From: a virus
IMG/VR virus record: IMGVR_UViG_3300003316_000080
Span: 1-64,000 of that record
Reading direction: 5' to 3' (one strand)
Length of the DNA: 64,000 nucleotides
In this document: one piece after another, positions 1 to 64,000 of the stretch
How positions within the stretch are numbered: position 1 is the stretch's first letter
How the letters are laid out: every line of letters begins with the position of its first letter
Program-made: the position numbers and the translations under genes
Notes under the pieces: generated by a model
The model's input: the letters and a program-made list of their open reading frames with translations, nothing else
Told to the model about the DNA's origin: nothing
Database searches by the model: none

Positions 1-127
1 AGCCGGAGCCGTCGCCGTCGCCGTAGCCGGAGCCGTAGCCGGAGCCGTAGCCGTCGCCGTCGCCGTCGCCGTAGCCGGAGCCGGAGCCGGAGCCGTAGCC
101 GGAGCGGAAGACCTTACTTGCAGGCAT
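1..127 (-). CDS. Gly/Tyr/Ser/Asp-rich low-complexity repeat protein, N-terminal part only (continues past left edge)
   Basis: minus-strand ATG at 125-127 with AAGGAG 7 nt upstream; reads MPASKVFRSGYGSGSGSGYGDGDGDGYGSGYGSG...; no stop before coordinate 1. Confidence 0.5.
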   Translation of the reverse strand, partial: MPASKVFRSGYGSGSGSGYGDGDGDGYGSGYGSGYGDGDGSG

Positions 128-413
128 CGATTTGCTCCTTCACGCCTTCGGCGGTCGGGATCAGCTCGCAGACGCCGGTCAAGTACAGCTCAGGATTCAT
201 GACATCGACCTTGCTGGCCTTGGCGTTGATGCCGTGCTGTGCCAGGCCAGACAGCGCGACACCATCCGCAGCGCGCCACGACCACAGACGGCGCGAGTTC
301 TTCAGTACGACGTTTTCGCCGTCGACAGCGACCACCTCGCCGGCGTGGACGCCTGCGGAGTAGCAACGCGCGATGACATAGCGGCCGATGAGAGATTGGG
401 CAATTTGGCTCAT
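114..413 (-). CDS. hypothetical protein (99 aa)
   Basis: ORF track 114..461; internal ATG at 411-413 with AAAGGA SD; protein-like sequence MSQIAQSLIGRYVIARCYSAG... Confidence 0.5.
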   Translation of the reverse strand: MSQIAQSLIGRYVIARCYSAGVHAGEVVAVDGENVVLKNSRRLWSWRAADGVALSGLAQHGINAKASKVDVMNPELYLTGVCELIPTAEGVKEQIDACK

Positions 414-484
414 GTTTTCCTTTCGTTGCGTGTCGTCGTTTGACTCCACTCGCAAGCCCACGAGGGTGGGCTTAGCGGCTGGGG

Positions 485-880
485 TCAGGCGGCCCGCGCT
501 GCCTTGAACTCAGCCCACTGGCGCGCCCCCAAGAGGCGCGCAAACTGGGCTTCCGGGATTTGCGTCGCCTTGGCCATGGCGCGCTGCGCCATCGCGACGA
601 CGGCCATGGTGGATGCCTCTTCCTTGCCGAAGCGCTCCTGGTAGTCGCCGACGATCTCCTGAAGAGCAAACAGCAGGTTCGGGGCGGCGGACATGGCGAG
701 GCCGATGGCCACGTTGTCGTGATCGGGGCCGCAGAAAGGGAGGGATGCGATGCAGCCAATGCCGTCCTCGACAATGACGGAGGGAAGCATGTGGACGAGG
801 CCGGTTGCCTCGTCACGGTGTTCCATGGCCGGCACGAAAGACCATTCGCGGCGCTCGCGGATTGGGGTGAAGCTGCTCAT
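485..880 (-). CDS. hypothetical protein (131 aa)
   Basis: ORF track 485..1120; ATG at 878-880 (MSSFTPIRE...) with GGAG upstream; lies just downstream of leftward promoter. Confidence 0.5.
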   Translation of the reverse strand: MSSFTPIRERREWSFVPAMEHRDEATGLVHMLPSVIVEDGIGCIASLPFCGPDHDNVAIGLAMSAAPNLLFALQEIVGDYQERFGKEEASTMAVVAMAQRAMAKATQIPEAQFARLLGARQWAEFKAARAA

Positions 881-905
881 GTCGTCTGCTCCGTCTGAAG
901 TTGAT

Positions 906-941
906 GGAGAGATTGTATATAAACTTCTTACTGGTCCGCAA
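906..941 (-). promoter_or_regulatory. sigma70-like leftward promoter (TTGCGG-N18-TACAAT) with embedded CCAGTAAGAAGTTT motif
   Basis: -10 TACAAT = revcomp of 912-917, -35 = revcomp of 936-941; same TATATACAATCTC element recurs at 28783 and 62654. Confidence 0.35.
921..934. repeat. CAGTAAA-palindrome motif copy (CCAGTAAGAAGTTT, minus orientation)
   Basis: inside leftward promoter spacer. Confidence 0.5.
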
Positions 942-1132
942 GCACTTTTCGCGGTGTCTTCAGCACGTGGCGCGGTGTGTTGCGTAGCTGATGGCGGGGA
1001 CGCGTCTGTGCGCCACCGAACACAAGAGGCTCTGTACCCGTCTTGCTGGGTGTGTTCACAGCCAGCCCCTTCCCAGGAACCACGCTGTACTTGAACGGCC
1101 ACGGTGTGGCACGTAGCCACACGCCGTTCTTC

Positions 1133-1840
1133 TTAGCCACGACGCCCGCCCAGTTGACGCGCCACCATGACAGCAAGGCCAGAGCGCAGATAGCCGGGGA
1201 ATGCAGCATCGAACAGTGATGCCACATTAGCCTGACACGTCGACAACAGCTTTGCTCCCAGTGGCACTTCCATGCGACGGCTGATGCGCCGCGCATGTGC
1301 AACCACCAGTTCAGCCAACAGGTGATATACGGACACTCGTGTTGTGACTGGTTGCTCCAGCAACTTGCTTTGCTTCATGAAGTCGAGCACTGGAGTGAAG
1401 ACCGCACCAGAGGCCGCAGTACGCTTCATCGTGTGCACCGAGCCACCCGCCCCCACCGAGCCTCCGAGAGTGTCGTGTAGGGCCTTGTGTAGCGCCACAG
1501 CCCACATGTCCGAATCACGAGCCGGTGCAGCTTCGTTGACTTCGAGACTTAGCTGAGCAAGCAGCTGCTTTTTCTGGTCGAGGCTCAGACGATTTATGTT
1601 GGTCGAGTCTTCATCATCTTCAACAACCAAAACATGTCGAGCAGTTTTGTGTTGTGTTGATTTATGTAGACCCTGTCCGGGGTAATCACCACACCCACCC
1701 CCCTCCCCTAAAGGGAGGGGTGGGGTGGTGTGTGTTGTTCCCTGGCGCTTTTTTTGAGAAGTGCCAGACGACACTGAAGCACTCGCCACTGGTGGATAGT
1801 GGCGAACTGGCCTTGTCAGAGAAACCTTGCTACGCGCCAT
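1133..1840 (-). CDS. hypothetical protein; start uncertain
   Basis: ORF track; ATG at 1838-1840 with GAGG upstream, but ORF contains GC-rich palindrome 1687-1734; C-terminal two thirds protein-like. Confidence 0.35.
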   Translation of the reverse strand: MARSKVSLTRPVRHYPPVASASVSSGTSQKKRQGTTHTTPPLPLGEGGGCGDYPGQGLHKSTQHKTARHVLVVEDDEDSTNINRLSLDQKKQLLAQLSLEVNEAAPARDSDMWAVALHKALHDTLGGSVGAGGSVHTMKRTAASGAVFTPVLDFMKQSKLLEQPVTTRVSVYHLLAELVVAHARRISRRMEVPLGAKLLSTCQANVASLFDAAFPGYLRSGLAVMVARQLGGRRG

Positions 1841-1867
1841 AAGTGCCTCAGTATCGATTTGTGGGCG

Positions 1868-2371
1868 TCAGGTGGCCCGGGAGTGCACCTTGCCTTGTTT
1901 CGCGGGCTTGTGCGGCTTCTGTGCGGTTTTGCTCTTGCTGGCGGCAGAGACAGCCTTGCCGCGCGCAGCTTTCGCGTACAGACCTTCTTGCTTGTCTTGC
2001 TGCGGCGCAGACTGTTCACGCTTGGTCGGCGTCTTGATGGGCGGCTTGGGGTCACTGGACTCGCTGCCGTCGTCAGTTGCGCGCACAGCGCCCTTCTTGT
2101 TCTTCACCGGCTTCGTCTTCGCGACGGGCCCGGGTTGCTTGTTGGGCTCAGACGCGGCGGGCGGATTGAACTTCACGCCGTGATCCTTGGCCCACTTGGC
2201 AACTTCGCTCAGCTGGTACACCAGCTTGCCGTCGTCGCCGGTCGTGTAGGGCAGCGGCGCCTTGGTCGGCGTCCCGTTGCGCCAGTTATAGACGGTCATG
2301 TTTGCGACGCCGAACGCCTTCAGGATGTCCTTGTGCGTCAGCGTCTTCACGCCGTTCTTTTGCTTTGCCAT
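1868..2371 (-). CDS. HTH DNA-binding protein with Lys/Pro-rich basic tail
   Basis: ATG at 2369-2371 with AAGGAG 8 nt upstream; N-terminus MAKQKNGVKTLTHKDILKAFGVANMTVYNWRNG looks like a helix-turn-helix; tail KPVKNKKG...KPHKPAKQGK. Confidence 0.55.
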   Translation of the reverse strand: MAKQKNGVKTLTHKDILKAFGVANMTVYNWRNGTPTKAPLPYTTGDDGKLVYQLSEVAKWAKDHGVKFNPPAASEPNKQPGPVAKTKPVKNKKGAVRATDDGSESSDPKPPIKTPTKREQSAPQQDKQEGLYAKAARGKAVSAASKSKTAQKPHKPAKQGKVHSRAT

Positions 2372-2481
2372 GGGGTGCTCCTTCTTCATAGATGAAATGG
2401 CACGAGGATTATATATGAACTCGTTTGCGCTCTGTATATAGGCGCACGGCTACACTGCCGCCTTCCCACAGGAGAACTCAC
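2372..2481. promoter_or_regulatory. divergent intergenic region with AT-rich boxes (ATTATATATGAA, TGTATATAGG)
   Basis: 110-bp gap between leftward gene ending 2371 and rightward gene starting 2482; TATAAT readable on minus strand. Confidence 0.3.
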
Positions 2482-3132
2482 ATGAAGAACGCCAGATACG
2501 AGTTGGCCGGCCTGACGCTGCCTGTTCTGGGCATCGGCCGAGGCCAAGTGCTGCACGTAGGACCCAATGCCGGGTTCATGTGCATCAACCTTTTACTGGG
2601 ATCCTTGCCGAAAGCAGACGGGACCTTGAAGGAGATCACGACGGAAGCAGACCAGGTGTTGCACGAACTGATCGCCGCCTTCAACAAGTACCAGCACATC
2701 AACATCCTGCGTGTCCACTCGTCCGGCGATGCGATCGATCCGCTGCAGTGTGGCACCTTGTACGACCTGCATAAAGCGCTGCTCGCGTGGAGCCGTGAGC
2801 AGGGGCGTTCCTTCCAGATGCAGATCGAGACGAATGGGAAGCACGAGCACCCGAAGTTCCACGGCGCTGTGTCGATGATCCACGCACGGGCTGAGTCCCT
2901 GCTGTTCCTTGTCTTCGTGCACGGAAAGCCAGTGACTCAGATGCAGAACCTGTGCAAGCACTGGGTCTACACGTGTCAGGAACTGCTGGGCGAGCACTGG
3001 TCACATCTGTCACTGCCCTGGAAGACTTCGGCCTATGTCACGTACACACTCGATGACATCGTGTCGGACAAGGCCGCTCTCTTCACTGCCGCGAACAGGG
3101 AGGGCGTTCGTCTCCAGAAGGTGGTGGGCTGA
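2482..3132 (+). CDS. hypothetical protein
   Basis: ATG 2482 with AGGAG upstream; ORF track frame. Confidence 0.5.
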   Translation: MKNARYELAGLTLPVLGIGRGQVLHVGPNAGFMCINLLLGSLPKADGTLKEITTEADQVLHELIAAFNKYQHINILRVHSSGDAIDPLQCGTLYDLHKALLAWSREQGRSFQMQIETNGKHEHPKFHGAVSMIHARAESLLFLVFVHGKPVTQMQNLCKHWVYTCQELLGEHWSHLSLPWKTSAYVTYTLDDIVSDKAALFTAANREGVRLQKVVG

Positions 3133-3134
3133 TC

Positions 3135-3419
3135 ATGACGCTTTCGCTAACAGCAATGTCAGGGTGTGTGCCGCCTTGGGACATCTCCATCGTGGCGGCA
3201 CACCAGATCAGTGTGATTCGCGGCATGACCAAGCCCGGCGTGTGGACTGGTGCACAAATCATCCGTCCCCACCTGTACAGACAGGTGGACACGTGGTTTT
3301 GCCAGGACGGCGTACAACTGGGCATCGGGCGCTCACCACAAGAAGCGTGGGAGGACCTGGATTACCACCGGTTGTTTTCTGGTCGCGATTCTCTCCACCT
3401 TTACTTCTATCAACGCTGA
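3135..3419 (+). CDS. hypothetical protein (94 aa)
   Basis: ORF track; start and stop overlap neighbours (translational coupling). Confidence 0.4.
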   Translation: MTLSLTAMSGCVPPWDISIVAAHQISVIRGMTKPGVWTGAQIIRPHLYRQVDTWFCQDGVQLGIGRSPQEAWEDLDYHRLFSGRDSLHLYFYQR

Positions 3420-4276
3420 TGCAAGGCACTATTCACCTTCCCCGCCCGCGCGTCCTGCTGCTCGCGGACATGAGCTATGCCCTGCACCGCGCTGCAGCAA
3501 TCCACAAAGACCTTCAGTACGAGGGCACGTACACAGGTGGCCTGTTCGGACTCATGGGCACACTCGCTAAGCAGATACGCGAGATCAACGCGACGCACGT
3601 GGTCATGTGCACGGATCAGCCGCCGTATGAGCGCTCGCGCGAGTACCCGCAGTACAAGATGGTTCGCAAGAAGGCGGCCGATCCTGAACTGAAGGAACGC
3701 GTGAGGCTGTCTAAGCCATTGGCTGAGGAGTTCTGCCGGACGGTGGGGATTCCCATCGTGGGTGTGCAGGGCTTTGAAGCTGACGACTGCTCGGGGATGA
3801 TCGTCAAGATGCACCGGGCCCGCTTCGACGAAATTTACCTGGGTGCCAAGGACTCTGATCTGTACCAACTGCTTGTGCACTCGAATGTTCGAGTGATGAA
3901 GGGTTCTGAGCGTGAAGACATCGTCACGCGTGAAAGCCTCGCTGTGGGCAAGTTGGGCATGACGCCTGATGAATACGTGTTGTCGCAATGCCTTCAGGGC
4001 ACGCACAACGACGTGGAAGGCATTGATGGTGTTGGACCGGTGTCGGCCTACAAGGCTGTGAAACAGCCGGGCTACATGGCAGCACTACGCGCCAAGCATG
4101 CTGACCTGATCGACAGGAACTTGGCTCTGTCAAAGCTGCCACACACCAAGATGCCGTATCTGCCACTCCCTGAGCGCGGCCACTTCGATGCACGGGCTCT
4201 GTATAGATTCGCGGGAGCGCTGGGCATCGAGGTCACGATCTCCGTGCTGGACGCGCTCAAGCAGATCTCGAAATAA
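3419..4276 (+). CDS. 5'-3' exonuclease / flap endonuclease (FEN, PIN-like + H3TH)
   Basis: ATG 3419 overlapping upstream stop; motifs GFEADD, IDGVGPVSAYKAV typical of T5/T4 RNase H-type 5' nucleases. Confidence 0.8.
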   Translation: MQGTIHLPRPRVLLLADMSYALHRAAAIHKDLQYEGTYTGGLFGLMGTLAKQIREINATHVVMCTDQPPYERSREYPQYKMVRKKAADPELKERVRLSKPLAEEFCRTVGIPIVGVQGFEADDCSGMIVKMHRARFDEIYLGAKDSDLYQLLVHSNVRVMKGSEREDIVTRESLAVGKLGMTPDEYVLSQCLQGTHNDVEGIDGVGPVSAYKAVKQPGYMAALRAKHADLIDRNLALSKLPHTKMPYLPLPERGHFDARALYRFAGALGIEVTISVLDALKQISK

Positions 4277-4285
4277 GGACACGTT

Positions 4286-5737
4286 GTGGAGATTCAAACC
4301 ACGCTAGACGCAAGTCTGGCTGAGAACCTGTTGACGCTTCTGTGCTTTGACGACGAGCACTGCAAGCTGATCCGGTATGGGCTGACGCCGCAGATGTTTG
4401 AATCGGCGGTGCTCAAGCAGATTGCCGGCGTCGCAATCGACTTCATCGATCAGTTTGGTGTCGCGGTCAAGGAGCACTTGCCCGACCACCTAGAAGACAT
4501 CCTGAACGGTGAAGACCAGCGCAAGGCGAAGTCGTATCGGATGGTGCTGGAAAAGCTGTATGACTCGAAGGACGCGGTGAATGCCGAGTTCGTCATGTCG
4601 CAGTTGCATGCATTCGTTCGCGCAGCCACGCTGAAGAGCGGACTGATGGACGCCGTTGCTCACATGGAGTCGGGCCGGATCGCGGAGTGCGAAACAGCCA
4701 TGACGACAGCCTTGAGCCGTCAGGTGATTTCGTTCGAAGTGGGCACGCGACTGGACAATGCAGACAGCTTGTCGGAAGCGCTGACCAATCTGGAAGAACC
4801 GGGCTTCAACCTCGACATTGACGCTTTCGATCGCGTTGGTGCGATTCCACGCCGCAAGCAGCTGTCTGTGTTCTTGGCAGCACGTGGCCGTGGTAAGTCA
4901 TGGTGGTCGATCTACATGGGCAAGCAGGCGCTGCTGCAGCGCTGGTCCGTGCTGATTGTCACGTTGGAGTTGTCTGAGGCGTACTACACGAAGCGCTTTC
5001 TGCAGTCGTTCTTCTCAATCTCGGACCGACAAGCCAAGGTGCTGGTGTCGGAGTTCAAGCGCGGACGTGATGGCTCGATCGTGGACGTCGTTCAGTCGGA
5101 ACTGCACCGACGCACACTGCGTGACGATGACTCCTTGGAGTACATCGCAGCGCGAGCACGGCGCGAGTTCAAGCAACGCCCCCCGCTGATCATCAAGAAC
5201 TTTCCTACAGCGACACTGACAGCTGAGACGCTGGAAGCGTATCTGGACGGTCTGCAGCGCCATCAGAACTTCACACCGGACCTGATCCTTGTCGACTATC
5301 CAGGCTTGATGAAGCTCGATCCCAAGAACAAGCGCATTGAGCTGGGATCGGCGGTGGAGCGTCTACGCGGCATTGCCGTAGCCCGCAACGCCCACATGGG
5401 GATCATGGCTCAGGGCAATCGTGAGTCGGAGACGGCACACACGGTCACGGCGGACATGACCGCCGAGGACATCTCGCTGTTGGCTACGGCTGACTTGTTC
5501 TTCACCTACAGCCAGACCAAGCTGGAGGAAAAGCTTAACCTCGCCCGCATCTTGTGTGAGAAGAACCGTAATGGTGTGGACGGCTTCGGGGCTCTGATCA
5601 CACAAAGCTATGAGATCGGCCAGTTCTGCCTGGACTCCAGTCCGCTAGAAACTTCTTACTGGGAACTGGACGTGCACGAGCAGGAAGACGAGGACCGGCC
5701 GCGCCGCAAGAAGCGTCGCAACGAGGACGAAGAATGA
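4286..5737 (+). CDS. dnaB: DnaB-like replicative DNA helicase
   Basis: GTG start; Walker A AARGRGKSW, Walker B LILVDYPG, C-terminal EKNRNG as in DnaB family. Confidence 0.75.
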   Translation: MEIQTTLDASLAENLLTLLCFDDEHCKLIRYGLTPQMFESAVLKQIAGVAIDFIDQFGVAVKEHLPDHLEDILNGEDQRKAKSYRMVLEKLYDSKDAVNAEFVMSQLHAFVRAATLKSGLMDAVAHMESGRIAECETAMTTALSRQVISFEVGTRLDNADSLSEALTNLEEPGFNLDIDAFDRVGAIPRRKQLSVFLAARGRGKSWWSIYMGKQALLQRWSVLIVTLELSEAYYTKRFLQSFFSISDRQAKVLVSEFKRGRDGSIVDVVQSELHRRTLRDDDSLEYIAARARREFKQRPPLIIKNFPTATLTAETLEAYLDGLQRHQNFTPDLILVDYPGLMKLDPKNKRIELGSAVERLRGIAVARNAHMGIMAQGNRESETAHTVTADMTAEDISLLATADLFFTYSQTKLEEKLNLARILCEKNRNGVDGFGALITQSYEIGQFCLDSSPLETSYWELDVHEQEDEDRPRRKKRRNEDEE

Positions 5738-7314
5738 TTCTGGTGTCGCGCCATGCCATCACACGCTACCTTGACCGAGAGCTAGAAACACACAAGTGGG
5801 TCAAGAAGCTGACAGAGCGTCAGCTGTGGCAGGAACTGAAGCAGCTGCGCACTGTCCCTCAGTTCAAGACTGACCCATGGCTGCACCAACTGGCGTGCTT
5901 CTATCTGGGCCTGCACTACCTGCGCTTCCTGTTCATCCTAGACATGGGGCTGGGCAAGTCGAAGTTGGTGATTGACCTGATCGAGCACCGTTTTCGGCAG
6001 AAGCGTCTCAGCATGCGCCGCGACGGACGCACAGCGCTGGTGATCGTTCCAGGCGTGCTGAATACGGTTGGATGGGGTGAGGACATCGAGCGCCATTCAC
6101 TCATGGAACCGCACCTGATCACGTGCGAGAACATTGAGCAGAAGCGCTATGAACTGCTGCACCCACAAGGTGAAGTGACCGTGATCGACATGCCGTCGCT
6201 TGCCCTAGCACTGTCCACCAAGAAGAAAGGCAAGGGTCGTGGCAAGTTGCTGGCAGACAAGCAGGCGATTGCACGCGCTCAGCAGTTGTACGGTTTCATT
6301 GGCGTTGATGAGACGCACAAGTACAAGAACCACGAAACCCTGTGGTACGACGTGCTCGATCCTCTGTGTGCAGCAGCCGACGAGGTGAAGGGGCTGACTG
6401 GAACCATCTTCAGTGCAAGTCCGATCGAGATGTGGCCGCAGTTTAATCTCGTCGACCGAGGTGAGACGTTCGAGAACCGTGGACTCTTCCAGGCGGCCTT
6501 CTTCGACTCGAAGTCAGATCATGTGAAGGGGACTGTGTACACCTTCAGGCCTGAGAGGACACGTACTCTCAACAGGATGATGCAGCACCGCTCGATTCAG
6601 TATGACGAATCGGAGGTGCACGAACTTCCAGAGCGCGTCTATCGTCCGATCAGGATGGAACTGGCAGGCGAAGCGGACGAGCATTACCGTCGCGCTCTGG
6701 AAGGTGTCATTAATGTTGGCGCCGCCGAGAGTAGCAAGCTAGATGGAGGCTGGGTGCGCATGCGCCAGATCTGCGGTGGCTACCTGAAGTGGTCTGATGC
6801 ACACGGAGCGCACAAGCTCATCTTTGCACAGAACCCGAAGTTGGACATGCTGATGCGCCTGCTGGAGGACATCGGAAGTAAGAAGGCTGTTGTGTGCCAT
6901 GACTACACCGACAGCGCGGAACTGATCGAAGCGCGGTTTAAGAAGGAGGGCATCAAGTACGCCACGTGCTCAGGGCGGACGAAGGACAAACCGGCAGAAC
7001 GCGCTCGCTTTCTCGATGATCCAACCTGCCGCGTCTTCTTGATGCAGAACGCGGCTGGGGGAACAGGCACTGACGGCCTGCAGAAGGTGTCCAACTACAT
7101 GATCTTCTTTGAGTCGCCAGCCTCCCCGGGTCTGCGCAAGCAAGTAGAAAAGCGCATACATCGTCCAGGTCAGACACAGAGGGCGTTCTACTACGATTTG
7201 ACATATGGGCGCACCGTCGATAGCGGCATCCGTGAAGCACACAAGCAGGGTTTTGACCTATACGAAGCCGTGATGTCTGGACGCTCTTCGACCTTGAGAG
7301 GGCTCATGAGTTGA
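5734..7314 (+). CDS. SNF2/SF2-family DNA helicase
   Basis: motif I LDMGLGKS, motif II VDETHK, motif VI HRPGQTQ. Confidence 0.75.
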   Translation: MILVSRHAITRYLDRELETHKWVKKLTERQLWQELKQLRTVPQFKTDPWLHQLACFYLGLHYLRFLFILDMGLGKSKLVIDLIEHRFRQKRLSMRRDGRTALVIVPGVLNTVGWGEDIERHSLMEPHLITCENIEQKRYELLHPQGEVTVIDMPSLALALSTKKKGKGRGKLLADKQAIARAQQLYGFIGVDETHKYKNHETLWYDVLDPLCAAADEVKGLTGTIFSASPIEMWPQFNLVDRGETFENRGLFQAAFFDSKSDHVKGTVYTFRPERTRTLNRMMQHRSIQYDESEVHELPERVYRPIRMELAGEADEHYRRALEGVINVGAAESSKLDGGWVRMRQICGGYLKWSDAHGAHKLIFAQNPKLDMLMRLLEDIGSKKAVVCHDYTDSAELIEARFKKEGIKYATCSGRTKDKPAERARFLDDPTCRVFLMQNAAGGTGTDGLQKVSNYMIFFESPASPGLRKQVEKRIHRPGQTQRAFYYDLTYGRTVDSGIREAHKQGFDLYEAVMSGRSSTLRGLMS

Positions 7315-7322
7315 TATACAAT
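7294..7322 (+). promoter_or_regulatory. sigma70-like promoter TTGAGA-N17-TACAAT
   Basis: -35 7294-7299, -10 7317-7322 within TATACAATCT element shared with leftward promoters; 32 nt upstream of primase start. Confidence 0.4.
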
Positions 7323-7353
7323 CTGCTGCAAGATAAACAAGAAGGCGGCAAAC

Positions 7354-8424
7354 ATGACTGGGCGGGTCTTTCGTTGGCGTGAACTATTTGACGAACATCA
7401 CGTTCGTTACATAGAGCGCGGCGCCAACGTGAAGCGCGGGGAGATCAACATCAAGTGTCCGTTCTGTGGCGCAGCTGATCCCAGCTACCACATGGGCGTC
7501 AACCTTGAATCAGGCTTTTGGGCCTGTTGGCGTAATGAGAACCACCGGGGCAAGTCGCCGCTGCGTCTCATCGTCACGCTGCTCAAGGTGTCGTACTACA
7601 GGGCCCGCGAGATCGCTGGCTTTGGTGACGACTACATCGATCCCGAGGGCTTCTCTGCTATGGCTGCACGCGTGCTGGGCCGCGACGGCCTGCTCGCTGG
7701 TGGCCGCACGGTTGACGAGGACCGGCAGCACCTGAAGTTCCCGCGTGACTTCGACACGCCACGCCGTCAGCGTGGATCGCGCGTGTGGAATTACCTCGCA
7801 CGTGAACGCGGTTTCGGTGTCTTCACAGATGAGTTGATCGACTACTACAGCATCAAGTGGACTCAAGGCGCTGAAGTCAACGAGAAAGATCCCGACGCGT
7901 GGAAGAAGAAATACGCCTGGACGGATCGCGCCATCATTCCGTATTACCTCGACCACAAGCTGATGACCTGGACAGGCCGCACGGTAAACGGTCATGCGAT
8001 CCGCTACAAGGATCTCTCAGTGGACGAGTCCATCAAGCCCCCCAAACAGACGCTGTTCAACTTTGATCGCACGATCAAGGGCGGTCGGGTGCTGCTGGCT
8101 GTCGAAGGTCCCATTGATGCACTGAAGGTCGATTTCTTCGGTGCAGAGGTCAAAGTGCGCGCTGTGGCGATGAGCACCAACAGCATGACGGATGAGCAGG
8201 TATATATGCTGGCCGACGCTGCCGAACGCTTTGACCGCCTGTTGTTCATGCTCGACAACAAAACGCAATTCGGCATCGTCGATTCGATGAAGATCAAAGC
8301 CAAGCTGAGCCACATCCCGAACGCGGGTGTGATCAGTGTTCCCTACGGCTTGGGGGATGCTGGGGCGCTCAGTCCCAAACAAGCAACGGAATGGACGGAC
8401 AAACTTTCTTCGGGGGAGCTATGA
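7354..8424 (+). CDS. dnaG: DNA primase (zinc-ribbon + TOPRIM)
   Basis: CPFCG...H zinc finger near N-terminus; TOPRIM-like LLAVEGPIDALK. Confidence 0.75.
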   Translation: MTGRVFRWRELFDEHHVRYIERGANVKRGEINIKCPFCGAADPSYHMGVNLESGFWACWRNENHRGKSPLRLIVTLLKVSYYRAREIAGFGDDYIDPEGFSAMAARVLGRDGLLAGGRTVDEDRQHLKFPRDFDTPRRQRGSRVWNYLARERGFGVFTDELIDYYSIKWTQGAEVNEKDPDAWKKKYAWTDRAIIPYYLDHKLMTWTGRTVNGHAIRYKDLSVDESIKPPKQTLFNFDRTIKGGRVLLAVEGPIDALKVDFFGAEVKVRAVAMSTNSMTDEQVYMLADAAERFDRLLFMLDNKTQFGIVDSMKIKAKLSHIPNAGVISVPYGLGDAGALSPKQATEWTDKLSSGEL

Positions 8425-8741
8425 GGTTCAATCACGAGATGAACACGCATTTCCGCGACTGCACGTTGATCGCGGAAGCCTACGACAGTCACCGCGATCG
8501 CCACGTGACGCTGCACATCCTGCCGGGCACTGAAGATTGCGTGGGTGTCACGGACGGCACAGACGCGTGGCTGTGCCCGATCAGCGTGGATGCGTTCGGC
8601 ATCAACATCGCCAAGGCGCGCTCAGACGTGCGCGACGGCAAAGACCCCATCCGACGACAGAAACCGGCCGCGCGCCGCAAGCTGTTGCTGGAGGATCAAC
8701 CCACCAGCAAGACCCGTCGTGCTTTGCTGGTGGAGGTGTGA
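8421..8741 (+). CDS. hypothetical protein
   Basis: ATGA overlap with primase stop; ORF track frame. Confidence 0.4.
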   Translation: MRFNHEMNTHFRDCTLIAEAYDSHRDRHVTLHILPGTEDCVGVTDGTDAWLCPISVDAFGINIAKARSDVRDGKDPIRRQKPAARRKLLLEDQPTSKTRRALLVEV

Positions 8742-8742
8742 A

Positions 8743-9330
8743 ATGCGCAAGCAACTCGTTGCACACAAGGTGGCTCCGTTGCCGTTCGAGGGCAAGATAG
8801 CCGGCTACGTCGTGAACAACCTGGAGATGTGGAAGTACGAACCGCTCTTCACGTACAACGACATGATCCAAGAAGCCACGCTGGTGTGGCTGAAGTGCGG
8901 ACAGGAATACCCGCACGTCGTCAGTAAACACTTTATGGCCCTGTTCAAGACGGCGTGGTATCGGCGCTGTGTCGATCTCGCCTATGAAGCATCGGAGTGC
9001 CGCGCACAGATCGCGATCACTTTCGGCGATACATACGGTTCGGATGACGAAACCATTGCGCTGGCTAAAGAACCGATGGGCGATGAAGAGAACGCGGGCT
9101 ACATGCGCACCCTGATCCGTCAGATCACGGAGCAGGCACCGGAAGAAGTCGTCAGCGTGTTCACGCTGATGCTCAATGCGCCGGTTGAACTGCTTGAACT
9201 GGCGTCGAACGCACTGGGACGTCGCAACAAGAACAACTCCAACATGATGGTTGCTCGTTGTCTGGGCCTGCCCGATGACAGCAAGCCTGTAGACGCAGCA
9301 AAAAGTTATGTACGCAGCGCACTGAAATAA
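8743..9330 (+). CDS. hypothetical protein; weak resemblance to ECF-type sigma factor
   Basis: ATG 8743 with GGAGGTG SD; DMIQEATLVWLKC (region-2-like) and MMVARCLGL (region-4-like); similarity weak. Confidence 0.45.
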   Translation: MRKQLVAHKVAPLPFEGKIAGYVVNNLEMWKYEPLFTYNDMIQEATLVWLKCGQEYPHVVSKHFMALFKTAWYRRCVDLAYEASECRAQIAITFGDTYGSDDETIALAKEPMGDEENAGYMRTLIRQITEQAPEEVVSVFTLMLNAPVELLELASNALGRRNKNNSNMMVARCLGLPDDSKPVDAAKSYVRSALK

Positions 9331-9403
9331 GCAAAGCGCTACGTATACTTGTCCAGCTGCACAGAGCAGCAATTTCCAACCCCCTCCAAAACAAGGAGTT
9401 CCC

Positions 9404-10387
9404 GTGAGCAAGATCCAGAAAGAACTGCAGGACGTGACCGGCGTGAATCCGGCCGAGGACCAGTCGATCATCGACCCGGCCTACATGAAGAAGGTCGTCA
9501 AGGCCGCTTCGAAGGACATTCCCGAGAAGGACTGGGACAAGCTGTCCGAGGAAGCCAAGGACTGGGTCAACGCGGCTGTGGACGCGATGAACGAGCGCGA
9601 AGACATCAAGCCGTATCCCGACTACAAGGAACCGGCAAAGGAAGAGAAGAAGTCGACCCGCCGCCGCACCGATGATGACGAAGGCGACAAGCCGGCCGCT
9701 GCCGCCTACGCCGTCGGCGACGAGGTCGAAGTGACCAAGACCAACGGCAAGACCGTGGCCGGCGTCGTCAAGAACCTCGATGATGACGGCGACCTCGTCC
9801 TCGAAGACGAAGAAGGTGAACTGGCCGTGCAGCTGAGCAAGATCGAGGCGGTCGTCGTGACCAAGGCCGCGAAGCCGGCCAAGGAGGAGAGCAAGCGTCG
9901 CCGCAACGATGACGACGAGGACGATGCGAAGGATGCGGGCCCCGGCGTCGGCGACGAGGTCAAGATCGTCAAGACCAACGACCGCACCAACGAGGGTGTG
10001 ATCACCTCGATCGACGAAGACGACATCGTCATCAAGGACGAAGACGGCGACGAGATCACGATCGCCCGCAGCAAGGTCAAGACCGTCGAGATCATCAAGA
10101 AGGCGAAGAAGGCGTCTGCCAGCAAGTCCGACGTGAAGGACGACGCCAAGGACGACGAAGGCGACGGCAAGCGCAAGCGCGCCGGCAAGGGCGAGGATGG
10201 CGTGTCCGCCGCGCAGCGCGTCTTCGAGATCATGTGCGAAGACCCGCTGGACCCGCCCTCGCTGGAAGAACTGACCAAGCAGATCCAGAAGGAAGGCCGC
10301 GACTGCAACGCCAACACGCTGAAGATCAACCACACGACCGCGTCGAAGATCTTCACGCTGCTGAAGGCCGGCAAGCACCTGAAGTGA
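9404..10387 (+). CDS. highly acidic protein with two internal repeats
   Basis: GTG start with AAGGAG 5 nt upstream; repeats VGDEVEVTKTNGKTVAGVV... and VGDEVKIVKTNDRTNEGVI...; D/E-rich. Confidence 0.55.
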   Translation: MSKIQKELQDVTGVNPAEDQSIIDPAYMKKVVKAASKDIPEKDWDKLSEEAKDWVNAAVDAMNEREDIKPYPDYKEPAKEEKKSTRRRTDDDEGDKPAAAAYAVGDEVEVTKTNGKTVAGVVKNLDDDGDLVLEDEEGELAVQLSKIEAVVVTKAAKPAKEESKRRRNDDDEDDAKDAGPGVGDEVKIVKTNDRTNEGVITSIDEDDIVIKDEDGDEITIARSKVKTVEIIKKAKKASASKSDVKDDAKDDEGDGKRKRAGKGEDGVSAAQRVFEIMCEDPLDPPSLEELTKQIQKEGRDCNANTLKINHTTASKIFTLLKAGKHLK

Positions 10388-10422
10388 TCGCCACACGGCA
10401 GCGCCCGCAAGGGCGTTGAACA

Positions 10423-10459
10423 GAGGGGCCCTGTATATTGCGGGGCCCCTTTTCTTTTG
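10423..10459 (+). terminator. rho-independent terminator
   Basis: stem 10424-10431 / 10443-10450 (GGGGCCC), loop TGTATATTGCG, T-tract 10450-10459; followed by GGAGAA and ATG 10471. Confidence 0.6.
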
Positions 10460-10470
10460 TCGGAGAACCC

Positions 10471-11637
10471 ATGACCACAATCGACAGAAGCTCGATCATG
10501 CGAGCGTGCGCCCAGGTGCGCCCCGCAGTGAGCAAACAGCCGTTCATTCCCGCGTTCACGCACTTCTGCTTCAACGAGGGTGCCGTGTTCGCATACAACG
10601 ACACGCTGCTGCTCATGATGTCGTTGCCTGACGACGCGGCCGAGATGCCATCTTGCTGCGCGCCTGCCGACGTACTGACAGAAGCCCTGCGCAGCATGGG
10701 CGGCGACACAATGGAGGTGCAGCACGACACTGACTCTCGCGAACTGCACATCAAGGCCGGCCGCTCGAAGTTCAACCTCAAGACGCTGCCGACGGAAGAC
10801 TTCCAGATGCACCTGGAGCTACCCACGGCCGAAGAGAAGAAGCGCGGCTGGAAGTTTGATGCGTCTGCCGACTTCATCGAAGGCTTGCGGGCCTGCCGTA
10901 TGGCCGTAGGCAACAACCCCAACCATCCGGCCTCCATGGGCATCACGCTGGGTAGTGTGAGCGGCAATGCGGTGCTGTACGCAACGGACAACGTGACCAT
11001 CACGCGCTATGCCGTCGACATGGAACACGATGGAGAAGATGACGCGATCCTGCCCACACCATTCTGCGATGCCCTGCTCAGCTTCGCAAAGGCCATGCCC
11101 AACGACAGGATCGAGATCTCTGTGCTGCGCGGCGTGGTGAGCGCCACATTCCACGATAAGCGGGACAAGCACGGGATCGGCGGCGTCATCGTCACGAAGA
11201 CACTGACAGACTTGGCCGCCCTCGACTATGAGCAGATCATGCGCAAGCACGTGGACATGAAGCGCGTGGCGGACATTCTGTCACCGCTGCCGGCAGACAT
11301 GGGTGCTGTGTTCGAGCGTGCCGCCGCAGTCGGCGTGGATGAGCCGCGCACCACACTGCGCCTTGTGTCGGGCTCCGATAACGAGGTCAGCGTCAGCGCA
11401 TCGGGCGTGGGTGCTCAAGCGTCAGACGTGCTCGTGTTCGATGGCAAGCGCTCAGACGAAGCTTTGGCCGCGCTCGACGAAGAAGCGGAAGACGTCAATG
11501 CTGCGCATGTGCTGCGCGCGGTCAAACACACTGACCGACTGGCTTTCGTCAAGAACGCGCTGCTGTTCGGAGACGCTAAAGCGAAGCTCCTTCACCTCGT
11601 GGGGTATATGGCACCCATCAAGAAGTCCAAGAGGTAA
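10471..11637 (+). CDS. dnaN: beta-clamp-like DNA polymerase sliding clamp
   Basis: IKAGRSKFNLKTLPTEDF matches DnaN VRSGRSRFSLSTLPAADFP; ~388 aa. Confidence 0.65.
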   Translation: MTTIDRSSIMRACAQVRPAVSKQPFIPAFTHFCFNEGAVFAYNDTLLLMMSLPDDAAEMPSCCAPADVLTEALRSMGGDTMEVQHDTDSRELHIKAGRSKFNLKTLPTEDFQMHLELPTAEEKKRGWKFDASADFIEGLRACRMAVGNNPNHPASMGITLGSVSGNAVLYATDNVTITRYAVDMEHDGEDDAILPTPFCDALLSFAKAMPNDRIEISVLRGVVSATFHDKRDKHGIGGVIVTKTLTDLAALDYEQIMRKHVDMKRVADILSPLPADMGAVFERAAAVGVDEPRTTLRLVSGSDNEVSVSASGVGAQASDVLVFDGKRSDEALAALDEEAEDVNAAHVLRAVKHTDRLAFVKNALLFGDAKAKLLHLVGYMAPIKKSKR

Positions 11638-11640
11638 GGC

Positions 11641-14274
11641 ATGTCGTTTTTCTTCGCAGAGACAAAGCGCGCCAAGAAGACAGGCGCTCCGTCGAAGAAG
11701 GCCGTGATCCCCATCGCAAGCCTGCAGCGTGCCGGCTGCACTGTATGTCCGCGCAAGGCAGACTGGGACGACGGCATCAAGACGCCACAGATGAAACCGG
11801 CCGGCCATCAGTCGCCGACGGTGTATCTGCTAGGCACGGCCCCGTCTGAGAAGGAAGACCGACTGGACGAGCCCTTTGTGTCCACAGCCTATGAAGAGGT
11901 GCTGTCGAAGTTGCCGGCGTCTCTGAGGCGGTATAGCCGCGTCGGCTATCTGACGCAGTGCAAGGCCGCCAGTAAAAACTTGATGCTGGAGATGTCGCCG
12001 GACCACGCGGAGATCGAGTGCTGCCGTCCTCGCGTGATCGCAGACATCGAAGAGACGAAGCCGATTGTCGTGATCGGCATCGGCGACAAAGCGCTTAATT
12101 GGGCCCTCCCCTTCTCATCGGGCGTCACCTCGATCACGCATCGAGGCACCTTGTTTCCGGTGAAGTTCGGGACGCACACGTGCTGGTTTTACAGCGTCAT
12201 GTTCCCGGCATATGTGCACCGAGAAAAGCGCAAGTATCCGACTGAGTACGAGATCGCGCTGACGCACGACCTACGCAATCTCGCTAAGTTGATCAACAAC
12301 GAAGAGATTGGTGTTCCGAAGATCTACGCAGACAAGTGGGAAGAGGGTATCGAGATCGTGACAGGTCACGATGCCGGAGACTTCCAGCGTGTGGAGCGCG
12401 CACTTGCAGACATGGCAGCGCTGCCCGATGTCGCACTCGACATCGAAACCAATGGCCTGCGGCCCTGGCACTTGAACAAGCCCAGGTTGTGGACTGCCGC
12501 AGTAGGCACATTCGAGCGTGTGATCGCCTTCCCGATTGATCATCCTGACGGCTGGGGCGCTGACGCGCGCATCCGCAAGATGCACGGTCTGTTCGCTGAG
12601 TGGCTGTGGCAATCGCGCCGGAAGTGGGCACATAACCTTGCAATGGAACTGGAGTGGTTTAACTGGTTCTACAGTCCGCACGCGATCATGGGCAATGAGT
12701 GGGGCGACACGATGGCCCTTGCCCATGTACTCGACGAGCGCAAGGGCACGAAGTCATTGGAGGTGCAGACGATCATTGGCGCCGGCTTCAACCTGAAGTC
12801 CATGAGTCCAGTTGATCCGTCGTTGCCTGACTGGATCAGTAAGTACCCGATTAAGACGGTGCTGAAGTACAACGGTGGAGACTCGAAATGGACGGACTTC
12901 CGTCGCCGCCAGCTGCAGCCGATCGTGGAGGCCGACGAAAAGCTCCATGACGTCTATCAGCACAAGATTCGAATGGCGCCGGCTTTGATCCTCACAGAGG
13001 CCAAGGGCCTACCGGTGTCTGTGCCGCGTGCTGAGAAGATGAATCGCGCACTGACGGAGCAACTGCACAAGATTGAAGACAAGCTGCGGGCTGATGTGGC
13101 TGTGCGCCGCCATACAACGCAGTTCGGCCAGTTCAGCCCGACGAACTCCGATCATGTGCTCGCGCTGATGGAAAAGACCCTCAAGCGCGATGAGATCTAC
13201 ATCATTGAGAAAGACGGGTCTGAGTCGAAGTCAGTCGCTGAAGAAGTGCTGGCGCTGATGCCTGAAGATGAGGTGCCATCAGCGAAGTTGATCCTGGAGC
13301 ACCGGGGCATCTCCAAGCTGAAGTCGACGTATCTGGAGCCAGTGATCAAGGGCACGATGATCAGCGTCGATGGCTATGTGCACTCGAAGTACAGCAGTCT
13401 GTTCGCCGCGACCCACCGCCTGAACTCTGAAGATCCCAACGCGCAGAACTGGCCTAAGCGCAAGCACAAGGAAGTTCGCTCGATCTTCTACGCGGAAGAT
13501 GATGAAGAGATTCTGGCGTGCGACTACGGCCAGATCGAGTTCCGCGTCGTGGGCATGTGCTCGGAGGACGACAACCTGTGCCGGGCCGTGTGGACCGGGT
13601 ACGACGTGCACTTGCACTGGGCAGAGCGGATCGTCGCCCTGTATCCCAAGATCAAGGACTGGATCAGATCAGAGTTCGAGGTGGACTGGGATGAGAAGGG
13701 CATCAAGACGCTGCGCCAGGAGGCCAAGAACAAGTGGGTGTTTCCGCAGTTCTTCGGTGCCTCGATCAAGTCGTGTGCAGCCTCTCTGCACTTGCCTGAA
13801 GAGGTCGCGCAGGATCTGGCTGATGAACTATGGGATGAGTTCCGAGGCGTCAAGCGCTGGCAAGACAAGTTGATGGAGTCGTTTGCGCGCAAGCTCTACG
13901 TGGAGACGCTGGACGGTGCGCGCCGTCGTGGGCCCATGACCAAAAACGAGATCATCAACATGCCGATCCAGGGCACAGCGGCCCGCATCGTGCAGACCGC
14001 GCATGCAGCTTTGGCTGAACGCGGCTTCATCATGGATCGCGGCGTGTATATCCCATCGCTGAACGTACATGATGACCTCTCAACCTGGAGCAAGAAGGCA
14101 GAGCGGGAGGCCAACGTGAAGATCATCGTCGAAGAGATGTGCAAGCACCGATTTGACTGGATCAACGTGCCGCTGCTGGTGGAAGTGTCGGCCGGGCCTG
14201 ACTGGTCCGACCTGACCGAGATCGGCAAGTACAGCAGCCATGAGCTGTTCAACATCAGGAACCCTTACCAATGA
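11641..14274 (+). CDS. polA: family-A DNA polymerase with N-terminal UDG-like (family 4) domain and 3'-5' exonuclease domain
   Basis: Exo I LDIETNGL; motif A DYGQIEFRV; motif C VHDDL; N-terminus YLLGTAPSEKEDRLDEPFV with Cys cluster resembles Fe-S UDG. Confidence 0.85.
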   Translation: MSFFFAETKRAKKTGAPSKKAVIPIASLQRAGCTVCPRKADWDDGIKTPQMKPAGHQSPTVYLLGTAPSEKEDRLDEPFVSTAYEEVLSKLPASLRRYSRVGYLTQCKAASKNLMLEMSPDHAEIECCRPRVIADIEETKPIVVIGIGDKALNWALPFSSGVTSITHRGTLFPVKFGTHTCWFYSVMFPAYVHREKRKYPTEYEIALTHDLRNLAKLINNEEIGVPKIYADKWEEGIEIVTGHDAGDFQRVERALADMAALPDVALDIETNGLRPWHLNKPRLWTAAVGTFERVIAFPIDHPDGWGADARIRKMHGLFAEWLWQSRRKWAHNLAMELEWFNWFYSPHAIMGNEWGDTMALAHVLDERKGTKSLEVQTIIGAGFNLKSMSPVDPSLPDWISKYPIKTVLKYNGGDSKWTDFRRRQLQPIVEADEKLHDVYQHKIRMAPALILTEAKGLPVSVPRAEKMNRALTEQLHKIEDKLRADVAVRRHTTQFGQFSPTNSDHVLALMEKTLKRDEIYIIEKDGSESKSVAEEVLALMPEDEVPSAKLILEHRGISKLKSTYLEPVIKGTMISVDGYVHSKYSSLFAATHRLNSEDPNAQNWPKRKHKEVRSIFYAEDDEEILACDYGQIEFRVVGMCSEDDNLCRAVWTGYDVHLHWAERIVALYPKIKDWIRSEFEVDWDEKGIKTLRQEAKNKWVFPQFFGASIKSCAASLHLPEEVAQDLADELWDEFRGVKRWQDKLMESFARKLYVETLDGARRRGPMTKNEIINMPIQGTAARIVQTAHAALAERGFIMDRGVYIPSLNVHDDLSTWSKKAEREANVKIIVEEMCKHRFDWINVPLLVEVSAGPDWSDLTEIGKYSSHELFNIRNPYQ

Positions 14275-15236
14275 CACGACGCAAACTGGCCGATGAAGTC
14301 ACGCACGGTAAAGACCTCGCGCAGCGCTGGCGACCTCGCAATCTGGGTGAGGTGGTCGGACAAAGCGCAGTGGTTCGCTCGCTCGAAGCGATGCTGAAGC
14401 GCGAGACGCGTCCGCACTGCTTCATCTTCACTGGACCCTCGGGCGTGGGCAAGACCACACTGGCGCGGATCGTCGCTCAGGAGTTGGGGGCACAGCACAA
14501 CATTGTGGAGATCGACGCTGCGACCAACACGGGCGTTGACGCAATGCGTGATGTGCTGGCAGGCACGATCTACAGCGGCTTTGGCAGCAACTCCAAGTTC
14601 TATCTGATCGACGAGGCACACATGCTCTCGAAGGCAGCGTGGAACTCGATGTTGAAGACGCTGGAGGAACCACCCGACCACGTTTACTTCGCGATCTGCA
14701 CGACGGAGCCAGAGAAGCTGCCGGCAACGATCAGCACACGCGGTCCTGTCTATGCACTGAAGTCTGTGCCGCGCAAGGACATCAGCAACCACCTGATCCT
14801 GATTGCTGAAGAAGAGAGCCTGGAAGTCACAGATGAGGGGCTGGATAGGATCGCAGAGGCTGCTGGCGGCTCGCTGCGCGCTGCGATCAACATGATGGTT
14901 GCAGCAGACGGTGTGAGGGGTGATGACCTGGATGACATCATCGAACGTGCAGATGCGGGCGGCAACAAGCAGGTCATTGATCTGGCCCGCGCATTGGTCA
15001 ACGACCAACTGACGTGGACGAAGCTGACGGGCATCCTGAAGGATCTGGAGGGCCAGAGCGCGGAGGGCGTCCGCATTGTTGTGGTCAACTTCACAGCTGC
15101 GTGCTTGATGAAGGCCACATCAGACAAGCAGATCGCACGGCTGTTGAACGTGCTGCACGCCTTCTCCACCCCATACACCACAGCCGACAAGATGGCACCC
15201 TTGCTCCTCTCGTTCGGCAACCTTCTGTATAAGTGA
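14271..15236 (+). CDS. dnaX: clamp-loader AAA+ ATPase (DNA pol III gamma/tau-like)
   Basis: Walker A GPSGVGKTT, Walker B LIDEAHML, KTLEEPP, SRC-like SLRAAIN. Confidence 0.8.
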   Translation: MTRRKLADEVTHGKDLAQRWRPRNLGEVVGQSAVVRSLEAMLKRETRPHCFIFTGPSGVGKTTLARIVAQELGAQHNIVEIDAATNTGVDAMRDVLAGTIYSGFGSNSKFYLIDEAHMLSKAAWNSMLKTLEEPPDHVYFAICTTEPEKLPATISTRGPVYALKSVPRKDISNHLILIAEEESLEVTDEGLDRIAEAAGGSLRAAINMMVAADGVRGDDLDDIIERADAGGNKQVIDLARALVNDQLTWTKLTGILKDLEGQSAEGVRIVVVNFTAACLMKATSDKQIARLLNVLHAFSTPYTTADKMAPLLLSFGNLLYK

Positions 15237-15238
15237 TC

Positions 15239-15739
15239 ATGGACATCGCCTATTTCCGCTCGCGCATCAAGGTCAGCCAGCACACGCTGGCGGAAGATCT
15301 GGAGATCCATGCTGACCATATGGAGAAGATCGGCCGTAAGTCAGCAGCAGCAGCCCGGGCAGAGGCCAAGGCCAAGCAGGCGCGCGACGAGACAGAGGCG
15401 AGGTTGATAAAAGATTTACTGGAGGACAACGAGCGCATGGCGCTCAACAAGGCGCAGGCGACTGCCAAGGCGTCGCGCGAGTATCAGCAGGCCCAGTCCG
15501 TATATCTCGACGCACAGAACGAACTTGCCGAATGGCAAGAGGTGGAGAAGGCGTGGTATCAGCGTGGCTTCGATCTGCGGGCGCTCGTCGAGTTGTTCTC
15601 GGCCCAGTACTTCCAGATCGATCCCACTGCCGGCGCAGGCCGGGCTGAATCGCGCCGCTCCGTGTCTGAATACATGAGCAATCGAGACAAGGGCGAAGAG
15701 AAGCGCAACCGCCAACGACGGAGCTTGAACGATGAGTGA
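15239..15739 (+). CDS. hypothetical coiled-coil protein
   Basis: ORF track; Ala/Glu/Lys-rich helical sequence. Confidence 0.45.
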   Translation: MDIAYFRSRIKVSQHTLAEDLEIHADHMEKIGRKSAAAARAEAKAKQARDETEARLIKDLLEDNERMALNKAQATAKASREYQQAQSVYLDAQNELAEWQEVEKAWYQRGFDLRALVELFSAQYFQIDPTAGAGRAESRRSVSEYMSNRDKGEEKRNRQRRSLNDE

Positions 15740-15857
15740 ATTTTTGGCATTGGTAGTGGGCGCAGTCGGCGGCGTGCTGGCGGTCTACATCTGTGTGCGG
15801 GTCGCCTCAGCCGCATATTTCAAGTCACTGAGGCAACACAATGAGGAAACCAAATGA
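15732..15857 (+). CDS. small membrane protein (41 aa)
   Basis: ATG 15732 and stop 15855-15857 both overlap neighbours; single hydrophobic helix FLALVVGAVGGVLAVYICV. Confidence 0.35.
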   Translation: MSEFLALVVGAVGGVLAVYICVRVASAAYFKSLRQHNEETK

Positions 15858-17083
15858 GAAACCGTGACGATGATGACCGTGGTTCGCGCCGTGGTCGCGA
15901 TGATGACGATGACCGCCGCAGCAGCCGTGGCCGTGACAGCGGTTCGAGCCGTGGCGGTTTCGTCTACAAGCAGCGCAGCGCCGAAGAGAACCGCAAGCGC
16001 GCCGAGAACACCGGACGAGACTTCGAGTCGATTTACAAGGACGGTGTCAACCTATACAAGGTCAAGGACGGCGACAACAGCGTCCGTGTGCTGCCGCCGA
16101 CGTTCAAGGGCGCCCAGCACTACGGACTCGACATCCAGGTCCACTTCGGCATCGGGCCCGACCGCGCGACGTACCTGTGCCTCAACAAGATGCTGGACAA
16201 GCCGTGCCCGATCTGCGAGGCACGCCAAGAAGCGCAGCGTGACGGGGACGACGAACTGGCGAAGGAACTGGCACCCAAGCAGCGTGTTCTCGTCGCCCTG
16301 ATCGATCGTGATGATGAGAAGGCCGGTGTGCAGATCTGGGGCATGCCCTGGACCGTCGACCGTGACCTGGCCCAGGTTGCCGTCGATCGCAAGACCAAGG
16401 AAGTGCTGCCGATCGACCATCCTGAAGAAGGGTATGACGTCTTCTTCACGAAGACGGGCAAAGAGCGCAACACGAAGTACGGCGGCATCTCTGTGGACCG
16501 GCAGCCGTCAGAACTCGGCCGGCGCGGCGACGAGTGGCTGGACTGGATTCAGGAACACCCGCTGGACACGCTGCTGAACTACGCCAGTTACGATGACATC
16601 GCCAAGGCGTTCAACGGCGGCGGCTCTGGTGGCGGTTCGCGTCGTCGCGATCGCAGCGATGACGACGATGACCGCTCTTCGCGTCGTGGCCGTGATCGTG
16701 ACGATGACCGCAAGAAGGACGATGTCCTGTCGTGGGATGACGTTCACGGCATGAAGCCGCGCGAACTCGAAGACCTCGCAGCTGAGCACGGCATTAAGTC
16801 GTCCAAGTACGACGATGACGAAGAACTGGCTGACGCGATCTGTGAAAAGCTGGACATCAGCAAGCCCAAGCCGCGACGCTCGCCTGGACGTGATGGCGAT
16901 GACGACGATGACCGCTCTTCGCGTCGTGGCCGTGATCGTGATGACGATTCCAATGAGAAGACGGCGCGTCGTCGGTCCAATGATGACGACGAGGACGACA
17001 CCCCGCGCACCCGTCGCCGTGAGGCCAATGACGACGATGACGCGGAAGAAGGTCTGCGCAAGATGCGCCGCCGCGCGGAGTGA
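15854..17083 (+). CDS. ssDNA-binding protein, T4 gp32-like Zn site, with Arg/Asp-rich repeat tails
   Basis: H-x12-C-x8-C-x2-C (HFGIGPDRATYLCLNKMLDKPCPIC) resembles gp32 Zn ligands; three DDDDDRSSRRGRDRDDD repeats. Confidence 0.55.
   Translation: MRNRDDDDRGSRRGRDDDDDRRSSRGRDSGSSRGGFVYKQRSAEENRKRAENTGRDFESIYKDGVNLYKVKDGDNSVRVLPPTFKGAQHYGLDIQVHFGIGPDRATYLCLNKMLDKPCPICEARQEAQRDGDDELAKELAPKQRVLVALIDRDDEKAGVQIWGMPWTVDRDLAQVAVDRKTKEVLPIDHPEEGYDVFFTKTGKERNTKYGGISVDRQPSELGRRGDEWLDWIQEHPLDTLLNYASYDDIAKAFNGGGSGGGSRRRDRSDDDDDRSSRRGRDRDDDRKKDDVLSWDDVHGMKPRELEDLAAEHGIKSSKYDDDEELADAICEKLDISKPKPRRSPGRDGDDDDDRSSRRGRDRDDDSNEKTARRRSNDDDEDDTPRTRRREANDDDDAEEGLRKMRRRAE
16658..16940 (+). repeat. two identical 43-bp direct repeats 240 bp apart inside SSB gene
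   Basis: GATGACGACGATGACCGCTCTTCGCGTCGTGGCCGTGATCGTG at 16658-16700 and 16898-16940; degenerate third copy near 15890-15940. Confidence 0.7.
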
Positions 17084-17085
17084 TC

Positions 17086-18189
17086 ATGGCAGCACGCAAA
17101 ACGACCAAGCCTGCGGTGAAGCAGGCAGCGCCCAAGTCGGTCGCGGCTCGCAAGCGTGCTGTTCTCCGTGATGTGGATGAGGGCTCTGACGAGTTCGTCG
17201 AGCCCTCCTACTTCTCTGCGGGGGACAGCAAAACCAACATCGAGTTCATCTCAACTGGATGCACGATCCTGGACGAGGCGCTGGGTGGGGGTGTCGCTGA
17301 AGGACGTGTGCTGAATGTCGTCGGTGACTCGTCCACGGGCAAGACACTGCTGGCAATGGAGATCGCGGCCAACTTCGCGCTGAAGCATGCGGAAGGACTC
17401 GTCCGTTACGCTGAAGCAGAACTGGCCTTCGACGATGATTATGCGGAAGCGATGGGCATGGACCTGTCGCGTGTCGAGCGCAACAGCGGCTCGCGCCTCG
17501 TGGGCACCGTCGAGCAGTGGCACGATGATCTCGTCGACTTCATGAAGAGGCTGAAGGGTCGTCCTGGCCTGTACATCCTCGACAGCCTCGACGCGATCTC
17601 CGATGACGATGAGGTGAAGGCCGAGTTCGGTGAAGCCAGCTACGGCGGCAAGAAGCCCAAGCTGATCTCCCAGCTGTTCAGGCGCACGATCAATGATCTG
17701 CATGCGGCCAACGTGACGCTGATGATCGTCTCGCAGACGCGAGACAAGATCGGTGTGACCTTCGGGCCGACGAAGACGCGATCAGGCGGCAAGGCGCTGG
17801 AGTTCTATTCGTCACAGATCGTTTGGCTGGCGCATGTCGGCAAGATGGACAAGACGATCGATGGCATCAAGCGCGTGATCGGTCATGAGGTCCGCGCCAA
17901 GGTCAGCAAGAACAAGTGCGGACTGGCGCACCGGACTGTCGACTATCCCGTGCTGTATGGCTACGGAATCGACGACATGATGGCGGGCGTGACGTGGCTG
18001 ATCGAGAACAAGTGCGATGAAGCTCTGGAAGAACTCGAACTGACCAAGGCCGGTGCGAAGACTTCAGTGGCGGCCATGCGCAACAAGCCGGAGCGCGCTC
18101 GCGAGTTTCGTCCGAAGATGCGCAAGATCGTGCGTAGGGAATGGGCGCGCATCGAAAACCTGTTCTTGCCTAAGGCCCGTAAATACTGA
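17086..18189 (+). CDS. recA: RecA-like recombinase
   Basis: TGCTILDEALGGGVAEGRVLNVVGDSSTGKTLLA matches RecA core and Walker A. Confidence 0.75.
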   Translation: MAARKTTKPAVKQAAPKSVAARKRAVLRDVDEGSDEFVEPSYFSAGDSKTNIEFISTGCTILDEALGGGVAEGRVLNVVGDSSTGKTLLAMEIAANFALKHAEGLVRYAEAELAFDDDYAEAMGMDLSRVERNSGSRLVGTVEQWHDDLVDFMKRLKGRPGLYILDSLDAISDDDEVKAEFGEASYGGKKPKLISQLFRRTINDLHAANVTLMIVSQTRDKIGVTFGPTKTRSGGKALEFYSSQIVWLAHVGKMDKTIDGIKRVIGHEVRAKVSKNKCGLAHRTVDYPVLYGYGIDDMMAGVTWLIENKCDEALEELELTKAGAKTSVAAMRNKPERAREFRPKMRKIVRREWARIENLFLPKARKY

Positions 18190-18193
18190 CGAT

Positions 18194-18239
18194 GTGAAAC
18201 GCCATGCGGTCTTGACCTACAAGACAACGTGGCGTTCAC
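18194..18239. promoter_or_regulatory. 46-bp nested imperfect palindrome
   Basis: GTGAAACGCCA...GTCTTG-ACCTA-CAAGAC...TGGCGTTCAC directly after RecA stop; no T-tract. Confidence 0.3.
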
Positions 18240-18299
18240 CTACTGTCTGTTACCGCAGGTCGTGGCAAAAGGTCTATACCGTCGGACAAAGGAGTCTCT

Positions 18300-18470
18300 A
18301 TGCAAACCCGTCACGCACACACAAGCCTGTCTCTGAAGGAACTGATTACCAAGCACACCCAGCCTTGCTGGAAGTTTTGGCACCCAGGCTCCGGCCTCGT
18401 CGGTGGCCTGATCACCTCAGTCCTTCTGCTGGTGATCGTGCCTGCACTGTGGCAAACCTTCTTCAAGTGA
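18300..18470 (+). CDS. small membrane protein (56 aa)
   Basis: ATG 18300 with AAAGGAG 5 nt upstream; C-terminal helix GLVGGLITSVLLLVIVPALW. Confidence 0.4.
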   Translation: MQTRHAHTSLSLKELITKHTQPCWKFWHPGSGLVGGLITSVLLLVIVPALWQTFFK

Positions 18471-18471
18471 C

Positions 18472-19071
18472 ATGACCAGTAAAAAGTTACTGTGTGGAAT
18501 CGATCCGGGCGCCAAGGGCGCCTTGGTCGTTTTGGATGAAGACGGCACGGTGATCGCGTGGTTGCTGATGCCCATGATCAAGCAGGGAACTCAGGAGCGT
18601 GTGAACGCTGCGGCTGTGGCGGCATTCCTGAAGCCCTATGCCGCCAACATCACAGCGAATCTCGAACTGGTCGGAGCAATGCCGGGTCAGGGCGTCGCCA
18701 GCATGTTCAGCTTTGGTCACTCGGCCGGCGTAGTTACTGGGGTACTGGGCGCACTGGAGATCCCTGTCACGCTGATCACGCCTCAGAAGTGGACGAAGCA
18801 CTTCAACCTGGGTTCGAAGACAAAGAGCCCAGACCAAGCACGCGGCCTCGCAGCACGCTTCTGGCCCGCGTGGCGTGAACTTGACTTCAAGGGCAAAGGC
18901 GGTGCACTGGCAGACGCGGCGTTGATCGCGCGCTACAGCCTCGGACTCAATCGGGAAGCCATCGCGTATAACTCGGCACCGCGCAAGACGCGTCATGTGC
19001 TGAAAGAACTCGATGAAACTCCCCGCACTGCTGGTCGCCGACCTGCACCTGACGGCAAGCCCAGCCGATGA
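18472..19071 (+). CDS. ruvC: RuvC-like Holliday junction resolvase
   Basis: N-terminal LCGIDPGAKGALVVL and C-terminal ADAALIA catalytic-type motifs. Confidence 0.7.
   Translation: MTSKKLLCGIDPGAKGALVVLDEDGTVIAWLLMPMIKQGTQERVNAAAVAAFLKPYAANITANLELVGAMPGQGVASMFSFGHSAGVVTGVLGALEIPVTLITPQKWTKHFNLGSKTKSPDQARGLAARFWPAWRELDFKGKGGALADAALIARYSLGLNREAIAYNSAPRKTRHVLKELDETPRTAGRRPAPDGKPSR
18476..18492. repeat. CAGTAAA-palindrome motif copy (CCAGTAAAAAGTTACTG)
   Basis: overlaps first codons of ruvC-like gene, just after upstream stop. Confidence 0.5.
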
Positions 19072-20008
19072 GTACCGGTGGGATCTTTTCCCCTGGCTGC
19101 TTCACACGCTGCAGCAAGAGCGTGTAGCAACACTGAACATCCTTGGCGACATCACTGACGCCAAGGACTACCACCCGGCCAAGTTGGCAAACAGGCTGGT
19201 GGGTGAAGTCCAAAAGTTGTCCCAGGTGGTGCCCGATGTGCGCATCCTGATGGGCAATCACGATTACCTGAAGCGCCAGGAGGCGTACTTTTCTTTCCTG
19301 TCCTATCTGCCCGGCGTGCGCTACATCGATACGGCCTGGGAGGACACACTAGACGACGGCCCGTCTGTCTACTACCAGCCCCACACGAAAGACCCTGTGA
19401 AGGATCTGGCTGGCGACTTCACTCATTACGACTACCTGTTTATGCATCAGACAGTGAAAGGGTCTGTTGCATCGAACGGTCAGGAGATGCCGGGCTACGG
19501 AGACAGTCGCATCAAGGCGCTGAAGATCTACAGTGGTGACATCCACGTGCCCCAGATCATCAATGGCGTCGAGTACGTCGGCTCGCCCTACCACGTTCAC
19601 TTCGGCGATGACTTCAAGCCACGTGCAGTGCTGCTCGACAAGAAAGGTCGCGCCCATGATCTGCACTTTGACTCACCACGGCGCGTGATGCTTAAGGTGG
19701 GATCGCTGAAGCAGTTGCGTGCTCTCCAACTGGACAAGGGTGATCACGTCAAGGTCACGTTCAACCTGGAACCGTCTGATGCGGCGGATTGGTCGCAGAT
19801 TCGCCGTGCTGCTGCACGCGTGCTGGGCGACAGAGGTGTGATCACGCATGAACTCAAGATGTCCATGAACAAATCGGATCGCCGTATATCGAGCCAGCAG
19901 GCCACGCAGATGGCGCTGCTGCGGCCGGAGGACATCATGACGCGCTGGGTTGAGCGCGAAGAACTGGGCGGCGAGGCCCTTGAGATCGGATTGGAGCTAC
20001 TGAAATGA
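19013..20008 (+). CDS. sbcD: SbcD/Mre11-type metallophosphoesterase nuclease
   Basis: LVADLHL, GDITD, GNHD phosphoesterase motifs. Confidence 0.8.
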   Translation: MKLPALLVADLHLTASPADEYRWDLFPWLLHTLQQERVATLNILGDITDAKDYHPAKLANRLVGEVQKLSQVVPDVRILMGNHDYLKRQEAYFSFLSYLPGVRYIDTAWEDTLDDGPSVYYQPHTKDPVKDLAGDFTHYDYLFMHQTVKGSVASNGQEMPGYGDSRIKALKIYSGDIHVPQIINGVEYVGSPYHVHFGDDFKPRAVLLDKKGRAHDLHFDSPRRVMLKVGSLKQLRALQLDKGDHVKVTFNLEPSDAADWSQIRRAAARVLGDRGVITHELKMSMNKSDRRISSQQATQMALLRPEDIMTRWVEREELGGEALEIGLELLK

Positions 20009-20322
20009 GGCAACCGCCGAAGCGCTTCCAGAAGATGGGAGGGGGTCACACGCGCAAGTACGTGGTGCAAGGCGTGTGCGCCAACGGTGAAACGCACGCT
20101 GTAGCTGTCTTCACCTATGCCATCGACGCAGAGGCGTTCTCACTCGTCTGCTATGCCGCCCAGATTGAGGCGCCAGTGCCCAGTGACAAGCTGCCGGCGA
20201 ACAGTGATGCATACCGGCGTGCTGTGCAGACGTGGCGAGGAAAGCACCCTCTCGGCCGCACCGCCAACCCTCGACATGACCACTTCGAGGTGCATCCAGC
20301 GCCTCTGATGATTGGGTACTGA
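20005..20322 (+). CDS. hypothetical protein
   Basis: ATGA overlap with sbcD stop. Confidence 0.4.
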   Translation: MRQPPKRFQKMGGGHTRKYVVQGVCANGETHAVAVFTYAIDAEAFSLVCYAAQIEAPVPSDKLPANSDAYRRAVQTWRGKHPLGRTANPRHDHFEVHPAPLMIGY

Positions 20323-20323
20323 T

Positions 20324-20515
20324 ATGCAAGACTCTCGGCGCCGAATGCCCTCATACATCAAGCCTCACATCTTCCTTCACCACAACGGCTTTTGGTACGT
20401 GACGAAGTGCCGCACGCCATTTCGGAGGCGCACGGATTCACAAGTGAAGATGTGGGACGCTGCTTATCGTGCCGTGATGGCTTTGAACGCCGGCAGAAAG
20501 ATCCCACGAGAATGA
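20324..20515 (+). CDS. hypothetical protein (63 aa)
   Basis: ATG 20324; stop overlaps sbcC start. Confidence 0.3.
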   Translation: MQDSRRRMPSYIKPHIFLHHNGFWYVTKCRTPFRRRTDSQVKMWDAAYRAVMALNAGRKIPRE

Positions 20516-22479
20516 TCCCGCTGTCCATCACCATCAAGGATTGGGGCCCGTTCGTGGGCTCCCACACCTTCAAGTTCTCTGAGGCACCGGGCCTCTATTT
20601 CCTGTGGGGAGAGAACCGCGCAGAACCGCGCCTAGGCTCCAACGGCGCCGGCAAATCTCGCCTGTGGCAGGCGCTCACGTGGGTCTTTCATGGCAAGGAT
20701 CTCGACGGCAAGAAGGCTGGTGACGTCGCGAACTGGAAGGTGGGTAAAGGCGCCTCCGTCGAGTTCTGCTACAGCATGGGTGGTGAGCAGTGGGTGATCG
20801 TCCGCCGCTGGTCGCCGAACGCATGGGAACTGCTGAGCGAGCACGGAGAGGTGTTTGACCTAGCAAAGGACAACACCAATTTGGCGCTGGTTCACGTCAA
20901 GTTGTCCTTTACGGCTTGGAAGCAGACCGTCATGCTCGGACAGGACCAAGACCTGTTCCTGGATCTCGGCGCTGAGCAGAAGGCAGCACTCTTCGCCGAG
21001 TTGATGAACCTCGATCATTGGCTGGATCTGGCCGCCAAGGCGTCGAAGAAGTCGACGGAAGAGGATGGACGGGCCCGCACGCTAGAAGCGCACATGGGTC
21101 GCTTGGAAGGGCAGTTGCAGCAACTGGATAACGACACGGGCGCGGAAGCCTCGCGTATCTGGGAGGAAGACCGCCAGAAGCGCCTGGGCGTCTACACACA
21201 CGAGTTCGAGGCTGGAGCAACACGCCAAGCAAAGATGAAGGACGGTCTGAAGGCTGTGGAGGCCCAGGCAAATGAAATGCGCGAGCGGGCACGCAAGGCG
21301 CGTGAGCAGGAAGACAGCATTAGGCTCATGTACACGGAGTTGGACAAGACAGAGCCTGATGCGCGAGCAGAGGTGACTTTGCTTCAGTCACAGCTGGATG
21401 CGCTGATCAAGCACGAAGCAATGCTGGATGAGATGGACGACTGCCCAACGTGTGGTCAGACGATCGACACCAAGCACAAGCGCAAGGAACAAGAGGCCGT
21501 GTCCAAACAGGTCTTCGCCCTTGATCGTGATTTGGCAGCGGCCAAGCGCCACCACTCTGACGTCAAGGCCAAGGCGCGCGAATGGGAAGACGCCTTTAAC
21601 AAGGCAGTAGAGGAAACAGAGAAGCTAACTCAGCGCGTGCGTGAGCTTGAGCAGGACATCAAGGACCGCACACGCTCGATCACACTGATGGATCGGGACC
21701 TGGACGATATCGAGATGCGCGTAGAGCGTCTGGAAGCACAGACGAACCCTCACGCTGCCGCAGACACCAAGCGTGCTGAAGAGCGTGAGCGTTTGACAGA
21801 AGCTGTACGAGCGACAAGGCGCCACCTCGACCAAGCCTCGAACCGCGCTGCGTACTTCAGCTACTGGGCACGCTGGTGCAAAGACATCCGCCTGATGTTG
21901 ATCTCTGAGGCGCTGGCCCAGCTGGAGATCGAGGTCAATAACGAGTTGCACGCGGCCGGCCTCGATGAGGGGTGGGCCCTGCAGTTTGCTGTGGATCGCG
22001 AGACGAACGCCGGCACGGTGAAGCGCGGGTTCAACGTGCTTGTGCTATCGCCACACAACGATCGTGCAGTGCCCTGGGAGATGTGGTCAGGTGGAGAGGC
22101 TCAGCGACTGCGTGTTGCAACTCAATGCGGCCTTGCCAACCTCGCCCGGGCACAGACAGGGGCATCCATCAACCTAGAGGTGTGGGATGAACCCACCAAC
22201 GGGCTGTCGGAACAGGGCATCAACGATTTACTGACGATGCTCGCGCGTCGGGCAGAAGACGAGCAACGTGCGATCTGGGTTATCGACCATCGATCGCACA
22301 GCTTCGGCGGTTTCGCCGGATCGTCTGGCGTGATCAAGACAGACGCCAGTTCTTCGTTTGACCAGACCGGTCTGTATAACGGAGGGGGCAATGTCGAAGT
22401 ACATGAACAGCCCGTATCTGAGGCAAGCAATCGTGCGGCACATGATGTCCGCCGAATCGGACGCAAGGAACTCACATGA
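20512..22479 (+). CDS. sbcC: SbcC/Rad50-type ATPase
   Basis: Walker A GSNGAGKS, long coiled coil with CPTCGQ zinc hook, signature SGGEAQRL, Walker B LEVWDEPTNGL. Confidence 0.8.
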   Translation: MIPLSITIKDWGPFVGSHTFKFSEAPGLYFLWGENRAEPRLGSNGAGKSRLWQALTWVFHGKDLDGKKAGDVANWKVGKGASVEFCYSMGGEQWVIVRRWSPNAWELLSEHGEVFDLAKDNTNLALVHVKLSFTAWKQTVMLGQDQDLFLDLGAEQKAALFAELMNLDHWLDLAAKASKKSTEEDGRARTLEAHMGRLEGQLQQLDNDTGAEASRIWEEDRQKRLGVYTHEFEAGATRQAKMKDGLKAVEAQANEMRERARKAREQEDSIRLMYTELDKTEPDARAEVTLLQSQLDALIKHEAMLDEMDDCPTCGQTIDTKHKRKEQEAVSKQVFALDRDLAAAKRHHSDVKAKAREWEDAFNKAVEETEKLTQRVRELEQDIKDRTRSITLMDRDLDDIEMRVERLEAQTNPHAAADTKRAEERERLTEAVRATRRHLDQASNRAAYFSYWARWCKDIRLMLISEALAQLEIEVNNELHAAGLDEGWALQFAVDRETNAGTVKRGFNVLVLSPHNDRAVPWEMWSGGEAQRLRVATQCGLANLARAQTGASINLEVWDEPTNGLSEQGINDLLTMLARRAEDEQRAIWVIDHRSHSFGGFAGSSGVIKTDASSSFDQTGLYNGGGNVEVHEQPVSEASNRAAHDVRRIGRKELT

Positions 22480-22829
22480 AAGACCAGAAGCAAGAGCCGA
22501 TGTTTCCGGAGATCGACTTGGAGAACATCGACGCGGGGGATCTGATCGGCGTGACCGATTGGCAGTTTCCACGAGGTGGGGAGATCCCGACGCAGAACGG
22601 TTGGTATGAGGTCAATGACTTCAACAGCGCTGTGGGATCACCTGAAGAGGTGGAGCGGCGCCAACTTGCACAGCGTGCTTTCTGGTCCGACGGAACCTGG
22701 ATGTTTCCCAGTGAGAAGTATGCGGTCACCGGTTTTCAACTGCTCCAGGCCGGCCAGCCCTACGGCCACATCACTGTGGCGAACATCGTCTGGCGTGGCC
22801 TGAAGGCACCGTGGCCGACGCAGGAATGA
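22476..22829 (+). CDS. hypothetical protein (GWYEV motif)
   Basis: ATGA overlap with sbcC; shares GWYEV with next gene. Confidence 0.4.
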   Translation: MKDQKQEPMFPEIDLENIDAGDLIGVTDWQFPRGGEIPTQNGWYEVNDFNSAVGSPEEVERRQLAQRAFWSDGTWMFPSEKYAVTGFQLLQAGQPYGHITVANIVWRGLKAPWPTQE

Positions 22830-23179
22830 AGCCGCTGCCGGAGGGGATGTCAGACTGGTTCCCCTTCCCTCCTACGCTGCCCGGTTGGTACGAGGTGCTG
22901 CCACTCTTGTCTGTGGGATGGACGCCGGCACACGGCGCTCGCTGGAAGAAGCTCTACGGCTACACGCCAAGGCTGCAGACGATCGCACAGCGCCACTGGG
23001 ATGGGTCAAGCTGGTCAGACCCTGTCGAGCCTGATGCAACGCACCAGCAGCGCGTCCAGGCGTGCCAGCGTCGACGTCTGCCAAGACAACTGAACACCAG
23101 CACGCTATGGCGCGGTCGGTTGCAAGATGGCTGGCCTCCGCGTCCCCTGATCATTAGGGAGGTTCTACGCGATGCGTAG
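22826..23179 (+). CDS. hypothetical protein (GWYEV motif paralog)
   Basis: ATGA overlap; TLPGWYEVLPL. Confidence 0.4.
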   Translation: MKPLPEGMSDWFPFPPTLPGWYEVLPLLSVGWTPAHGARWKKLYGYTPRLQTIAQRHWDGSSWSDPVEPDATHQQRVQACQRRRLPRQLNTSTLWRGRLQDGWPPRPLIIREVLRDA

Positions 23180-23191
23180 ACAATCCACGTC

Positions 23192-24133
23192 ATGACTGTC
23201 TATTACAACGAGTTCAATCTGCACGCAGCCAAGTGGATTAGCAATCTGATCAAGGCAGGTTTGATAGCACCCGGGATTGTCGACACAAGGAGCATTGAGG
23301 ATGTCAGACCGCGAGACTTGCGAGGGTTCAAGCAGTGTCATTTCTTCGCCGGAGTGGGCGTGTGGAGCTATGCACTCCGACAAGCGGGATGGGCAGATGA
23401 CAGAGAGGTCTGGACAGGTAGTTGCCCCTGCCAACCTTTCAGCTCGGCAGGCGCAAAAGCTGGGTTTGATGACGAGCGGCACTTGTGGCCCCACTTCCAC
23501 TGGCTCATCGGCGAGTGCCGACCTACAGTCATTTATGGAGAGCAGGTTGCAAGCAAGAACGCGGACCCTTGGATCGACCTTGTATGTTCTGACCTGGAAG
23601 CCTTGGGTTACGCCTTCGGGGCGGTCCCGTTTGCGTCAGCGGGCGTCGGCGCCCCGCACGCGCGAGAGCGTACGTACTGGATGGCCCACACCAACAACAA
23701 GGGACTGGAAGGACGGCAAGGGTTGCGACAACGTACCGGCGAACGCGCTGCTGGGGCGTGTGGTGTGGCTGGCCGGTTGGGCAACGCCGACTACGTTGCA
23801 CAACAAGCGGACGGAGGCTTTCGCGGCGGGCCGCACTCCGACGCCTTCGGAAGTGCTGCCGACCTGCCAGCCGGCCCGACTAACGGCTACTGGAAAACTG
23901 CTGACTGGCTCTTCTGCCGGGATGAGCAGTGGAGGCCCGTTGAACCCGGCACATTCCCGTTGGCTGATGGCGCTGTTGCCAGAATGGGACGCGTGCGCGC
24001 CTATGGAAACGCTATCAATGCTGAGCAAGCCCGAATCTTTATTGAAGTGGGCATGGAAGCCTTGCACGCCCAGACACAAGCTGAGAACACCTCGGCATCA
24101 ACTGCGCGGAAGCAACTGAGAGGCCCTACGTGA
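23192..24133 (+). CDS. DNA (cytosine-5) methyltransferase
   Basis: motif I FFAGVGVWS, motif IV GSCPCQPFSSAG, motif X AYGNAINAEQARI. Confidence 0.7.
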   Translation: MTVYYNEFNLHAAKWISNLIKAGLIAPGIVDTRSIEDVRPRDLRGFKQCHFFAGVGVWSYALRQAGWADDREVWTGSCPCQPFSSAGAKAGFDDERHLWPHFHWLIGECRPTVIYGEQVASKNADPWIDLVCSDLEALGYAFGAVPFASAGVGAPHARERTYWMAHTNNKGLEGRQGLRQRTGERAAGACGVAGRLGNADYVAQQADGGFRGGPHSDAFGSAADLPAGPTNGYWKTADWLFCRDEQWRPVEPGTFPLADGAVARMGRVRAYGNAINAEQARIFIEVGMEALHAQTQAENTSASTARKQLRGPT

Positions 24134-24363
24134 AGATCACTGACGTGTCCAACAAGAAGACAGTGGTGTGTGGCTTCACATGCTGGCATTGCCGCCGCGT
24201 GGTGTTATCTGGTGGCGCCGCTGAAGTCGTCGAGATCTCGATCAAGTTGCGGCCGGGCGCTGACAGACGTGAGCGTGCAAACCGCCTGAGAATGGCCCGT
24301 GCTGAACTGCGCCATGCCCTTGCTATATTCCGCGCCAACAAAGAACTTGAGGACCTCGCATGA
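24130..24363 (+). CDS. hypothetical small Cys-containing protein
   Basis: GTG start overlapping upstream stop; VVCGFTCWHC. Confidence 0.35.
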   Translation: MKITDVSNKKTVVCGFTCWHCRRVVLSGGAAEVVEISIKLRPGADRRERANRLRMARAELRHALAIFRANKELEDLA

Positions 24364-26852
24364 GTGTGCGTTGTGTTGACTGCCTTGTGGGCCTGCGCCA
24401 GCTTCCAGATGCATCCGTTGATGCCATCGTCACGGATCCGCCCTACGGCCTGAGCGAGCAGAAGCCAGCGGAACTCGCTGCTTGCATCGCTGCATGGCTG
24501 GCCGGCGAGGTCTACCAGCCGAAGGGCAAGGGCTTCATGGGCAAGTCCTGGGACGCCTGGGTGCCTGGGCCCGAAGTCTGGCGCGAGTGCTTCCGCGTTC
24601 TCAAGCCGGGCGGACACATCCTGGCCTTCGCCGGCACGCGCACGCAGCACTTGATGGCGCTGTCGATGGCCCTGGCTGGATTCGAAATCAGGGACATGAT
24701 CGCCTGGGTGTATGGCTCCGGGTTTCCGAAGTCGCTGGACGTGTCGAAGGCGGTCGACAAGGCAGGCGGAGCCTCGCCCGTCGAGCAGGCTGAACTGCTG
24801 CGCCGCAAGCGCGTGGCGGCCGGCCTGACGCGAGAGCAGGTCGCGGAACACTGCGGGTGCACTCCATCGAGCGTTCGAGACTGGGAAGAAGGCCGAGCGC
24901 GCGCCGTCGGTGCCGCCGTTGAGTTCATCGTCCCGAGCGACGAGTACCGCACCAAGCTGGCCGACTTGCTCGGTTACAGCGTGGACGAGCGCAAGCTGAT
25001 TGGAACCTCGGCTGACCGGCGCGGCGATGGCACCGTCTACGGGGTGGGCCACAGCGGAGAGTTGCGCGCTGGCGGCAACACCGACGCTGCCCGCCAGTGG
25101 GAAGGCTGGGGCACCGCCCTGAAGCCGGCCCTTGAAACGGTTACTTTCGCTTCAAAGCCGTATACCGAAGAGCAGGAACGGAGTATAATTCAATCGAACC
25201 TAATTCGATTGGAGGCCCGTTTATGGTTGCTGTCGTCTGCGAGTGCTGCGGAAAAGAGTTCAACGTCAAGCCAAAGCGAGTACGGCGCGGCGTGCGCTAT
25301 TGCTCAATGGAGTGCCGACGAAATCACCAGTACACGGGCCGCTTTGTGCGGTCAGATGGATACGTCGCTGTTCGAGTGGGCAGCGACTACCAGCTTGAGC
25401 ATCGTGTCGTCATGGAGGCGCACATTGGTCGAAAGCTGGAGCGATGGGAGCACGTCCACCACCGAAACGAAGTCAAACACGACAACCGACTCGAGAACCT
25501 TGAAATTCTCACTGTCGCAGATCACGCCGAGCACCATCATCAAGGCCTGCAGCCTTCCCGGTGGGTTCAATGCGAATGCCTCCACTGCGGAAAGCCACTT
25601 CAACGCCTCGCTGTTGTTGTTGCAAAGCATCCGCACACTTTCTGCGACCGAGCCTGCTATATCGCAGGCGCAGCACGAACACCTGGGCGCGGGCGTAAAG
25701 CCGAACCTTGATCCATGCATCATGGCGCGCAAGCCGCTGGTCGGAACGGTCGCGGCCAACGTTCTGGAGCACGGGACGGGGGCGCTGAATATCGACGGGT
25801 GCCGCGTGGGCGATGAGGAGCGGGTGAACGGCGCCGGATCTGTGACCTCGCTTCAGCGTCAATCACGGGTCGCGGCGGGATACCGCGATGATGCTGGCGT
25901 TGGCCCAGGCTCTGACGCGAAGACCGTTGTTGGCCGTTGGCCCGCCAACCTGATCCACGACGGCAGCGACGAGGTGCTGGCGGCGTTCCCGAACGCGCCT
26001 GGTCAACTCGCGACGGCGAGCACCAGCGACACGCAGCGCTCCGGACAGAACACCTACGGTGCGATGACCCGTGGCAGCACGGGACAAGAACCGCGCGACG
26101 AGCTCGACAAGAGCGCCGCCCGATTTTTCAAGGAGTGTGCATGGGACGAACCTCGATCTGTTGCGAGCACTGCCGCGCAGCCTTTGTGCCTGCAAAACCA
26201 AGTCGCCGATTCTGTTCAGAGCGCTGCAGCAACTTGGGCCAGCCTCGCGGGAATACTCTCAAACGATTCGAAGGAACGTTCTATGAACGTAACTCCGATC
26301 GAGTCAAGAGCGATCGCAGAAACCGTTATCACTGCGACGACGAGTATCGCAAGCGGGTTCTCGCTCGAGTCGCAGCACGAAAGGCTCACCCCGTGCCGCA
26401 GCCTTGTGAAGACTGTGGTGCGCCGAACGCCGATCGGCATCACGACGATTACGACAAGCCTCTCTCGATCCGATGGAAGTGCCGGAGCTGCCACGTTCAC
26501 CATCACGCCGACGAGCTTGGATCGTGGGGATCTGGGCTCGCGGTTTGAGTACTGCGCCAAGGCTAGCAAGAAGGATCGCGGCGAGGGTAACAACCACCCT
26601 ACTGTCAAGCCGACCGCGCTGATGCGGTATCTCGTCCGCCTTGTTACCCCTCCGGGTGGCACTGTACTTGATCCTTACACGGGCTCTGGTTCAACAGGAG
26701 TGGCCGCGCAAGCGGAAGGCTTCAAGTTCATCGGATTTGAGAATGACCCTGCTTCTTGTGCGATTGCAAACAGGCGAATGGGACTCACGGGCCTGCTTGC
26801 TGTGAACAAAGAGCGCCGCCAGCTGCGTCTTCGCAAGCAGTTGATTGAGTGA
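24360..26852 (+). CDS. N6-adenine/N4-cytosine DNA methyltransferase (DPPY...FxGxG order), interrupted by two HNH cassettes; 830-aa open frame
   Basis: N-terminal AIVTDPPYG, VLKPGG; C-terminal HPTVKPTALMRYLVRLVTPPGGTVLDPYTGSGSTG; intervening frame is S/T-rich. Confidence 0.65.
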   Translation: MSVRCVDCLVGLRQLPDASVDAIVTDPPYGLSEQKPAELAACIAAWLAGEVYQPKGKGFMGKSWDAWVPGPEVWRECFRVLKPGGHILAFAGTRTQHLMALSMALAGFEIRDMIAWVYGSGFPKSLDVSKAVDKAGGASPVEQAELLRRKRVAAGLTREQVAEHCGCTPSSVRDWEEGRARAVGAAVEFIVPSDEYRTKLADLLGYSVDERKLIGTSADRRGDGTVYGVGHSGELRAGGNTDAARQWEGWGTALKPALETVTFASKPYTEEQERSIIQSNLIRLEARLWLLSSASAAEKSSTSSQSEYGAACAIAQWSADEITSTRAALCGQMDTSLFEWAATTSLSIVSSWRRTLVESWSDGSTSTTETKSNTTTDSRTLKFSLSQITPSTIIKACSLPGGFNANASTAESHFNASLLLLQSIRTLSATEPAISQAQHEHLGAGVKPNLDPCIMARKPLVGTVAANVLEHGTGALNIDGCRVGDEERVNGAGSVTSLQRQSRVAAGYRDDAGVGPGSDAKTVVGRWPANLIHDGSDEVLAAFPNAPGQLATASTSDTQRSGQNTYGAMTRGSTGQEPRDELDKSAARFFKECAWDEPRSVASTAAQPLCLQNQVADSVQSAAATWASLAGILSNDSKERSMNVTPIESRAIAETVITATTSIASGFSLESQHERLTPCRSLVKTVVRRTPIGITTITTSLSRSDGSAGAATFTITPTSLDRGDLGSRFEYCAKASKKDRGEGNNHPTVKPTALMRYLVRLVTPPGGTVLDPYTGSGSTGVAAQAEGFKFIGFENDPASCAIANRRMGLTGLLAVNKERRQLRLRKQLIE
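25137..25712 (+). mobile_element. 576-bp HNH endonuclease cassette inserted in MTase, flanked by ~42-bp imperfect direct repeats
   Basis: flanks 25119-25160 and 25695-25736 (AAGCCGGCCCTTGAA vs AAGCCGAACCTTGAT); AT-rich leader with TATAAT 25184-25189 and hairpin 25191-25211. Confidence 0.6.
25223..25711 (+). CDS. HNH homing endonuclease (HNH_3-like)
   Basis: ATG 25223 with GGAGG SD; DGYVAVRVG...YQLEHRVVMEAH...HHRNEVKHDNRLENLEILT; different frame from MTase. Confidence 0.8.
   Translation: MVAVVCECCGKEFNVKPKRVRRGVRYCSMECRRNHQYTGRFVRSDGYVAVRVGSDYQLEHRVVMEAHIGRKLERWEHVHHRNEVKHDNRLENLEILTVADHAEHHHQGLQPSRWVQCECLHCGKPLQRLAVVVAKHPHTFCDRACYIAGAARTPGRGRKAEP
26130..26548 (+). mobile_element. second HNH endonuclease cassette inserted in MTase
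   Basis: flanked by degenerate copies of MTase RFF(Y)CAKAS segment (SAARFFKECAW upstream, GSRFEYCAKAS downstream). Confidence 0.5.
26141..26548 (+). CDS. HNH endonuclease (small, zinc-ribbon N-terminus)
   Basis: ATG 26141 with AAGGAG 5 nt upstream; CEDCGAPNADRHHDDYDKPLSIRWKCRSCHVHHH. Confidence 0.7.
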   Translation: MGRTSICCEHCRAAFVPAKPSRRFCSERCSNLGQPRGNTLKRFEGTFYERNSDRVKSDRRNRYHCDDEYRKRVLARVAARKAHPVPQPCEDCGAPNADRHHDDYDKPLSIRWKCRSCHVHHHADELGSWGSGLAV

Positions 26853-26964
26853 CACAATGAACACTCTTTCGTGACCTCTCGATGGAACAGATCAACCGAC
26901 CGGAAAGGATGGGTAGGCGCATGCGTTGAAGCGAACAGGACACGCCCACGTGGGCATTTAGGCA

Positions 26965-26995
26965 AAAGGCCCCTGACTCAACATCAGGGGCCTTT
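26965..26995. terminator. bidirectional rho-independent terminator between convergent genes
   Basis: 12-bp stem AAAGGCCCCTGA / TCAGGGGCCTTT, 7-nt loop, A-run before and T-run after. Confidence 0.6.
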
Positions 26996-27020
26996 ATGCT
27001 TTCGAGCGGAGGGGAGGGTG

Positions 27021-27443
27021 TCAGAACGTGACACCCATGCGCTTCAATTTCACCTTGATCTCATCCACCGTGTGGATCACCTCGGGTCGAGAGAACAAAC
27101 CCCAGCGATCTTTGTGCACCATGCACGACACGTCGTCGACGATCAGTGACGCATTGGCAACGAGGGCAAACGGCAGGTCCATCACCTTGGTGTTGGTTGC
27201 GAAGGCTGCTGTCTGTCCGTTGAGGCAGAACAGCAACCGTGTGAGTTGTGGTTGCTCAGAGCGACGCTTGCGCTCGTCCACATCACGCTTGACCGCGCGC
27301 AGCAGATGGTGGACGACGGCCACAGCACGGCGCTGATCAGGTGTGCTCTGGCGAGCCACCATACAGTCAAGCTCATGCACCCACCACTGGCCCTCTTGGA
27401 AGTCCTCCAGTGGACTTGTCCCGTCACACTTGTCATTGCTCAT
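27021..27443 (-). CDS. hypothetical protein (140 aa)
   Basis: ATG 27441-27443 with AAGGAG upstream; ends at terminator. Confidence 0.5.
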   Translation of the reverse strand: MSNDKCDGTSPLEDFQEGQWWVHELDCMVARQSTPDQRRAVAVVHHLLRAVKRDVDERKRRSEQPQLTRLLFCLNGQTAAFATNTKVMDLPFALVANASLIVDDVSCMVHKDRWGLFSRPEVIHTVDEIKVKLKRMGVTF

Positions 27444-27633
27444 CGCTTTTCTCCTTTGATGCTGCGAAGCTCTTGGTGTCCGCAGGAATGTCGTCCATGA
27501 GTGGACCCAGACCGAATGCGTCTGCTATCACCCGAGTGAATGGCTGAACCGGGCAGTGCACGTACCAGTGACCGCGCTGGCCGCAAGTGACGCACTCGCG
27601 CTCCGGGTTGAGTTGTTGTGGATCAGCTGGCAT
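27433..27633 (-). CDS. small CCHC zinc-knuckle protein (66 aa)
   Basis: ATG 27631-27633 with GGAGG 6 nt upstream; CVTCGQRGHWYVHC = C-x2-C-x4-H-x4-C. Confidence 0.45.
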   Translation of the reverse strand: MPADPQQLNPERECVTCGQRGHWYVHCPVQPFTRVIADAFGLGPLMDDIPADTKSFAASKEKSDEQ

Positions 27634-27772
27634 TGGTGCCTCCGATGAAGTCCGCTGGATCAGGCCGGCGCTCGTCGAACTCACGGCCGTCGCGGGCGGC
27701 TGCGAACATGCGCGCGTACCATGACTCCAGCGCTGCTCGATAGCGCATCAGCGCGCGGAACTCGGCGCTCAC
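27623..27772 (-). CDS. small hypothetical protein (49 aa)
   Basis: GTG start with GGGAGG SD; overlaps both neighbours. Confidence 0.3.
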   Translation of the reverse strand: MSAEFRALMRYRAALESWYARMFAAARDGREFDERRPDPADFIGGTNAS

Positions 27773-27891
27773 GATCCGCCTCCCTGGGACAGCGCGGCAC
27801 TATCGGTTTCAGCCATGTAGCGATGCGCTGCGGATTGCGCTTTCAAGCGTTCGATCAGCGCTTCCAGCGCCTGGGTGCGTGAGGTGGTCAT
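27769..27891 (-). CDS. small hypothetical protein (40 aa)
   Basis: ATG 27889-27891 with AAGGA SD; overlaps downstream GTG. Confidence 0.3.
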   Translation of the reverse strand: MTTSRTQALEALIERLKAQSAAHRYMAETDSAALSQGGGS

Positions 27892-27940
27892 GGGTGTCCT
27901 TGGTGCGGGAATGTGGAATGTGGATAGGACTTAAGCCGTG

Positions 27941-28228
27941 TCAGGCGGGTCGAACAGCGTCAGGTGACACCGTGGCGAAGCGGCTCCGAGGGCTTTTGTA
28001 GTAGTCCATTTCAACGCGAAGTTGAATGCTGGCAGTCGTGCCGCTGCCAAAGTTCCAAGTGTGTACGGTGCAGCCCCAGATAGTGGCCGGTGACGGATTG
28101 ACTTGGCGGCTGCTGAGTAGCACCCCGACACGTGTTCCAACTGGATAGAGGTCTGCGGCCAGGGCGAGTGCGTCGTCATGGGCTTTACCAACGGCGCCCA
28201 GTAGTTGGTTCAGGGCCTTTTCGTTCAT
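27941..28228 (-). CDS. hypothetical protein (95 aa)
   Basis: ORF track; ATG 28226-28228 with AAGGAG SD. Confidence 0.5.
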   Translation of the reverse strand: MNEKALNQLLGAVGKAHDDALALAADLYPVGTRVGVLLSSRQVNPSPATIWGCTVHTWNFGSGTTASIQLRVEMDYYKSPRSRFATVSPDAVRPA

Positions 28229-28425
28229 GTCAGTTCTCCTTCACGATAGATTGCTTCAGTTGGGGATACTTTTCCTCCAAGTCGTCCAGCTGCTCGCGGG
28301 CGTGTTCACGTGTTTTCTCAAACACGGAGGTGAGCATGCTGGTCCATAGTGCATGACGCCGGCACGCCGACTCCCACATGCGCTGGTCGAAGGATTGGGC
28401 GAAGTCTTTGGGCACGGTGGTCCTG

Positions 28426-28752
28426 TCAGCGCGCTCTGATGCGCACCAGTATTCCCAAGCCACTGCCGCAGTACGTTGCGTGCACGCGGCATGCCTCTTC
28501 CAACGAGGCGCATTGCTGCAGGCGCGACCACGGGTGAAACCTGGACACACGCACTTGGACCTCCCAAGGAAACTGAAAGATGTGTTGCCGCTTGCGTTCA
28601 GCTTCACGATGCAATCGCTCCACAGCCTCAGTGGAGGATGGAAACCAGTCCTCCCACGAGGTGGGCTTGTGTGACGTGCCCCATGCACCAGAGATCAGTG
28701 TCTGGATGTCCGCCAGGATTTGGTCACGCGATTTTTCGTCCCAGGTGGTCAT
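28426..28752 (-). CDS. hypothetical protein (109 aa), first gene of leftward operon
   Basis: ATG 28750-28752 about 30 nt downstream of leftward -10. Confidence 0.45.
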   Translation of the reverse strand: MTTWDEKSRDQILADIQTLISGAWGTSHKPTSWEDWFPSSTEAVERLHREAERKRQHIFQFPWEVQVRVSRFHPWSRLQQCASLEEACRVHATYCGSGLGILVRIRAR

Positions 28753-28776
28753 GTCTTGTTTCAGTGCGCTGTAGAT

Positions 28777-28848
28777 GTGGAGATTGTATATAAACTTCAA
28801 GCCAGAACGCAAGCACTTTCTTAGAAACTTTTTACTGCCCTCTACAAT
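28777..28848. promoter_or_regulatory. divergent promoter/operator region
   Basis: leftward TTGCGT-N18-TACAAT (-10 revcomp of 28783-28788, -35 revcomp of 28807-28812); CAGTAAA motif 28824-28838; rightward TACAAT 28843-28848. Confidence 0.4.
28824..28838. repeat. CAGTAAA-palindrome motif copy (GCAGTAAAAAGTTTC, minus orientation)
   Basis: between divergent promoters. Confidence 0.5.
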
Positions 28849-29008
28849 GAGCCACCTGACCTGCTGCGCGTGGCGGTCTGGGGTGGAAGGTGATCCAGCA
28901 TCAGGCTGGTGACTACAGGGGCGCCAGCTTCTAACGAACTTCCACGCTCACGTGTGCCCGGCGGTGGGTTGCCGTCGGGCTCTTTTACACAGAATCGTTG
29001 GGGGTTGT

Positions 29009-29422
29009 ATGCACCACATCAAGGGGAACTTGTACGCGGCGCGTCTCAACGAACGAGGCGACGTCCGCTTGGTCAAACTGACCAGTCAGGCGGGTACGCG
29101 GGAGGTGGACTTTGACAAGCCCCTGCCTCCGCAGATCGTCGCGGTAGACACCATCCTAGACGCTGGCACATTCGCGGCCTTGGTAGTTGCTGTCAGCGCC
29201 CGTGGTGATGATTACAAACATACGCACTACCATCAGGTTCTTGCGAACCACCAGAAGCCGCAGTCAGCCGCTAGGCGCTACCTTGATGCCATCGTGTCGG
29301 CGTATAACGTAGCGGGTGAGTACGCTAAGGCGCGCGCAGTGGAGAGCATGGGAGAAGGTGATCTGCACCGTGCGATCGACATGCTGCTTGCTGACTATGT
29401 GAACCGCCAGGAGTCAACATGA
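29009..29422 (+). CDS. hypothetical protein
   Basis: ORF track; ATG 29009. Confidence 0.45.
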   Translation: MHHIKGNLYAARLNERGDVRLVKLTSQAGTREVDFDKPLPPQIVAVDTILDAGTFAALVVAVSARGDDYKHTHYHQVLANHQKPQSAARRYLDAIVSAYNVAGEYAKARAVESMGEGDLHRAIDMLLADYVNRQEST

Positions 29423-29631
29423 ACGAATACAACGCACTGGAGCGCCGGTGCCGCGAGGTGAACCAGTTGCCGGCATCGCCGGAGCGGGACAGGCTGGCGC
29501 GCGAACTCCAGATTGATCTGGGCGCAGCTTACTGCGAGATGGAAGCGCGACGCATCCGCACGACGAATCGAGTGCTCGTTCTGATCATCGCTGCTGTGAT
29601 GGCAGCGGTGTACATCCTCCTGGAGGGCTGA
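29419..29631 (+). CDS. small protein with C-terminal TM helix
   Basis: ATGA overlap; C-terminal VLVLIIAAVMAAVYILL. Confidence 0.45.
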   Translation: MNEYNALERRCREVNQLPASPERDRLARELQIDLGAAYCEMEARRIRTTNRVLVLIIAAVMAAVYILLEG

Positions 29632-29632
29632 C

Positions 29633-29779
29633 ATGCTTCTACGCCACTACACCAAGGTGTCTGACAACCCGGAGCGCTGGGAATACCAGTGGATCACGCT
29701 GGAGGAATTCCAGCAGCGTGTGCAGCAACGAGTGGAGCAATCTGTACAGGAGGTGCCAAATGATCAAGTGGATCGGTGA
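29633..29779 (+). CDS. small hypothetical protein (48 aa)
   Basis: ATG 29633 two nt after upstream stop; below ORF-track size cutoff. Confidence 0.3.
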   Translation: MLLRHYTKVSDNPERWEYQWITLEEFQQRVQQRVEQSVQEVPNDQVDR

Positions 29780-29867
29780 CGTGTTCGAACTCGTGTGCAC
29801 CTTCCTGATGGCAGTCGTCACTGTCTGCATCGGTGGAGACGAATATGACGACGAAGAGGATCTGTGA
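29760..29867 (+). CDS. small membrane protein (35 aa)
   Basis: ATG 29760 with CAGGAGGTG SD; hydrophobic core plus acidic tail. Confidence 0.3.
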   Translation: MIKWIGDVFELVCTFLMAVVTVCIGGDEYDDEEDL

Positions 29868-30045
29868 GTGCGCGGTGTGCATTGCAGTGGACCTGCAGTA
29901 CCAGCGCGAATGTGCACGCAACGAAGCGCGCCCGGCCGCCGTGCTGACTGATGCTGAGCGTGAACACGTCAGCTTCGAGGGCATGGACGACATGGCTGAG
30001 TACCAGCGTCTGGAACTGCAGATCAAGAAAGAACTGGGGTGGTGA
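29845..30045 (+). CDS. small Cys-rich hypothetical protein
   Basis: ATG 29845 with GGAG upstream; RICECAVC. Confidence 0.35.
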   Translation: MTTKRICECAVCIAVDLQYQRECARNEARPAAVLTDAEREHVSFEGMDDMAEYQRLELQIKKELGW

Positions 30046-30199
30046 CCAGAACCAAGAGAACACCAAAGTCACCTCACACAGGGTGGCCGCCTGGACTTCT
30101 GCAAGACGATTGCCGCGAACTCTCGATCTGGTTCGCAAGCAAACCTGAAGCCCGCTACCTAGTTAGACAGGTCGCAGCAGAGATCAAACGGAGCAAACA

Positions 30200-30442
30200 A
30201 TGAGCAAGAAGGCAAAGAAGTTCAAGGCCAAAGAGTCGAAGTTGACACCTTGGTTTTCCGCACACGAATTCCCCAGCCGTCCTGGGTACTACCAGCGTGA
30301 GTACGAAAGCGGGCGGCACACGGAAGAGGCACCAGACTACTGGGACGGTCAGTGCTGGATCCTGTGCGACTTCTTTGGAAACTTCTTGCATGAGTCTAGT
30401 GTCTGGCGCCGTTGGCGCGGCTACACCACACGTCAGGAGTGA
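30200..30442 (+). CDS. hypothetical protein
   Basis: ORF track; GGAG upstream. Confidence 0.45.
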   Translation: MSKKAKKFKAKESKLTPWFSAHEFPSRPGYYQREYESGRHTEEAPDYWDGQCWILCDFFGNFLHESSVWRRWRGYTTRQE

Positions 30443-30444
30443 AC

Positions 30445-30663
30445 ATGATCGACAGACGCACGCTGAGGCAAAGTGACCCCAACAGTCTGGCGTCGCGTAT
30501 CTGTGCCTTCTTCTCCAACAATCCCGACGAGATGCTCACGTACAGCGACATTGCTGTGAAGTTTGACTGTACGGTTGAACAAGCTCGCAATGCTGTGAAT
30601 GATCTACGCAAGAGGAAGAAGGGCGTAGACACCAGTCACATCGTACACAGAGCGGGTCAGTAA
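30445..30663 (+). CDS. small putative DNA-binding (winged-helix-like) protein
   Basis: ATG 30445 with AGGAG SD; LTYSDIAVKFDCTVEQARNAVNDLRKRKKG. Confidence 0.4.
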   Translation: MIDRRTLRQSDPNSLASRICAFFSNNPDEMLTYSDIAVKFDCTVEQARNAVNDLRKRKKGVDTSHIVHRAGQ

Positions 30664-30674
30664 AAACTTTCTGG
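30658..30674. repeat. CAGTAAA-palindrome motif copy (CAGTAAAAACTTTCTGG)
   Basis: contains stop codon TAA of upstream gene and GGAG of next gene. Confidence 0.5.
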
Positions 30675-30681
30675 AGCAGAC

Positions 30682-30891
30682 ATGGCAGAACAACTCACAC
30701 ACGAGCAGTTGGAGCAACTGGCAGACAAGATCACAGCACTGAGCGAGCAGCGTCTAGTTGCAGTCCGTGAACGTAACTGGAAGGCAGCACGCGATATGAC
30801 AGAGCAGATGAAGGACTTGCACAAGCAGTATCTGGAGCAGTTTGACATGCTGTCTGCACAGGCACGTGTACTGCGTGTACTGAACAAGTAG
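30682..30891 (+). CDS. hypothetical protein
   Basis: ORF track; immediately follows CAGTAAA motif and GGAG. Confidence 0.45.
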   Translation: MAEQLTHEQLEQLADKITALSEQRLVAVRERNWKAARDMTEQMKDLHKQYLEQFDMLSAQARVLRVLNK

Positions 30892-30983
30892 CAAGACACT
30901 CGCACTGAACAACAAGTAAAAACCCAACAGACAAACACCACACTGATCAGGAGGCCCCTAGCAAACCTACATGAGATTTTGAT

Positions 30984-31403
30984 ATGGACGAAAAACGCAA
31001 ACGTGGTCGGCCGGCTGGAGCAATGAACAAGCTCAGTCAGGAGGCTGTCAACCTCGCAAAGCAGACAGGTAAGTTGCCCCATGAGATCTTGCTAGAGATC
31101 GCACGGGGCAATCCCATTTGTGTGCTGAGTATGGAAGAAGGCGTTCTGAAGCCTGTCTATGTCATGACAGATCCTGCACAGGTGCTTGATGCAGCAAAGG
31201 CAGCAGCACCGTACTTCGCGCCGAAGATTTCTACAGTTGAAGTGATTGCAGGGGTATCTGACCATGAACTTGATCGCATCATTGCGCTCGCTGCCGCCGA
31301 AGCAGGCATTAGCCTTGGCGCTAGCGGAGAAGGCGAAGAGACAGAGGAAGAGGAACCAACTGAGCGAAGCAGCCGAAAGGGCCGTAGACAGCTACGCGAG
31401 TGA
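30984..31403 (+). CDS. putative terminase small subunit
   Basis: position directly upstream of terL; N-terminal basic KRKRGRPAG; 3' end overlaps terL by ~158 nt, so true end uncertain. Confidence 0.4.
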   Translation: MDEKRKRGRPAGAMNKLSQEAVNLAKQTGKLPHEILLEIARGNPICVLSMEEGVLKPVYVMTDPAQVLDAAKAAAPYFAPKISTVEVIAGVSDHELDRIIALAAAEAGISLGASGEGEETEEEEPTERSSRKGRRQLRE

Positions 31404-33111
31404 AGCAGAGGGGCCTCCTGTCCCTCTGCAGGTTTCCTCAGTCGTACTAGACGACACGCACGTAATCAGCCAACTGCTTACAACAGGCAAGTTGTGTGCG
31501 GGTCCGTCTGCACAGCACATCCGCTACAAGATCTACTGGGGCGGTCGTGGTGCTGTGAAGTCGTGGGGCATGGCAGAAGCACTAGTACGTCTGGCAGCTG
31601 CCAAGCCTCTACGCATACTGTGCTGCCGTGAGTTTCAGAACTCGATCAAGGACAGTGCACACAAACTGCTGAAAGACACGATCGAGAGACTTGGTCTGTC
31701 TACGTGGTTCACTGTCACTGCCGACAGCATCAAGTCTCGTGTCGGTGCAGAGTTCATGTTCAAAGGCCTGCACAACAACGAGAACGGCATCAGGTCGACT
31801 GAAGGCGTAGATATCTGCTGGGTGGAAGAAGCACACAGCGTTACTGCACTTAGCTGGCAGAGCCTACTGCCCACGATCCGTGGTGACGAGTCAGAGATCT
31901 GGATCTCGTTCAACATGGTCGAAGAGAGTGATGCTACGTACCAGATGTTCGTAGCAAATGAACGCCCTCACTCGATCGTTCACCACATCAATTACGACAG
32001 CAATCCGTTCCTACCGAAAGTGCTCCGTGATGAAATGGAGCACGACAAGAAGACGGACTACGCGCTGTACGAGCACATCTGGCTGGGCAAGCCTCGCAAG
32101 CGTAGTAACGCAATCGTCCTCAACGGCAAGTACCGCATTGAGGAATTCCCAGATGATCTGTACGAACACGCAGATAGGTTGTTCTTCGGTGCTGACTGGG
32201 GCTATGCAGAAGATCCGTCCACGCTGGTGCGTTGCTTCATCCTGAACAACAAGCTGTACATCGAGTACGAGGCATACGGCAAGCACATCGAACTGAACGA
32301 CTACGCTGCGTTCTATGACCAAGTGCCCGGGTCACGTGACTGGCCTATCTATGCCGACAGCGCGTTGCCAGCAACGATCTCGCATGTGCGCGGTCTGGGC
32401 TTTGCGATCGATGCGGCAGAGAAGTGGCCGGGCAGTGTCGAAGACGGCATCAAGCATCTGCGGGGGTACGACGAGATCATCATTCACCCGCGCTGCAAGA
32501 TGGCGGCCGACGAGGCTTACAAGTGGCGGTACAAGGTCGACAAGAAGGTGCTGGATGCCAACATGCAGCCACTCGTACTGCCCACGCTGGTAGACGCACA
32601 CAATCACTGCATTCCGGCTGGCGTGCTTGTGTCTACTGCGTGTGGCGATGTGCCTATTGAGCAAGTACAAGTAGGCGACCTCGTGTGGACGCGTGTTGGT
32701 CTGCGTCCTGTGTTGTGGGCAGGTGCCACAGACACGAACCGTGAAGTGCTGGAGATCACGTTGTCATCTGGTCATGTAGTGCGCTGCACTCCTGACCACG
32801 AAGTCTTCGTGAATGGTGAGTTCATTCGTGCAGACGCTGCTCAGGTGTCTGACAACATGAACACACTCGACAGCACGGCACATGGCAGGCGAATTGGCAC
32901 TGCGTCTGTAGTCTCTATCACTCGCATCGCGGAAAAGGCTGATGTTGTCTATGACGTAACGGTCGATGGACAACACGAGTTCTTCGCGAATGGTGTGCTG
33001 GTTCACAACTGCTGGGACGCGGTCCGGTACGCCCTACATGGCTACATCCCCAGATCGGGTGAGATGGGCGTGTGGAACAGACTAGGCGCCCAAGCTCTGG
33101 GACAATCCTGA
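31246..33111 (+). CDS. terL: terminase large subunit carrying a 134-aa mini-intein
   Basis: Walker A GGRGAVKSWG, Walker B DICWVEEAH; intein between DAHNH and CWDAV; exact start uncertain. Confidence 0.8.
   Translation: MQGYLTMNLIASLRSLPPKQALALALAEKAKRQRKRNQLSEAAERAVDSYASEAEGPPVPLQVSSVVLDDTHVISQLLTTGKLCAGPSAQHIRYKIYWGGRGAVKSWGMAEALVRLAAAKPLRILCCREFQNSIKDSAHKLLKDTIERLGLSTWFTVTADSIKSRVGAEFMFKGLHNNENGIRSTEGVDICWVEEAHSVTALSWQSLLPTIRGDESEIWISFNMVEESDATYQMFVANERPHSIVHHINYDSNPFLPKVLRDEMEHDKKTDYALYEHIWLGKPRKRSNAIVLNGKYRIEEFPDDLYEHADRLFFGADWGYAEDPSTLVRCFILNNKLYIEYEAYGKHIELNDYAAFYDQVPGSRDWPIYADSALPATISHVRGLGFAIDAAEKWPGSVEDGIKHLRGYDEIIIHPRCKMAADEAYKWRYKVDKKVLDANMQPLVLPTLVDAHNHCIPAGVLVSTACGDVPIEQVQVGDLVWTRVGLRPVLWAGATDTNREVLEITLSSGHVVRCTPDHEVFVNGEFIRADAAQVSDNMNTLDSTAHGRRIGTASVVSITRIAEKADVVYDVTVDGQHEFFANGVLVHNCWDAVRYALHGYIPRSGEMGVWNRLGAQALGQS
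32608..33009 (+). mobile_element. mini-intein (Hint domain, no endonuclease domain) within terL
   Basis: starts with Cys (CIPAGVLV), block B TPDH, ends VYDVTVDGQHEFFANGVLVHN followed by +1 Cys; 402 nt in frame. Confidence 0.8.
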
Positions 33112-33136
33112 ATGTTTTCAACGAAGGGGAACTGAA

Positions 33137-35374
33137 ATGCCACGTGTCTTGACACCATCGCCTCTCACCGCCGAACTGCGTGCGGCAGGGTTTCCATGGG
33201 CAGATGATTCCGGTGTACTGCGCGCTGCCGATGGCACTGTCATCAGTAGCGGTGGGGGTGCGTCGACCTTCACTGCGCTGACGGATAGTGCGAGTGCAGA
33301 CATTCCTGCCACCAATGCACCGACAGCAGCAGCACTCGCTCTGAAGGCTAGTCTGGTGAATGGCGGTGTACCGACATCGCAACTGCCGCGATCCACTGCA
33401 GCCGTGACGCTCTCTGCAACGACGAGTGCAACTCCCACAGACGGCACCTTTGCTGCGCTGCCGGCGCAGGCGTGTACGGAACTGGAGGTATTCAACGACA
33501 GCCAAGTGCCCGTCGAGTACCGCCGTAATGGCGCCGGCAACGTCGTCACACTCCTGGCGAATCAGCGTCGCCGCATCCTCGGCATCACCGACGCCAGCCA
33601 GATCGCATTCCGGCGCTCTGACTACGCAGTGGCCGGCCGGACGCAGCCGACGACGATCTCTGTCCGTGCTCGCACGAACACGGACACGTACACGCTTGCC
33701 GGCACGCTGTCGATGGTGCTCAGTGGTGGTTCGTACACGGCGTTTAGCAGCCTCGCGTGTACGTCCATGGAGATCTTCAACAACTGCAACCACGACATCC
33801 TCTTCACGATCGACAGCGGCACGGCGTACAAGCTGCGTCACGGTGAGTCGGCTGTGATTCTGGGCATCGCCAACGCCAACCAAGTGCGTGTCAAGACCTA
33901 TGATTCGATCGCTCGTCAATCTCGCAATCTCGAGGCCGAGTGCTGGACGGTAGGTCTGGGTCGGGAGACGCTGAGTCCGTACCGTGCAGACGCCATCACG
34001 GCTGAAGCCGACATTCTCAACGGCGAGCCCAACTATCCGAACCTTCAGCCAATCGGCGCGGTCCTGACGCTGGGCAACCTGCGTCCTGTGCCGCGTCTGC
34101 GCAAGAAGCCGGTGGAGTTGGCGAAGTGGGATCTGGCGGCCAATGTGGTCACCAACCGTGCGGCTGACTTCGCTGACATCACACCGGCCGCTGTGGGCAA
34201 GGACGAGATTACCTTCGGCACCACGATCGTCGAGTACACGCAGTCTCAGACGGCGGAAGTACTGATCGCTCCTGCTGGTGTGCAGTCCACACCGGTCGAC
34301 GTCTCCAATGGCTCGATCCACTTCACGCATGTGTGGCCGGACAACGCCGGCAACAACTACGGCGTGAACGGGCCTTCCAGCTTCATCATCGAACTGCACA
34401 GCGCGGGCTCGCCGTCAGCGCCCACGGCCAACTACCACACCAGTGGCGTACTGAACTCGCTGAATGCGGGCTTCATGGGCGCGTCCACGCTGGGCTATAA
34501 CCTGCAGCGCTGCTTCTCTCTGCCGATCAACGCATTCACTGCGGCTGGCACGGGTGCTACGCTGACGGCGATCACCTGGGCCCGCATTCGCATCACGGGC
34601 CCGTCGGCGTCCAACGGCTGCAAGTTGCGCCCTGTCCGCCTCGACTTCGTGCCCAACGCGTTGACGAAGGGGACGGTGATCTTCACCTTCGACGACCTGC
34701 ACGCGGGCGCCTGGACCAACGCGCTGCCGATCATGTCGAAGTACTCGTACCCGGGCGTCCTGTGCATGGACACCACGGTCAAGATGGGCCAGTCAGGCTT
34801 CCTGACACCCGAGCAGATCATTCAGATGCACCAGACGTACGGCTGGGAGGTCGGCTATCAGGTCTATCAGAACGAAACGGGGTTCAACCTCAACTCCGAA
34901 TCCTGGATGCGCCAGGTCGGCAAGTGGGTGCTGGAGATGAACCGTCTGGGCATCCACGAGACGTACAACGGCTCGTACGGCTCGGGCACTGTGACGAACG
35001 TCGACGAAGAACGGCTGATGGCTGCTCGCCGTGCACTGTCGACGATGCGTCGCTTCACCAGTGGCACGAACACGTCCCCGCCCTTCAAGAACCCGGAGAC
35101 GGTGCCCTACGGCGACCCGTACAACCTGCGGTGCCTCAACATGAGCAGTGGCTTCACGGCCGGCACGATCTACGATCGCTGGAAGGATCACGTCGATCAG
35201 GCCGTTGCTGCAAAGGGCGTGGCGATCTTCGCGTGTCACAGTGAATTCAACGGCGCCGGTGAAGCGCTGACGGCACTCGGTACGCTCTGCGCGTACATCC
35301 GCACGCTGGAACTGGCCGGCAACTGCCAAGTGACCACCTTCGCCGGTCTGAACAAGCAGGCTTACGGGGTCTGA
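33137..35374 (+). CDS. large (745 aa) putative virion/host-interaction protein with beta-rich repeats and C-terminal polysaccharide-deacetylase-like region
   Basis: AAGGGGA SD; two internal repeats (ACTELEVFND..., ACTSMEIFNN...); C-terminal TFDDLHAG...PYG resembles NodB/CE4 motifs weakly. Confidence 0.5.
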   Translation: MPRVLTPSPLTAELRAAGFPWADDSGVLRAADGTVISSGGGASTFTALTDSASADIPATNAPTAAALALKASLVNGGVPTSQLPRSTAAVTLSATTSATPTDGTFAALPAQACTELEVFNDSQVPVEYRRNGAGNVVTLLANQRRRILGITDASQIAFRRSDYAVAGRTQPTTISVRARTNTDTYTLAGTLSMVLSGGSYTAFSSLACTSMEIFNNCNHDILFTIDSGTAYKLRHGESAVILGIANANQVRVKTYDSIARQSRNLEAECWTVGLGRETLSPYRADAITAEADILNGEPNYPNLQPIGAVLTLGNLRPVPRLRKKPVELAKWDLAANVVTNRAADFADITPAAVGKDEITFGTTIVEYTQSQTAEVLIAPAGVQSTPVDVSNGSIHFTHVWPDNAGNNYGVNGPSSFIIELHSAGSPSAPTANYHTSGVLNSLNAGFMGASTLGYNLQRCFSLPINAFTAAGTGATLTAITWARIRITGPSASNGCKLRPVRLDFVPNALTKGTVIFTFDDLHAGAWTNALPIMSKYSYPGVLCMDTTVKMGQSGFLTPEQIIQMHQTYGWEVGYQVYQNETGFNLNSESWMRQVGKWVLEMNRLGIHETYNGSYGSGTVTNVDEERLMAARRALSTMRRFTSGTNTSPPFKNPETVPYGDPYNLRCLNMSSGFTAGTIYDRWKDHVDQAVAAKGVAIFACHSEFNGAGEALTALGTLCAYIRTLELAGNCQVTTFAGLNKQAYGV

Positions 35375-35379
35375 TCGCC

Positions 35380-35721
35380 ATGGCAACAACACCCACTCCA
35401 GCAGCACGCACTCTTGTGGTGGGCCCGAGTGCTTTCCGCGTCATCGACTTCGGCAAGCAGGCTCAACTCGATCTGTGCTTTGACTGGTCGCAGACGACGT
35501 GGCTGACTGCGATCACGTCGTACACGCTGTCAGTTCCTTCTGGGCTCACCATCGAAGCAGAGAGCTTTGCCGACAAGAAGGTGACGGTCACACTGAAGTT
35601 CACTGATCCCACTGCGCTGTACGAAGGGCAGCTGTTCGATGTGGAGTGCGAGGTGATCACGAACGACACCCCTCCCCTGTCTGACACACGCAGCATCACC
35701 GTGCGTGCAGTCAGTCGCTAG
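35380..35721 (+). CDS. hypothetical protein
   Basis: ORF track. Confidence 0.45.
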   Translation: MATTPTPAARTLVVGPSAFRVIDFGKQAQLDLCFDWSQTTWLTAITSYTLSVPSGLTIEAESFADKKVTVTLKFTDPTALYEGQLFDVECEVITNDTPPLSDTRSITVRAVSR

Positions 35722-35943
35722 CGTGCGTATACTGGGAGCGGGCGGACCGGAACGCCGCCCCTCCTAGTCTTGTCTCCTCCTGCGATATAGAGCAAAGGGC
35801 TCCTCCTCACGGTGGGGCCCTTTCAATTTGTGCGTCTGACAGTTCGCCACTCCCCCAAAAGGGGGATGTAATGTCTTACAGGTTGACGCCGGACAATTCT
35901 CACGTTCCTTCAACGAACGTGCTCTATGAACAGGAGAACTGCC

Positions 35944-36054
35944 ATGAAATGGATGTACCGCTTCGGCCTCGCGGCCGTGCTCGCCTTCGTCTCTTCCCTC
36001 GGGCATGTCCAGGCCACGGACGCACACCCACAAGCACAGACAGCGCGGCAGTAA
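35944..36054 (+). CDS. small signal-peptide-like ORF (36 aa)
   Basis: ATG 35944 with AGGAG 7 nt upstream; MKWMYRFGLAAVLAFVSSLGHVQA; stop shared with CAGTAAA motif. Confidence 0.3.
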   Translation: MKWMYRFGLAAVLAFVSSLGHVQATDAHPQAQTARQ

Positions 36055-36065
36055 ACAGTTTCTGC
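36048..36065. repeat. CAGTAAA-palindrome motif copy (GCAGTAAACAGTTTCTGC)
   Basis: contains stop codon of small ORF; precedes terminator. Confidence 0.5.
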
Positions 36066-36073
36066 CGTATATA

Positions 36074-36108
36074 GGGCGCGGGAGCGATCTTGCGCCCTTT
36101 CCTTTTGG
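36074..36108 (+). terminator. rho-independent terminator
   Basis: stem GGGCGC 36074-36079 / GCGCCC 36092-36097, T-tract TTTCCTTTT; followed by GGAGAA and ATG 36116. Confidence 0.55.
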
Positions 36109-36115
36109 AGAACTC

Positions 36116-36721
36116 ATGAGCTACTCATTCACCAAGCGTGCTGCGACACGCTCAGCCTTGCTGGCGCTGGTCTGCCGTGAACTCGATGTGATCGCGAAGC
36201 AGCAACCCCTGCATGAACACGATTTCGACCAGATCCTGAGCAACTTCGCCAATGCCGCGTCACTGGTGGCGCCGGACAAGGATCGTCCCTACTCCGGCCA
36301 CATGCTGCAAGCCGCGCTGAACGGATATGTGTCGTGGCGCAGCCGCAAGCATGAAGGTATCGAAGAGCCCGAGATCGTCGGCGTCAACATCTCGTGCAGC
36401 GTGTCGTGGTGCCAGATGACGCAAGCCGAACTGGCGGACGAGGCTGCGACGCGTGTGAGCGACCCCAGCGTGTACGGCTCCGGCGAGGGTGCGAATCCCC
36501 AAGTGGGCAATCCGCCTTACGGACAGGAAGAAGGCAGCGCTTACACGCCGCCGATCAACACGCAGATGTCGGCCATGGAAGCTGCCATCACCCGTTCTGG
36601 CCCGGCGCACCAGCCCCGTGATGAAGGCCCCTGCGGCATCACGAACTGCGATGCTTCGTGTGACAACCACAAGGGCTGCAGTGGCCTGACTGACACCGGC
36701 ACCGGCCTGGGCACGGACTGA
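36116..36721 (+). CDS. hypothetical protein
   Basis: ORF track; ATG 36116 after terminator-RBS module. Confidence 0.5.
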   Translation: MSYSFTKRAATRSALLALVCRELDVIAKQQPLHEHDFDQILSNFANAASLVAPDKDRPYSGHMLQAALNGYVSWRSRKHEGIEEPEIVGVNISCSVSWCQMTQAELADEAATRVSDPSVYGSGEGANPQVGNPPYGQEEGSAYTPPINTQMSAMEAAITRSGPAHQPRDEGPCGITNCDASCDNHKGCSGLTDTGTGLGTD

Positions 36722-36723
36722 CC

Positions 36724-37107
36724 ATGGTCACTGGTGAGTACCCAGTGCCTGGGACGGGCACCAAGGCGGCTGGTGTGGACGTCGGCGCCATCGTGCAGTC
36801 GCGTGACGCTCAGTACGGCGGCTTCGCGAACGTGGCGCGTGTCACGCAGACGATCAAGCACATCATTCGCGAGGAAGCGGAAGGCAGTCGTTTCCGTGCG
36901 ATGACTGCCGACCAGCAAGAAGCCCTCGATATGATCGCTCACAAGATGGCGCGGATCATCTGTGGTGACGCTAACTGCATCGACTCGTGGGCTGACATCG
37001 CCGGCTATGCGAAGCTGGTGGCTGATCGTCTGCAGTCAAGCGACAAGCCGGCCTGCGGCAGCGCAAGGCCGATGACGCGTCCTCACGACATCGGCACCGA
37101 CCACTGA
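36724..37107 (+). CDS. hypothetical protein
   Basis: ORF track. Confidence 0.5.
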   Translation: MVTGEYPVPGTGTKAAGVDVGAIVQSRDAQYGGFANVARVTQTIKHIIREEAEGSRFRAMTADQQEALDMIAHKMARIICGDANCIDSWADIAGYAKLVADRLQSSDKPACGSARPMTRPHDIGTDH

Positions 37108-37124
37108 TCGACACTTGACCACCG

Positions 37125-37157
37125 AGGGCCCGTATACCTGCGGGCCCTTTTCATTTG
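37125..37157 (+). terminator. rho-independent terminator
   Basis: stem AGGGCCCG 37125-37132 / CGGGCCCT 37141-37148, loop TATACCTG, T-tract TTTTCATTT; followed by GGAGAAA and ATG 37168. Confidence 0.55.
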
Positions 37158-37167
37158 GAGAAACAAG

Positions 37168-37371
37168 ATGAACGAGAGGCTCACGGGACGGATACGACAT
37201 CGACTCGGGTATGAAAGTGCCGGAGGGTTTCGGCCGCCACGCGCTGTGTTGGTCCTGCAAGTTGAAGTGTCACGTGAGGACGGGCCGCCCGATGGACAGG
37301 GCATGCCTGCATATCTGGCTGCTGTCTATTGGCGTGATGCCCGTGTCGAAGACATGCACCTGATCACATGA
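37168..37371 (+). CDS. hypothetical protein
   Basis: ORF track. Confidence 0.45.
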   Translation: MNERLTGRIRHRLGYESAGGFRPPRAVLVLQVEVSREDGPPDGQGMPAYLAAVYWRDARVEDMHLIT

Positions 37372-37659
37372 ACATGCCAACCTGGGCTGACGTGGCGACC
37401 CTCGTCGCCTTCATCATTGCGGTTGCTGTCGTGGACCGCTTACTAGACTGGATGGACGAATGAACACACATGCTGCGGAAGGGCGCGCTCTTCAGTTGCG
37501 CTGCGCGTGTGAAGGCTGCGCAGAGGTTGCTGCCACACGGCGCCAACTGACTGCATATCATAACGACGATAGCAACTGGAACTAGTTGTGCTTGTGGCAC
37601 CAAGCTGAAGCCGATGCGTACTGGCAGGAACGCTGGGCTGACTACTATGGAGGTCTGCT

Positions 37660-37854
37660 ATGACTGAACTGACACGTGTCCGCAACGAAGAACGATGCAA
37701 GGCTGTGCCGGGCGCGTACATCACTGATGACGGACACGTGCTTGTGGACAGCACCAACGCAACGTCACCACTTGAAGTGCTGTGCGCGATCGCAGTGCTG
37801 GTGACTGCAAGGACAATGCGTCGGATGAAACACCCGCCCGTGCCGACACGATGA
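37660..37854 (+). CDS. hypothetical protein
   Basis: ATGGAGG SD; stop overlaps HNH start. Confidence 0.4.
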   Translation: MTELTRVRNEERCKAVPGAYITDDGHVLVDSTNATSPLEVLCAIAVLVTARTMRRMKHPPVPTR

Positions 37855-38306
37855 AGCTCACCAAGAAACAACGTGAAGCCCTTAAACAGAAGTTCGGGGG
37901 CTTTTGTGCATATTGCGGCTGCAAACTTGGTGAGCGCTGGCAGGCGGATCACATACAGGCCGTTCAGCGCAGTGTGCAGGGACATTGGGTGCGCCAAGAC
38001 CCTAGCAAGCGCTGGTCGCCGATGGTGTTCAAGCGCACCGGCGTCACTGTGGGTCGGCCGGAACTGGACATCCTTGACAATCTTGCACCAGCGTGCGGAC
38101 CTTGCAACGGCGATAAGTCCGATATGGACCTAGAGACGTGGCGCCATCGCCTCTCTCAAACATTGACCGTGCTGGGCAACAACTACGGTCGGTACAAAGA
38201 CGCCCTGCGCTTCGGGTTGATCGTCGAAACCCCCAAGCCCATAGAATTCCACTTCGAGCGGTGGCAACGGACCCCGCGCCGCCAACTGAAAGAGGACACC
38301 CTATGA
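37851..38306 (+). CDS. HNH endonuclease (packaging-associated position upstream of portal)
   Basis: CAYCGC...WQADHIQAV...NLAPACGPCNGDKSD. Confidence 0.8.
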   Translation: MKLTKKQREALKQKFGGFCAYCGCKLGERWQADHIQAVQRSVQGHWVRQDPSKRWSPMVFKRTGVTVGRPELDILDNLAPACGPCNGDKSDMDLETWRHRLSQTLTVLGNNYGRYKDALRFGLIVETPKPIEFHFERWQRTPRRQLKEDTL

Positions 38307-39865
38307 GCAACAAGGTATCCGTGCGCGCTGCCAAGCAAGCTGCCGTCCGGGAGGACACGCGGGCCCGTAAACAACTTACTGGTGATGCTCAGCCACAGCT
38401 AGGTGCAGTCACCACGATCGACAGCTTCCAGAACCTCGCTCATCGTCTGGGCGTCGGTGCGGATAACGTGCTGTCCTACGGCTCATATGCCTTCAACCCC
38501 CTCACACGCAACCGCGTGCTGCTGGAGTGGATCCACCGGGGCTCGTGGATCGGCGGGCAGGCGATCGACATCATCCCGGAGGACATGACGAAGAACGGGA
38601 TTGAGATCGAAGGCGAGATGGACCCGGCTGATGTGCAGCACATCGAGCGCATCGCCACTGCAACTGATGTGTGGGGGCAGATCAACGAAACGCTGCAGTG
38701 GGGACGCCTGTACGGTGGCGCTATCTGTGTGGCGCTGATCGACGGACAGGATCTGCGCACGCCCCTCAATCTCGATACCGTCGGCACTGGGCAGTTCAAG
38801 GGCCTGCTGACGCTGGACCGGTGGATGGTGGAACCTACACTGGAAGACCTCGTGACGGAGATGGGCCCTCATCTGGGTCTGCCGAAGTACTACCGCGTCA
38901 ACGACAGTGCCCCGGCCCTGCGTGGCCGTGTCGTGCACTACACGCGTGTGATGGTGCGGCATACGGGCATCAAGTTGCCGTACCAGCAGCGCCTGCAAGA
39001 GAACCTGTGGGGCATCTCGGAACTGGAGCGCCTGTATGACCGCATGCTGGCCTTCGACACAGCCACCATGGGCGCAGCACAACTCGTGTCCAAGGCGTTC
39101 TTGCGCACGCTGTCGGTGGAGAACCTGCGCGATGTGGTCGCTGCTGGTGGCAAGCCTCAAGCAGGTCTGTACAGCTACGTCGAGATGATGAGGCGCTTCC
39201 AGGGCGTAGAAGGCATCACGCTGATCGACGCCAAAGACAAGTTCGAGGCACAGGCAGGCGCCCTCACCGGCATGACGGGCATCAAGGAAGTGCTGCTGAG
39301 CCTTGCTGAGCAACTCGGCGGCGCGCTGCAGATGCCACTGACGCGATTGCTGGGCCAGTCGCCTGGTGGCCTGAACAGTGACGGCGACGGCGAGATGCAG
39401 ACGTACTACAGCGGCATCAAGCGGCGCCAGGAAAGAGATCTGCGCTTCGGCGTCAACACGATTTATCACCTGATCGCACGCTCGATCGGCATCAAGATTT
39501 CTGACGACGTCAACATCAGTTTCTGCGATCTGTTCGAGCAGTCTGACGACAAGAAGTCGGATATCGCCACGAAGACGGCGACGGCAGTCACGGAAGCCTA
39601 TGACGCCGGCTTGATCAATCAGCAGGTCGCTATGAAGGAACTGCGTCAGTCCTCGCGCCGTACTGGTCTCTTCTCCAATATCACCGCCGAGATGATCGAG
39701 AACGCAGACGAAGAGATCCAGGCGCCCGGCATCGAGGAACTGCAAGCGGCCATGAAGGCTGGAGGTACGGAAGATGGCAACAACACCCCGCCGAATGGGC
39801 AGCAGCAAGAGAAGCCGGTGGGAGCCGAAAAGACACCTCGCAAACAGCTACTACAAGCAACTTGA
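38303..39865 (+). CDS. portal protein
   Basis: ~520 aa, ATGA coupling to HNH, followed by MuF-like gene; assignment mainly by size and synteny. Confidence 0.65.
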   Translation: MSNKVSVRAAKQAAVREDTRARKQLTGDAQPQLGAVTTIDSFQNLAHRLGVGADNVLSYGSYAFNPLTRNRVLLEWIHRGSWIGGQAIDIIPEDMTKNGIEIEGEMDPADVQHIERIATATDVWGQINETLQWGRLYGGAICVALIDGQDLRTPLNLDTVGTGQFKGLLTLDRWMVEPTLEDLVTEMGPHLGLPKYYRVNDSAPALRGRVVHYTRVMVRHTGIKLPYQQRLQENLWGISELERLYDRMLAFDTATMGAAQLVSKAFLRTLSVENLRDVVAAGGKPQAGLYSYVEMMRRFQGVEGITLIDAKDKFEAQAGALTGMTGIKEVLLSLAEQLGGALQMPLTRLLGQSPGGLNSDGDGEMQTYYSGIKRRQERDLRFGVNTIYHLIARSIGIKISDDVNISFCDLFEQSDDKKSDIATKTATAVTEAYDAGLINQQVAMKELRQSSRRTGLFSNITAEMIENADEEIQAPGIEELQAAMKAGGTEDGNNTPPNGQQQEKPVGAEKTPRKQLLQAT

Positions 39866-40547
39866 GCAGATCGTCAGGGTCGTGCGCCAGTTGATCACTG
39901 GCATCGATCCTGACGGCGATCTGAGGCTTGCTGGTGAGGTGTCGCGGGCGCTGACCACCTACGCTCAGGTGCTCACGCCCTGGGCAGAGGCTGTGGCCGG
40001 CCAGATGATTGCTCAGGTCGCACAGTCCAACTGGAACCAATGGGACCAGTGGATGAACCACAGTCGTGACATCAGCCGGGCCCTGAAGCACGAAATCGAG
40101 TTCGCTCCTACGGGTGTCACGCTGCGTGCGCTGCAGGCTGAGCAGGTCAAACTGATCAAGTCCCTGCCCCTCGATGCAGCAGAGCGTGTACAGGATCTCG
40201 CACTGGGCAATCTGTACTCTGGTGAGCGCGCAGACGTGCTGCGTAAGCATTTACTGGAGACATCAGAGATCACAGAGAACCGGGCCAAGTTGATCGCTCG
40301 CACGGAGACATCTCGTGTGCACACCAATCTGATCAAGGCACGTGCTGAATACGCGGGGTCAGTGGGCTTTATCTGGCGCACCAGTCGTGACGGCGATGTG
40401 AGGCACTCTCACAAGGAGCAAGAAGGCAAGTTCTTCCAGTGGGATAACCCGCCCAAAACCGATGCTGGATTGGCCCCATACGTTGCAGGCGCAGGTCCGA
40501 ACTGCAGATGCTGGCCTCAGCCAGTGTGGCCTGACGACGATGACTGA
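39774..40547 (+). CDS. head morphogenesis protein (Mu F / SPP1 gp7 family)
   Basis: RTETSRVHTNLIKARAEY...WRTSRDGDVRHSHKEQEGKFF...GPNCRCW. Confidence 0.75.
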   Translation: MATTPRRMGSSKRSRWEPKRHLANSYYKQLEQIVRVVRQLITGIDPDGDLRLAGEVSRALTTYAQVLTPWAEAVAGQMIAQVAQSNWNQWDQWMNHSRDISRALKHEIEFAPTGVTLRALQAEQVKLIKSLPLDAAERVQDLALGNLYSGERADVLRKHLLETSEITENRAKLIARTETSRVHTNLIKARAEYAGSVGFIWRTSRDGDVRHSHKEQEGKFFQWDNPPKTDAGLAPYVAGAGPNCRCWPQPVWPDDDD

Positions 40548-40621
40548 TACACTGGCGGCGCCTGCGGTGGTCTGAACAGCGCCGCAGGCTGTTTGTCTCC
40601 AATGTGGCTAATCACCACTTC

Positions 40622-40652
40622 AGCCCGGTGCAACACACCGGGCTTTTTCTTT
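40622..40652 (+). terminator. rho-independent terminator
   Basis: stem AGCCCGGTG / CACCGGGCT, loop CAACA, T-tract TTTTTCTTT; weaker hairpins at 40560-40589 and 40741-40764. Confidence 0.65.
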
Positions 40653-40806
40653 GCTACGATGCTTACGCTTTCACGAGCAGACTCCGAGAGAAGGGGAATA
40701 GACGTGAACCGGGGCCGATACCGGTGATCGTCGGCTAGGGCCGGTTGACACGTGGGGTCACCGGCCCTTGTTTTATGTTCTCGCGGGATATCTATAATCC
40801 CTGCCA

Positions 40807-40824
40807 CCAGTAAAAAGATTCAGG
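40807..40824. repeat. CAGTAAA-palindrome motif copy (CCAGTAAAAAGATTCAGG)
   Basis: between TATAAT (40793-40798) and scaffold-gene RBS. Confidence 0.45.
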
Positions 40825-40835
40825 AAGCTCCCTAC

Positions 40836-42335
40836 ATGAAGCTCTTGGTCAAATCCTCTTGGTGGAGGTCACTTGTGACACGAAAACGAGTTCGCACCAT
40901 TGACCGCGCTGCCGGGGATTTCCACACTCCCCTGCAACTAGGCCCGAAGCGCCGTATGACGCCGGAAGGCTTCCTACTCTGTGAAGACGTCCCCATTGGA
41001 CGCACAGGTGAACTGCTCTATGCAGCTGGTGAAGTTCCGGTGGAACCTGACCGGCGCGGTCTCATCACCATCACCCGGGATGCCGCCGCCCTCTTCCACC
41101 CCGACACGATCGCCAGTTTCAACGGCAAGCCGGTTACCGACAATCACCCGCCCGGTATGGAGGTAAGCCCGGACAACTACCTGATGTACGGCAAAGGCTT
41201 CACGGTGAATGCCCGCCGTGGTGAAGGTGAGTACAGCGACTGCATCGTGGCAGACCTACTCATCATGGATAAGCACACCATCGCGAAGATCATCGCGGGG
41301 AAGGTCGAAGTCTCGTCGGGATACAAGGCAGACTACGAAGACAACGGCGGCGGCTTCGGCCGTCAAATCGCCATCCTGGGCAATCATGTAGCGCTGGTCG
41401 ATAAAGGTCGCTGTGGCCCGCGCTGTGCTATCGGCGACCATGACACCACTGAAGGAGAAGAGGAAATGCCAACACCGAACGCCAAACCGGCGAACAAGGG
41501 TCAGCGTGCGCAACTGCTCGCACACGCGCTCAAGGCTGCTCTGACCGCCGACGAGGCGGGCGAGTTGGCCGATCAACTGGCCGGCGACAACGCGGGTGAT
41601 CCCGTCGACGGCGCCACCCACATCCATTTCCACAGCAGCGGCGCCACGCTGAGCCCCACGGGCGCTGACGGCGGCGCTGCCTCGAAGACCGGCACCACGA
41701 CCGGCGACGAGCGCATGGACAAGCTGGAGAAGATCGTCGGCGACATGGGCACCACGCTCAAGACTGTCGGCGATTCCGTCGCTGAACTCATGAAGAAGTT
41801 CGGCGGCCCCGGTGGCGACAGCGCCGCGACGACCGAAGAAGACGGCAAGAAGACGGGCGACGAAGGCTCCGGCGAGGATGACAAGTCCAAGACGGGCGAT
41901 TCCGCCGCTCTGGCGACCAGCTATGCCAAGCTGGCCCAGGACTGCGAGATTCTCGTGCCGGGCTTCAAGCCGCCGACGCTGGACACCAAGGCCAAGCGCA
42001 GCGCTACCGTGGACAGCATGTGCGCGATCCGTCGCAACGCGCTGGGCCACTTCGCGATGGCTCCCGGTGCCGCCCAGGTGATCCAGGCCGCGTCGGGTGA
42101 TGCCCAGTTCAACGTGGCAACCGCCGACTGCGCCACCGTCGCTGAGGTGTTCAGCGCCTCGGTGATGGCGAAGCGGATGGCGAACAACCAAGCCGCCACC
42201 GGTGACGCTGCCAAGATCCCGGCGCTGCTCAAGCCTGTCGGTGTCTCGTCGTCTGGCGCTCCGGCGTCCCTGAGCCCTGCTGACCTCAACAAGCAGTACT
42301 CGGACTTCTGGGCCAAGCAGAACCGCATGAACTGA
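40836..42335 (+). CDS. putative scaffolding / prohead protein
   Basis: position between MuF-like and capsid genes; Ala-rich acidic C-terminal half. Confidence 0.5.
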   Translation: MKLLVKSSWWRSLVTRKRVRTIDRAAGDFHTPLQLGPKRRMTPEGFLLCEDVPIGRTGELLYAAGEVPVEPDRRGLITITRDAAALFHPDTIASFNGKPVTDNHPPGMEVSPDNYLMYGKGFTVNARRGEGEYSDCIVADLLIMDKHTIAKIIAGKVEVSSGYKADYEDNGGGFGRQIAILGNHVALVDKGRCGPRCAIGDHDTTEGEEEMPTPNAKPANKGQRAQLLAHALKAALTADEAGELADQLAGDNAGDPVDGATHIHFHSSGATLSPTGADGGAASKTGTTTGDERMDKLEKIVGDMGTTLKTVGDSVAELMKKFGGPGGDSAATTEEDGKKTGDEGSGEDDKSKTGDSAALATSYAKLAQDCEILVPGFKPPTLDTKAKRSATVDSMCAIRRNALGHFAMAPGAAQVIQAASGDAQFNVATADCATVAEVFSASVMAKRMANNQAATGDAAKIPALLKPVGVSSSGAPASLSPADLNKQYSDFWAKQNRMN

Positions 42336-42336
42336 A

Positions 42337-42354
42337 GCAGTAAACAGTTACTGC
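42337..42354. repeat. CAGTAAA-palindrome motif copy (GCAGTAAACAGTTACTGC, perfect 7+7 inverted repeat)
   Basis: 2 nt after stop of scaffold gene. Confidence 0.55.
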
Positions 42355-42380
42355 AACACCTTCAACTCCAAGGAACCGAA

Positions 42381-43076
42381 ATGAAAAACGTGCTCAAGCG
42401 CTTCGACGCGATCCTGCTGGTGGGTCTGGCCGCCGTCGTTGCGACCATTTCCACCGTTGTGCAGACGGTGGCCGGCTTCGCTGCCTACGTCGTCCACACC
42501 CTGAAGGAAACCGGCCTGCGCATCGTGTGCGGCCCGCAAGTCTCCCTGACCCCGACTGGCGATGTCGCCATCACCTACCGCATGGGTGGCGGCACCCCCG
42601 GTGACGTGAACCGCACTCATCCGTTCTCTGTGCTGCCCTGCCTGATGGACGCGGCCAACCCGGTGCTGTTCTACGGTGATGCTGTCTTCGTCGGCACTGC
42701 CTCGAACGTGCGTCGTGTGGCGACCACCGACGGTTCTGCGACGGCTGGTCCGCTGTACGGTGTGGCGGCCCGTCCGTACCCGATCCAGCAGACCAGCGGC
42801 GGCATGTCGTCGTCGTTTGGCGTGGCCCCTGTGTCGTCCAATCAACCGCTCGACGTGGTGCGCCAAGGCTTCGTGATCGTGAAGCTGCCTGCTGGCGCTG
42901 TCGTCAAGAAGGGTGATCCGGTGCAAGTGTGGGCGGCTGCTTCGGCGGGTGCCAACGTGCAAGGTCAGTTCGTCGCTGCGGCGTCGGGCACCAACACTTT
43001 CACCGCGACCAACGCGAAGTACAACGGCCCGGCCGATGCCGACGGCAACGTCGAAATCGAAATCTGGGCCGCCTGA
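42381..43076 (+). CDS. capsid-associated structural protein
   Basis: AAGGAA SD; position between scaffold and major capsid. Confidence 0.45.
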   Translation: MKNVLKRFDAILLVGLAAVVATISTVVQTVAGFAAYVVHTLKETGLRIVCGPQVSLTPTGDVAITYRMGGGTPGDVNRTHPFSVLPCLMDAANPVLFYGDAVFVGTASNVRRVATTDGSATAGPLYGVAARPYPIQQTSGGMSSSFGVAPVSSNQPLDVVRQGFVIVKLPAGAVVKKGDPVQVWAAASAGANVQGQFVAAASGTNTFTATNAKYNGPADADGNVEIEIWAA

Positions 43077-43117
43077 TCCGCCTCGGCGTCACCTCAGCAA
43101 CTACCAAGGAATCCATC

Positions 43118-44338
43118 ATGAAATTCCCGAAGATCTTCACGCCGAAGCGCTCCATCGTGCGCGTGGTGCGTGGTCACATGACTGGCGACAACGGCAGCGC
43201 CCTTGCGGCACTGCTGGCCGGCGCCGGTCACAACACCTTCGACGCCAACGCGGTCGGCGCGCTGCTGGCCGCTCCGACGGCCTCGATCGATCTGTACGGC
43301 AACCAGCGCGGCCACACCCTGCAACACCCGGTGCAGATCAAGACCGCTGACGGCCAGATGCGCACGGTCGACTCGACCGGCGCCTTCATGGTCGGTGAGC
43401 TGGAGCGCCTCGACCCGACCATGAACATGCCGCTGGTCGACGTGTCATGGTCGCGTGACATCGACCTGCGCGAAGACGTGTCGCTGGCCGACGAACTGTC
43501 GTCGTACACGCTGAGCCAGATCGCGGCGGCTGGTGGCCTCGCTGCCGGCGCCGGCATCCGCAACGGTAAGGCGTGGATCGGTAAGGTGTCCAACCAGATC
43601 GGCGGCGTGTCCGTCGACATCTCGAAGATCACCAACCCGCTGACGCTCTGGGGCATGGAAGTCAAGTACTCCATCCCGGAACTGGAGAGCGCCGCGCGCG
43701 CCGGTCGTCCGATCGATGAACAGAAGCTGGAGGGCCTGCGCCTGAAGCAGCAGATGGACGTCGACGAGCAGGTCTACGTGGGTGACGCCCAGATCAACGT
43801 GGGCGGCCTGTGCAACCACTCGCTGGTCACCAACGTCGCCAACCTGCCCAACGGTGCGGGCGGCTCGCCGCGCTGGTCCCTGAAGACGGCCGATGAGATC
43901 CTGACGGACGTCAACGCGATCCTGACCTCCGCGTGGCGCGCGTCAGGCTACGCGCAGATCCCCAACCGCCTGCTGCTGCCGCCCACCGTGTTCGGCATGC
44001 TGACGACCCGGATCGTGTCGTCTGCCGGCTCCGTCTCGATCCTGCGGTACCTGCTGGAGAACAACATTCTTACCAAGCAGGGCAAGGGTGATCTGGAGAT
44101 CTTCCCGGTCAAGTGGCTGGTCGGCTGCGGCGTCGGCGGCACCATCGGCACGGAAGGCGGTGTCGACCGCATGGTGGCGTACCGCAAGGACAAGCGTCTG
44201 GTGCGCTTCCCCATGACCGGCCTGCAGCGCACCCCGGTGCAGTTCTCGTCGATCTACCACAGCACGACGTACTTCAACCGCCTCGGCGTCGTCGAGTTCG
44301 TCTACCCGGAGACGGCGGCCTACAGAGACGGTCTCTAA
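43118..44338 (+). CDS. major capsid protein
   Basis: 406 aa, position after scaffold; ATG 43118. Confidence 0.6.
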   Translation: MKFPKIFTPKRSIVRVVRGHMTGDNGSALAALLAGAGHNTFDANAVGALLAAPTASIDLYGNQRGHTLQHPVQIKTADGQMRTVDSTGAFMVGELERLDPTMNMPLVDVSWSRDIDLREDVSLADELSSYTLSQIAAAGGLAAGAGIRNGKAWIGKVSNQIGGVSVDISKITNPLTLWGMEVKYSIPELESAARAGRPIDEQKLEGLRLKQQMDVDEQVYVGDAQINVGGLCNHSLVTNVANLPNGAGGSPRWSLKTADEILTDVNAILTSAWRASGYAQIPNRLLLPPTVFGMLTTRIVSSAGSVSILRYLLENNILTKQGKGDLEIFPVKWLVGCGVGGTIGTEGGVDRMVAYRKDKRLVRFPMTGLQRTPVQFSSIYHSTTYFNRLGVVEFVYPETAAYRDGL

Positions 44339-44355
44339 TGTGAATTCATAGTGTA

Positions 44356-44389
44356 CCATGGGGACCTTTTCACAAGGAGGTCCCCATGG
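44356..44389 (+). promoter_or_regulatory. RNA hairpin sequestering RBS and start codon of GIY-YIG gene
   Basis: perfect 11-bp inverted repeat CCATGGGGACC (44356-44366) / GGTCCCCATGG (44379-44389); loop holds AAGGA; ATG 44386 inside right arm. Confidence 0.5.
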
Positions 44390-45051
44390 ACACAAGAGTT
44401 CGCAAGGTTTACGCGTTGATGGACCCACGTGGGGCTGTAACCAGCGTCCGATATGTCGGGTGCACGCTTCAGAAGATTCTGAACAGGTTGCAGTCCCACA
44501 TTTACGAAGCAGAGACGAGTCCTGATGTCACACCAAAGCTTGTGTGGTTGCGAGCGCTGGCCGACGCGGGTTTAAAGCCTCTGATCGTGCACTTGGAAAC
44601 AGTGGCACCTGAAGACGACTGGCAAGAGCGTGAGAAGTACTGGATCGCGAAATACAGCGGACCTGAATTGCTCAACACAACGACAGGTGGTATCGGGGCA
44701 CAGGGTTTAGCCCAAGATGTTCGTGATCGAATTTCGGAAGCGCTGCGCGGTCGTAGCCTGAGTGAAGAGCACAAAGCAAAGCTACGGAAGAACGCAGCAG
44801 AGAACCCATACAAGCACACAGAAGAAGCGAAGCGCGCTATCTCGGAGTCCAAGAAAGGTCTGAAGTTAGGACCCTTGTCCAACGAAGCCAAGCAGAAACT
44901 GCGTGATGCCATGGGCTCTCTGGTGTGGATCACCAACGGGCGGGAAAACCGACGTGTGAAAGCAGATGCCATTCCGGCTGGGTGGCAGAAGGGGCGAGCC
45001 CCAAAGGACCAGCCAAAGCAATCACGCCGCGTACTTCGCGACGACCTTTAA
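44386..45051 (+). CDS. GIY-YIG homing endonuclease with NUMOD3-like repeats
   Basis: KVYALMDPRG...VRYVGCT, conserved Glu in QEREKYWIAKY, repeated S-E-E-H-K-A-K-L motifs; free-standing between capsid and tail genes. Confidence 0.8.
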   Translation: MDTRVRKVYALMDPRGAVTSVRYVGCTLQKILNRLQSHIYEAETSPDVTPKLVWLRALADAGLKPLIVHLETVAPEDDWQEREKYWIAKYSGPELLNTTTGGIGAQGLAQDVRDRISEALRGRSLSEEHKAKLRKNAAENPYKHTEEAKRAISESKKGLKLGPLSNEAKQKLRDAMGSLVWITNGRENRRVKADAIPAGWQKGRAPKDQPKQSRRVLRDDL

Positions 45052-45067
45052 CCCAAGGAGAGCCGAA

Positions 45068-45355
45068 ATGGCAAAAGCCCCGACGAACACCAACAAGTCG
45101 ACGAAGTCCACGGCGCGCAACACGCTGCTGACCACGGACAAGTCGCCGATTCCGCAGCCGGAAGGCCATGGCCCGACGGAGACGGAGAAGCTGGCCGCTG
45201 AAGACAAGGTGCGTGTCTTCGTGCCCAAGGCGTTCAAGATCACGCTGGACGATGGCGACATGGTCGACATCGCGGCCGGTGAACAGAAGATGCCCAAGTC
45301 GCTCGCCGAGCACTGGTACTCCAAGGTCAACGGCGTCGAGATCGCTGAAGACTGA
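45068..45355 (+). CDS. hypothetical structural protein
   Basis: ORF track; GGAGAG SD. Confidence 0.45.
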   Translation: MAKAPTNTNKSTKSTARNTLLTTDKSPIPQPEGHGPTETEKLAAEDKVRVFVPKAFKITLDDGDMVDIAAGEQKMPKSLAEHWYSKVNGVEIAED

Positions 45356-45384
45356 GGACACGTCGCACTGCTGCAGGAGATCGT

Positions 45385-45855
45385 ATGGACTGCTCTACCT
45401 CGGATGTGGTTGTCACGGTGACGGGCTTTCGGGAGACGTTTCCCGAGTTCGTCAACGACGTGGCGTACCCGGCGTACATGATCGAGCCGCTGCTGACACT
45501 GAACAAGCAGCTGGTGAACCAAGCGCGCTTCGGGGATCTGACGGCCTACATGATCTACCTGCGCACTGCGCACATGCTGGTGATCCAGAAGCAAAGCATG
45601 AACGCGGCGGCACGCGGGGGTGTGCCGGGGATGTCGGTCGGACCCATGAGCAGCAAAGGCGCTGAAGGCATGTCGGCTTCGTATGAGGTCGGTGCCGTCA
45701 TGGAAGACGGTGCGGGATGGTGGAATGGCACCGTCTACGGCCGTATGTGGTGGTCGTACAAGAACCTGTTTGGCGCAGGTCCCATGCAGGTCGGTGGCCC
45801 CGGTCCTGCTGTGCTGACGGCGTGGCCGGGCCCAGGTGGTTTCTTCCCTGTGTGA
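45385..45855 (+). CDS. hypothetical structural protein
   Basis: ORF track. Confidence 0.45.
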   Translation: MDCSTSDVVVTVTGFRETFPEFVNDVAYPAYMIEPLLTLNKQLVNQARFGDLTAYMIYLRTAHMLVIQKQSMNAAARGGVPGMSVGPMSSKGAEGMSASYEVGAVMEDGAGWWNGTVYGRMWWSYKNLFGAGPMQVGGPGPAVLTAWPGPGGFFPV

Positions 45856-45861
45856 GGCCAC

Positions 45862-46461
45862 ATGGCAAACAGCAAACGCGATGTGCCCAAGGAGTTACCC
45901 TCGTCCCTGAGTGTCACCAAAGACAACATGGCGGCGCTCTTCAGTGGACTCTCGCGTCTGGTGAGCCGTGAGGTGCTGGTGGGCTTTCCCGAGGGGGAAG
46001 ACAACGAGCGCAAGCCTGAGCCTGGTGAGCCCGAAGGTCTGACCAACGCGGCACTGGGCTACATCCACGACAACGGATCTGAAGACGCACATATCCCTGC
46101 GCGTCCGTTCATGGTGCCCGGTCTGGAGTCTGTGAAGGAAGAGACTTCCAGCGCACTGGGCGGCGCTGCACGTGTAGCTCTGTCGGCGCGCGGGGGTGAT
46201 GCTGTCGAGCAGCGTCTGCACCGTGCCGGCAGCATCGCAGCCAACGGTATCAAGGCCAAGGTCAATGAAGGTGTGCCCCCTCCACTTGCAGACGCCACCG
46301 TGCGTGCACGTGCTCGTCGCGGCCGCAAGGGCGCCAAGGAGGAATTGGAGCGCCGCAGTCAAGGTGAAGCCCCCGGCACTGATCTCGCGAAGCCCTTGGT
46401 CGACACAGCCCAGATGCGCAACGCGATCACCTACGCAATCCGCAACAGGGAGGCCGAATAA
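45862..46461 (+). CDS. head-tail joining protein (HK97 gp10-like)
   Basis: ARPFMVPG ... KPLVDTAQMRNAITYAI resembles gp10 family. Confidence 0.5.
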   Translation: MANSKRDVPKELPSSLSVTKDNMAALFSGLSRLVSREVLVGFPEGEDNERKPEPGEPEGLTNAALGYIHDNGSEDAHIPARPFMVPGLESVKEETSSALGGAARVALSARGGDAVEQRLHRAGSIAANGIKAKVNEGVPPPLADATVRARARRGRKGAKEELERRSQGEAPGTDLAKPLVDTAQMRNAITYAIRNREAE

Positions 46462-46871
46462 TGGGCACCTTGGACATGACCGACGTGTTTATGTCGGAAG
46501 AGTTCTGCGATGACGCGGGCTTCTACGTCATTCAGCGCTTCGAGACGATCAACGACAAGGGACGCAGTGTCGTCAACGAAGTGCGCACGGGGCCTCACTT
46601 CGGAACGTGTGTCTACGGCAAGATGCCAACCAGCCGGGCTGAAGATCACCAATCGACGTGGGCACCTCTGATCATCATCACGCAGTTCCAGCTGAATGGC
46701 GCGTCTGAGGGCCGCCAGCCTGATCAAGTCGAATACAACGGGCGTCTGCACACGCTGATCGAGGTCAAGCCCTACGACCGCTTCGGGCAGGGCTTCTGCC
46801 GCGCAATCTTGGTGGTGCAGCAGTCCAACACACCGCCCACACAACAGCCAGGGGAAGATGATGGCGAGTGA
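46461..46871 (+). CDS. hypothetical structural protein
   Basis: ORF track; ATGA-type coupling. Confidence 0.45.
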   Translation: MGTLDMTDVFMSEEFCDDAGFYVIQRFETINDKGRSVVNEVRTGPHFGTCVYGKMPTSRAEDHQSTWAPLIIITQFQLNGASEGRQPDQVEYNGRLHTLIEVKPYDRFGQGFCRAILVVQQSNTPPTQQPGEDDGE

Positions 46872-47448
46872 TTCGTCAGTGGCCGGCTACCTGCCGTTTA
46901 CGACCGACAACGGTCTGTATGACGACGCGCTGGAGGACTTCTATCACGACGTGCTGGTGGGGCTAACTGGTCTGCCCAACAACCTCGTGCGTCCGAAGTT
47001 CATTCAGGAGCCCTCGCAGCAACCTGGGTTCGAGGTCAACTGGATGACGTTCTCCTTGCTGCAGACGTCCGCAGACTCGCAGCATTACGAGGGTCATGAT
47101 CCTGAAGACGAGGGCACCACCACGATCGAGCGCGATCGCATCATCACGGCGCGGCACACCTTCTACGGGCCCAACATGACGCAGTACGCAGAGCGCCTGC
47201 GCACGATGCTCAGCCTGAGCCAAAATCGCGACCAACTGATTGGCGCGGGCTTCGGCTGGATCTCGACAGGTGACCTGATCCCACTGCCGGCGCTGATCAA
47301 GGAACGCTGGGTACACAAGTGCGAGATCCTTGTGCGCTACCGGTTCCGTGCCGCTACTCTCTTCCGTGTTCTCAACCTTCTGTCGGCACAAGCGACAATC
47401 AACACAGACGAGCCGCCGCGCTCAGTCAGCATCGAAGTCAACCCGTAA
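46858..47448 (+). CDS. hypothetical structural protein
   Basis: ORF track. Confidence 0.45.
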   Translation: MMASDSSVAGYLPFTTDNGLYDDALEDFYHDVLVGLTGLPNNLVRPKFIQEPSQQPGFEVNWMTFSLLQTSADSQHYEGHDPEDEGTTTIERDRIITARHTFYGPNMTQYAERLRTMLSLSQNRDQLIGAGFGWISTGDLIPLPALIKERWVHKCEILVRYRFRAATLFRVLNLLSAQATINTDEPPRSVSIEVNP

Positions 47449-47457
47449 GGAGCCAAC

Positions 47458-48963
47458 ATGGCAACCACGCCCGTTCAATTACCGCTGTCTCGTCTGATCA
47501 ACGTCGCTGTTGTTCTGACCGCAGCAGCTGCTCAAGCGCAGAACCTGTCGACCCTGCTCATCCTGGGCACGTCATCTGTGATCGACACCGTGACGCGCCA
47601 GCGCGATTACGAATCCCTCACCGATGTCGGCGCCGATTTCGGCAGCAGCGCACCTGAATATCTGGCCGCCCAGATCTACTTCGCGCAGTCGCCTCAGCCC
47701 ACCACGCTGAAGATCGGCCGCTGGTTCCTGACGGCCGCTGCGGGCTCGCTGGTGGGTAAGACACTGAGCGCGGCTGAACAGACACTGGCGAACTTCACTG
47801 CCGTGACCTCGGGTGGTTTCACCTACACCAAGAACGGCGGCGCTCCGACCAACGTGACGGGCATCAATCTGTCCACGGCAACCAACCTCAACGCGGTTGC
47901 CTCGCTGATCACGGCGGCGCTCACGGGTGCCACGATGGTCTGGAATGCGCAGTACCAGCGCTTCGAACTGACTTCGGCCGCCACCGGCGCGACTTCAGCG
48001 ATCAGCTTTCTGACGGCGCCGGGCTCTGGCACCGACATCAGTGCACTGCTGGGCATGACGGCCGCATCGTCGGGTGCCTACCAAGCGCCCGGTGCTGACG
48101 CAGAAACGCCGATCGCCGCAGTAACGTTGTTCGAGCAGAACTGGGGCCAGACGTGGTACGGCCTGCAGATGCTGGGTATCAGCGGTGGCGGCGCAACTGC
48201 TGACCATCTCGCTGTCGCTCAGTTCATCGAAGGCACGAACACGAAGCACGTGTACGGCATCACGACTCAGGATGCAGCGGCCCTCGTGCAGGGCAACACC
48301 ACCAACGTCGGTGCGGTCATGAAGGCCAACGGCCTAGACAAGACGATGGTGCGCTATTCGTCGAAGTCGCCGTATGCGGTCGCAACTGACTTCGGCCGCA
48401 TGCTGACGGTGAATTACAACGGCGAAAACACCGTCATCACGATGATGTACAAGCAGACGCCGGGGCTGGAGGCTGAGGCCATCAACAGCACGCAGGCGAA
48501 CGCGCTGCAGTCCAACAACATCAACGTGTCGGCGGGCTACTCGAACGGCACCGCAATCACGCAGTACGGCGTCATGTCGTCGGGTGAATACATCGACACG
48601 ATCTTTGGCATCGACTGGCTCGCGGTGACCGTGCAGACGAATCTGTACAACGCCCTGTACACGACGACCACGAAGATCCCCCAGACCGACGCCGGTCAGA
48701 ACCTCCTGAACACCAAGGTGGAAGAGGTCTGCCAACAGGGTGTGACCAACGGTCTGCTGGCACCGGGCGTGTGGAACGCAACAGGCTTCGGCACGCTGAA
48801 GCAAGGCGACTACATGGAGAAGGGCTACTACGTGTACAGCGCTCCGATGCGCACGCAGAACCAGTCCGATAGGCAAGCACGCAAGTCGATGCCGATCCAG
48901 GCCGCTGCCAAGCTCGCTGGTGCGATCCACACGGTGCAACTGACCGTTACCGTCAACCAGTAA
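47458..48963 (+). CDS. contractile tail sheath protein
   Basis: 501 aa immediately upstream of tube and frameshifted chaperone genes. Confidence 0.6.
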   Translation: MATTPVQLPLSRLINVAVVLTAAAAQAQNLSTLLILGTSSVIDTVTRQRDYESLTDVGADFGSSAPEYLAAQIYFAQSPQPTTLKIGRWFLTAAAGSLVGKTLSAAEQTLANFTAVTSGGFTYTKNGGAPTNVTGINLSTATNLNAVASLITAALTGATMVWNAQYQRFELTSAATGATSAISFLTAPGSGTDISALLGMTAASSGAYQAPGADAETPIAAVTLFEQNWGQTWYGLQMLGISGGGATADHLAVAQFIEGTNTKHVYGITTQDAAALVQGNTTNVGAVMKANGLDKTMVRYSSKSPYAVATDFGRMLTVNYNGENTVITMMYKQTPGLEAEAINSTQANALQSNNINVSAGYSNGTAITQYGVMSSGEYIDTIFGIDWLAVTVQTNLYNALYTTTTKIPQTDAGQNLLNTKVEEVCQQGVTNGLLAPGVWNATGFGTLKQGDYMEKGYYVYSAPMRTQNQSDRQARKSMPIQAAAKLAGAIHTVQLTVTVNQ

Positions 48964-48989
48964 GAACTTTCATCTGAAGGAGAGCCACC

Positions 48990-49433
48990 ATGGCTGCAAA
49001 AACCTACTCGTTCGCGGATGTGGTTGCCGCGCTGTCGGGCCCCGGTGGCTTGATCAACGTCGGCGCCGGCGCGGGCCCGTCGAAGGAAGGTGTGACCGTC
49101 ACCCCGGGCGCGGACGCCAACATCATGCAGATCGGCGCTGACGGCGGCGGCCAGCACAGCATGACGTCCGATTTCTCCGGCACGATCACGATCCGTCTTC
49201 TGAAGACGTCGCCTACTAACGCACTGCTGGCGGCGATGCTGAGCTTCCAGCGCGCGTCGGCGGCCAACTGGGGTCAGAACACCTTCAGCCTCGCGGACAA
49301 GAACCGCAACGACATCGTGACGGCCTCGCAAGTCGCTTTCAAGAAGTGGCCTGACCTGACCTTCGCGGAAGAAGCCGGCGTCAACGAATGGGTGTTCGAC
49401 GCCGTGCGTATCTCGATGGCACTCGGCGCCTGA
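48990..49433 (+). CDS. tail tube protein
   Basis: 147 aa between sheath and chaperone genes. Confidence 0.55.
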   Translation: MAAKTYSFADVVAALSGPGGLINVGAGAGPSKEGVTVTPGADANIMQIGADGGGQHSMTSDFSGTITIRLLKTSPTNALLAAMLSFQRASAANWGQNTFSLADKNRNDIVTASQVAFKKWPDLTFAEEAGVNEWVFDAVRISMALGA

Positions 49434-49468
49434 TCCACCTCCCCTTCTCTCCCTGTCAAAGCAAAATC

Positions 49469-49954
49469 ATGAGCAACATCGTAGAAGTCCAAGGTCAGAG
49501 GTACTCCATCGGAAGACTCGACGTGTTTGTGCAGATGCACATTGCACGTCGAGTCGGTACCGTCATCAACGAGATCGAAGCGGCCAAGTACGAGATGTAC
49601 CAAGACGGCACGCTGGCAGAACTGATCGAAGGCGAAGATCCGGTGCTGAGGGCCTCGCGAATCATGCATGGCATGGTAAAGGCAGGCTGGCGCGCAATGG
49701 GCGCCATGGCACAAGATGACGCCGACTACGTGATGTTCGAGTGCCTGAAGGTCGTCCAGCGCGAGCAGCAAGGTGGCGACTGGGCCAAGGTCGTCACGGG
49801 CAAGCAAGCACTTTTCGCGGACATGACGGGACAGGTGCTGATGCGTCTGGTCGTCGAAGTCTGCAAGGAGAATCTGGCCGATTTTTTTCCTTTGCTGAGC
49901 GGCATGCAAGATTCCTCGGAGAGTGCCGACACATCGTCGGCGACGGGGGCGTGA
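49469..49954 (+). CDS. tail assembly chaperone (short product)
   Basis: position upstream of tape measure; slippery run near 3' end. Confidence 0.6.
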   Translation: MSNIVEVQGQRYSIGRLDVFVQMHIARRVGTVINEIEAAKYEMYQDGTLAELIEGEDPVLRASRIMHGMVKAGWRAMGAMAQDDADYVMFECLKVVQREQQGGDWAKVVTGKQALFADMTGQVLMRLVVEVCKENLADFFPLLSGMQDSSESADTSSATGA

Positions 49955-50139
49955 CGCTCATAGGGCTGGAAGGAGGTGAGCAGTTCCTTCTCCAGCCCGT
50001 GCACGCAGGGATGTGCACATATCTGGATCTGAAGAACGGTTCTCTGTCCCTCTATGACGTGGCTCTGCTCAATGAGTACCTGGAAATGGAGGCAGAGAAC
50101 AGAGCCCGCCTAGAAGCGGCACGACCAACAAGGAGTTGA
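49469..50139 (+). CDS. tail assembly chaperone, -1 frameshift-extended product
   Basis: -1 shift at T7 run 49882-49888 joins frame of ORF 49741..50139, which ends 2 nt before tape-measure ATG. Confidence 0.5.
49882..49888 (+). promoter_or_regulatory. programmed -1 ribosomal frameshift slippery heptamer T-TTT-TTT
   Basis: GAT TTT TTT CCT in zero frame; -1 frame open for 83 codons with protein-like sequence. Confidence 0.5.
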
Positions 50140-50140
50140 C

Positions 50141-51586
50141 ATGGCAGCTGGTTCCTCTGAAGTCCTGCGCGAGTATCTGATTCGTCTGGGCTTCCAGATC
50201 GACCAGCGCGGCCAACGCAACTTCGACACGGCAACGGTCAACATCCAGAAACGCGTGATGGGAATCGCGCAGGCTGTGACCGCCGTGACGGGTGCTGCAA
50301 CCGCAATGGTTGTCTCGTACACCCGCGACATGGAGAAGATGTATTACGCCTCCCGTAAAGCGGAGGCGCCTGTCGCAGCGCTGAACAACCTCGCATACGG
50401 ATACCGTCAGATCGGACTGGATGGTAAACAGGCGATTGCCACAGTCGAAGGCATTGCACGCAGCATGCGCAGCAACCCGGGCTTGACGGCATTGCTGAAG
50501 GACCTGGGAGTGCCCGTGCAGGGCCGCACCAAAGATCAGGTACTGCTGGACCTCGTCGGTGCCTTGCGCAAGATGCCTGAGCACATCGCCATCCAGTACG
50601 GCAACCTGTTTGGGATCGACCCTGATCAGCTGAAACTTCTTACTGAAGGCTATGACAAGTTGCTGGCTGCTGAGAAGCAGCGCCAGATGATGACGCAGGG
50701 TCTGAACATCGATACAGAGGCAGCGGCAAAGGCTGCTGTCGAATATGCGAATGCACTCGACAAGGTGACGGAGCGCGCCAAGATCCTGTTTAGCGTCATT
50801 TCCGTTGGCATGCTGCCTTACTTCAAGCAGATGACGTCCAATCTGGACGAGATGCTGAAGAGCATGACACGCGTCGCTGCTTTTGCTCAAAAGGCCACGC
50901 CTGCTGAATTCTGGGCAGAGACGAAGAATCAGGCCCGGCTGCTGTGGGAGACGCTGTCGGGCAGTCGCGGCAGTGTGACGCTGAGCCCGCGAGCCCAGGC
51001 GCAGAAGGACACAGCAGGCTTGTCGGGCCTCCCCGCCCTCCCACCAGGGCCGCCAGCGCCAGCTGGCAATTTGCCCCTAGGCCTGCGGAACAACAATCCT
51101 GGCAACTTGCGCGCCGGCTTGGGTCAGACGGGCATGAACCGGGGGTTCGCAACTTTCGACACGCCGGAGCAGGGCCTTGCTGCAATGGCGCGGCAGCTAC
51201 TGCTGTACCAGAACCGCGACGGCCTCAAGAACATCTCGCAGATCATCAAGAAGTACGCACCGGCCAGCGAGAACAACACACAGGCATACATCGACGCAGT
51301 AACGAAGGCGACAGGCTTCAACTCTCAGGAGTACATTGACCTCAACGCGACAGGCAATCTGGCCGCGATCATGGAGGCCATGGTCAAGCACGAGAATGGG
51401 CGCAATCCGTTCTCGTCTGCCCAGTTTGAGACAGCGGCACGTCAGGGTGCCGCCTTCCAGCAGCAGACCAATATCACCGTCTATGGCGCCACAGACCCCA
51501 CAGCAACGGCAAATGCCATCGGCGGTCAGCAGCGCTCTGTCAACTCCGATCTGATGCGTCAGATGGGCACACGCAAGGTGGAATAA
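50141..51586 (+). CDS. tail tape measure protein (short) with C-terminal conserved LRNNNPGNLR region
   Basis: position after chaperone; helical N-terminus. Confidence 0.5.
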   Translation: MAAGSSEVLREYLIRLGFQIDQRGQRNFDTATVNIQKRVMGIAQAVTAVTGAATAMVVSYTRDMEKMYYASRKAEAPVAALNNLAYGYRQIGLDGKQAIATVEGIARSMRSNPGLTALLKDLGVPVQGRTKDQVLLDLVGALRKMPEHIAIQYGNLFGIDPDQLKLLTEGYDKLLAAEKQRQMMTQGLNIDTEAAAKAAVEYANALDKVTERAKILFSVISVGMLPYFKQMTSNLDEMLKSMTRVAAFAQKATPAEFWAETKNQARLLWETLSGSRGSVTLSPRAQAQKDTAGLSGLPALPPGPPAPAGNLPLGLRNNNPGNLRAGLGQTGMNRGFATFDTPEQGLAAMARQLLLYQNRDGLKNISQIIKKYAPASENNTQAYIDAVTKATGFNSQEYIDLNATGNLAAIMEAMVKHENGRNPFSSAQFETAARQGAAFQQQTNITVYGATDPTATANAIGGQQRSVNSDLMRQMGTRKVE

Positions 51587-52222
51587 ATGTCAGGTGTCGG
51601 CATCATCGCAGCGGGGGCCCAACTGGGCCTCCAGTCCATTGTGGTTAAGCCCCGCCGCTCCATCGGCACACTAAGTCCACAGGTGACGATCTCTGAACTG
51701 CACACGGATGAACTCGACATCACGGACCATCCTGTCGAGCGTGGTTCTGTGATCACCGATCATTCGTACAAGCGACCGGCCGAGGTGGTCATTGAGTGCG
51801 GGTGGAGCAACTCGCCGTCGGAAACGGGCTACTTCAATGGGCTGCTCTCGGGCCTTGCCGGCACTGTGACTGGCGTTCAGTCACTGCTGTCAGGCAACTC
51901 GGCGAGTCAGGTGCGCGAGTGGTACACGAAGTTGCTCAAACTGCAGGCCGATCGCGAGCCCTTCGATGTGTACACGGGCAAGCGCGTGTACAAGAACATG
52001 CTGATTCGTCAGATCATCACCCGCACCGATAAGAACACAGAAAACGTGTTGATGGTCACGGTGACTCTGCGTGAGGTGCTGCTGGTCAGCACCAAGGTGG
52101 TCACGCTGGCTGCTGACAAGAGCGCACAGAAGACACCGGACAAGACGCAGCCCACATCTGATCGCGGCACACAGGCCCTGGGTCCCGGATCGAGCTACAC
52201 GACCCCAGGCCCGTCTAACTGA
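51587..52222 (+). CDS. tail/baseplate protein (Mu DNA-circularisation-protein-like position)
   Basis: synteny with Mu-like tail module. Confidence 0.4.
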   Translation: MSGVGIIAAGAQLGLQSIVVKPRRSIGTLSPQVTISELHTDELDITDHPVERGSVITDHSYKRPAEVVIECGWSNSPSETGYFNGLLSGLAGTVTGVQSLLSGNSASQVREWYTKLLKLQADREPFDVYTGKRVYKNMLIRQIITRTDKNTENVLMVTVTLREVLLVSTKVVTLAADKSAQKTPDKTQPTSDRGTQALGPGSSYTTPGPSN

Positions 52223-52229
52223 GGTGGCT

Positions 52230-52538
52230 ATGACTCCCTACGAAATTCCGTTGGTCAACGATCCGCAGACGCTGCAGATCCCGCTGGGCGGCGTCGTGTA
52301 CACGCTCACGGTGCAATTCAACAGCATTGCCGGTTCGTGGACCCTCGACATCGCTGATGCGCAGCGCGTTCCTATCGTGTCTGGAATTCCACTGGTCACA
52401 GGTGTGGATCTGCTGGAACAGTACGAGTACCTGGGCATCGGCGGCCGGCTGGAGGTGCAGTCGGACGGTGATGTGACGGCTGTGCCCCAGTTCAACGACC
52501 TGGGAGTCACCGGTCGCCTCTTCTTCGTGGTGGAGTGA
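52230..52538 (+). CDS. hypothetical tail protein
   Basis: GAGGTGG SD; synteny. Confidence 0.4.
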   Translation: MTPYEIPLVNDPQTLQIPLGGVVYTLTVQFNSIAGSWTLDIADAQRVPIVSGIPLVTGVDLLEQYEYLGIGGRLEVQSDGDVTAVPQFNDLGVTGRLFFVVE

Positions 52539-53479
52539 TGGCGAACTCTGATCTTCAGTACAAGCGCAAGTGCACCTTGGTCGTGACCGAGGGTGAGAAA
52601 GGTCTGGACCTTTCTGAACTGCGCATTACCTTCGCCACGCAGCAGCAGGACGTGGAAAGCCCTTCCAATGTGCTGATCCGCGTGTACAACCTCGCAGACG
52701 ACACGGAGAAGCGCATCCGGGGCGAGTTCTCACGTGTGACGCTACAAGCTGGCTATGACGCTGCGTTTGGCGTCATCTTCCAAGGCCAGATCAAGCAATT
52801 TGGCATGGGCCGTGTCGATGCCAAGAACAAGTATCTGGACCTGCTTTGCGCGGATGGCGATGAGGCATACAACTTCGCTTACGTCAACAAGACGTTGGCG
52901 GCAGGATCGAATGCGCGCGATGAGGTCAACGCGGCAGGTGCTGCCATGAAGCCCCACGGCATTGATATGGGCTACATCGCTGATGCGACGGGCGGTGTGC
53001 TGCCGCGCGGCAAAGTGCTGTTCGGCCTCGCACGTGCGTCCATGCGCCGGGCAGCGCGCAACATGGGCACAAGCTGGACGATCAATAACGGTCAGGTGAA
53101 CGTGGTGCCGCTTGACGGCTACCTGCCTGGGGAAGCTGTCGCACTGAACTCGCAGACCGGCATGATCGGTGTGCCCCAGCAGACGGAAAACGGACTGATC
53201 GTCACGTGCCTACTGAACCCAAAGATTGTGGTGGGTGGCCTCATCCAGATCAACGAGCGGGACATCAATCGCGTGATTGGTGCTCCTGGCAACACGGCTA
53301 ACGTCGCTTACAACACGTACACAGGCGTGCAGCGCTTTGCGACCACGACCTTCGACGGCTTCTATCGTGTGATCGTTGCGGAACACCGAGGCGACACGCG
53401 CGGCCAAGAGTGGTACACGACAATGACCTGCCTCGCAGTCAACCGTGACACGCTGAAGATTGCACCGGAGACGACATGA
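52535..53479 (+). CDS. baseplate hub protein (P2 gpD / Mu gp44-like)
   Basis: size and position upstream of gpV-like spike. Confidence 0.45.
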   Translation: MMANSDLQYKRKCTLVVTEGEKGLDLSELRITFATQQQDVESPSNVLIRVYNLADDTEKRIRGEFSRVTLQAGYDAAFGVIFQGQIKQFGMGRVDAKNKYLDLLCADGDEAYNFAYVNKTLAAGSNARDEVNAAGAAMKPHGIDMGYIADATGGVLPRGKVLFGLARASMRRAARNMGTSWTINNGQVNVVPLDGYLPGEAVALNSQTGMIGVPQQTENGLIVTCLLNPKIVVGGLIQINERDINRVIGAPGNTANVAYNTYTGVQRFATTTFDGFYRVIVAEHRGDTRGQEWYTTMTCLAVNRDTLKIAPETT

Positions 53480-54216
53480 GCGACCGCCGCGAACGCATTG
53501 ACGATCTGCCCACTGTCATGCAGGGCATGCTGGAGCAGTTCCAGTCCACCCTGTGGACGGCCATGCCGGCGCGGATCGTCAGCATCACCTCGATGCGAGA
53601 CAAGATCATCGTGGATTGCCAGCCAACCCTGCGCTGCAAGTTCAACAACAAGGATGGTGGCTTTGAGTGGGTCGACATGCCAGTGCTCGCAGACGTGCCA
53701 GTTGTCTTTCCGTCAGGTGGTGGCTTCATGCTGGCCTTTCCACTGAAGATCGACGATGAGGTGCTGGTTGTCTTCGCCAATCGATGCATTGATGCTTGGT
53801 GGCAGAGCGGTGGTGTTCAGAACCAGATCGAGTTCCGTACCCACGACCTTTCTGATGGCTTCGCACTGCCGGGTCCTTTCTCACAGCCACGTGTGCCCCC
53901 TCAACCACTGAACAGCAACAATGTGCAGTTGAGGAACATGGAAGGTGACACTTTCGTGGAGATCACACCAAGCGGAACGGTGCGCATCAAGGCGACAGAG
54001 AGCTTGGAAGTACAGACACCGGTGGTGACTATCGCTGCTACTGACCATATCCTTCTGAGCGCGCCGACGATCCAGATCAGCGGCGACGTCCAACAACTTG
54101 GCGGTGATGTGTCCTTCGCTGGCGGCACCCTCACCCACCAAGGTGTCAATGTGGGCAGTACCCACAAGCACAGTGGTGTGGCGCCGGGCAGCAGCAACAC
54201 AGGAAACCCAGTATGA
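53476..54216 (+). CDS. baseplate assembly protein V / central spike
   Basis: C-terminal THQGVNVGSTHKHSGV motif typical of gpV. Confidence 0.55.
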   Translation: MSDRRERIDDLPTVMQGMLEQFQSTLWTAMPARIVSITSMRDKIIVDCQPTLRCKFNNKDGGFEWVDMPVLADVPVVFPSGGGFMLAFPLKIDDEVLVVFANRCIDAWWQSGGVQNQIEFRTHDLSDGFALPGPFSQPRVPPQPLNSNNVQLRNMEGDTFVEITPSGTVRIKATESLEVQTPVVTIAATDHILLSAPTIQISGDVQQLGGDVSFAGGTLTHQGVNVGSTHKHSGVAPGSSNTGNPV

Positions 54217-54569
54217 AGTACCGCAAACAAGATGCTGACGGCGACTACATCTTTGGGCGTGGTGACGCCCAGTTGTTTGTCGATTCACCTGAAGGCGTTG
54301 CCCAGGCCATCAAGACGCGGCTACTGCTCGCCACTGGTGAGTGGTTCTTGGACGTCGACGCTGGCACGCCCTACAAGGAAAGCATTCTGGGCTACGGCAC
54401 GCAGGGTTCGCGGGATCTCGCCGTCAAGGCGCGCATCCTCGAAACACCCGGAGTGTCTGAGATCCTAGAATACTCATCGGACGTGACGAACCGTCAATTC
54501 ACTGTGTCTGCCCGGGTGCAGACGATCTACAGCACCACGGTTCTGCCCACGATCAACGTGACCTTTTAA
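54213..54569 (+). CDS. baseplate protein W (gp25-like)
   Basis: 118 aa; FGRGDAQLFVDSPEGVAQAIKTRLLLATGEW matches GPW/gp25 pattern. Confidence 0.6.
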   Translation: MKYRKQDADGDYIFGRGDAQLFVDSPEGVAQAIKTRLLLATGEWFLDVDAGTPYKESILGYGTQGSRDLAVKARILETPGVSEILEYSSDVTNRQFTVSARVQTIYSTTVLPTINVTF

Positions 54570-54578
54570 GAGGGCCGC

Positions 54579-55769
54579 ATGGCAACCTACCCGCTTTCCA
54601 CGCTCGCCGCACAGGTCACAGCGACCGGCATCTCCGCTCCGTCCTATGCCGACATCTTCGAGTCGCTGAAGGCGTCGGCGCGCAACATCTTCGGACCGGA
54701 TCTGTATCTCGAAGAGGACAGCCAGGACGGCCAACTGCTGGCTGTGTTTGCCTTGGCGATTCACGATGCCAACCAGACGGCGATCAAGGTGTACAACGGC
54801 TTTAGTCCGCAGACGGCCCAGGGTGTGGGCCTGTCCAACGTGGTCAAGATCAATCACATCAAGCGAGCCCCTGCCTCAAATTCACAAGTTCTGCTAGAAC
54901 TGACAGGCGTCGCCGGCACGACTATCAACACTGGTGTGGTGTCGGATGTCTTCGGCAATAAGTGGAACCTGCCAGGGGTTGTGGTGATTCCACCAGCCGG
55001 CACTATCACCGTGACGGCCGCGGCACAAGAGGTCGGCGCACTCAGTACCGGAATCGGCACGATTACTCAGATCGTCACTCCCGTCGCTGGCTGGCAGACA
55101 GTGACGAACCCAGCAGTACCCTCGCCGGGTCAGGCTGTCGAGTCTGATGCCGAGTTGCGCGCCCGTCAAGAGATCGCACCGGCACTGAACTCGTACACAG
55201 TATTGGATGGCCTTACCTCCAACCTGGAGGCGCTCACTGGTGTTGACTACGTGCGTGTGTACGAGAACGACACCAACGCGACCGATTCCATGGGACTGCC
55301 AGCACACTCGATCGCTGCCGTGGTGCGCGGTGGTGACCTGCAAGACATTGTGGAGACGATCTACAAGTTGAAGGGACCCGGCGTCTATACGCATGGCACT
55401 ACCAGTGGCACCGTGACTGACGTGAGCGGCACCGTCCACACGATCAGATACTTCGAGCCCACTGAAGAACCAATCAAGGCGGTGATCAACATCACGGCAC
55501 TGACCAACTACACCAGTGTGACGGGCGACCGCATCAAGCAGGCGTTGGTTGACTATGTGAACGGCATGGACGTGGGTGAAGACCTCGTGGTTAACCGCCT
55601 GTACACGCCAGCACTCCTGAATGGCGACCAGATCAACGAGACGTACAAGATCACGTCTCTGACAGCCTCGTTGTCTTCTGGAACGCCTGGTACTGCCGAC
55701 GTGCCCATCGCCTTCAATGAAAAGGCCATCTCTGATCTGTCTCAGATCACCCTTAACGTGACGGTCTGA
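54579..55769 (+). CDS. baseplate protein J
   Basis: 396 aa following gpW-like; synteny V-W-J-I. Confidence 0.6.
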   Translation: MATYPLSTLAAQVTATGISAPSYADIFESLKASARNIFGPDLYLEEDSQDGQLLAVFALAIHDANQTAIKVYNGFSPQTAQGVGLSNVVKINHIKRAPASNSQVLLELTGVAGTTINTGVVSDVFGNKWNLPGVVVIPPAGTITVTAAAQEVGALSTGIGTITQIVTPVAGWQTVTNPAVPSPGQAVESDAELRARQEIAPALNSYTVLDGLTSNLEALTGVDYVRVYENDTNATDSMGLPAHSIAAVVRGGDLQDIVETIYKLKGPGVYTHGTTSGTVTDVSGTVHTIRYFEPTEEPIKAVINITALTNYTSVTGDRIKQALVDYVNGMDVGEDLVVNRLYTPALLNGDQINETYKITSLTASLSSGTPGTADVPIAFNEKAISDLSQITLNVTV

Positions 55770-55771
55770 TC

Positions 55772-56413
55772 ATGTTCAATTACACGAGTCTGATCACGAG
55801 CGAGCACCAGAAGCCGAAATTTACGGCGTGGGTGGAGGCGCTGACACAGCCATTCAACGACATCAACACCACGCAGGAAAAGATTCAGGCCGGCTTTGAC
55901 GTTGACGTGGCTGTGGGCGAACAACTGGACATGGTCGGCCTCTGGGTGGGCCTCAGCCGCGTTCAACAGGTGCCAATCGACGGCGTCTTCTTCACCTGGG
56001 ACGATGCAGACCTGGGCTGGAACTTTGCTGTGTGGAAAGGCCCATTTGAGCCGACTCAAGGTGTTGTGTCGCTCGATGATGAGTCCTACCGCGCCGCAAT
56101 TCTGGGCAAGATCGCCAGTAACTATTTTCTGGGCACCATCCAATCTGCAAACGAAATCGCGATGAACAGCTTCACGCTTTTTGGCGTGAATTACTTTTTC
56201 ATCGATCACCAAGACATGAGCATTGACATCTACATCGCTGGTGGTGCATCGGCGGTGTTGATTGAAATGATCAGGCGTGGTGACATCATCCCTAAGACGG
56301 CTGGTGTGCGCATCAATAGCATCACAGTTGCTCCGGGCCCGTTCTTTGCCCTCGATGCGCCCACAACACCTTTCAGCGCTGGCCTCGACGTTGGCGTCTT
56401 CAGCACCACCTAA
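55772..56413 (+). CDS. baseplate/tail protein I-like
   Basis: position after J-like gene. Confidence 0.45.
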   Translation: MFNYTSLITSEHQKPKFTAWVEALTQPFNDINTTQEKIQAGFDVDVAVGEQLDMVGLWVGLSRVQQVPIDGVFFTWDDADLGWNFAVWKGPFEPTQGVVSLDDESYRAAILGKIASNYFLGTIQSANEIAMNSFTLFGVNYFFIDHQDMSIDIYIAGGASAVLIEMIRRGDIIPKTAGVRINSITVAPGPFFALDAPTTPFSAGLDVGVFSTT

Positions 56414-56422
56414 GAGGAAACT

Positions 56423-57133
56423 ATGGCTACCACTGAGTATGTACCTTTCGCTAATGATCCGGCCGCGAATACACAGACGCCGGCTACATACACCGCAGAC
56501 AGTCAGCGCACGATCGGCAACCAGCCCGGTATTGCTCGCAGTGAGTTCGTCAATACATCCTTGCGACAAGCATGCACAGGTGTGGCTGGCGTGGCTCAGT
56601 TTGCCGTCACAGAAGGCACGTTGGATCTGCCAGATGACGGTGATCCTGCCACTTTTGCGGCGGCGCTGAAGAATGCTATTCAGGCCCTCATCACCGGTGC
56701 GCAGTTCTGGAAGCCCGGTGATGTGAAAGCCACGATGGATTCAGGTGCGCAAACTGGTTGGCTCGAACTGAACGGCCAATTCATCTTGCAAACGTCCTAT
56801 CCAGCGCTGTATGCCATTGGTGTTGCGAATGGTTGGGCCACTACCGGCACTGGCCCGACAGCTGCTGTGCAGCTTCCTGATGGCCGCGCTGAATTCCTGC
56901 GTGGTGCTGATCTAGGTCGTAATGTGGATCCTGGGAGAACGTTGGGCAGTGCTCAAGGCTTTGCTATCCAGTCGCATACCCACCAGATCATCGGTCTGCG
57001 TGATGCTGGGTCGGGTGGCCTTGACATCAACGGAGGCACTGGCCCTGTTGACGCTACTGGCAACACACAGGCCACTGGTGGCAGCGAAACGCGCCCCCGC
57101 AACATCACCGTCCGTTATCTGATCAAGACTTAA
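56423..57133 (+). CDS. tail fibre protein with tail-collar domain
   Basis: GWLELNGQFILQTSYPALYAIG collar motif; QSHTHQ. Confidence 0.6.
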   Translation: MATTEYVPFANDPAANTQTPATYTADSQRTIGNQPGIARSEFVNTSLRQACTGVAGVAQFAVTEGTLDLPDDGDPATFAAALKNAIQALITGAQFWKPGDVKATMDSGAQTGWLELNGQFILQTSYPALYAIGVANGWATTGTGPTAAVQLPDGRAEFLRGADLGRNVDPGRTLGSAQGFAIQSHTHQIIGLRDAGSGGLDINGGTGPVDATGNTQATGGSETRPRNITVRYLIKT

Positions 57134-57142
57134 GGAGCCGTT

Positions 57143-59227
57143 ATGGCGACCAATGAATTTCTGCCCTTTGCCACAGACGCTGGCGCCGAGGTTGATACTC
57201 AGGCTGTGTGGGCTTCTCCTAGTGGTTACCGCCCGGTAGGTTATGGACCTGGGATTCTGACGAAAGAAAAGCTGAACAAGGCTCTTCGTCAGAGCACCTC
57301 TATCGCCTCTGCCGTCGCTCAATTGATGGCAGAGAACCTGCCCAGTGAAGACATCCTGGATAACGGTGACATCAACACGTTGGTGGACCAACTCTCGCGG
57401 GCTGTGATCACCGGTACATTCCTGAGTGGCACTGCCAGCACGCAGGGCTCGAACGCCGTTGGCACGCGTCAGAACTTGGCAGGGGCTGTCGATCGCACAC
57501 AACATGAAAAGAACGCCGACTTCATCAGCGTGAAGGATTTCGGTGCTGTTGGTGACGGTGTGCACGATGACACGACGGCTTGCGTGGCCGCAGCCACGGC
57601 CGCTCTTGCAGTTGGAGCGGGTCTGTATTTTCCAGACGGCCGCTATTACATCAACGGACTTTTCAGTGTCCCGAACAAAGTATCTTTGTATGGGTCTGGT
57701 AAGACTACCAGCGAGATCCAGTTCGGTTCCTCTGGAAGCCTTCGTGTGGTCGGCACATCACCCAGCTACGTGGGGCGTTTGTCTATCAGTCGACTAGGCT
57801 TGACCAATCAGGGCGCGGGTTCCCCCTTCGGCATTCAGTTCACGTATGCGACTCGCATCACGATGTACGACTGTGTCGTCTATAACACCAGCATTCAACT
57901 GTCTGCGTTCTCGTACATCACCTTTGAAAACTGTGACCTGTTTGGTGGCAGCATTCAAGGCGACCACCCCACAGTCAACGAGATCAGTGAAGCACTGAAG
58001 ATCATCGGCTGCAACGGCAGCAACTTTGCGATTAACGTGAAGGACACTGCCGACGTTCTCGTGTCACGTACACATCTGCTTGGGCCCACCTCACAGATCA
58101 TGATCCAGCGTGGCGAGCAAAACAGCGCGTTTTACCCACCTGTACAGATTGCCAATTGCATTGTGGATTCTGGTGATGATGAAGGCATTTATCTGATTGG
58201 CGTTGCGCCAAGAATTTCGGATACCTTCGTCAGCAGTGGTCGCACCAACCTGAAGTCAGGTGTGCGCTTGAATGATTGCATTGAAGGCAGCTTGATCGGT
58301 GTTACGGCGCGCTTTTGCGGCAATCATGGTCTGCATGTTGGCTTCAGCAAGCAGATCAAGGTTTTGGGGGGCCATTTTGACGACAACAAGGTGTCGGGTG
58401 TGCGTATCGGTGATTCGTCAGATCTGACTTTCATCGGCAATACGATGATGAACCAGCCATCGTGGTTCGGTGGTAGCTACCCACAGGTAAACGGCATCAC
58501 GGATGAGCCCTCGAACTGCACGAACATCACATGCATCGGAAATCAGACGGTGGGCAACACGAGTGCTCAGGTGTACCTGCCGTCTGCTACCAACATCATC
58601 CACAGCAACGTCGGATACAACGAAGGTCGCCTGACCTGTGATAGCTGGCGCAACAACACGGACAATGCGGCGTCTCTTGGGACTGCCGGCGCTAGATACA
58701 CCGTGGTGCATGCGGTCAGTGGCACCATCAACACGTCAGATGCCAATGAAAAGCAGGATATCGAAGATATTCCTGTGGAGTGGTTAGAGGCATGGTCCTC
58801 CGTAAGGCGTGTGCGCTTCAAATGGAAGGACGCTGTGCAGAAGAAAGGCACCGGTGCCCGTTGGCACATCGGTCTGATTGCACAAGAGATCTGGGAGGCT
58901 TTCGCCGCTCGCGGTATCGACGCGTTCGAGATTGGTCTTCTGTGTTATGACGCGTTCGAAGAAGTACCAGAGCGCACGGTGGAAGTGCCTGAAATCCCGG
59001 CACTCGTCATCGAGCACCCAGAAGTTCCTGAAGTGCTGGATGAAGACGGCCGTGTCATACAAGAATACAAGCCAGGATGGCACGAAGTGGTCGAAGAAGC
59101 GCAGCCAAGCCGTGTAGTAGTCGTCCAGGAGTACAAGCCTGCTGGTGGTCGCTATGGTGTGCGTTACGAAGAGGCTGAGGCACTAGAGGCCGCTTGGGTT
59201 CGCTGGAAATTGGAATCTCTTCAGTAA
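57143..59227 (+). CDS. tailspike, right-handed beta-helix (pectate-lyase-like) with C-terminal intramolecular chaperone domain
   Basis: ISVKDFGAVGDGVHDDTTAC; C-terminal SDANEKQDIEDIP (S74-like); N-terminal ~50 aa similar to preceding fibre. Confidence 0.65.
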   Translation: MATNEFLPFATDAGAEVDTQAVWASPSGYRPVGYGPGILTKEKLNKALRQSTSIASAVAQLMAENLPSEDILDNGDINTLVDQLSRAVITGTFLSGTASTQGSNAVGTRQNLAGAVDRTQHEKNADFISVKDFGAVGDGVHDDTTACVAAATAALAVGAGLYFPDGRYYINGLFSVPNKVSLYGSGKTTSEIQFGSSGSLRVVGTSPSYVGRLSISRLGLTNQGAGSPFGIQFTYATRITMYDCVVYNTSIQLSAFSYITFENCDLFGGSIQGDHPTVNEISEALKIIGCNGSNFAINVKDTADVLVSRTHLLGPTSQIMIQRGEQNSAFYPPVQIANCIVDSGDDEGIYLIGVAPRISDTFVSSGRTNLKSGVRLNDCIEGSLIGVTARFCGNHGLHVGFSKQIKVLGGHFDDNKVSGVRIGDSSDLTFIGNTMMNQPSWFGGSYPQVNGITDEPSNCTNITCIGNQTVGNTSAQVYLPSATNIIHSNVGYNEGRLTCDSWRNNTDNAASLGTAGARYTVVHAVSGTINTSDANEKQDIEDIPVEWLEAWSSVRRVRFKWKDAVQKKGTGARWHIGLIAQEIWEAFAARGIDAFEIGLLCYDAFEEVPERTVEVPEIPALVIEHPEVPEVLDEDGRVIQEYKPGWHEVVEEAQPSRVVVVQEYKPAGGRYGVRYEEAEALEAAWVRWKLESLQ

Positions 59228-59238
59228 ACTTCTTACTG
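59222..59238. repeat. CAGTAAA-palindrome motif copy (CAGTAAACTTCTTACTG)
   Basis: contains stop codon of tailspike gene; followed by hairpin 59239-59257. Confidence 0.5.
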
Positions 59239-59275
59239 GGCCGCTGAAGTGGCGGCCTTTACACAAAGGGCGGAC

Positions 59276-59635
59276 ATGAGCCATAACAGCTTGGAGGAGC
59301 CTTTCCGTTTGGGCAATGTGCCTGACGGACTGGCTTCTGGGGAGGCCAAGATCCTTGCGCAGATGATCATTGCCGTTGATCGTCGGTGCGAGCAGACGCA
59401 CGAGGATCTGCCCGACATGATCTCAACCGCAGTGGCACGGCACCTGGAGGAGCGTGCATTGACGCCGGAGCAGCGGCAGTTCCTGCTGATGCTGATCAAG
59501 CGTGAAGAGCGACGCGATGCCCTGCGCAAGGCAGTGATCGAAAAGACGGTGACGGGTCTAATGTGGTCCCTCGTCGTGGCTGCAGGCGTCATCCTGCGGG
59601 AGTGGTTTCAATCTCACATGGGGAAGACGCCGTGA
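59276..59635 (+). CDS. membrane protein, holin candidate
   Basis: single C-terminal TM (VTGLMWSLVVAAGVIL); immediately upstream of endolysin. Confidence 0.35.
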   Translation: MSHNSLEEPFRLGNVPDGLASGEAKILAQMIIAVDRRCEQTHEDLPDMISTAVARHLEERALTPEQRQFLLMLIKREERRDALRKAVIEKTVTGLMWSLVVAAGVILREWFQSHMGKTP

Positions 59636-60420
59636 GCAAACTCGACGATGCCATCGCGCGACTGAATGCGCGGAACTTCAACTGGCCCATTCCCTGGGAG
59701 GTCGTCGAGACGATGGCCCGCAAGGAGAACTGCTTTCTGGTCGCGTATCTGTGCCCTGCCGGCGTGTGGACGTGCGGCTGGGGCGAGACAGAAGGTGTGA
59801 CGGCTTCGACGCGCTGGACGGCTGATCAAGCTGACCAGCGCTTCTTCGATTCCGTCAGCAAGTTCGCGGCCAAGGTGGAAGCGCTGTGTGCCGACGCACC
59901 TACCACACCGAACCAGCTGGGCGCCATGACCTCACTAGCGTACAACATTGGACTGGCCGGCTTCAGCACCTCGTCTGTGCTGAAGGCCCACAAGCGTGGA
60001 GAGAGTGCTGCTGCGGCCCGCGCCTTCTCCCTGTGGAACAAGATGCGTGTGGGCGGCAAGGGTCCGCTGGTGGAAGCTCGGGGCCTGACGGCCCGGCGCG
60101 CCATGGAAGCGGCGTTGTACCTCAAGCCCGAAGATGAAGCACCGGCCGAACTGACCAGTCAAGCCGTTGCTGACGAGAGCAAGCTGACAGCCTCGCCGAT
60201 CAGCCAAGCCGGTGCTGCCACGGCGGCCACAGGTGTCGCGGCGACGCTGGCCTCCGTGAACGATCAGGCATCGACGGTGCAGACGCTGACGTCGACGGTT
60301 GCCGGTATCGCGACGTCGATCGGTGTCCAGCCTGGGGTGCTGCTGGGCGCGGTGCTGGTGGGTGCCGGCGCTGTCACGTTGTACTGGCGCTACCAGCAGC
60401 GCAAGGGTGGCTGGGCGTGA
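59632..60420 (+). CDS. endolysin, GH24 (T4-lysozyme-like) with C-terminal hydrophobic helix
   Basis: ENCFLVAYLCPAGVWTCGWGET; C-terminal GVLLGAVLVGAGAVTLYW; GTG start overlapping upstream stop. Confidence 0.7.
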   Translation: MSKLDDAIARLNARNFNWPIPWEVVETMARKENCFLVAYLCPAGVWTCGWGETEGVTASTRWTADQADQRFFDSVSKFAAKVEALCADAPTTPNQLGAMTSLAYNIGLAGFSTSSVLKAHKRGESAAAARAFSLWNKMRVGGKGPLVEARGLTARRAMEAALYLKPEDEAPAELTSQAVADESKLTASPISQAGAATAATGVAATLASVNDQASTVQTLTSTVAGIATSIGVQPGVLLGAVLVGAGAVTLYWRYQQRKGGWA

Positions 60421-60932
60421 TCTCAGCGCTTCTTTGGCTTGGCGGCCGTGCACTGAAGGTGTTGGGAAGCATCCCTGTGTGGGCGTACGCTGCGGCGGCA
60501 CTCTTTGCCTGGGGTGCTTACGGCCACCACAAGGCTACGAGCGCCAAGCTGGAGGCCGTTCAGCAGGAAGCGCGGGCCGAAGCCAAGTTGCGTGAGCAGC
60601 AGGAGAGCAACAGAAATGACGAGTGGACACGGAACGAATCGAATCGACTCATCGCTGCCAGTCTGGCAAAAGCAAGGGAGCATAGTCGGGCTGTTGAGCG
60701 TGATGCTGCTGGCCGGATGCGGGCACTTGCCGCAGCCTGGGCAGCAAGTGCAGCCAGTGCGGGTGCCGCCTCCTGCGCCGCAGCTGATGGAACCCCCGCC
60801 GTCGCAGTCCTTCGTGACGACGTTAGAGAAGTGCTTGTCAGCAACGCGGCCGTCGCGGACGGATTGCGAGATCAAGTGAAGGGTCTGCAGGACTACGTCA
60901 CCAACGTATGCCGGCCCGCCAGCGCTCCTTAG
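60417..60932 (+). CDS. i-spanin (Rz-like)
   Basis: N-terminal TM IPVWAYAAAALFAWGAY followed by coiled coil; hosts embedded o-spanin. Confidence 0.6.
   Translation: MISALLWLGGRALKVLGSIPVWAYAAAALFAWGAYGHHKATSAKLEAVQQEARAEAKLREQQESNRNDEWTRNESNRLIAASLAKAREHSRAVERDAAGRMRALAAAWAASAASAGAASCAAADGTPAVAVLRDDVREVLVSNAAVADGLRDQVKGLQDYVTNVCRPASAP
60616..60879 (+). CDS. o-spanin (Rz1-like lipoprotein) embedded in +1 frame of i-spanin
   Basis: ATG 60616 with AGGAGAG SD; lipobox LLAGC; Pro-rich mature part. Confidence 0.6.
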   Translation: MTSGHGTNRIDSSLPVWQKQGSIVGLLSVMLLAGCGHLPQPGQQVQPVRVPPPAPQLMEPPPSQSFVTTLEKCLSATRPSRTDCEIK

Positions 60933-61543
60933 TACCAGCCCTCCAGGCCGAGTCGAGTTCGCTGCTCACTCGGTAGACGCGCCTGCCCATCGGTGTAGTC
61001 GCGCAGCAGCTCCCGGGCCCGCGACAGATCGACCAGATCCTTTTCCGTGCTCAGGATCTCAGTCTGCTTGCCTTCAATCTTCTGTTGTATCAGGCCGCCG
61101 ATCACGTTCTCGCCTGTCTCCTTGAGAAACCGCACAGACGACGCCTTGCGTGTCAGAAACGCGAGATCTTGTTGCAGATGCCTGATGGCTCGCTGGACCT
61201 GCGTGATGCGGTCAGCGATCACGATGTCCGTTGACTCGATCACGTCCATCAGGCCGGGCGCGTTCATGTTGGCCGTCAGCACAGCACTGACAGCGTTCAG
61301 CATCACCTCGCGAGCATCAGTGTCCTTGTCGACCTGCTCGATGCGCTTTTCTTCATCCCATAGTCGGCGCTTCTCCGCGTCGAGCAGGATGCGCGCTGCC
61401 TCGTTGATCTGAACCATCACGGCCGGGTCGCCGCCGCGATCCGGGTGATTGTCCCAAGCGAACTTGCGCCGGGCCTTCTTGATGTCGTCCAGGCTGCAAT
61501 TCTTGTCGAGTTGCAGGATGCGATAAGGGTCGAAGTTGTCCAT
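60929..61543 (-). CDS. J-domain (DnaJ-like) protein
   Basis: DPYRILQLDKNCSLDDIKKARRKFAWDNHPDRGGD with HPD motif. Confidence 0.75.
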   Translation of the reverse strand: MDNFDPYRILQLDKNCSLDDIKKARRKFAWDNHPDRGGDPAVMVQINEAARILLDAEKRRLWDEEKRIEQVDKDTDAREVMLNAVSAVLTANMNAPGLMDVIESTDIVIADRITQVQRAIRHLQQDLAFLTRKASSVRFLKETGENVIGGLIQQKIEGKQTEILSTEKDLVDLSRARELLRDYTDGQARLPSEQRTRLGLEGWY

Positions 61544-61545
61544 GT

Positions 61546-61962
61546 TCAGCTTCCGTAGTTCTTGATCAGATAGTCACGCAGCGCTTCATAGCCGGCCATC
61601 CACTGGCCGTCCGCGCATGCATCCCGATTGCTCTTCAGGAATTCTTGTGCCGTGGGGATGTGTGCTGGGATCGTCATGGTGCGCGGCATGTTCTGGGAAT
61701 AGCCCGTGCCGGACACAGACCCTAGGCCAACTACGGCCTTGCGCATAGGCACGCCCTTGGAGTCTTTGCTGGAGGACCCGTCTTCGATCATCCAGTGTCC
61801 CGTTGCTTTGGGCACGTTGTCGCGGGCCCATTTCCAGCCGTTAAGCCAGGATTGGCGTTGCCCGTCAAAGAAACGATCAAATCTTGACGGTGGTGCCTCA
61901 TGAATGCCCTTGCCAGCCCGATAGGCGTCCACGCCCTGCTGCCACAAACTGATGCTGTTCAT
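61546..61962 (-). CDS. protein with N-terminal ribosome-modulation-factor (RMF)-like domain
   Basis: GVDAYRAGKG ... QRQSWLNGWKWA aligns with E. coli RMF GYQAGIAG ... QRSQWLGGWREA. Confidence 0.45.
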   Translation of the reverse strand: MNSISLWQQGVDAYRAGKGIHEAPPSRFDRFFDGQRQSWLNGWKWARDNVPKATGHWMIEDGSSSKDSKGVPMRKAVVGLGSVSGTGYSQNMPRTMTIPAHIPTAQEFLKSNRDACADGQWMAGYEALRDYLIKNYGS

Positions 61963-62159
61963 GTCTCTTCCCTCAGTTGCCGCCGCTCACGCAGTTGATG
62001 CCGGCGCTTGCGTGCTTGTTGTGATTCCGCCCACAGCCAGCCGTTGGTCCACGACCAGCTAGGTCGTCCGTCTTGCTCCCGTGGGGCATCACCACGCCCT
62101 TCCCCACGCCGGAAGGCATCACAGCCCTCCTGCCAACGAGAGACGAAACGATTCACCAT
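61959..62159 (-). CDS. small RMF-like protein (paralog)
   Basis: GCDAFRRGEG ... RPSWSWTNGWLWA; tandem with previous gene. Confidence 0.4.
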   Translation of the reverse strand: MVNRFVSRWQEGCDAFRRGEGRGDAPREQDGRPSWSWTNGWLWAESQQARKRRHQLRERRQLREET

Positions 62160-62623
62160 GACTTCGGCGGCGGGATAGGGGTGTCGTCGTCCAAGGGCAC
62201 AAAGAACCTGACCGCCGCTGGATTCGTTGCTTTGTGGAAAGCTGCTGACATTTCTTTCTGAAGTTGATGCTCGAAGTTCTTGACCTCGTCATTCGCTTCC
62301 CGCGCCACGCTCTCAGGATCGAGCAGCATGCGAAGTTGTTGGTAGTGGCTGGAGTGGCGGATCACAGACGAGTCGTACATCAGGTCACGGGCACGGTTCA
62401 GGCGCGCTTGCAGTTCCACGTTGGCGTGGCGCAGCTTGCCTGATTCATGTGCTTCCGCCAGCCGCAGAGAGCGGCACTCAGCGTGGTGCGTGCGCTCCGT
62501 GTCCAGATCCGCCTGCACGATCGCGACTTGATCCTTCGCACACATCCAGCCTATGAACAGACCCACGATTGCCCCGAAAAGCATGAGGGTCACCATCGCT
62601 CCACCGATCATCCAGTCCGACAT
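62153..62623 (-). CDS. membrane protein with N-terminal TM and coiled coil
   Basis: ATG 62621-62623 about 30 nt downstream of promoter -10; MSDWMIGGAMVTLMLFGAIVGLFIGWM. Confidence 0.45.
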   Translation of the reverse strand: MSDWMIGGAMVTLMLFGAIVGLFIGWMCAKDQVAIVQADLDTERTHHAECRSLRLAEAHESGKLRHANVELQARLNRARDLMYDSSVIRHSSHYQQLRMLLDPESVAREANDEVKNFEHQLQKEMSAAFHKATNPAAVRFFVPLDDDTPIPPPKSW

Positions 62624-62647
62624 GTTGTTGCTCCAATGAGAAAGGGT

Positions 62648-62683
62648 GCAGAGATTATATACAAACCTCTGCACCCTCTACAA
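62648..62683 (-). promoter_or_regulatory. leftward sigma70-like promoter (TTGTAG-N18-TATAAT) with -10 inside 10-bp inverted repeat
   Basis: -10 = revcomp of 62654-62659; inverted repeat GGGTGCAGAG 62644-62653 / CTCTGCACCC 62667-62676; CAGTAAA motif 62684-62698 adjacent. Confidence 0.35.
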
Positions 62684-62698
62684 GAAACTTTTTACTGG
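62684..62698. repeat. CAGTAAA-palindrome motif copy (CCAGTAAAAAGTTTC, minus orientation)
   Basis: abuts stop codon of leftward gene and -35 of leftward promoter. Confidence 0.5.
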
Positions 62699-63148
62699 TC
62701 AGCGCAGGAACAGCACATCTCGTAGATACCTCATGACGTGTTCCTGTATCACATCGTTGTAGCAGTCCAGCACCACGTGTGAAAAGCGCAGGCCACGCAG
62801 CATGGCGAGATCTTCCAGGCGATCGAAGGCGAAGGCCATCATGACGTTGGTCAGGTCGCTCTTCCGAGTCACGATGATCGGGTTGCTGTTGCGGTTGAAG
62901 CTAAAGCCCTCCCCGGCCAGTAGTCCCGTCGCGACCATACGACGCAGGTGCTGCTTGCCTTGGATCAGGAGCAGCATTTGCTCAGGCTCCGCGTGCCTCT
63001 TGGTCTGTTGCTCCAGAGCCTTCGCCGCCCTTTCCAGCGCCTGGGCGGCTGCTTCCTTGTTGCCGACGGCGAGGTCATCGGAAAGGATGCCGACGGCCAG
63101 TGCTCGAACGAGTTCCGCGTCGGTCACTTGGTTCTTCGCTTCAGTCAT
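62699..63148 (-). CDS. hypothetical protein
   Basis: ORF track; stop directly abuts CAGTAAA motif. Confidence 0.45.
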   Translation of the reverse strand: MTEAKNQVTDAELVRALAVGILSDDLAVGNKEAAAQALERAAKALEQQTKRHAEPEQMLLLIQGKQHLRRMVATGLLAGEGFSFNRNSNPIIVTRKSDLTNVMMAFAFDRLEDLAMLRGLRFSHVVLDCYNDVIQEHVMRYLRDVLFLR

Positions 63149-63375
63149 GTCTTGATCTCCATATGATGCAGTTGGTTGTTGATGTCCTGAAGCTCTTGCT
63201 TGATGCGAGCGATCTTCTCTCTGGTGCGCGTGGCTTCATCAGTAGACCACCCGAGGGTGCGCATGCGATCACACGCCTTCTGCAGGGCCTGGAGATCCAA
63301 GGCCCGGTGAATGTCCGATCGGATGGACGCGTGGCGCTGTAGTTCAAGCGCACTCAGTTGCTGGATCTTGCTCAT
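63145..63375 (-). CDS. hypothetical protein (76 aa)
   Basis: ATG 63373-63375 with GGAAGGA SD; a 23-aa hydrophobic micro-ORF (63372-63443) lies immediately upstream. Confidence 0.4.
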   Translation of the reverse strand: MSKIQQLSALELQRHASIRSDIHRALDLQALQKACDRMRTLGWSTDEATRTREKIARIKQELQDINNQLHHMEIKT

Positions 63376-63493
63376 TGCTTTCCTTCCGATTTGATGATGA
63401 CCCACAGCACAACGATGCTGCCCAACAGAATCACCCACGACATATAGCTCTCCAGGCGTATGCGAAAGGAGGCGCACAGACCTCCTTGATGCA

Positions 63494-63982
63494 TCAGCCC
63501 ATGAACGGCTCCGGCTGCGACATCACCTCCCGATGACGACGCACGTGCTCTTCCAGGACCGCCAGCATGTTGGGAGCGATGTAGTTCACACCCTTGATCC
63601 ACTTGCCGTCAGGTGTCTTGTCGATCTTGCCGGTCGCCGGGTTCGCCTTGGAGGCGTTTCCGCGATTGGCTTCGACGAAGGCTTCGCGCCCAGGCACACC
63701 GGCCGCGAGAGAGAAGCCAGCTGTGACCACGGCAACGTCAGCGGCGCCGTCGATGATCTCTTTGAACATGGACAGAGGCGGGACCGTACTCCAATGGTCG
63801 GACACGCTTTCCAGCAGTTTGCGGATCTTCTTGGATTGATAGCCCATGTTCGATCGAACTTGCTCAATCGAGATCACTGCATCTCGCAGGGCCGGTGCTT
63901 CGTTTCCACACCTCGACGCCAGGATTGCCACCAGCGCTTCACCCAGTTCACTGGCTTCTTCCAGGATCAGTGCGTAGTACAT
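63494..63982 (-). CDS. mazG: MazG-like nucleotide pyrophosphohydrolase (may extend past right edge)
   Basis: LILEEASELGEALVA resembles MazG/HisE EExxE motif; frame stays open upstream of ATG 63982 to window end. Confidence 0.45.
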   Translation of the reverse strand: MYYALILEEASELGEALVAILASRCGNEAPALRDAVISIEQVRSNMGYQSKKIRKLLESVSDHWSTVPPLSMFKEIIDGAADVAVVTAGFSLAAGVPGREAFVEANRGNASKANPATGKIDKTPDGKWIKGVNYIAPNMLAVLEEHVRRHREVMSQPEPFMG

Positions 63983-64000
63983 CAGCGCACCCTTGTTGAT

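Follow-up and report, generated by a model that had tools for sequence, protein, structure and literature searches.

Gene organization at the left edge of the window

The DNA analysed here, referred to as the window, comprises 64,000 nucleotides (positions 1 to 64,000) of the IMG/VR virus record IMGVR_UViG_3300003316_000080. It is part of a tailed-phage genome and encodes PolA, a large terminase, a portal, a major capsid and a DUF3383 protein. This phage is distant from the cultured ones: its best portal match, found in Edwardsiella phage ZHS, reaches 54%, and a megablast search of window positions 1-4000 against cultured phages gave no match. The large terminase (31246-33111, plus strand; Terminase_3) is interrupted at about residues 455-588 by an intein/Hint insertion, which the Pfam families Intein_splicing, Hint_2 and PT-HINT recognize. 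The family-A DNA polymerase, 877 aa long (11641-14274, plus strand), carries an N-terminal domain of the uracil-DNA-glycosylase superfamily at about residues 57-202, and an 830-aa protein (24360-26852, plus strand) combines a helix-turn-helix (HTH_31/HTH_3) with an N6/N4 DNA methylase domain.

The left edge of the window is occupied by two overlapping genes of the minus strand. The outermost, of which only the 5' part is included (1-127, 42 codons), is preceded by the Shine-Dalgarno sequence AAGGAG at 140-135, embedded in the coding sequence of the gene upstream; a 7-nt spacer leads to an ATG at 127-125, and 42 sense codons follow without a stop up to position 1. The translation, MPASKVFRSGYGSGSGSGYGDGDGDGYGSGYGSGYGDGDGSG, begins with a leader of 9 residues, MPASKVFRS, after which glycine alternates with tyrosine, serine or aspartate over 33 residues. 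The gene and its product are therefore designated (Gly-X)n below. The strong Shine-Dalgarno signal and the low-complexity Gly/Tyr/Ser/Asp frame leaving the window had both been pointed out in the first-pass annotation of this DNA, and both stand. At the DNA level the repeat is an array of hexanucleotides, (GGC-KMC)n, at 1-105 of the minus strand, for which Tandem Repeats Finder reports a period of 6 and 17.5 copies. Glycine is encoded by GGC, and Tyr, Ser and Asp by TAC, TCC and GAC. A pattern of three consecutive GGCKMC units gives 14 matches, all on the minus strand between positions 5 and 100, none in 100 shuffles, and none elsewhere in the 64 kb. The corresponding RNA (1-145, minus strand) is predicted to be less structured than each of 200 dinucleotide-preserving shuffles (z = +3.79), and an Rfam scan of positions 1-3000 yielded sub-threshold noise only.

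The second gene, at 114-413 of the minus strand, encodes a 99-aa protein of the Pfam family DUF6948 (PF22253, E 1e-25) for which an Sm/LSm fold is predicted. Its TAA stop (116-114) lies inside the repeat gene, so that the two reading frames share 14 nt (114-127). This partner gene was missed in the first-pass annotation and is the most informative feature of the locus. Upstream of the pair, at 485-880 and 1133-2389 of the minus strand, lie genes for proteins of 131 aa (with a faint match to Phage_P22_Y8K6), 235 aa (no match) and 167 aa. The last resembles excisionase-like DNA-binding proteins (phrog_66, phrog_4745), and the genes from about 2425 onwards are on the opposite strand.

Since the window begins within the array, the 3' end of the (Gly-X)n gene lies beyond it. 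A DUF6948 protein identical to that of the window is recorded on a contig of 67,482 nt, and about 3.5 kb must therefore extend past the window. IMG/VR and JGI metagenome contigs were scanned for exact matches to a 43-nt pattern, and no copy emerged by which the reading frame could be completed. The sole retrievable contig with sequence of this phage, Logan SRR1926121_33621, ends inside the repeat, 38 nt past the DUF6948 gene, and a look-up from the far end of the window led only to a contig of 1.2 kb. In related phages, no homologues of the genes at this end follow the gene pair, and no circular join could be deduced from them. A homology search with the 42-aa fragment produced 1,817 candidates sharing words with it, none of them significant, as expected of a query that is short and compositionally biased. 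Many IMG/VR and Logan contigs also terminate inside or just before the array (L001, L004-L007, L025, L034, L041, L052, L069-L073, L076 and others), which indicates that the array breaks short-read assemblies.

A two-gene cassette in unrelated tailed phages

The DUF6948 protein of the window was used as an anchor to retrieve 80 related loci from IMG/VR. A (Gly-X)n reading frame lies directly downstream of DUF6948 in 74 of them, and the six other contigs stop less than 60 nt after the DUF6948 gene; the repeat gene is thus present at every locus (74/74) with enough downstream DNA. The reciprocal approach relied on the repeat itself. A scan of IMG/VR for eight consecutive GGCKMC units matched at least 120 loci. 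Among the matches listed, an iterated profile seeded with DUF6948 recognized an Sm-like reading frame just upstream of 83 of the 92 arrays with enough upstream DNA, and the arrays devoid of it were mostly plain Gly-Ser linkers in unrelated proteins. Pfam assigned one of the divergent upstream subtypes to DUF6948 (E 1e-20) and another at a borderline score. When all loci were pooled, again among the matches listed, the Sm-like gene stood directly upstream of 146 of 153 non-identical arrays. The (Gly-X)n gene is not a one-off, since an Sm-like gene directly precedes it in numerous and diverse phages. The pair makes up a conserved two-gene cassette, with DUF6948 encoded by the first gene and (Gly-X)n by the second. 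No conserved third gene emerged from the clustering of upstream and downstream reading frames.

This cassette has been found in soil and freshwater metagenomes, in human-gut phages and in cultured phages of Ralstonia, Pectobacterium, Iodobacter, Vibrio and Chlorobiaceae. The gene is carried by eight cultured Pectobacterium/Dickeya phages, by Vibrio phage IKEMa6-1 and by Chlorobiaceae phage CV-1-33, and Ralstonia phage NK-7 has a copy of 137 aa (XCO36015.1) named "fibroin heavy chain-like protein" in GenBank. These cultured phages and the 120 or more loci matched by a strict DNA pattern show that the initial impression of such proteins being unusual in phages was wrong. The typical neighbours of the cassette are SNF2 and other helicases, Sak4-like ATPases, Erf/Bet/RecE, SSB and methylases. 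As these are genes of replication and recombination, the cassette is assigned to the early region and is not considered a virion component; the structural role that had been envisaged for the repeat is accordingly unlikely.

When the overlap of the two genes is measured from the candidate start nearest to the stop of the Sm-like gene, this start overlaps the stop in 90% of 145 array loci among the matches listed, with a median of -11 nt. Because they overlap, the two genes are probably translated together, and this geometry suggests translational coupling. A programmed frameshift fusing DUF6948 to the repeat was also considered and rejected: overlaps of -4, -1 and -13 nt as well as of -17, -14, -11 and -8 nt are observed, so that both relative reading frames occur. 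No conserved frameshift fusion is compatible with this situation, and translational coupling fits it.

Complete (Gly-X)n reading frames are short, from 43 to 137 aa with a median of 81: a leader of some 9 residues leads into the repeat, and a stop follows. The reading frame at the window edge is probably not the beginning of a large repeat protein. Since the complete relatives stop right after the repeat, most of these proteins lack any additional domain. A polished assembly provides the closest complete relative. Its DUF6948 protein is 80% identical to that of the window, its ATG and TAA overlap in the same way, and its 89-aa repeat frame reads MPSNKQFRSGSGYGDGDG...GSGSGY followed by the stop. 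The leader of the window conforms to the family type M-x-x-x-K-x-F/W-x-[S/D], after which an unbroken Gly-X series begins (X = Ser/Tyr/Asp). The type of leader follows the subfamily of the Sm-like protein: according to a crude classification, K-x-F/W leaders go with RCYxAGVHAG and LTLD leaders with DRGFV, without crossovers. This match fits a putative contact between leader and Sm-like protein, and shared ancestry or co-inheritance alone could explain it as well.

The stand-alone form, leader plus array, accounts for the majority of the family (119 non-identical arrays). Other second genes start with an "LTLDG" leader, place the array after an N-terminal domain of about 60 aa, or place it before a conserved C-terminal domain of 155 aa (in human-gut phages) or before a different domain of about 115 aa. 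At one locus (L039, about 450-671), a series APAPAPAP...ATATAT precedes GSGSGYGDG, with an apparent frameshift inside the repeat that may be a sequencing error or the mark of a pseudogene. The repeat protein belongs to no family of PHROGs, NCBIfam or PADLOC, and its Pfam matches (TrAA12, Serglycin) are spurious, sub-threshold and due to low complexity.

The composition of the arrays is narrowly defined. Glycine makes up 50% of the residues, serine 20%, tyrosine 14% and aspartate 12%; lysine and arginine together represent 0.2% and alanine 0.3%. In the 119 non-identical stand-alone arrays, the Gly-X alternation is unbroken over 98% of the region, the X positions are occupied by Ser (34%), Tyr (32%) and Asp (26%), and [G/S]Y[G/S] motifs number 11 per protein (median). 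The median net charge is -8. AlphaFold2 confidence (pLDDT) remained below 50 across the array of the one homologue considered, which has additional folded domains. The (Gly-X)n protein is thus small, acidic and intrinsically disordered. Alanine is nearly absent. Its codon GCC is a single step away from both TCC and GAC, and by our own calculation alanine should occupy about 11% of the X codons if the two variable bases combined freely; it occupies 0.7%, an under-representation of about 16-fold. With Ala codons almost lacking, the array offers GGC no complementary GCC to pair with, and a reason for this scarcity at the nucleic-acid level is therefore possible.

Several features point to translation of the repeat in the Gly-X frame. 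In 137 non-identical arrays, the first stop of this frame is found at a median of 1 codon past the last repeat, and within 3 codons in 73% of the cases; the corresponding medians of the two other forward frames are 20 and 17 codons. An ATG is found at a median of 9 codons upstream of the array in 126 of the 137. The codon set is uniform within an array and differs between arrays, which use GGC with TAC/TCC/GAC, GGC with TAT/TCT/GAT, GGT with TAC/TCC/GAC, or a mixture. As synonymous sets change from one array to another and the amino acids do not, selection acts on the protein. On this comparative evidence, (Gly-X)n is predicted to be a real, translated small-protein gene, and the same frame and codon features argue against coding on the opposite strand, which had been raised as an alternative.

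Array length and unit order, by contrast, differ greatly even between nearly identical phages. Variation in repeat number among isolates, which the first-pass annotation had proposed to look for, does occur: across eight related Pectobacterium/Dickeya isolates the repeat protein varies from 53 to 89 aa and is always in frame. The Pectobacterium phages Abuela and Amona (loci L215 and L216) have identical flanks, over 1020/1020 nt upstream and 400/400 nt downstream, and their arrays (locus positions 990-1211) differ by about 13 positions and an 18-nt indel, all substitutions falling in the two variable bases of the X codons. The arrays of Ymer and Abuela are identical. The difference between Abuela and Amona reflects either a very high local rate of mutation or recombination, or a mis-assembled repeat. 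Among metagenomic proteins, six with a 100% identical leader and 155-aa C-terminal domain contain unrelated arrays of 53-77 residues, and a seventh, whose 155-aa domain is 99% identical, has an array of just 19 residues. Slippage and gene conversion among the 6-nt units explain these changes. A diversity-generating retroelement was set aside, given that slippage and gene conversion suffice for changes limited to the two variable bases. Part of the variability between records could nevertheless result from errors in short-read assembly. The array thus keeps its composition and its glycine alternation, and its length and order change fast as 6-nt units are gained, lost and reshuffled.

The Sm-like partner

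In the predicted structure of DUF6948, a helix at the N-terminus leads into five beta-strands with a strong bend, and this model has the Sm fold. Sequence comparison leads less far. Pfam recognizes only DUF6948; PHROG, NCBIfam and PADLOC offer no other family, and a profile search of PDB sequences with DUF6948 retrieved no Sm protein and no solved structure. By sequence, that is by Sm1/Sm2 motifs or an LSM/Hfq profile, the protein does not fall within the Sm/LSm/Hfq group; inspection by eye reveals an Sm1-like stretch, D-x-x-N-h-h-L, and an Sm2 position in which the "RG" reads "TG" (Arg to Thr). The invariant residues include R16, C17, H23, R41, W44, W46, K68 and C82-E83. From the predicted fold, it is inferred that DUF6948 may form rings and bind RNA; Sm-like folds are also known in proteins that do not act on RNA, namely MnxE/F, GerQ and Naa38. 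A profile search of the full library found 1,903 representative clusters (50% identity), all of short proteins and without long fusions. In a comparison covering 114-461 of the minus strand, the DUF6948 protein of the window and its closest relatives do not have the N-terminal segment of about 25 residues, MNIxxLTxGxxxEIAALF, common to most homologues.

The literature on DUF6948, on phage fibroin-like or GYGSG proteins and on phage Sm-like or Hfq-like proteins contained nothing relevant to the repeat protein or to the pair. The nearest parallel is provided by Hfq. In Escherichia coli, the acidic and disordered C-terminal tip of this protein mimics nucleic acid and autoregulates binding at the Sm ring (PMC5606850), and Acinetobacter Hfq has a long tail of Gly/aromatic GGFGGQ repeats that is required for function (PMC11617691). 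The phage pair shares with Hfq the association of an Sm-fold core with a disordered repeat that is rich in glycine, contains aromatic residues and is acidic, and which in Hfq regulates nucleic-acid binding by mimicry; it differs in that Sm fold and repeat are split over two genes. A further difference concerns the acidic tip. Enrichment of Asp and Glu at the C-terminus of the phage arrays is weak (D+E 0.32 vs 0.26), unlike in Hfq.

A second comparison can be made with eukaryotic proteins. Low-complexity tails are known in Sm/LSm proteins, such as the RG tails of SmB/D1/D3 and that of LSm4, and the [G/S]Y[G/S] low-complexity domains of the FUS family drive phase separation. The phage pair has in common with them the Sm fold and the "Tyr sticker, Gly/Ser spacer" grammar, in which [G/S]Y[G/S] motifs (median 11) are set in a Gly/Ser background. 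FUS-type domains are disordered, low in charge and rich in Gln, Ser and Gly. The phage arrays have multiple motifs and are predicted to be disordered, but they are strongly acidic (-8); they also differ by a strict two-residue period, a high content of Asp, the absence of Gln, Asn and Pro and a protein length of only 43-137 aa, and there is no homology.

Possible roles of the repeat protein

The reading retained here, tentatively and with rather less than even confidence, is that the repeat protein plays the part of a separate, disordered "tail" of the Sm-like protein, acting as a nucleic-acid mimic or as a Tyr-based scaffold. The two proteins would form a complex: the repeat protein would be an extended polyanion with about 11 tyrosines and almost no Lys or Arg, and it would bind the Arg/Trp surface that is conserved on the presumed oligomer of the Sm-like protein. 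Two options can be considered from there. The repeat might be a mimic of single-stranded nucleic acid that gates binding by the Sm-like protein, as the acidic tip of Hfq does in cis. Alternatively, it might be a multivalent scaffold of Tyr "stickers" that clusters Sm-like proteins, together with the RNA or ssDNA bound to them, early in infection. A condensate-forming role, already suggested in the first-pass annotation, is possible. A more far-reaching reading, in which the cassette would be a minimal two-component RNP organiser of the phage, made of the Arg/Trp sites of an Sm-like ring, a Tyr-sticker polymer and RNA or ssDNA assembled into a condensate or hub, is speculative and quite unlikely. 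If it held true, this organiser would arrange early phage gene expression or replication, or sequester RNAs of the host, and through its slippage-prone array the phage population would keep retuning valency. It would then stand as a new class of phage proteins and as the bacterial-virus counterpart of the eukaryotic granules that combine Sm/LSm proteins with low-complexity sequences.

The early location and the charge of the protein are also the basis of a competing explanation, in which the acidic Tyr/Ser chain is a decoy serving anti-defence or host takeover. Like Ocr, gp5.9 or Gam, it would mimic DNA or RNA, or offer a decoy substrate, to a host nuclease, a kinase or a defence protein that binds nucleic acids, and the Sm-like protein would merely be its helper or chaperone. 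The chain is indeed strongly anionic and devoid of Lys and Arg, and standard geometry implies that in an extended chain the X side chains are about 6.8 A apart, near the spacing of phosphates. The cassette moreover behaves as a mobile one, present in unrelated phages among variable early genes next to Erf/SSB, RecE/Bet, Sak4-like ATPases and SNF2 helicases. Known DNA mimics are, however, folded proteins, and searches of PADLOC, PHROG and Pfam gave no anti-defence match. This hypothesis also leaves the near-obligate coupling to the Sm-like gene unexplained, and it is considered fairly unlikely.

The array might also be an inactive flexible spacer or entropic linker, the functional parts being the conserved leader and any attached domain, and the stand-alone form would then amount to a leader with a solubilising tail. 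One class does behave in this way: its leader helix and its 155-aa domain are identical throughout, and the array that separates them varies from 19 to 77 residues. The order of the units in arrays is likewise unconstrained. In the family members with extra N- or C-terminal domains, the array could be a mere linker. Such a role is harder to reconcile with the predominance of leader-plus-array proteins, which provide 119 non-identical arrays, and with the tightly held composition: a simple Gly/Ser linker needs neither tyrosine at about 30% of X nor the near-absence of Ala, Lys and Arg. As a general explanation it is therefore decidedly unlikely.

Another hypothesis dispenses with the protein. 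The (GGC-KMC)n transcript would itself be the ligand of the Sm-like protein, or the repeat would be a DNA site, and its translation would be incidental. The repeat directly follows the Sm-fold gene on the same transcript, its RNA has the low structure expected of a single-stranded ligand, as the 200 shuffles described above indicate, and 87% of the Gly codons are GGC, also where the phage has a GC content of 36-47%. Entire arrays nevertheless carry GGT in place of GGC, or NNT in place of NNC, with unchanged amino acids; the start, the Shine-Dalgarno sequence and the immediate stop are conserved in the Gly-X frame only, and Rfam gave no match. GGC/GGT, TAC, GAC and TCC/TCT are translationally preferred codons in Proteobacteria, and the codons of the array, being preferred ones, fit a highly translated gene. 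A function at the RNA or DNA level is thus very unlikely.

The last hypothesis, a RiPP-like precursor of a modified peptide (for example by Tyr-Gly splicing or cross-linking) or a silk- or amyloid-like material, draws on the resemblance of repeated Tyr-Gly to the cores of some radical-SAM-modified peptides and of (Gly-X)n to silk fibroin, which the GenBank name of the NK-7 copy echoes, and it is scarcely credible: no dedicated modifying enzyme is a constant neighbour of the gene, the arrays are of great length and hypervariable, and the leader, which in a RiPP precursor has to be long enough for recognition, has just 9 residues or so. The likeness to the fibroin heavy chain (GAGAGS/GAGAGY), an alternation of Gly-X with Ser and Tyr, is compositional and not homologous. 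Alanine, the main beta-sheet former, is the dominant X residue of silk; in the phage arrays it falls to 0.3%, and Asp (12% of the residues, about a quarter of X) takes its place with a high charge, so that they do not qualify as silk-type. The phage protein is in addition small, cytoplasmic and early, outside the virion module.

The separate disordered tail of an Sm-like protein remains the reading retained. The cassette of DUF6948 and (Gly-X)n, seemingly undescribed so far, is spread over many unrelated tailed phages. Should the Sm-like protein bind RNA, it would be a widespread chaperone or regulator of RNA encoded by phages, and its disordered partner would, unusually, be a separate protein. 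Should the repeat protein act by mimicry of nucleic acid or as a scaffold, it would represent a novel kind of phage effector, with a length determined by slippage of the repeat. As the cassette is present in cultured phages, these ideas can be put to a direct test.

These observations have a practical side, too. Besides breaking short-read assemblies, the array has escaped annotation at least once, in the published genome of Iodobacter phage phiPLPE (EU876853). A complete (Gly-X)n reading frame of 78 aa can be observed there at about 1174-1410, between gp84, a DUF6948 homologue, and gp83, and it is followed by a terminator-like hairpin and a T-run.

Follow-up and report, generated by a model that had tools for sequence, protein, structure and literature searches.

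What does a short AT-rich sequence do that recurs, mostly at gene boundaries, in a GC-rich phage genome? The first-pass annotation of the window (the whole 64,000-nt stretch of DNA analyzed here) described such a sequence as a palindrome at nine gene junctions, with two partial copies inside coding sequence, and proposed that it is either the binding site of a dimeric regulator or a phage-specific RNA processing or termination signal. We examined its statistics, placement, and conservation and weighed these and other explanations.

Statistics and shape of the motif

The motif comprises 16 bases with the consensus CAGTAA(A/G)AAGTTTCTG and is present in at least 14 copies (Table 1). Sequence as described was found at all 11 of the originally listed positions. 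Searching with the initial consensus (CAGTAAAMAGTTWCTG, at most three mismatches) returned 15 matches, versus 0.54 ± 0.73 expected from 100 dinucleotide shuffles (shuffle maximum, 3), so the claimed excess over chance stands. The 7-mer CAGTAAA is likewise among the most overrepresented (14 observed versus 1.35 expected). With a position weight matrix, 14 sites score 19 to 36 bits and everything else scores 15 bits or less. This set adds three strong sites that had been overlooked (5646–5661 and 50630–50645 on the minus strand and 48958–48973 on the plus strand), and the two "partial" copies at 8922 and 11970 are genuine, if lower-scoring, members. Membership of a weak site at 2583–2598 is uncertain: the relative L049 (~93% identity) carries CAGTAAAAGTTTGATG at its place, in a gene too diverged for blastn alignment.

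The left arm, CAGTAA, is invariant in all 14 sites, and the right arm is degenerate (mostly TTTCTG, with at least one arm mismatch). The motif is thus a quasi-palindrome, the original description being strictly true of only three sites (18477, 42338, and 59222), and it is directional, with the copies at 918–933, 28822–28837, and 62682–62697 lying on the minus strand.

Table 1. Motif copies and candidate trans-acting proteins in the window
Feature	Sequence	Position	Strand	Score (bits)	Context
Motif copy	CAGTAAGAAGTTTATA	918–933	-	30.9	
Candidate trans factor (putative)		1868–2371	-		First gene of leftward early operon
Weak motif-like site	CAGTAAAAGGTTGATG	2583–2598	-	10.9	In first rightward early gene
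Motif copy	CAGTAAGAAGTTTCTA	5646–5661	-	29.2	Antisense in helicase gene 4286–5737
Sigma-like protein (weak evidence)		8743–9330	+		Trans factor if motif is a promoter
Weaker copy	CAGTAAACACTTTATG	8922–8937	+	19.4	In sigma-like gene
Weaker copy	CAGTAAAAACTTGATG	11970–11985	+	23.1	In DNA polymerase gene 11641–14274
Palindromic copy	CAGTAAAAAGTTACTG	18477–18492	+	27.0	
Motif copy	CAGTAAAAAGTTTCTA	28822–28837	-	30.9	
Motif copy	CAGTAAAAACTTTCTG	30658–30673	+	31.8	
Motif copy	CAGTAAACAGTTTCTG	36049–36064	+	28.8	
Motif copy	CAGTAAAAAGATTCAG	40808–40823	+	28.6	
Palindromic copy	(G)CAGTAAACAGTTACTG(C)	42338–42353	+	29.7	
Motif copy	CAGTAAGAACTTTCAT	48958–48973	+	30.5	
Motif copy	CAGTAAGAAGTTTCAG	50630–50645	-	26.9	Antisense in tail gene 50141–51586
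17-bp palindrome	CAGTAAACTTCTTACTG	59222–59238	.	23.3 (best on minus strand)	
Motif copy, top scorer	CAGTAAAAAGTTTCTT	62682–62697	-	36.2	

Placement, orientation, and conservation

Gene junctions (intergenic sequence or positions no more than 18 nt from a gene end, 11.6% of the window) hold 10 of the 14 sites (binomial P = 2.8e-7), which upholds the reported concentration there. Eleven of the 14 sites are co-directional with local transcription (two-sided P of about 0.06), as are 9 of the 10 junction sites (P of about 0.02); the significance of this bias is thus only moderate. The reported sharing of a CAG TAA stop codon with the upstream gene holds at four sites (30658, 36049, 48958, and 59222), and five copies (18477, 30658, 40808, 42338, and 48958) lie across a start codon or at most 30 nt upstream of one.

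Proximity to promoter elements was also borne out: at five sites, a sigma-70-type promoter contains or adjoins the motif (within its spacer, at +1, or near -45/-55), each within about 60 bp of a -10 element, and in a genome of 59% GC such as this one, strong -10 elements of the TATA(C/T)AAT type are scarce. The 918–933 copy fills the spacer of a leftward promoter (TTGCGG-16-TATACA, with the -10 octamer TATACAAT at 919–912) and is identical in L049 despite replacement of the downstream genes. The 28822–28837 copy lies within a divergent control region (28813–29008), at about -62 to -47 of a leftward promoter (TATACAAT at 28790–28783), and overlaps the -35/spacer of a candidate rightward promoter (TACAAT, 28843–28848). 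At 36049, the TAA of the motif terminates a 36-aa signal-peptide open reading frame (35944–36054), immediately 5′ of a -10-like TATATA (36068–36073) and a terminator hairpin (36073–36098). The 40808 copy begins 9 nt 3′ of a TATAAT hexamer (40793–40798), which places it at about +2 to +17, and lies 12 nt 5′ of the ATG (40836) of a Pa193_gp24-like head gene; both motif and hexamer are identical in the ~80% relative L055, where the surrounding sequence is altered. The top-scoring copy, 1 nt past the stop of the leftward gene 62699–63148, sits at about -52 to -37 of a leftward promoter whose TATATAAT (62661–62654) falls in the loop of a terminator-like hairpin (62680–62636). Three of these five copies are not independent, since their promoters are paralogs (repeat family D6). 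No motif copy accompanies the strong early promoters at 2415 (leftward) and 7315 (rightward) or the terminator-bracketed portal operon (37168–40547).

The remaining junction copies are embedded tightly between genes. The 18477 copy spans codons 2 to 7 of a RuvC-like gene (ATG at 18472), 6 nt past the upstream stop; it is written in very rare codons (0.9th percentile) and is identical in L049. At 30658, the TAA is the stop of gene 30445–30663, and the 3′ end of the motif merges into a GGAG ribosome binding site; 8 nt past the motif lies the ATG of gene 30682–30891. The 42338 copy separates the gp24-like gene from a decoration-protein gene (ATG at 42381); in L055 its arms are kept, its center changes from AC to GA (allowed variants), and its TAA serves as the stop codon, so that the end of the coding sequence moves but the motif does not. 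The stop codon of the tail sheath gene (47458–48963) forms part of the 48958 copy, which has the tail tube ATG (48990) 16 nt on and is identical in relatives L050 and L051; at the tail sheath end, distant relatives have only the ancestral CAGTAA stop, with nothing more of the motif. The 59222 palindrome shares the stop codon of the tail fiber gene and is directly followed by a hairpin (GGCCGCTGAAGTGGCGGCC, 59239–59257), with the lysis cassette starting at 59276.

Inside genes, the 5646 copy, composed of rare AT-ending codons, is kept at 15 of 16 positions in L049 and at 14 of 16 in the ~80% relative L048 while its flanks diverge, and the 50630 copy, comprising five successive AT-ending codons (1.2th percentile), matches at 15 of 16 in L050 and L051. 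The 11970 copy is identical in L049; the 8922 copy is identical in both L048 and L049, which is uninformative because it lies within the most conserved segment of the protein.

Overall, 16-mer identity reaches 95% in the ~80% relative, versus 72% in the ±60-nt flanks (Fisher P = 9e-7), and 98.7% versus 93.2% in the ~93% relatives, with substitutions falling on variable motif positions; judged by these comparisons, the 16-mer itself is under purifying selection in related phages. In the ~80% relative L057, a 30-bp island at 30658 (motif, GGAG, and ATG) is the sole homology between non-homologous genes on both sides. As the annotation had supposed, the motif is specific to this group of phages: relatives of ~93% and ~80% identity conserve it, and it is missing from those further removed.

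Possible functions of the motif

The best-supported interpretation is that the motif is a protein-binding site on DNA, the binding protein most likely being phage encoded and its effect being repression, activation, or polarity. More specifically, we tentatively favor, at somewhat short of an even chance, a set of operators and intergenic roadblock sites for a putative DNA-binding regulator, a layout nearest that of mycobacteriophage operators and stoperators. The promoter-linked copies would then act as classical operators, and those at 18477, 30658, 42338, 48958, and 59222, which occupy very short intergenic spaces, often over the upstream stop, and are mostly oriented with transcription, might serve as orientation-dependent roadblocks or read-through modulators. 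As to the proposed dimeric regulator, protein binding is retained, but the imperfect dyad, asymmetry, and orientation bias mean that no symmetric dimer is required and that a monomeric or asymmetric binder fits equally well. A plausible candidate is the product of gene 1868–2371, which has an excisionase-type winged-helix N terminus followed by a long basic tail, PHROG DNA-binding/excisionase matches, and an ortholog in Edwardsiella phage vB_EpM_ZHS (ZHS_85, "DNA-binding protein," 39%). The gene for the helix-turn-helix protein suggested earlier, 30445–30663, is flanked by the motif, but an ~80% relative keeps the motif with both neighboring genes replaced. Several considerations temper the operator reading, among them the modest orientation bias, the nonindependent promoter copies, and the copy-free early promoters noted above. 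By appearance the phage is virulent, with replication machinery of its own and neither an integrase nor a repressor found, which leaves genome-wide silencing without obvious purpose. A directional AT-rich motif just 5′ of ribosome binding sites also resembles a phage-specific promoter.

The main rival, though we consider it unlikely, is a promoter core to which a phage factor would redirect host RNA polymerase. Such elements would resemble T4 late promoters (gp55) or the non-sigma-70 class of Pbunavirus 14-1, a phage with shared E217/Pa193-type structural proteins and infection-dependent motif promoters (PMC10914365). Copies lie 8 to 58 nt 5′ of the start codons of the gp24-like, decoration, tail tube, and small late genes, gene co-orientation prevails, and the motif is kept with its ribosome binding site and ATG where neighboring genes have been swapped. 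However, neither a second conserved block nor a conserved start region flanks the motif, the 30658 copy is just 8 nt from the ATG, the 18477 copy is inside the gene that it should serve, and terminator hairpins follow 3 to 8 nt after the 36049 and 62682 copies; since the portal operon has no copy, the motif cannot be a general late promoter. The obvious trans factor, the possible sigma encoded at 8743–9330, shows weak likeness but no match to Pfam, NCBIfam, or PDB profiles, and the region-2-like core of its family (HFMALFKTAW) is invariant in relatives without the motif.

Action at the mRNA level, as a translational operator or enhancer near ribosome binding sites or as an endoribonuclease cleavage site, appears improbable. 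RNase E prefers RN/WUU, which the AG/UUU of the motif fits; the start-codon-proximal copies and the orientation bias, by which most copies are transcribed as sense, are compatible with this reading, and the 40808 motif would form the 5′ end of a transcript from the TATAAT promoter. Against it, distances to start codons range from -5 to >58 nt, the 918–933 and 36049 copies sit in promoter spacers, sense-strand transcription is not expected for 28822–28837 (between divergent promoters), and no effect would be expected from the conserved antisense, rare-codon copies at 5646 and 50630. Only 4 of the 14 sites can fold into hairpins, without compensatory changes, and an Rfam search of the motif matched no family. 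The position of the 28822–28837 copy, the antisense copies, and the scarcity of hairpins point to a DNA-level signal and, with the Rfam result, make the RNA processing or termination signal first proposed unlikely. A primary role as a recombination linker or as the boundary of exchangeable cassettes, with the regulatory appearance secondary, is very improbable. In L050, a replaced tail fiber C terminus gives way to homology at 59220, at the motif; the left-arm replacement in L049 begins about 45 nt from the 918–933 copy; the L057 island is of the same kind; and the phage has RecA-like, SbcCD, and RuvC-like genes, two homing-type endonuclease genes, and an intein. Nevertheless, breakpoints at gene ends are expected anyway because only recombinants with intact genes survive, those at 2525/3419, 44336/45046, and 57292 have no copy, at 16 bp the motif offers little length for homologous exchange, and no gene for a site-specific recombinase came to light; promoter association, orientation bias, and in-gene copies would also be left unexplained.

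Comparison with known systems

L5-type stoperators often overlap stop codons, as do several copies here. In cluster A mycobacteriophages, the repressor (L5 gp71 or that of TipsytheTRex) recognizes a short, asymmetric sequence that recurs many times in each genome: some copies overlap early promoters, the others lie in short gaps between genes, and orientation tracks the direction of transcription (PMC9283540). The motif shares each of these traits but is a 16-bp quasi-palindrome rather than a fully asymmetric 13-bp site, and it numbers about 14 copies, three of them anti-oriented, rather than >20. None of the candidate proteins tested was recognizable as a homologue of the mycobacteriophage repressor, with its helix-turn-helix and stoperator domains, and the genome that carries the motif is that of a Gram-negative-type myovirus with PB1/E217-like structural genes, seemingly virulent, for which prophage silencing has no obvious purpose.

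The promoter systems offer another parallel. Phage 14-1, which by Pfam names has E217/Pa193-type structural proteins in common with this phage, uses a phage-specific motif at 11 promoters, which show no activity outside infection (PMC10914365); the core of that motif, CTGGG, lies about 5 bp from the start site, and its sequence is unrelated to ours. Like the T4 late promoter (TATAAATA) and the 14-1 motif, the element here is a single short, conserved, directional, AT-rich sequence that departs from the sigma-70 consensus, lies upstream of middle or late genes, and coexists with a candidate sigma-like gene; it differs in that several copies are found where a promoter would hardly be expected (within the first codons of the RuvC-like gene, at only 8 nt from an ATG, and immediately 5′ of terminators) and in that an essential late operon lacks it.

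A sequence counterpart exists in the distantly related phage vB_EpM_ZHS, in which early promoters carry AGTAAA-N3-TTTATA in the same register as the 918–933 copy. Its genome has only two matches to AGTAA[AG]N3TT[TA], neither at a gene junction; each occupies the spacer of an early promoter that is a homologue of the 918–933 promoter; the motif is otherwise absent, and two other ZHS promoters have a CTTTATAAAG palindrome in the spacer. The ZHS boxes may act as operators and would thereby provide a family precedent for operators inside promoter spacers. Their position suggests that an element in the promoter spacers of this phage family gave rise to the motif, its spread to at least 14 copies being specific to the lineage of the window.

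A directional motif at gene junctions

The first-pass annotation had described a palindrome recurring at nine gene junctions, with two partial copies inside genes, and had held this repetition to exceed chance. All 11 positions contain the described sequence, and its consensus, searched with up to three mismatches, recovers 15 sites against 0.54 expected (shuffle maximum, 3); CAGTAAA is also among the most over-represented 7-mers of the window (14 observed versus 1.35 expected). A weight matrix trained on 11 sites and scanned over the window separates 14 strong sites (19.4 to 36.2 bits) from the next best match (14.9 bits), three of them beyond the earlier list. Aligned in one orientation, these sites follow the 16-bp consensus (C/G)CAGTAA[A/G][A/C]A[G/C]TT[T/A]C[T/A][G/A/T], in which the CAGTAA left arm is the same in all 14 and the right arm, CAGAAA-like on the opposite strand, is far more variable. 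The proposed palindrome stands for the copies at 18477, 42338, and 59222 only; in the rest, the right arm is degenerate.

Ten of the 14 copies are intergenic or lie ≤18 nt from a gene end, in sequence that makes up 11.6% of the window (P = 2.8e-7), which bears out the reported preference for junctions. Stop codons are shared as well: the TAA of the motif terminates four genes (the small HTH-candidate gene 30445-30663, the 36-aa open reading frame [ORF] 35944-36054, the sheath gene, and the tail fiber gene), and three more copies (42338, 62697, and 18477) begin 1 to 6 nt past a stop codon. The distance to the next start codon ranges from -5 to >58 nt. Copies tend to point along local transcription: 11 of 14 do so overall (two-sided P about 0.06), as do 9 of the 10 at junctions (P about 0.02). 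The bias is moderate, and three paralogous leftward promoters (repeat family D6), whose copies are not independent because of that paralogy, account for part of it. The three exceptions (5661, 50645, and 59238, all on the minus strand) each carry the CAGTAAGAAGTTT variant.

The window has few strong -10 elements of the TATA(C/T)AAT type. As the earlier annotation had noted, some copies adjoin promoters: five (918-933, 28822, 36049, 40808, and 62682) lie at sigma-70-type promoters. The promoters at 2415 and 7315 are without a copy, and no recognizable promoter lies close to the remaining junction copies (18477, 30658, 42338, 48958, and 59222). A terminator-type hairpin follows three copies (36049, 59222, and 62682) at 0 to 8 nt.

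Several features of these regions deserve separate mention. The D6 promoter regions (AAAGTGCTTGCG...TTTATATACAATCTC) are homologous to early promoters of the distant Edwardsiella phage vB_EpM_ZHS (34270 and 50097), and one Logan contig of the same phage as the window starts beside a D6 region, at about 28697. A strong GC hairpin with a T-run, followed within about 28 nt by GGAG and a start codon, recurs as a 'TTTCnTTTTGGAGAAC-ATG' pattern, and several of the loops contain GTATA. At 62661-62654, the TATATAAT promoter element sits inside such a loop, so that transcripts arriving from upstream would terminate and those begun there would escape. The 9-mer CCTCTACAA occurs exactly twice, at 28839-28847 and 62675-62683 (both on the plus strand), each time directly abutting a motif copy, once on either side; as an enriched flanking element, it is not significant once mismatches are allowed.

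Table. Gene blocks, motif copies, and promoter and hairpin elements of the window, with the state of motif copies in the ~80% relative
Feature	Position	Strand	Content or setting	State in ~80% relative
Small unknown genes (three blocks)	1-2.4, 27.0-28.8, 60.9-64 kb	-		
Replication/recombination genes	4.3-22.5 kb	+	Helicase, primase, sliding clamp, family A DNA polymerase, clamp loader, gp32-like SSB, RecA-like, RuvC-like, SbcCD	
Two DNA methyltransferases	23.2-26.9 kb (23192-26852)			
Late block	29.0-60.9 kb	+	Small terminase, intein-bearing large terminase, portal, Mu-F-like, Pa193_gp24-like, decoration, major capsid proteins, E217-type tail proteins, tail fiber, endolysin	
Motif copy	918-933		Occupies spacer of TTGCGG-16-TATACA	
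Motif copy	5646-5661	-	Added by weight matrix	Two changes at tolerated positions, one non-synonymous
Motif copy	8922			Identical; in highly conserved protein segment
Motif copy	28822		About -62 to -47 from leftward promoter; overlaps -35/spacer of candidate rightward promoter (TACAAT 28843-28848)	
Motif copy	30658			30-bp island (motif, GGAG, ATG) amid non-homologous genes on both sides
Motif copy	36049		Directly 5' of GTATATAGGGCGC, which recurs at rightward early promoter region near 2434	
Motif copy	40808		Begins 9 nt past TATAAT, about +2	Identical, as is TATAAT; sequence between and around differs
Motif copy	42338			Both arms kept; changes confined to two variable center positions; motif TAA now the stop codon
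Motif copy	48958-48973	+	Added by weight matrix	
Motif copy	50630-50645	-	Added by weight matrix	
Motif copy	62682		About -52 to -37 relative to promoter	
Strong -10 element	919-912	-		
Strong -10 element	2415-2408	-		
Strong -10 element	7315-7322	+		
Strong -10 element	28790-28783	-		
Strong -10 element	62661-62654	-		
-10 element TATAAT	40793-40798	+		
D6 promoter region	900-948		Leftward, paralogous	
D6 promoter region	28771-28819		Leftward, paralogous	
D6 promoter region	62642-62690		Leftward, paralogous	
GC hairpin, T-run, GGAG	10422-10452			
GC hairpin, T-run, GGAG	28956-28980			
GC hairpin, T-run, GGAG	36073-36098			
GC hairpin, T-run, GGAG	37124-37149			
GC hairpin, T-run, GGAG	62680-62636	-		

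Relatives, conservation, and origin of the motif

The window (64 kb, 59% GC) covers most of one tailed-phage genome, and proteins identical to two of its products, P0018 and P0138, are encoded on a 67,482-bp contig. INPHARED holds no close relative: the nearest phage there, vB_EpM_ZHS, is syntenic at 30 to 63% protein identity, and relatives closer than ZHS come only from Logan contigs. These represent the same phage (SRR1926121; L052 and L054, 100%), two relatives at ~92 to 95% (L049/L050 from SRR31214434 and L051 from SRR35255263; the ~93% relatives hereafter), and one at ~80% (SRR21418947; L048, L055, and L057).

Gene content differs among these phages in several places. ZHS (OM621816) has genes for DNA modification of the 7-deazaguanine (queuosine) type (DpdA-like, FolE, QueC, QueD, and QueE), counterparts of which are missing from the window, where two DNA methyltransferases are found instead. 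The large terminase gene (31264-33111) contains an intein, by Hint/intein Pfam matches on the called gene; the terminase of the ~80% relative is 480 aa long and lacks it. Immediately 3' of the major capsid gene is a homing-endonuclease-like gene (44386-45051; PHROG 314, faint NUMOD3 match), and the segment 44336-45046 is a mobile insertion, being absent from L050 and present in L051. The 36-aa ORF at 35944-36054, with a signal-peptide-like N terminus (MKWMYRFGLAAVLAFVSSLGHVQA...), lies in a terminator-rich insertion in the terminase-portal interval, a region absent from ZHS, and looks like a moron. At the window edge, a 12-nt periodic repeat (1-120; AGCCGGAGCCGT/CGCCGT) encodes, on the minus strand, a Gly-rich stretch (GSGYGDGDG...) of a gene continuing past the edge.

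The ~93% relatives keep all alignable copies of the motif, antisense intragenic copies included, and the ~80% relative keeps five of five. Summed over the alignable sites, which do not include 28822, 36049, and 62682, identity to the ~80% relative is 95% in the motif versus 72% in the flanks (Fisher P = 9e-7), and to the closer relatives 98.7% versus 93.2% (P = 3e-4). Conservation of copy 8922 is uninformative, since the protein segment encoded there is itself highly conserved. One further copy (CAGTAAAAAGTTTCAT) occurs at 49-64 of L049, past a small hairpin at the contig end, in a left arm non-homologous to the window.

Beyond these relatives, the motif is absent from ZHS and from IMG/VR relatives, in line with the lineage specificity claimed for it. 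K-mer enrichment, both genome-wide and intergenic, turns up no counterpart of this repeated junction motif in ZHS; exact scanning of IMG/VR returned 12 single unrelated matches and no contig with several copies; and the loci found by major capsid protein and gp24 searches (IMG/VR, JGI metagenomes, and GTDB genomes) are without it. At the sheath-tube junction, distant relatives hold only the ancestral ...AAC CAG TAA stop, and the rest of that copy therefore arose in the window lineage. The only two ZHS matches to AGTAA[AG]N3TT[TA] each lie in the spacer of an early promoter homologous to the 918-933 promoter; the motif thus looks like a promoter-spacer element that was multiplied to other junctions in the window lineage, the spread itself being inferred. 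As a cis-regulatory motif, it is real, directional, under selection, and specific to the lineage.

Promoter, RNA, and DNA-site readings

A phage-specific promoter element, through which a phage factor would redirect the host polymerase, is the main alternative identity for the motif, though a rather unlikely one. In its favor, the sequence is AT-rich, directional, and near ribosome binding sites, the protein encoded at 8743-9330 is possibly sigma-like, and a class of phage-specific promoters has been mapped in Pbunavirus 14-1 (PMC10914365). Against it, neither a second block nor a conserved start region accompanies the motif, and several placements are awkward for a promoter: inside the first codons of the RuvC gene, 8 nt before an ATG, and right before terminators, with two copies running straight into terminator hairpins. 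A sigma-dependent promoter (T4 gp55 or ECF type) would be expected ahead of late units, particularly past terminators; the portal operon, between the terminators at 37124-37149 and 40622-40644, has no copy. The sigma assignment is itself weak, and motif and sigma-like protein do not co-occur across relatives: ZHS and other relatives carry orthologs (39 to 45% identity) without the motif, and HFMALFKTAW, the most conserved segment of the protein, is invariant where the motif is lacking, although a specificity change in these orthologs is possible. The protein family comprises 17 homologs, none of them named or matched in Pfam, with a weak fold resemblance to extracytoplasmic function (ECF) sigma factors and no match of its profile to PDB sequences; in every relative, its gene lies between the primase-like gene and the clamp gene. 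On its 3' side is a gene (9404-10387) of very high third-position GC (0.88), encoding a 327-aa protein with internal repeats and weak KOW/SH3-like matches (Spt5 KOW and RimP C-terminal).

Other promoter types were rejected. Conservation stops at the edges of the 16-mer, which leaves no hidden two-block (-35/-10) promoter, and the sole large unassigned protein (33137-35374, 745 aa) has no similarity to a single-subunit phage RNA polymerase, its one weak match being to polysaccharide deacetylase. Read in reverse, the motif gives GAAACTT, which resembles an ECF -35 box, but no -10 element lies beyond it, and a transcript begun there would be antisense to the genes. Visual comparison of the 14-site alignment with known host factor boxes gave no match in consensus and spacing. 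The consensus sequences are CTGT-N8-ACAG for LexA, WATCAANNNNTTR for IHF, and YAGHAWATTWTDCTR for Lrp: LexA has its arms in the opposite order to the motif, the IHF core ATCAA is missing from the motif, and Lrp comes nearest (CAG...CTG arms and an AT-rich center), yet the motif exceeds it by 1 bp and varies far less.

Action at the RNA level, also suggested at first, is less likely. No conserved stem-loop backed by compensatory changes was found, such as a structured RNA, an intrinsic terminator, or an RNase III-type hairpin would have, with only 4 of 14 copies folding at ≤-4.9 kcal/mol, most having a T-T mismatch or no stem, and Rfam giving no match; an RNA hairpin or known RNA family was rejected on these grounds. 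A role as a recombination linker is likewise less likely, even with mosaic junctions coinciding with copies at 59220, at 30655-30684, and near 874. The data favor a protein-binding site in the DNA, because copies associate with promoters and one lies between divergent promoters, because antisense copies are conserved and written in rare codons, and because RNA structure is lacking. An operator or roadblock type of site is the most probable reading of all those considered, though one to which we would give somewhat less than an even chance.

As for what might bind, the early winged-helix protein encoded at 1868-2371, the first gene of an early operon and an ortholog of ZHS_85, is a speculative candidate. 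The protein encoded at 30445-30663, put forward earlier, is an unlikely one, since the ~80% relative keeps the motif there though both neighboring genes are replaced.

Comparison with operator and stoperator systems

In several phages, genes are timed or silenced through a single short regulatory site repeated across the genome; to our knowledge, such sets of sites are well characterized in few lineages. Here, computation shows the motif to be selected and lineage specific, and links it to host-type promoters and to mosaic junctions; the phage group is uncultured and has replication machinery of its own. A binder, if found, would make it an orthogonal operator/regulator pair, or promoter/factor pair, and a case study of how one promoter element expands into a cis-regulatory network; it would also help in explaining cassette exchange at these junctions.

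It is conceivable, though we regard it as improbable, that the phage, as a virulent myovirus related to PB1 and ZHS and infecting a Gram-negative host, evolved a stoperator-like network independently. One phage protein, unrelated to mycobacteriophage repressors, would bind the asymmetric 16-mer at early promoters and about ten gene junctions and control transcription in an orientation-dependent manner; the network would time or insulate gene cassettes in lytic growth, and would have grown as copies of an ancestral operator, once confined to a promoter spacer, were placed at new junctions.

Mycobacteriophage operators and stoperators are asymmetric sites that occupy promoters and short intergenic spaces, with orientation correlated with transcription (PMC9283540). 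The small and DNA-binding candidates within the window, searched non-exhaustively against PHROGs, Pfam, NCBIfam, and PDB sequences, gave no match to a gp71-type repressor (an HTH at the N terminus and a stoperator domain); the genome runs about 3.5 kb beyond the window. Since these searches turned up no homolog of that repressor and the phage looks virulent, both of which set it apart from cluster A, we limit the claim to the motif working like stoperators, as it may, rather than belonging with them. The likeness to cluster A lies in a short asymmetric site in many genome-wide copies (14 above 19 bits), placed at early promoters or in the short gaps between genes and frequently on or near a stop codon (five promoter copies and four shared stops); the moderate bias toward co-directionality with transcription may be a further resemblance. 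As it stands, the motif is soundly established but of an ordinary regulatory sort.

Follow-up and report, generated by a model that had tools for sequence, protein, structure and literature searches.

The DNA analysed here (a stretch of 64,000 nucleotides, termed 'the window') comes from a new, GC-rich, myovirus-like tailed phage that is probably virulent, and it carries five copies of a repeated element that very likely serve as promoters for the host's housekeeping (sigma-70-type) RNA polymerase, starting the transcription of early genes. This interpretation is consistent with all of the sequence tests that were run, which covered the -10 hexamer, the -35 hexamer and its spacer, orientation towards genes, a C-A step at the predicted start, and conservation in related phages. 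Repeated promoters of this type belong to a known kind and are unsurprising to phage biologists; distant relatives have two of the copies at matching genome positions, and the feature is therefore real, though of a well-known kind.

The closest isolate is Edwardsiella phage vB_EpM_ZHS ('ZHS'), at approximately 50% amino-acid identity, and the lineage consists of this one isolate and approximately 20 metagenomic relatives with genomes of about 65-73 kb. GC content, which is 59% in the window phage, differs widely among the relatives (53-62%). Compared with ZHS, the structural module of the window phage is inverted, and one of the promoters (B, below) sits at the new junction.

Occurrence and placement of the repeated element

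Four sites, three reading leftward and one rightward, had been named in the original prediction, and all are present where it placed them (A-D in Table 1); its count, however, was one too low, the copy overlooked being E (AGTTCATATATAATC; minus strand, 2407-2421). The -10 hexamer is TACAAT in A, B and D and TATAAT in C and E; in every case its second base is A and its sixth T. Around it, the 12-mer TATATACAATCT is exact in A (910-921, minus strand) and B (28781-28792, minus strand), carries one mismatch in D (GATATACAATCT; 7313-7324, plus strand) and two in C (TGTATATAATCT; 62652-62663, minus strand), and RAGTTNRTATAYAATCY is common to all five copies.

Table 1. Promoters, candidate -10 sites, hairpin and dyad sites in the window, with starts and driven genes as predicted from sequence
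Feature	Coordinates	Strand	Elements and context	Predicted start; gene predicted to be driven
Promoter A	905..948	-	box AAAGTGCTTGCG 937-948; -35 TTGCGG 936-941; 18-bp spacer; -10 TACAAT 912-917	A905; ORF 485-880 (ATG 878-880)
Promoter B	28776..28819	-	box AAAGTGCTTGCG 28808-28819; -35 TTGCGT 28807-28812; 18-bp spacer; -10 TACAAT 28783-28788	A28776; heads leftward block 27021-28752 (ATG 28750-28752)
Promoter C	62647..62683	-	-35 TTGTAG 62678-62683; 18-bp spacer; -10 TATAAT 62654-62659	A62647; ORF 62153-62623
Promoter D	7294..7330	+	-35 TTGAGA 7294-7299; 17-bp spacer; -10 TACAAT 7317-7322	~A7330; primase-like gene 7354-8424
Promoter E	2398..2438	-	-10 TATAAT 2408-2413 within AGTTCATATATAATCC; no good -35; divergent control region 2372-2481	DNA-binding-protein gene 1868-2371
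Candidate -10 B'	28843..28848	+	TACAAT; divergent from B	
Candidate -10 F	40793..40798	+	TATAATC; 37 nt upstream of DUF2213 head-gene ATG	
Hairpin at promoter C	62643..62677	-	14-bp stem, 7-nt loop, then TTTCTCATT	
Motif-2 CAGTAAGAAGTTT	921..933	-	within spacer of promoter A	
Motif-2 CAGTAAAAAGTTTCTA	28822..28837	-	33 nt upstream of B -10; also in spacer of candidate B'	
Motif-2 CAGTAAAAAGTTTCTT	62682..62697	-	abuts and overlaps -35 of promoter C	

Five strand matches to TATATACAATCT were observed where 0.44 would be expected, a number reached in none of 100 shuffles. In a weight matrix derived from the five sites, each of them scores at least 28.9 bits (the best unrelated site reaches 12.2), and the longer pattern TTG-N21-TAYAATC occurs three times against an expectation of 0.09. 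The bare hexamer TAYAAT, which occurs eight times where dinucleotide shuffles predict 9.06, is neither enriched nor depleted; a depletion of -10-like hexamers in this genome is ruled out by the same comparison. The non-coding fraction (outside called genes), 6.7% of the window, holds seven of the eight hexamers (P ~4e-8). It is the extended context and the position of the sites, and not the hexamer itself, that depart from chance. These figures bear on the possibility that the matches are non-functional remnants of AT-rich intergenic DNA, resembling promoters by chance. The shuffle-level frequency of TAYAAT would agree with such an origin, but the excess of the extended motif, its placement and the invariance of the -10 at orthologous positions in distant relatives (described below) make it extremely improbable.

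Copies A and B contain identical blocks of 12 nt and 19 nt, with no identical stretch exceeding 19 nt. Their -35 box and -10 block are the same and the intervening spacer differs, which is the pattern expected of selection acting on two contact points, rather than of recent duplication. The upstream -35-like box that had been described for these two copies is indeed present and identical in both (GTGCTTGCG, extending in full to AAAGTGCTTGCG); no more good copies of the full box were found. Another stretch, TTGTAGAGGG, common to the upstream regions of B and C, is within chance expectation.

Anatomy and proposed operation of the promoters

Measured against TTGACA, the -35 hexamer of D (TTGAGA, located 17 bp upstream of the -10 just as originally described, and lying within the SNF2-like helicase gene (5734-7314), at its 3' end) matches at five of six positions, and those of A, B and C match at three, with TTG present; E has no -35 at 17-18 bp from its -10. 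All four measurable spacers fall within 17 +/- 1 bp. The spacer of 18 bp found in three copies is the optimum plus one, and was counted against the sigma-70 reading, as were the weak -35 hexamers of A-C and the want of a convincing one in E.

Each of the five copies is oriented towards its neighboring gene, and the end of the -10 is separated from the ATG by 31 nt (A and D), 30 nt (B and C) or 36 nt (E). A C-A step lies 7-8 nt past the -10, and most copies have a GGAG-type ribosome-binding site in the leader. The genes that follow A, B and C are small, with no detectable ZHS homologues and no informative family matches; small genes without homologues are typical of early genes.

In the mechanism proposed from this layout, region 2 of sigma would recognize TAYAAT and region 4 the hexamer TTG(C/T/A)NN located 17-18 bp upstream, and the conserved C-A step would serve as the start site, giving a leader of approximately 24 nt (approximately 30 nt for E) up to the start codon. 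Promoter E, situated in a divergent control region, would be where the leftward early block begins, the first product being a DNA-binding protein, and A and C would restart transcription within that block; B would lead another leftward block, made up of small orphan genes, and D would act as an internal booster ahead of the primase-like gene. A hairpin terminator surrounding the -10 of C would halt transcription arriving from upstream, making the next cassette dependent on its own promoter.

Two additional hexamers may be considered candidate -10 sites. Downstream of B' are a plus-strand terminator (28956-28980) and then the ATG at 29009 of the first gene in a long rightward structural block, and the leader between B' and the terminator has no significant additional structure. 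Candidate F lies downstream of a terminator at 40622-40644, has a weak -35 (TTGTTT) with a 19-bp spacer, and lacks the shared upstream flank.

The conservation among the copies exceeds what sigma-70 needs, with AGTT at -21 to -18 and C-T at -6 and -5, and another factor may additionally read the site. The window may also encode a phage transcription factor; the part of its products that was scanned (about 50) contained no RNA polymerase or sigma gene, a result that favors the host's polymerase.

Conservation in related phages

The relatives were recovered through an alignment query. A megablast of 8 kb of the window against 50,697 phage records returned no matches, and a single-protein locus search found no relatives. 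Searching IMG/VR for an exact 16-mer produced 30 single matches, which are attributed to chance and not to relatives because none of them was accompanied by the second motif, and an exact look-up of the polymerase yielded one 5.7-kb Logan contig only. The absence of relatives from 185,579 bacterial genomes means that these provide neither a host clue nor a prophage. Rfam and tRNA scans were both empty.

At the positions orthologous to D and E in ZHS and approximately 20 metagenomic relatives, TA.AAT is invariant and the flanks diverge. In the case of D, the hexamer immediately follows the stop codon of the helicase-like gene, and TA.AAT is invariant across 11 orthologous regions, in which column identity averages 48%; in the case of E, TATAAT is unchanged in the divergent region of nine phages, upstream of the orthologous DNA-binding protein. 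Protein identity to the relatives with aligned promoter regions is only 43-49%. Homologous promoters in the early regions of relatives read TTGCRC-N18-TAGAATC, and no description of the early-region promoters of ZHS or its uncultivated relatives was found in the searchable literature. The window phage has two sites in common with ZHS and the relatives, one behind the helicase-like gene and the other within the divergent early/replication control region, as well as a TTTATATAATCTCTGCA-type sequence and the layout TTGCRC-N18-TAnAATC. The relatives differ in having mostly TATAAT or TAGAAT and a palindrome (CTTTATAAAG) in the spacer, whereas the window phage has TACAAT in three copies and, in place of the palindrome, a CAGTAA dyad nearby.

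A rival reading is that the conserved block of 16-17 nt is chiefly an operator, at which a dimeric phage DNA-binding protein would occupy the partly palindromic AGnTTnTATAnAAnCT across the -10 and silence the early promoters. (The product of 1868-2371 was named as an example of such a binder, and the arrangement would be compatible with promoter function.) The reverse complement of the motif is the second-best match at the same sites, at up to 17.5 bits and with two mismatches to the pattern, and the reach of conserved positions past the -10 hexamer, the perfect palindrome in the early-promoter spacers of relatives and the conserved DNA-binding protein encoded first in the E operon all point in the same direction. 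The symmetry, however, derives mostly from an alternating TATATA core that is inherently palindromic, and the outer half-site positions match at only 5-6 of 8 (by manual count); in the orthologous alignments TA.AAT alone is kept while the flanks vary, and long arms are exclusive to C. An operator as the main function is accordingly judged unlikely.

The -35 regions suggest a different possibility, namely that the elements are middle or delayed-early promoters, requiring a phage factor to redirect the host polymerase in the manner of MotA/AsiA of T4. The -35 hexamers of A-C are weak and E has none, but A and B do not differ at all in the surrounding GTGCTTGCG, which resembles the TTGCRC of relatives. 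Against this, the conserved box is at the normal -35 distance (18 bp), whereas the T4 MotA box is 11-13 bp from the -10, too short a distance to fit the promoters of the window; D has a -35 matching at five of six positions with a 17-bp spacer; the approximately 50 scanned products yielded no homologue of an activator or appropriator; and the architecture is maintained across relatives of 53-62% GC. Middle promoters of this kind are a distinctly poorer prospect than direct recognition by the host's sigma-70-type polymerase, which remains the favored reading.

The hairpin at promoter C

The original prediction placed the -10 of C in the loop of a 10-bp inverted repeat and regarded it as a possible operator. 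The repeat exists, but is longer than described: its arms (62643-62656 and 62664-62677) are each 14 nt long, 93% complementary and separated by 7 nt. As RNA it folds at -29.5 kcal/mol (z = -5.25), whereas the folds of A, B, D and E are no more stable than those of their shuffles (z from -1.4 to +2.0).

The hairpin, which overlaps promoter C, probably acts as an intrinsic terminator of transcription from the leftward genes upstream of it (62699-63148 and beyond), a reading based on the stable RNA hairpin, which starts 22 nt past the stop codon of 62699-63148, and on its tail (UUUCUCAUU). The tail is U-rich, with six U in nine positions, and the tract is interrupted, a feature that was counted against the best explanation. 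A simple terminator scan missed the hairpin because part of its loop pairs through one G-U only.

The operator reading of the repeat is disfavored, since its arms (GGGTGCAGAG) are found at C alone, with near matches in the window no more frequent than chance (6 observed, 7.2 expected), and terminator features are seen instead. The same arms do not occur at co-regulated sites, as they would for the operator of a repressor.

A separate CAGTAA dyad

More puzzling than the promoters is a second motif, the dyad CAGTAA-N4-TTWCTG, which is present at approximately 14 sites (about 0.3 expected), mostly at gene junctions, and which adjoins three of the promoters (Table 1). LexA boxes have their half-sites in the opposite order or at another spacing; the RNase E consensus, RN|WUU, fits AG|UUU of the dyad. 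It is conceivable, although rather doubtful, that promoters and dyad together form a phage-specific circuit, in which the dyad (as a regulator site or an RNA signal) would shut the early promoters and mark the cistron boundaries of the late operon, with B' and its terminator, ahead of the entire structural operon, constituting a late switch of the antitermination type.

Significance

The elements provide a usable transcription map for a lineage that is otherwise unstudied: five probable early starts divide the genome into units of early, replication and structural genes, and two of the control positions (D and E) are conserved lineage-wide. Owing to their compactness (about 45 bp) and probable strength, the promoters might also serve as expression parts for the host.

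Comparison with known promoter systems

Early promoters dependent on sigma-70 include those of T4 and T5 and the A-type host-polymerase promoters of T7, all of them virulent phages. The elements of the window resemble these in their near-consensus -10, in a TTG-containing -35 at 17-18 bp, in A/T-rich sequence upstream of the -35, in the presence of several near-identical copies ahead of small early genes, and in conservation that extends past both hexamers. In A-C, the A-tracts that precede the -35 bear some resemblance to the UP-element consensus. The elements of the window differ from the early promoters of those phages in that the -35 is TTGCGN or TTGTAG, not TTGACA, and that three copies have an 18-bp spacer; in addition, the genome is 59% GC, the leader is fixed at approximately 24 nt, and the starts are predicted from sequence.

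A second point of reference is the 'PeSL' (promoter-early stem-loop) of T4-like phages, in which a sigma-70-like promoter is combined with a terminator in the form of a stem-loop, which may overlap the -10 (Arbiol et al. 2010, PMC2839356; Comeau et al. 2014, PMC4122927). Ahead of the -35 lies an AT-rich stretch that often contains the upstream stop codon, a ribosome-binding site and ATG form the 3' end, and orphan genes adjoin the approximately 50 copies (PMC2839356; PMC4122927). Shuffling of cassettes by recombination has been proposed for these elements (PMC2839356), and the promoters of the window might likewise function mainly as patches of homology for the exchange of orphan-gene cassettes, besides acting as promoters. 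The identical blocks in A and B, the genes without detectable ZHS homologues after A, B and C, the location of B at the junction of the inverted structural module, and the PeSL-like combination of stem-loop and promoter at C (PMC2839356) are in line with such a role. It is nevertheless unlikely, given five copies only, a stable stem-loop in just one of them, identity that ends within 19 nt, and no close relative at hand to display exchange at these sites. The layout of copy C is exactly that of a PeSL; the family as a whole departs from it, with a stable stem-loop in one of five copies rather than throughout, five copies instead of approximately 50, a phage that is not T4-like, and no sign of recombination or mini-circles.

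The repeated element and its anatomy

Five near-identical promoter-like elements, copies A to E, are found in the window (see the table), and these probably serve as host sigma-70-type promoters for early genes. The original prediction had listed copies A to D; all four are real, their -10 coordinates were correctly quoted, and both the -35-like box upstream of A and B (an identical 12-mer, AAAGTGCTTGCG, in the two copies) and the TTGAGA 17 bp upstream of the -10 of D are present. The list was incomplete, however, as a relaxed search recovered a fifth copy, E.

The shared 12-mer that contains the -10 core is exact in A and B, while D departs from it at one position and C at two; five strand matches were observed against 0.44 expected, a number reached by no shuffle, while TTG-N21-TAYAATC was found three times against 0.09 expected. 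All five copies fit the consensus RAGTTNRTATAYAATCY. When a weight matrix is derived from these copies, it gives them 28.9-36.2 bits; their own reverse strands come next (17.5 bits or less), ahead of unrelated window sequence (at most 12.2 bits), a gap which argues for exactly five copies in the window. That these are chance matches is very improbable. Depletion of TATAAT-like hexamers in this 59% G+C genome was rejected (8 observed versus 9.06 expected from dinucleotide shuffles); it is their placement, rather than their number, that stands out as non-random, with seven of the eight lying outside called genes, in 6.7% of the window (binomial P ~4e-8).

A C-A step follows the -10 by 7 nt in copies A-C and by 8 nt in D; start sites usually lie at about this distance. 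In copy E, GGAG precedes the ATG. Copies A and B agree at every base of the -35 box and of GAAGTTTATATACAATCTC, and because roughly nine spacer bases between these blocks differ, selection on two contact regions is indicated, and not a fresh duplication. Dependence of the promoters on a phage factor might be suspected from a -35 that is weak yet conserved, but is improbable: the geometry is standard, and no such factor was found among the products scanned. That scan, a non-exhaustive one of approximately 50 products, turned up neither an RNA polymerase nor a sigma gene.

Coordinates of promoters, motifs, gene blocks and other features (window positions unless a relative's locus is named; distances to ATG run from the end of the -10)
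Feature	Strand	Position	Details	Sequence
Copy A	-	-35 TTGCGG 936-941; -10 TACAAT 912-917	spacer 18 bp; 31 nt to ATG 880	GAAAAGTGCTTGCGGACCAGTAAGAAGTTTATATACAATCTCTCCATC
Copy B	-	-35 TTGCGT 28807-28812; -10 TACAAT 28783-28788	spacer 18 bp; 30 nt to ATG 28752	GAAAGTGCTTGCGTTCTGGCTTGAAGTTTATATACAATCTCCACATC
Copy C	-	-35 TTGTAG 62678-62683; -10 TATAAT 62654-62659	spacer 18 bp; 30 nt to ATG 62623	TTCTTGTAGAGGGTGCAGAGGTTTGTATATAATCTCTGCACCC
Copy D	+	-35 TTGAGA 7294-7299; -10 TACAAT 7317-7322	spacer 17 bp; 31 nt to ATG 7354	CTTGAGAGGGCTCATGAGTTGATATACAATCTGCTGC
Copy E	-	2407-2421; -10 TATAAT 2408-2413	no convincing -35; 36 nt to ATG 2371	AGTTCATATATAATC
Rightward element near E	+	2425-2450	TATATA	
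Candidate promoter B'	+	28843-28848	-10 TACAAT	
Terminator past B'	+	28956-28980	11 bp, 8 G-C pairs, TCTTTT	
Candidate promoter F	+	40793 (region 40793-40836)	TATAATC	
Terminator before F		40622-40644		
Motif-2, perfect palindromes		18477-18492; 42338-42353; 59222-59238		
Motif-2	-	921-933; 5646-5661; 28822-28837; 50630-50645; 62682-62697		
Motif-2	+	8922-8937; 30658-30673; 36049-36064; 40808-40820; 48958-48970; 56116-56131		
Gene block	leftward	1-2371	small early-type genes	
Gene block	rightward	2482-26852	replication	
Gene block	leftward	27021-28752	small genes	
Gene block	rightward	29009-60932	packaging, structural, lysis genes	
Gene block	leftward	60929-64000	small early-type genes	
Polymerase ORF	+	11641-14274	family A, 877 residues	
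Methylase ORF	+	24360-26852	830 residues	
HNH_3 ORF		25223-25711	TATAAT at 25184 (region 25184-25711)	
Terminase ORF	+	31246-33111	intein at residues ~455-588 (region 31264-33111)	
Tandem repeat		1-105	6/12-nt period, ~8.8 copies	AGCCGGAGCCGT
Leader hairpin of relatives	-	L034 4120-4175; L037 2230-2286; L056 3640-3687		

Genomic context

The window belongs to a tailed phage and encodes replication functions (a family A DNA polymerase with a fused UDG-like domain, as well as a clamp, clamp loader, SSB-like and RecA-like functions), two DNA methylases, packaging proteins (a portal, and a large terminase with an intein), tail components (a DUF3383 sheath, baseplate genes and a pectate-lyase-type tail spike) and lysis proteins (a lysozyme and an Rz-like protein). 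No DNA-level match was found among 50,697 phage records, and among isolates the closest is Edwardsiella phage vB_EpM_ZHS (ZHS; portal 54% and polymerase 52% identical). No relatives were found in bacterial genomes, which suggests a virulent lifestyle.

The placement of the five promoters fits the layout of gene blocks. Copy E stands at the head of the first leftward block, in a divergent control region, and B at the head of the 27-28.7 kb block; A and C are located within leftward blocks, and D lies two bases past the stop codon of an SNF2-like helicase gene, with a primase-like gene next. The leftward genes are mostly small and without detectable ZHS homologues, and look like early, host-takeover regions; those with recognisable families encode a DNA-binding protein, a DnaJ-domain protein and a MazG-like pyrophosphohydrolase.

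Several other features of these blocks were recorded. The polymerase, whose uracil-DNA-glycosylase-like domain is N-terminal, was found on a single further public contig (Logan SRR1926121), and the terminase intein carries Intein_splicing, Hint_2 and PT-HINT domains. In one methylase ORF the N6_N4 methylase domain is split: profile 1-89 maps close to the N-terminus and 148-220 close to the C-terminus, with an HTH domain between them. Inside this ORF, in another frame, lies an HNH_3 endonuclease ORF (E = 3e-9), and TATAAT, a small hairpin and GGAGG come before it, an arrangement that may reflect a homing-endonuclease insertion or an assembly frameshift. The tandem repeat lies in a leftward ORF at the left edge.

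Conservation in related phages

Relatives were retrieved with the helicase-like protein aligned with its ZHS orthologue, yielding 3 metagenomic and 21 IMG/VR loci (32-49% identity), several on contigs of 64-74 kb. At the position of D, TATAAT directly follows the stop codon of the orthologous gene in most relatives; across 11 aligned regions, with a mean column identity of 48%, the only invariant columns are T-A-.-A-A-T and one upstream A. The ZHS version, TTTATATAATCTCTGCATCC, is nearly the same sequence as copy C of the window. At the position of E, nine phages keep TATAAT unchanged in the divergent region that precedes the gene for the orthologous DNA-binding protein (39% identity). That only the -10 is kept at fixed genomic positions, where about half of protein residues are shared, is strong evidence for its function.

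An operator overlapping the -10, which would be compatible with promoter function, is unlikely; the motif is partly palindromic and the spacers of relatives carry a perfect CTTTATAAAG palindrome, but the TATATA core supplies most of this symmetry, and across relatives only the -10 is invariant. Promoter function is also consistent with the early regions of relatives, where repeated TTGCRC-N18-TAGAATC promoters are clearly homologous to the GTGCTTGCG-N18-TACAATC of the window, and with the GC-rich relatives, in which nearly every TAYAAT is followed by a ribosome-binding site and ATG.

In the E region, relatives (loci L034-L056) possess a second, back-to-back divergent TATAAT for the rightward replication genes, approximately 31 bp away. 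The rightward element of the window, having lost the T at position 6, is its decayed counterpart, which leaves the replication block without an obvious consensus promoter. Just downstream of one early promoter, several relatives have a conserved leader hairpin of the ACGCCGctgatttccaCCGGCGT type, with none comparable in the window. Relative to the early and replication modules, the whole structural and packaging module is inverted versus ZHS (L031, L033), and the leftward block headed by B lies at the new junction.

The inverted repeat at copy C

The inverted repeat described at copy C is real, but its arms are 14 nt (with one mismatch, and 7 nt between them) and not 10 bp. It may act as an operator, as originally proposed; this role is not favoured, as the arms recur nowhere else in the window, unlike shared-operator sites. 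On the transcribed (minus) strand the repeat has a folding energy of -29.5 kcal/mol (z = -5.25), matched by none of the shuffles, starts 22 nt past the stop codon of 62699-63148 and is followed by UUUCUCAUU, and no significant hairpin was found at A, B, D or E. On these grounds, together with the uniqueness of the arms, it is read as a putative intrinsic terminator (or attenuator) that would act on leftward transcription coming from upstream and that overlaps the next promoter.

A second motif and candidate rightward promoters

A separate over-represented motif (motif-2), also given as CAGTAARAAGTTT, occurs as the 13-mer CAGTAARAAGWTT at 11 sites (0.14 expected), and the dyad CAGTAA-N4-TTWCTG describes it better (10 distinct sites with at most one mismatch, 0.28 expected). 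It is absent from ZHS. Approximately nine of 14 sites are intergenic, mostly at gene junctions; at several the TAA serves as stop codon for the gene upstream, and at four a GC-rich hairpin follows within 8-15 nt. Near the promoters, one copy falls in the spacer of A, another over the -35 of C and a third between B and B'. The left half of the motif is invariant and its right half consistently TTTCTG, not the exact complement, and at most sites it is oriented along local transcription, so that an oriented signal, or one at the RNA level, is just as probable as a binding site for a dimer. The motif may be a phage regulator's operator, or else a signal for RNA processing or translation.

The candidate B' diverges from B and is followed after ~110 nt by a strong predicted terminator, past which comes the first gene (ATG 29009) of the 32-kb structural operon; this layout recalls lambda PR'-tR' and, by analogy, suggests a late switch by antitermination. 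Candidate F, 37 nt upstream of a DUF2213 head-gene start, follows a terminator and has a motif-2 copy in its leader, a weak -35 and none of the flank shared by copies A-E; it is a possible separate promoter for head genes.

Comparison with known systems

A literature search found no paper on promoters of ZHS or its relatives. In T4-like phages, promoter-early stem-loop (PeSL) cassettes comprise a sigma-70-like promoter, an AT-rich region with the upstream stop codon, a stem-loop possibly overlapping the -10, and then a ribosome-binding site and ATG (PMC2839356, PMC4122927). Copy C agrees with this description, whereas the five copies as a set do not share a stem-loop; that they are recombination linkers of this type, in addition to being promoters, is doubtful. 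Judged by sequence, the sites of the window would function much as repeated early promoters do in virulent phages.
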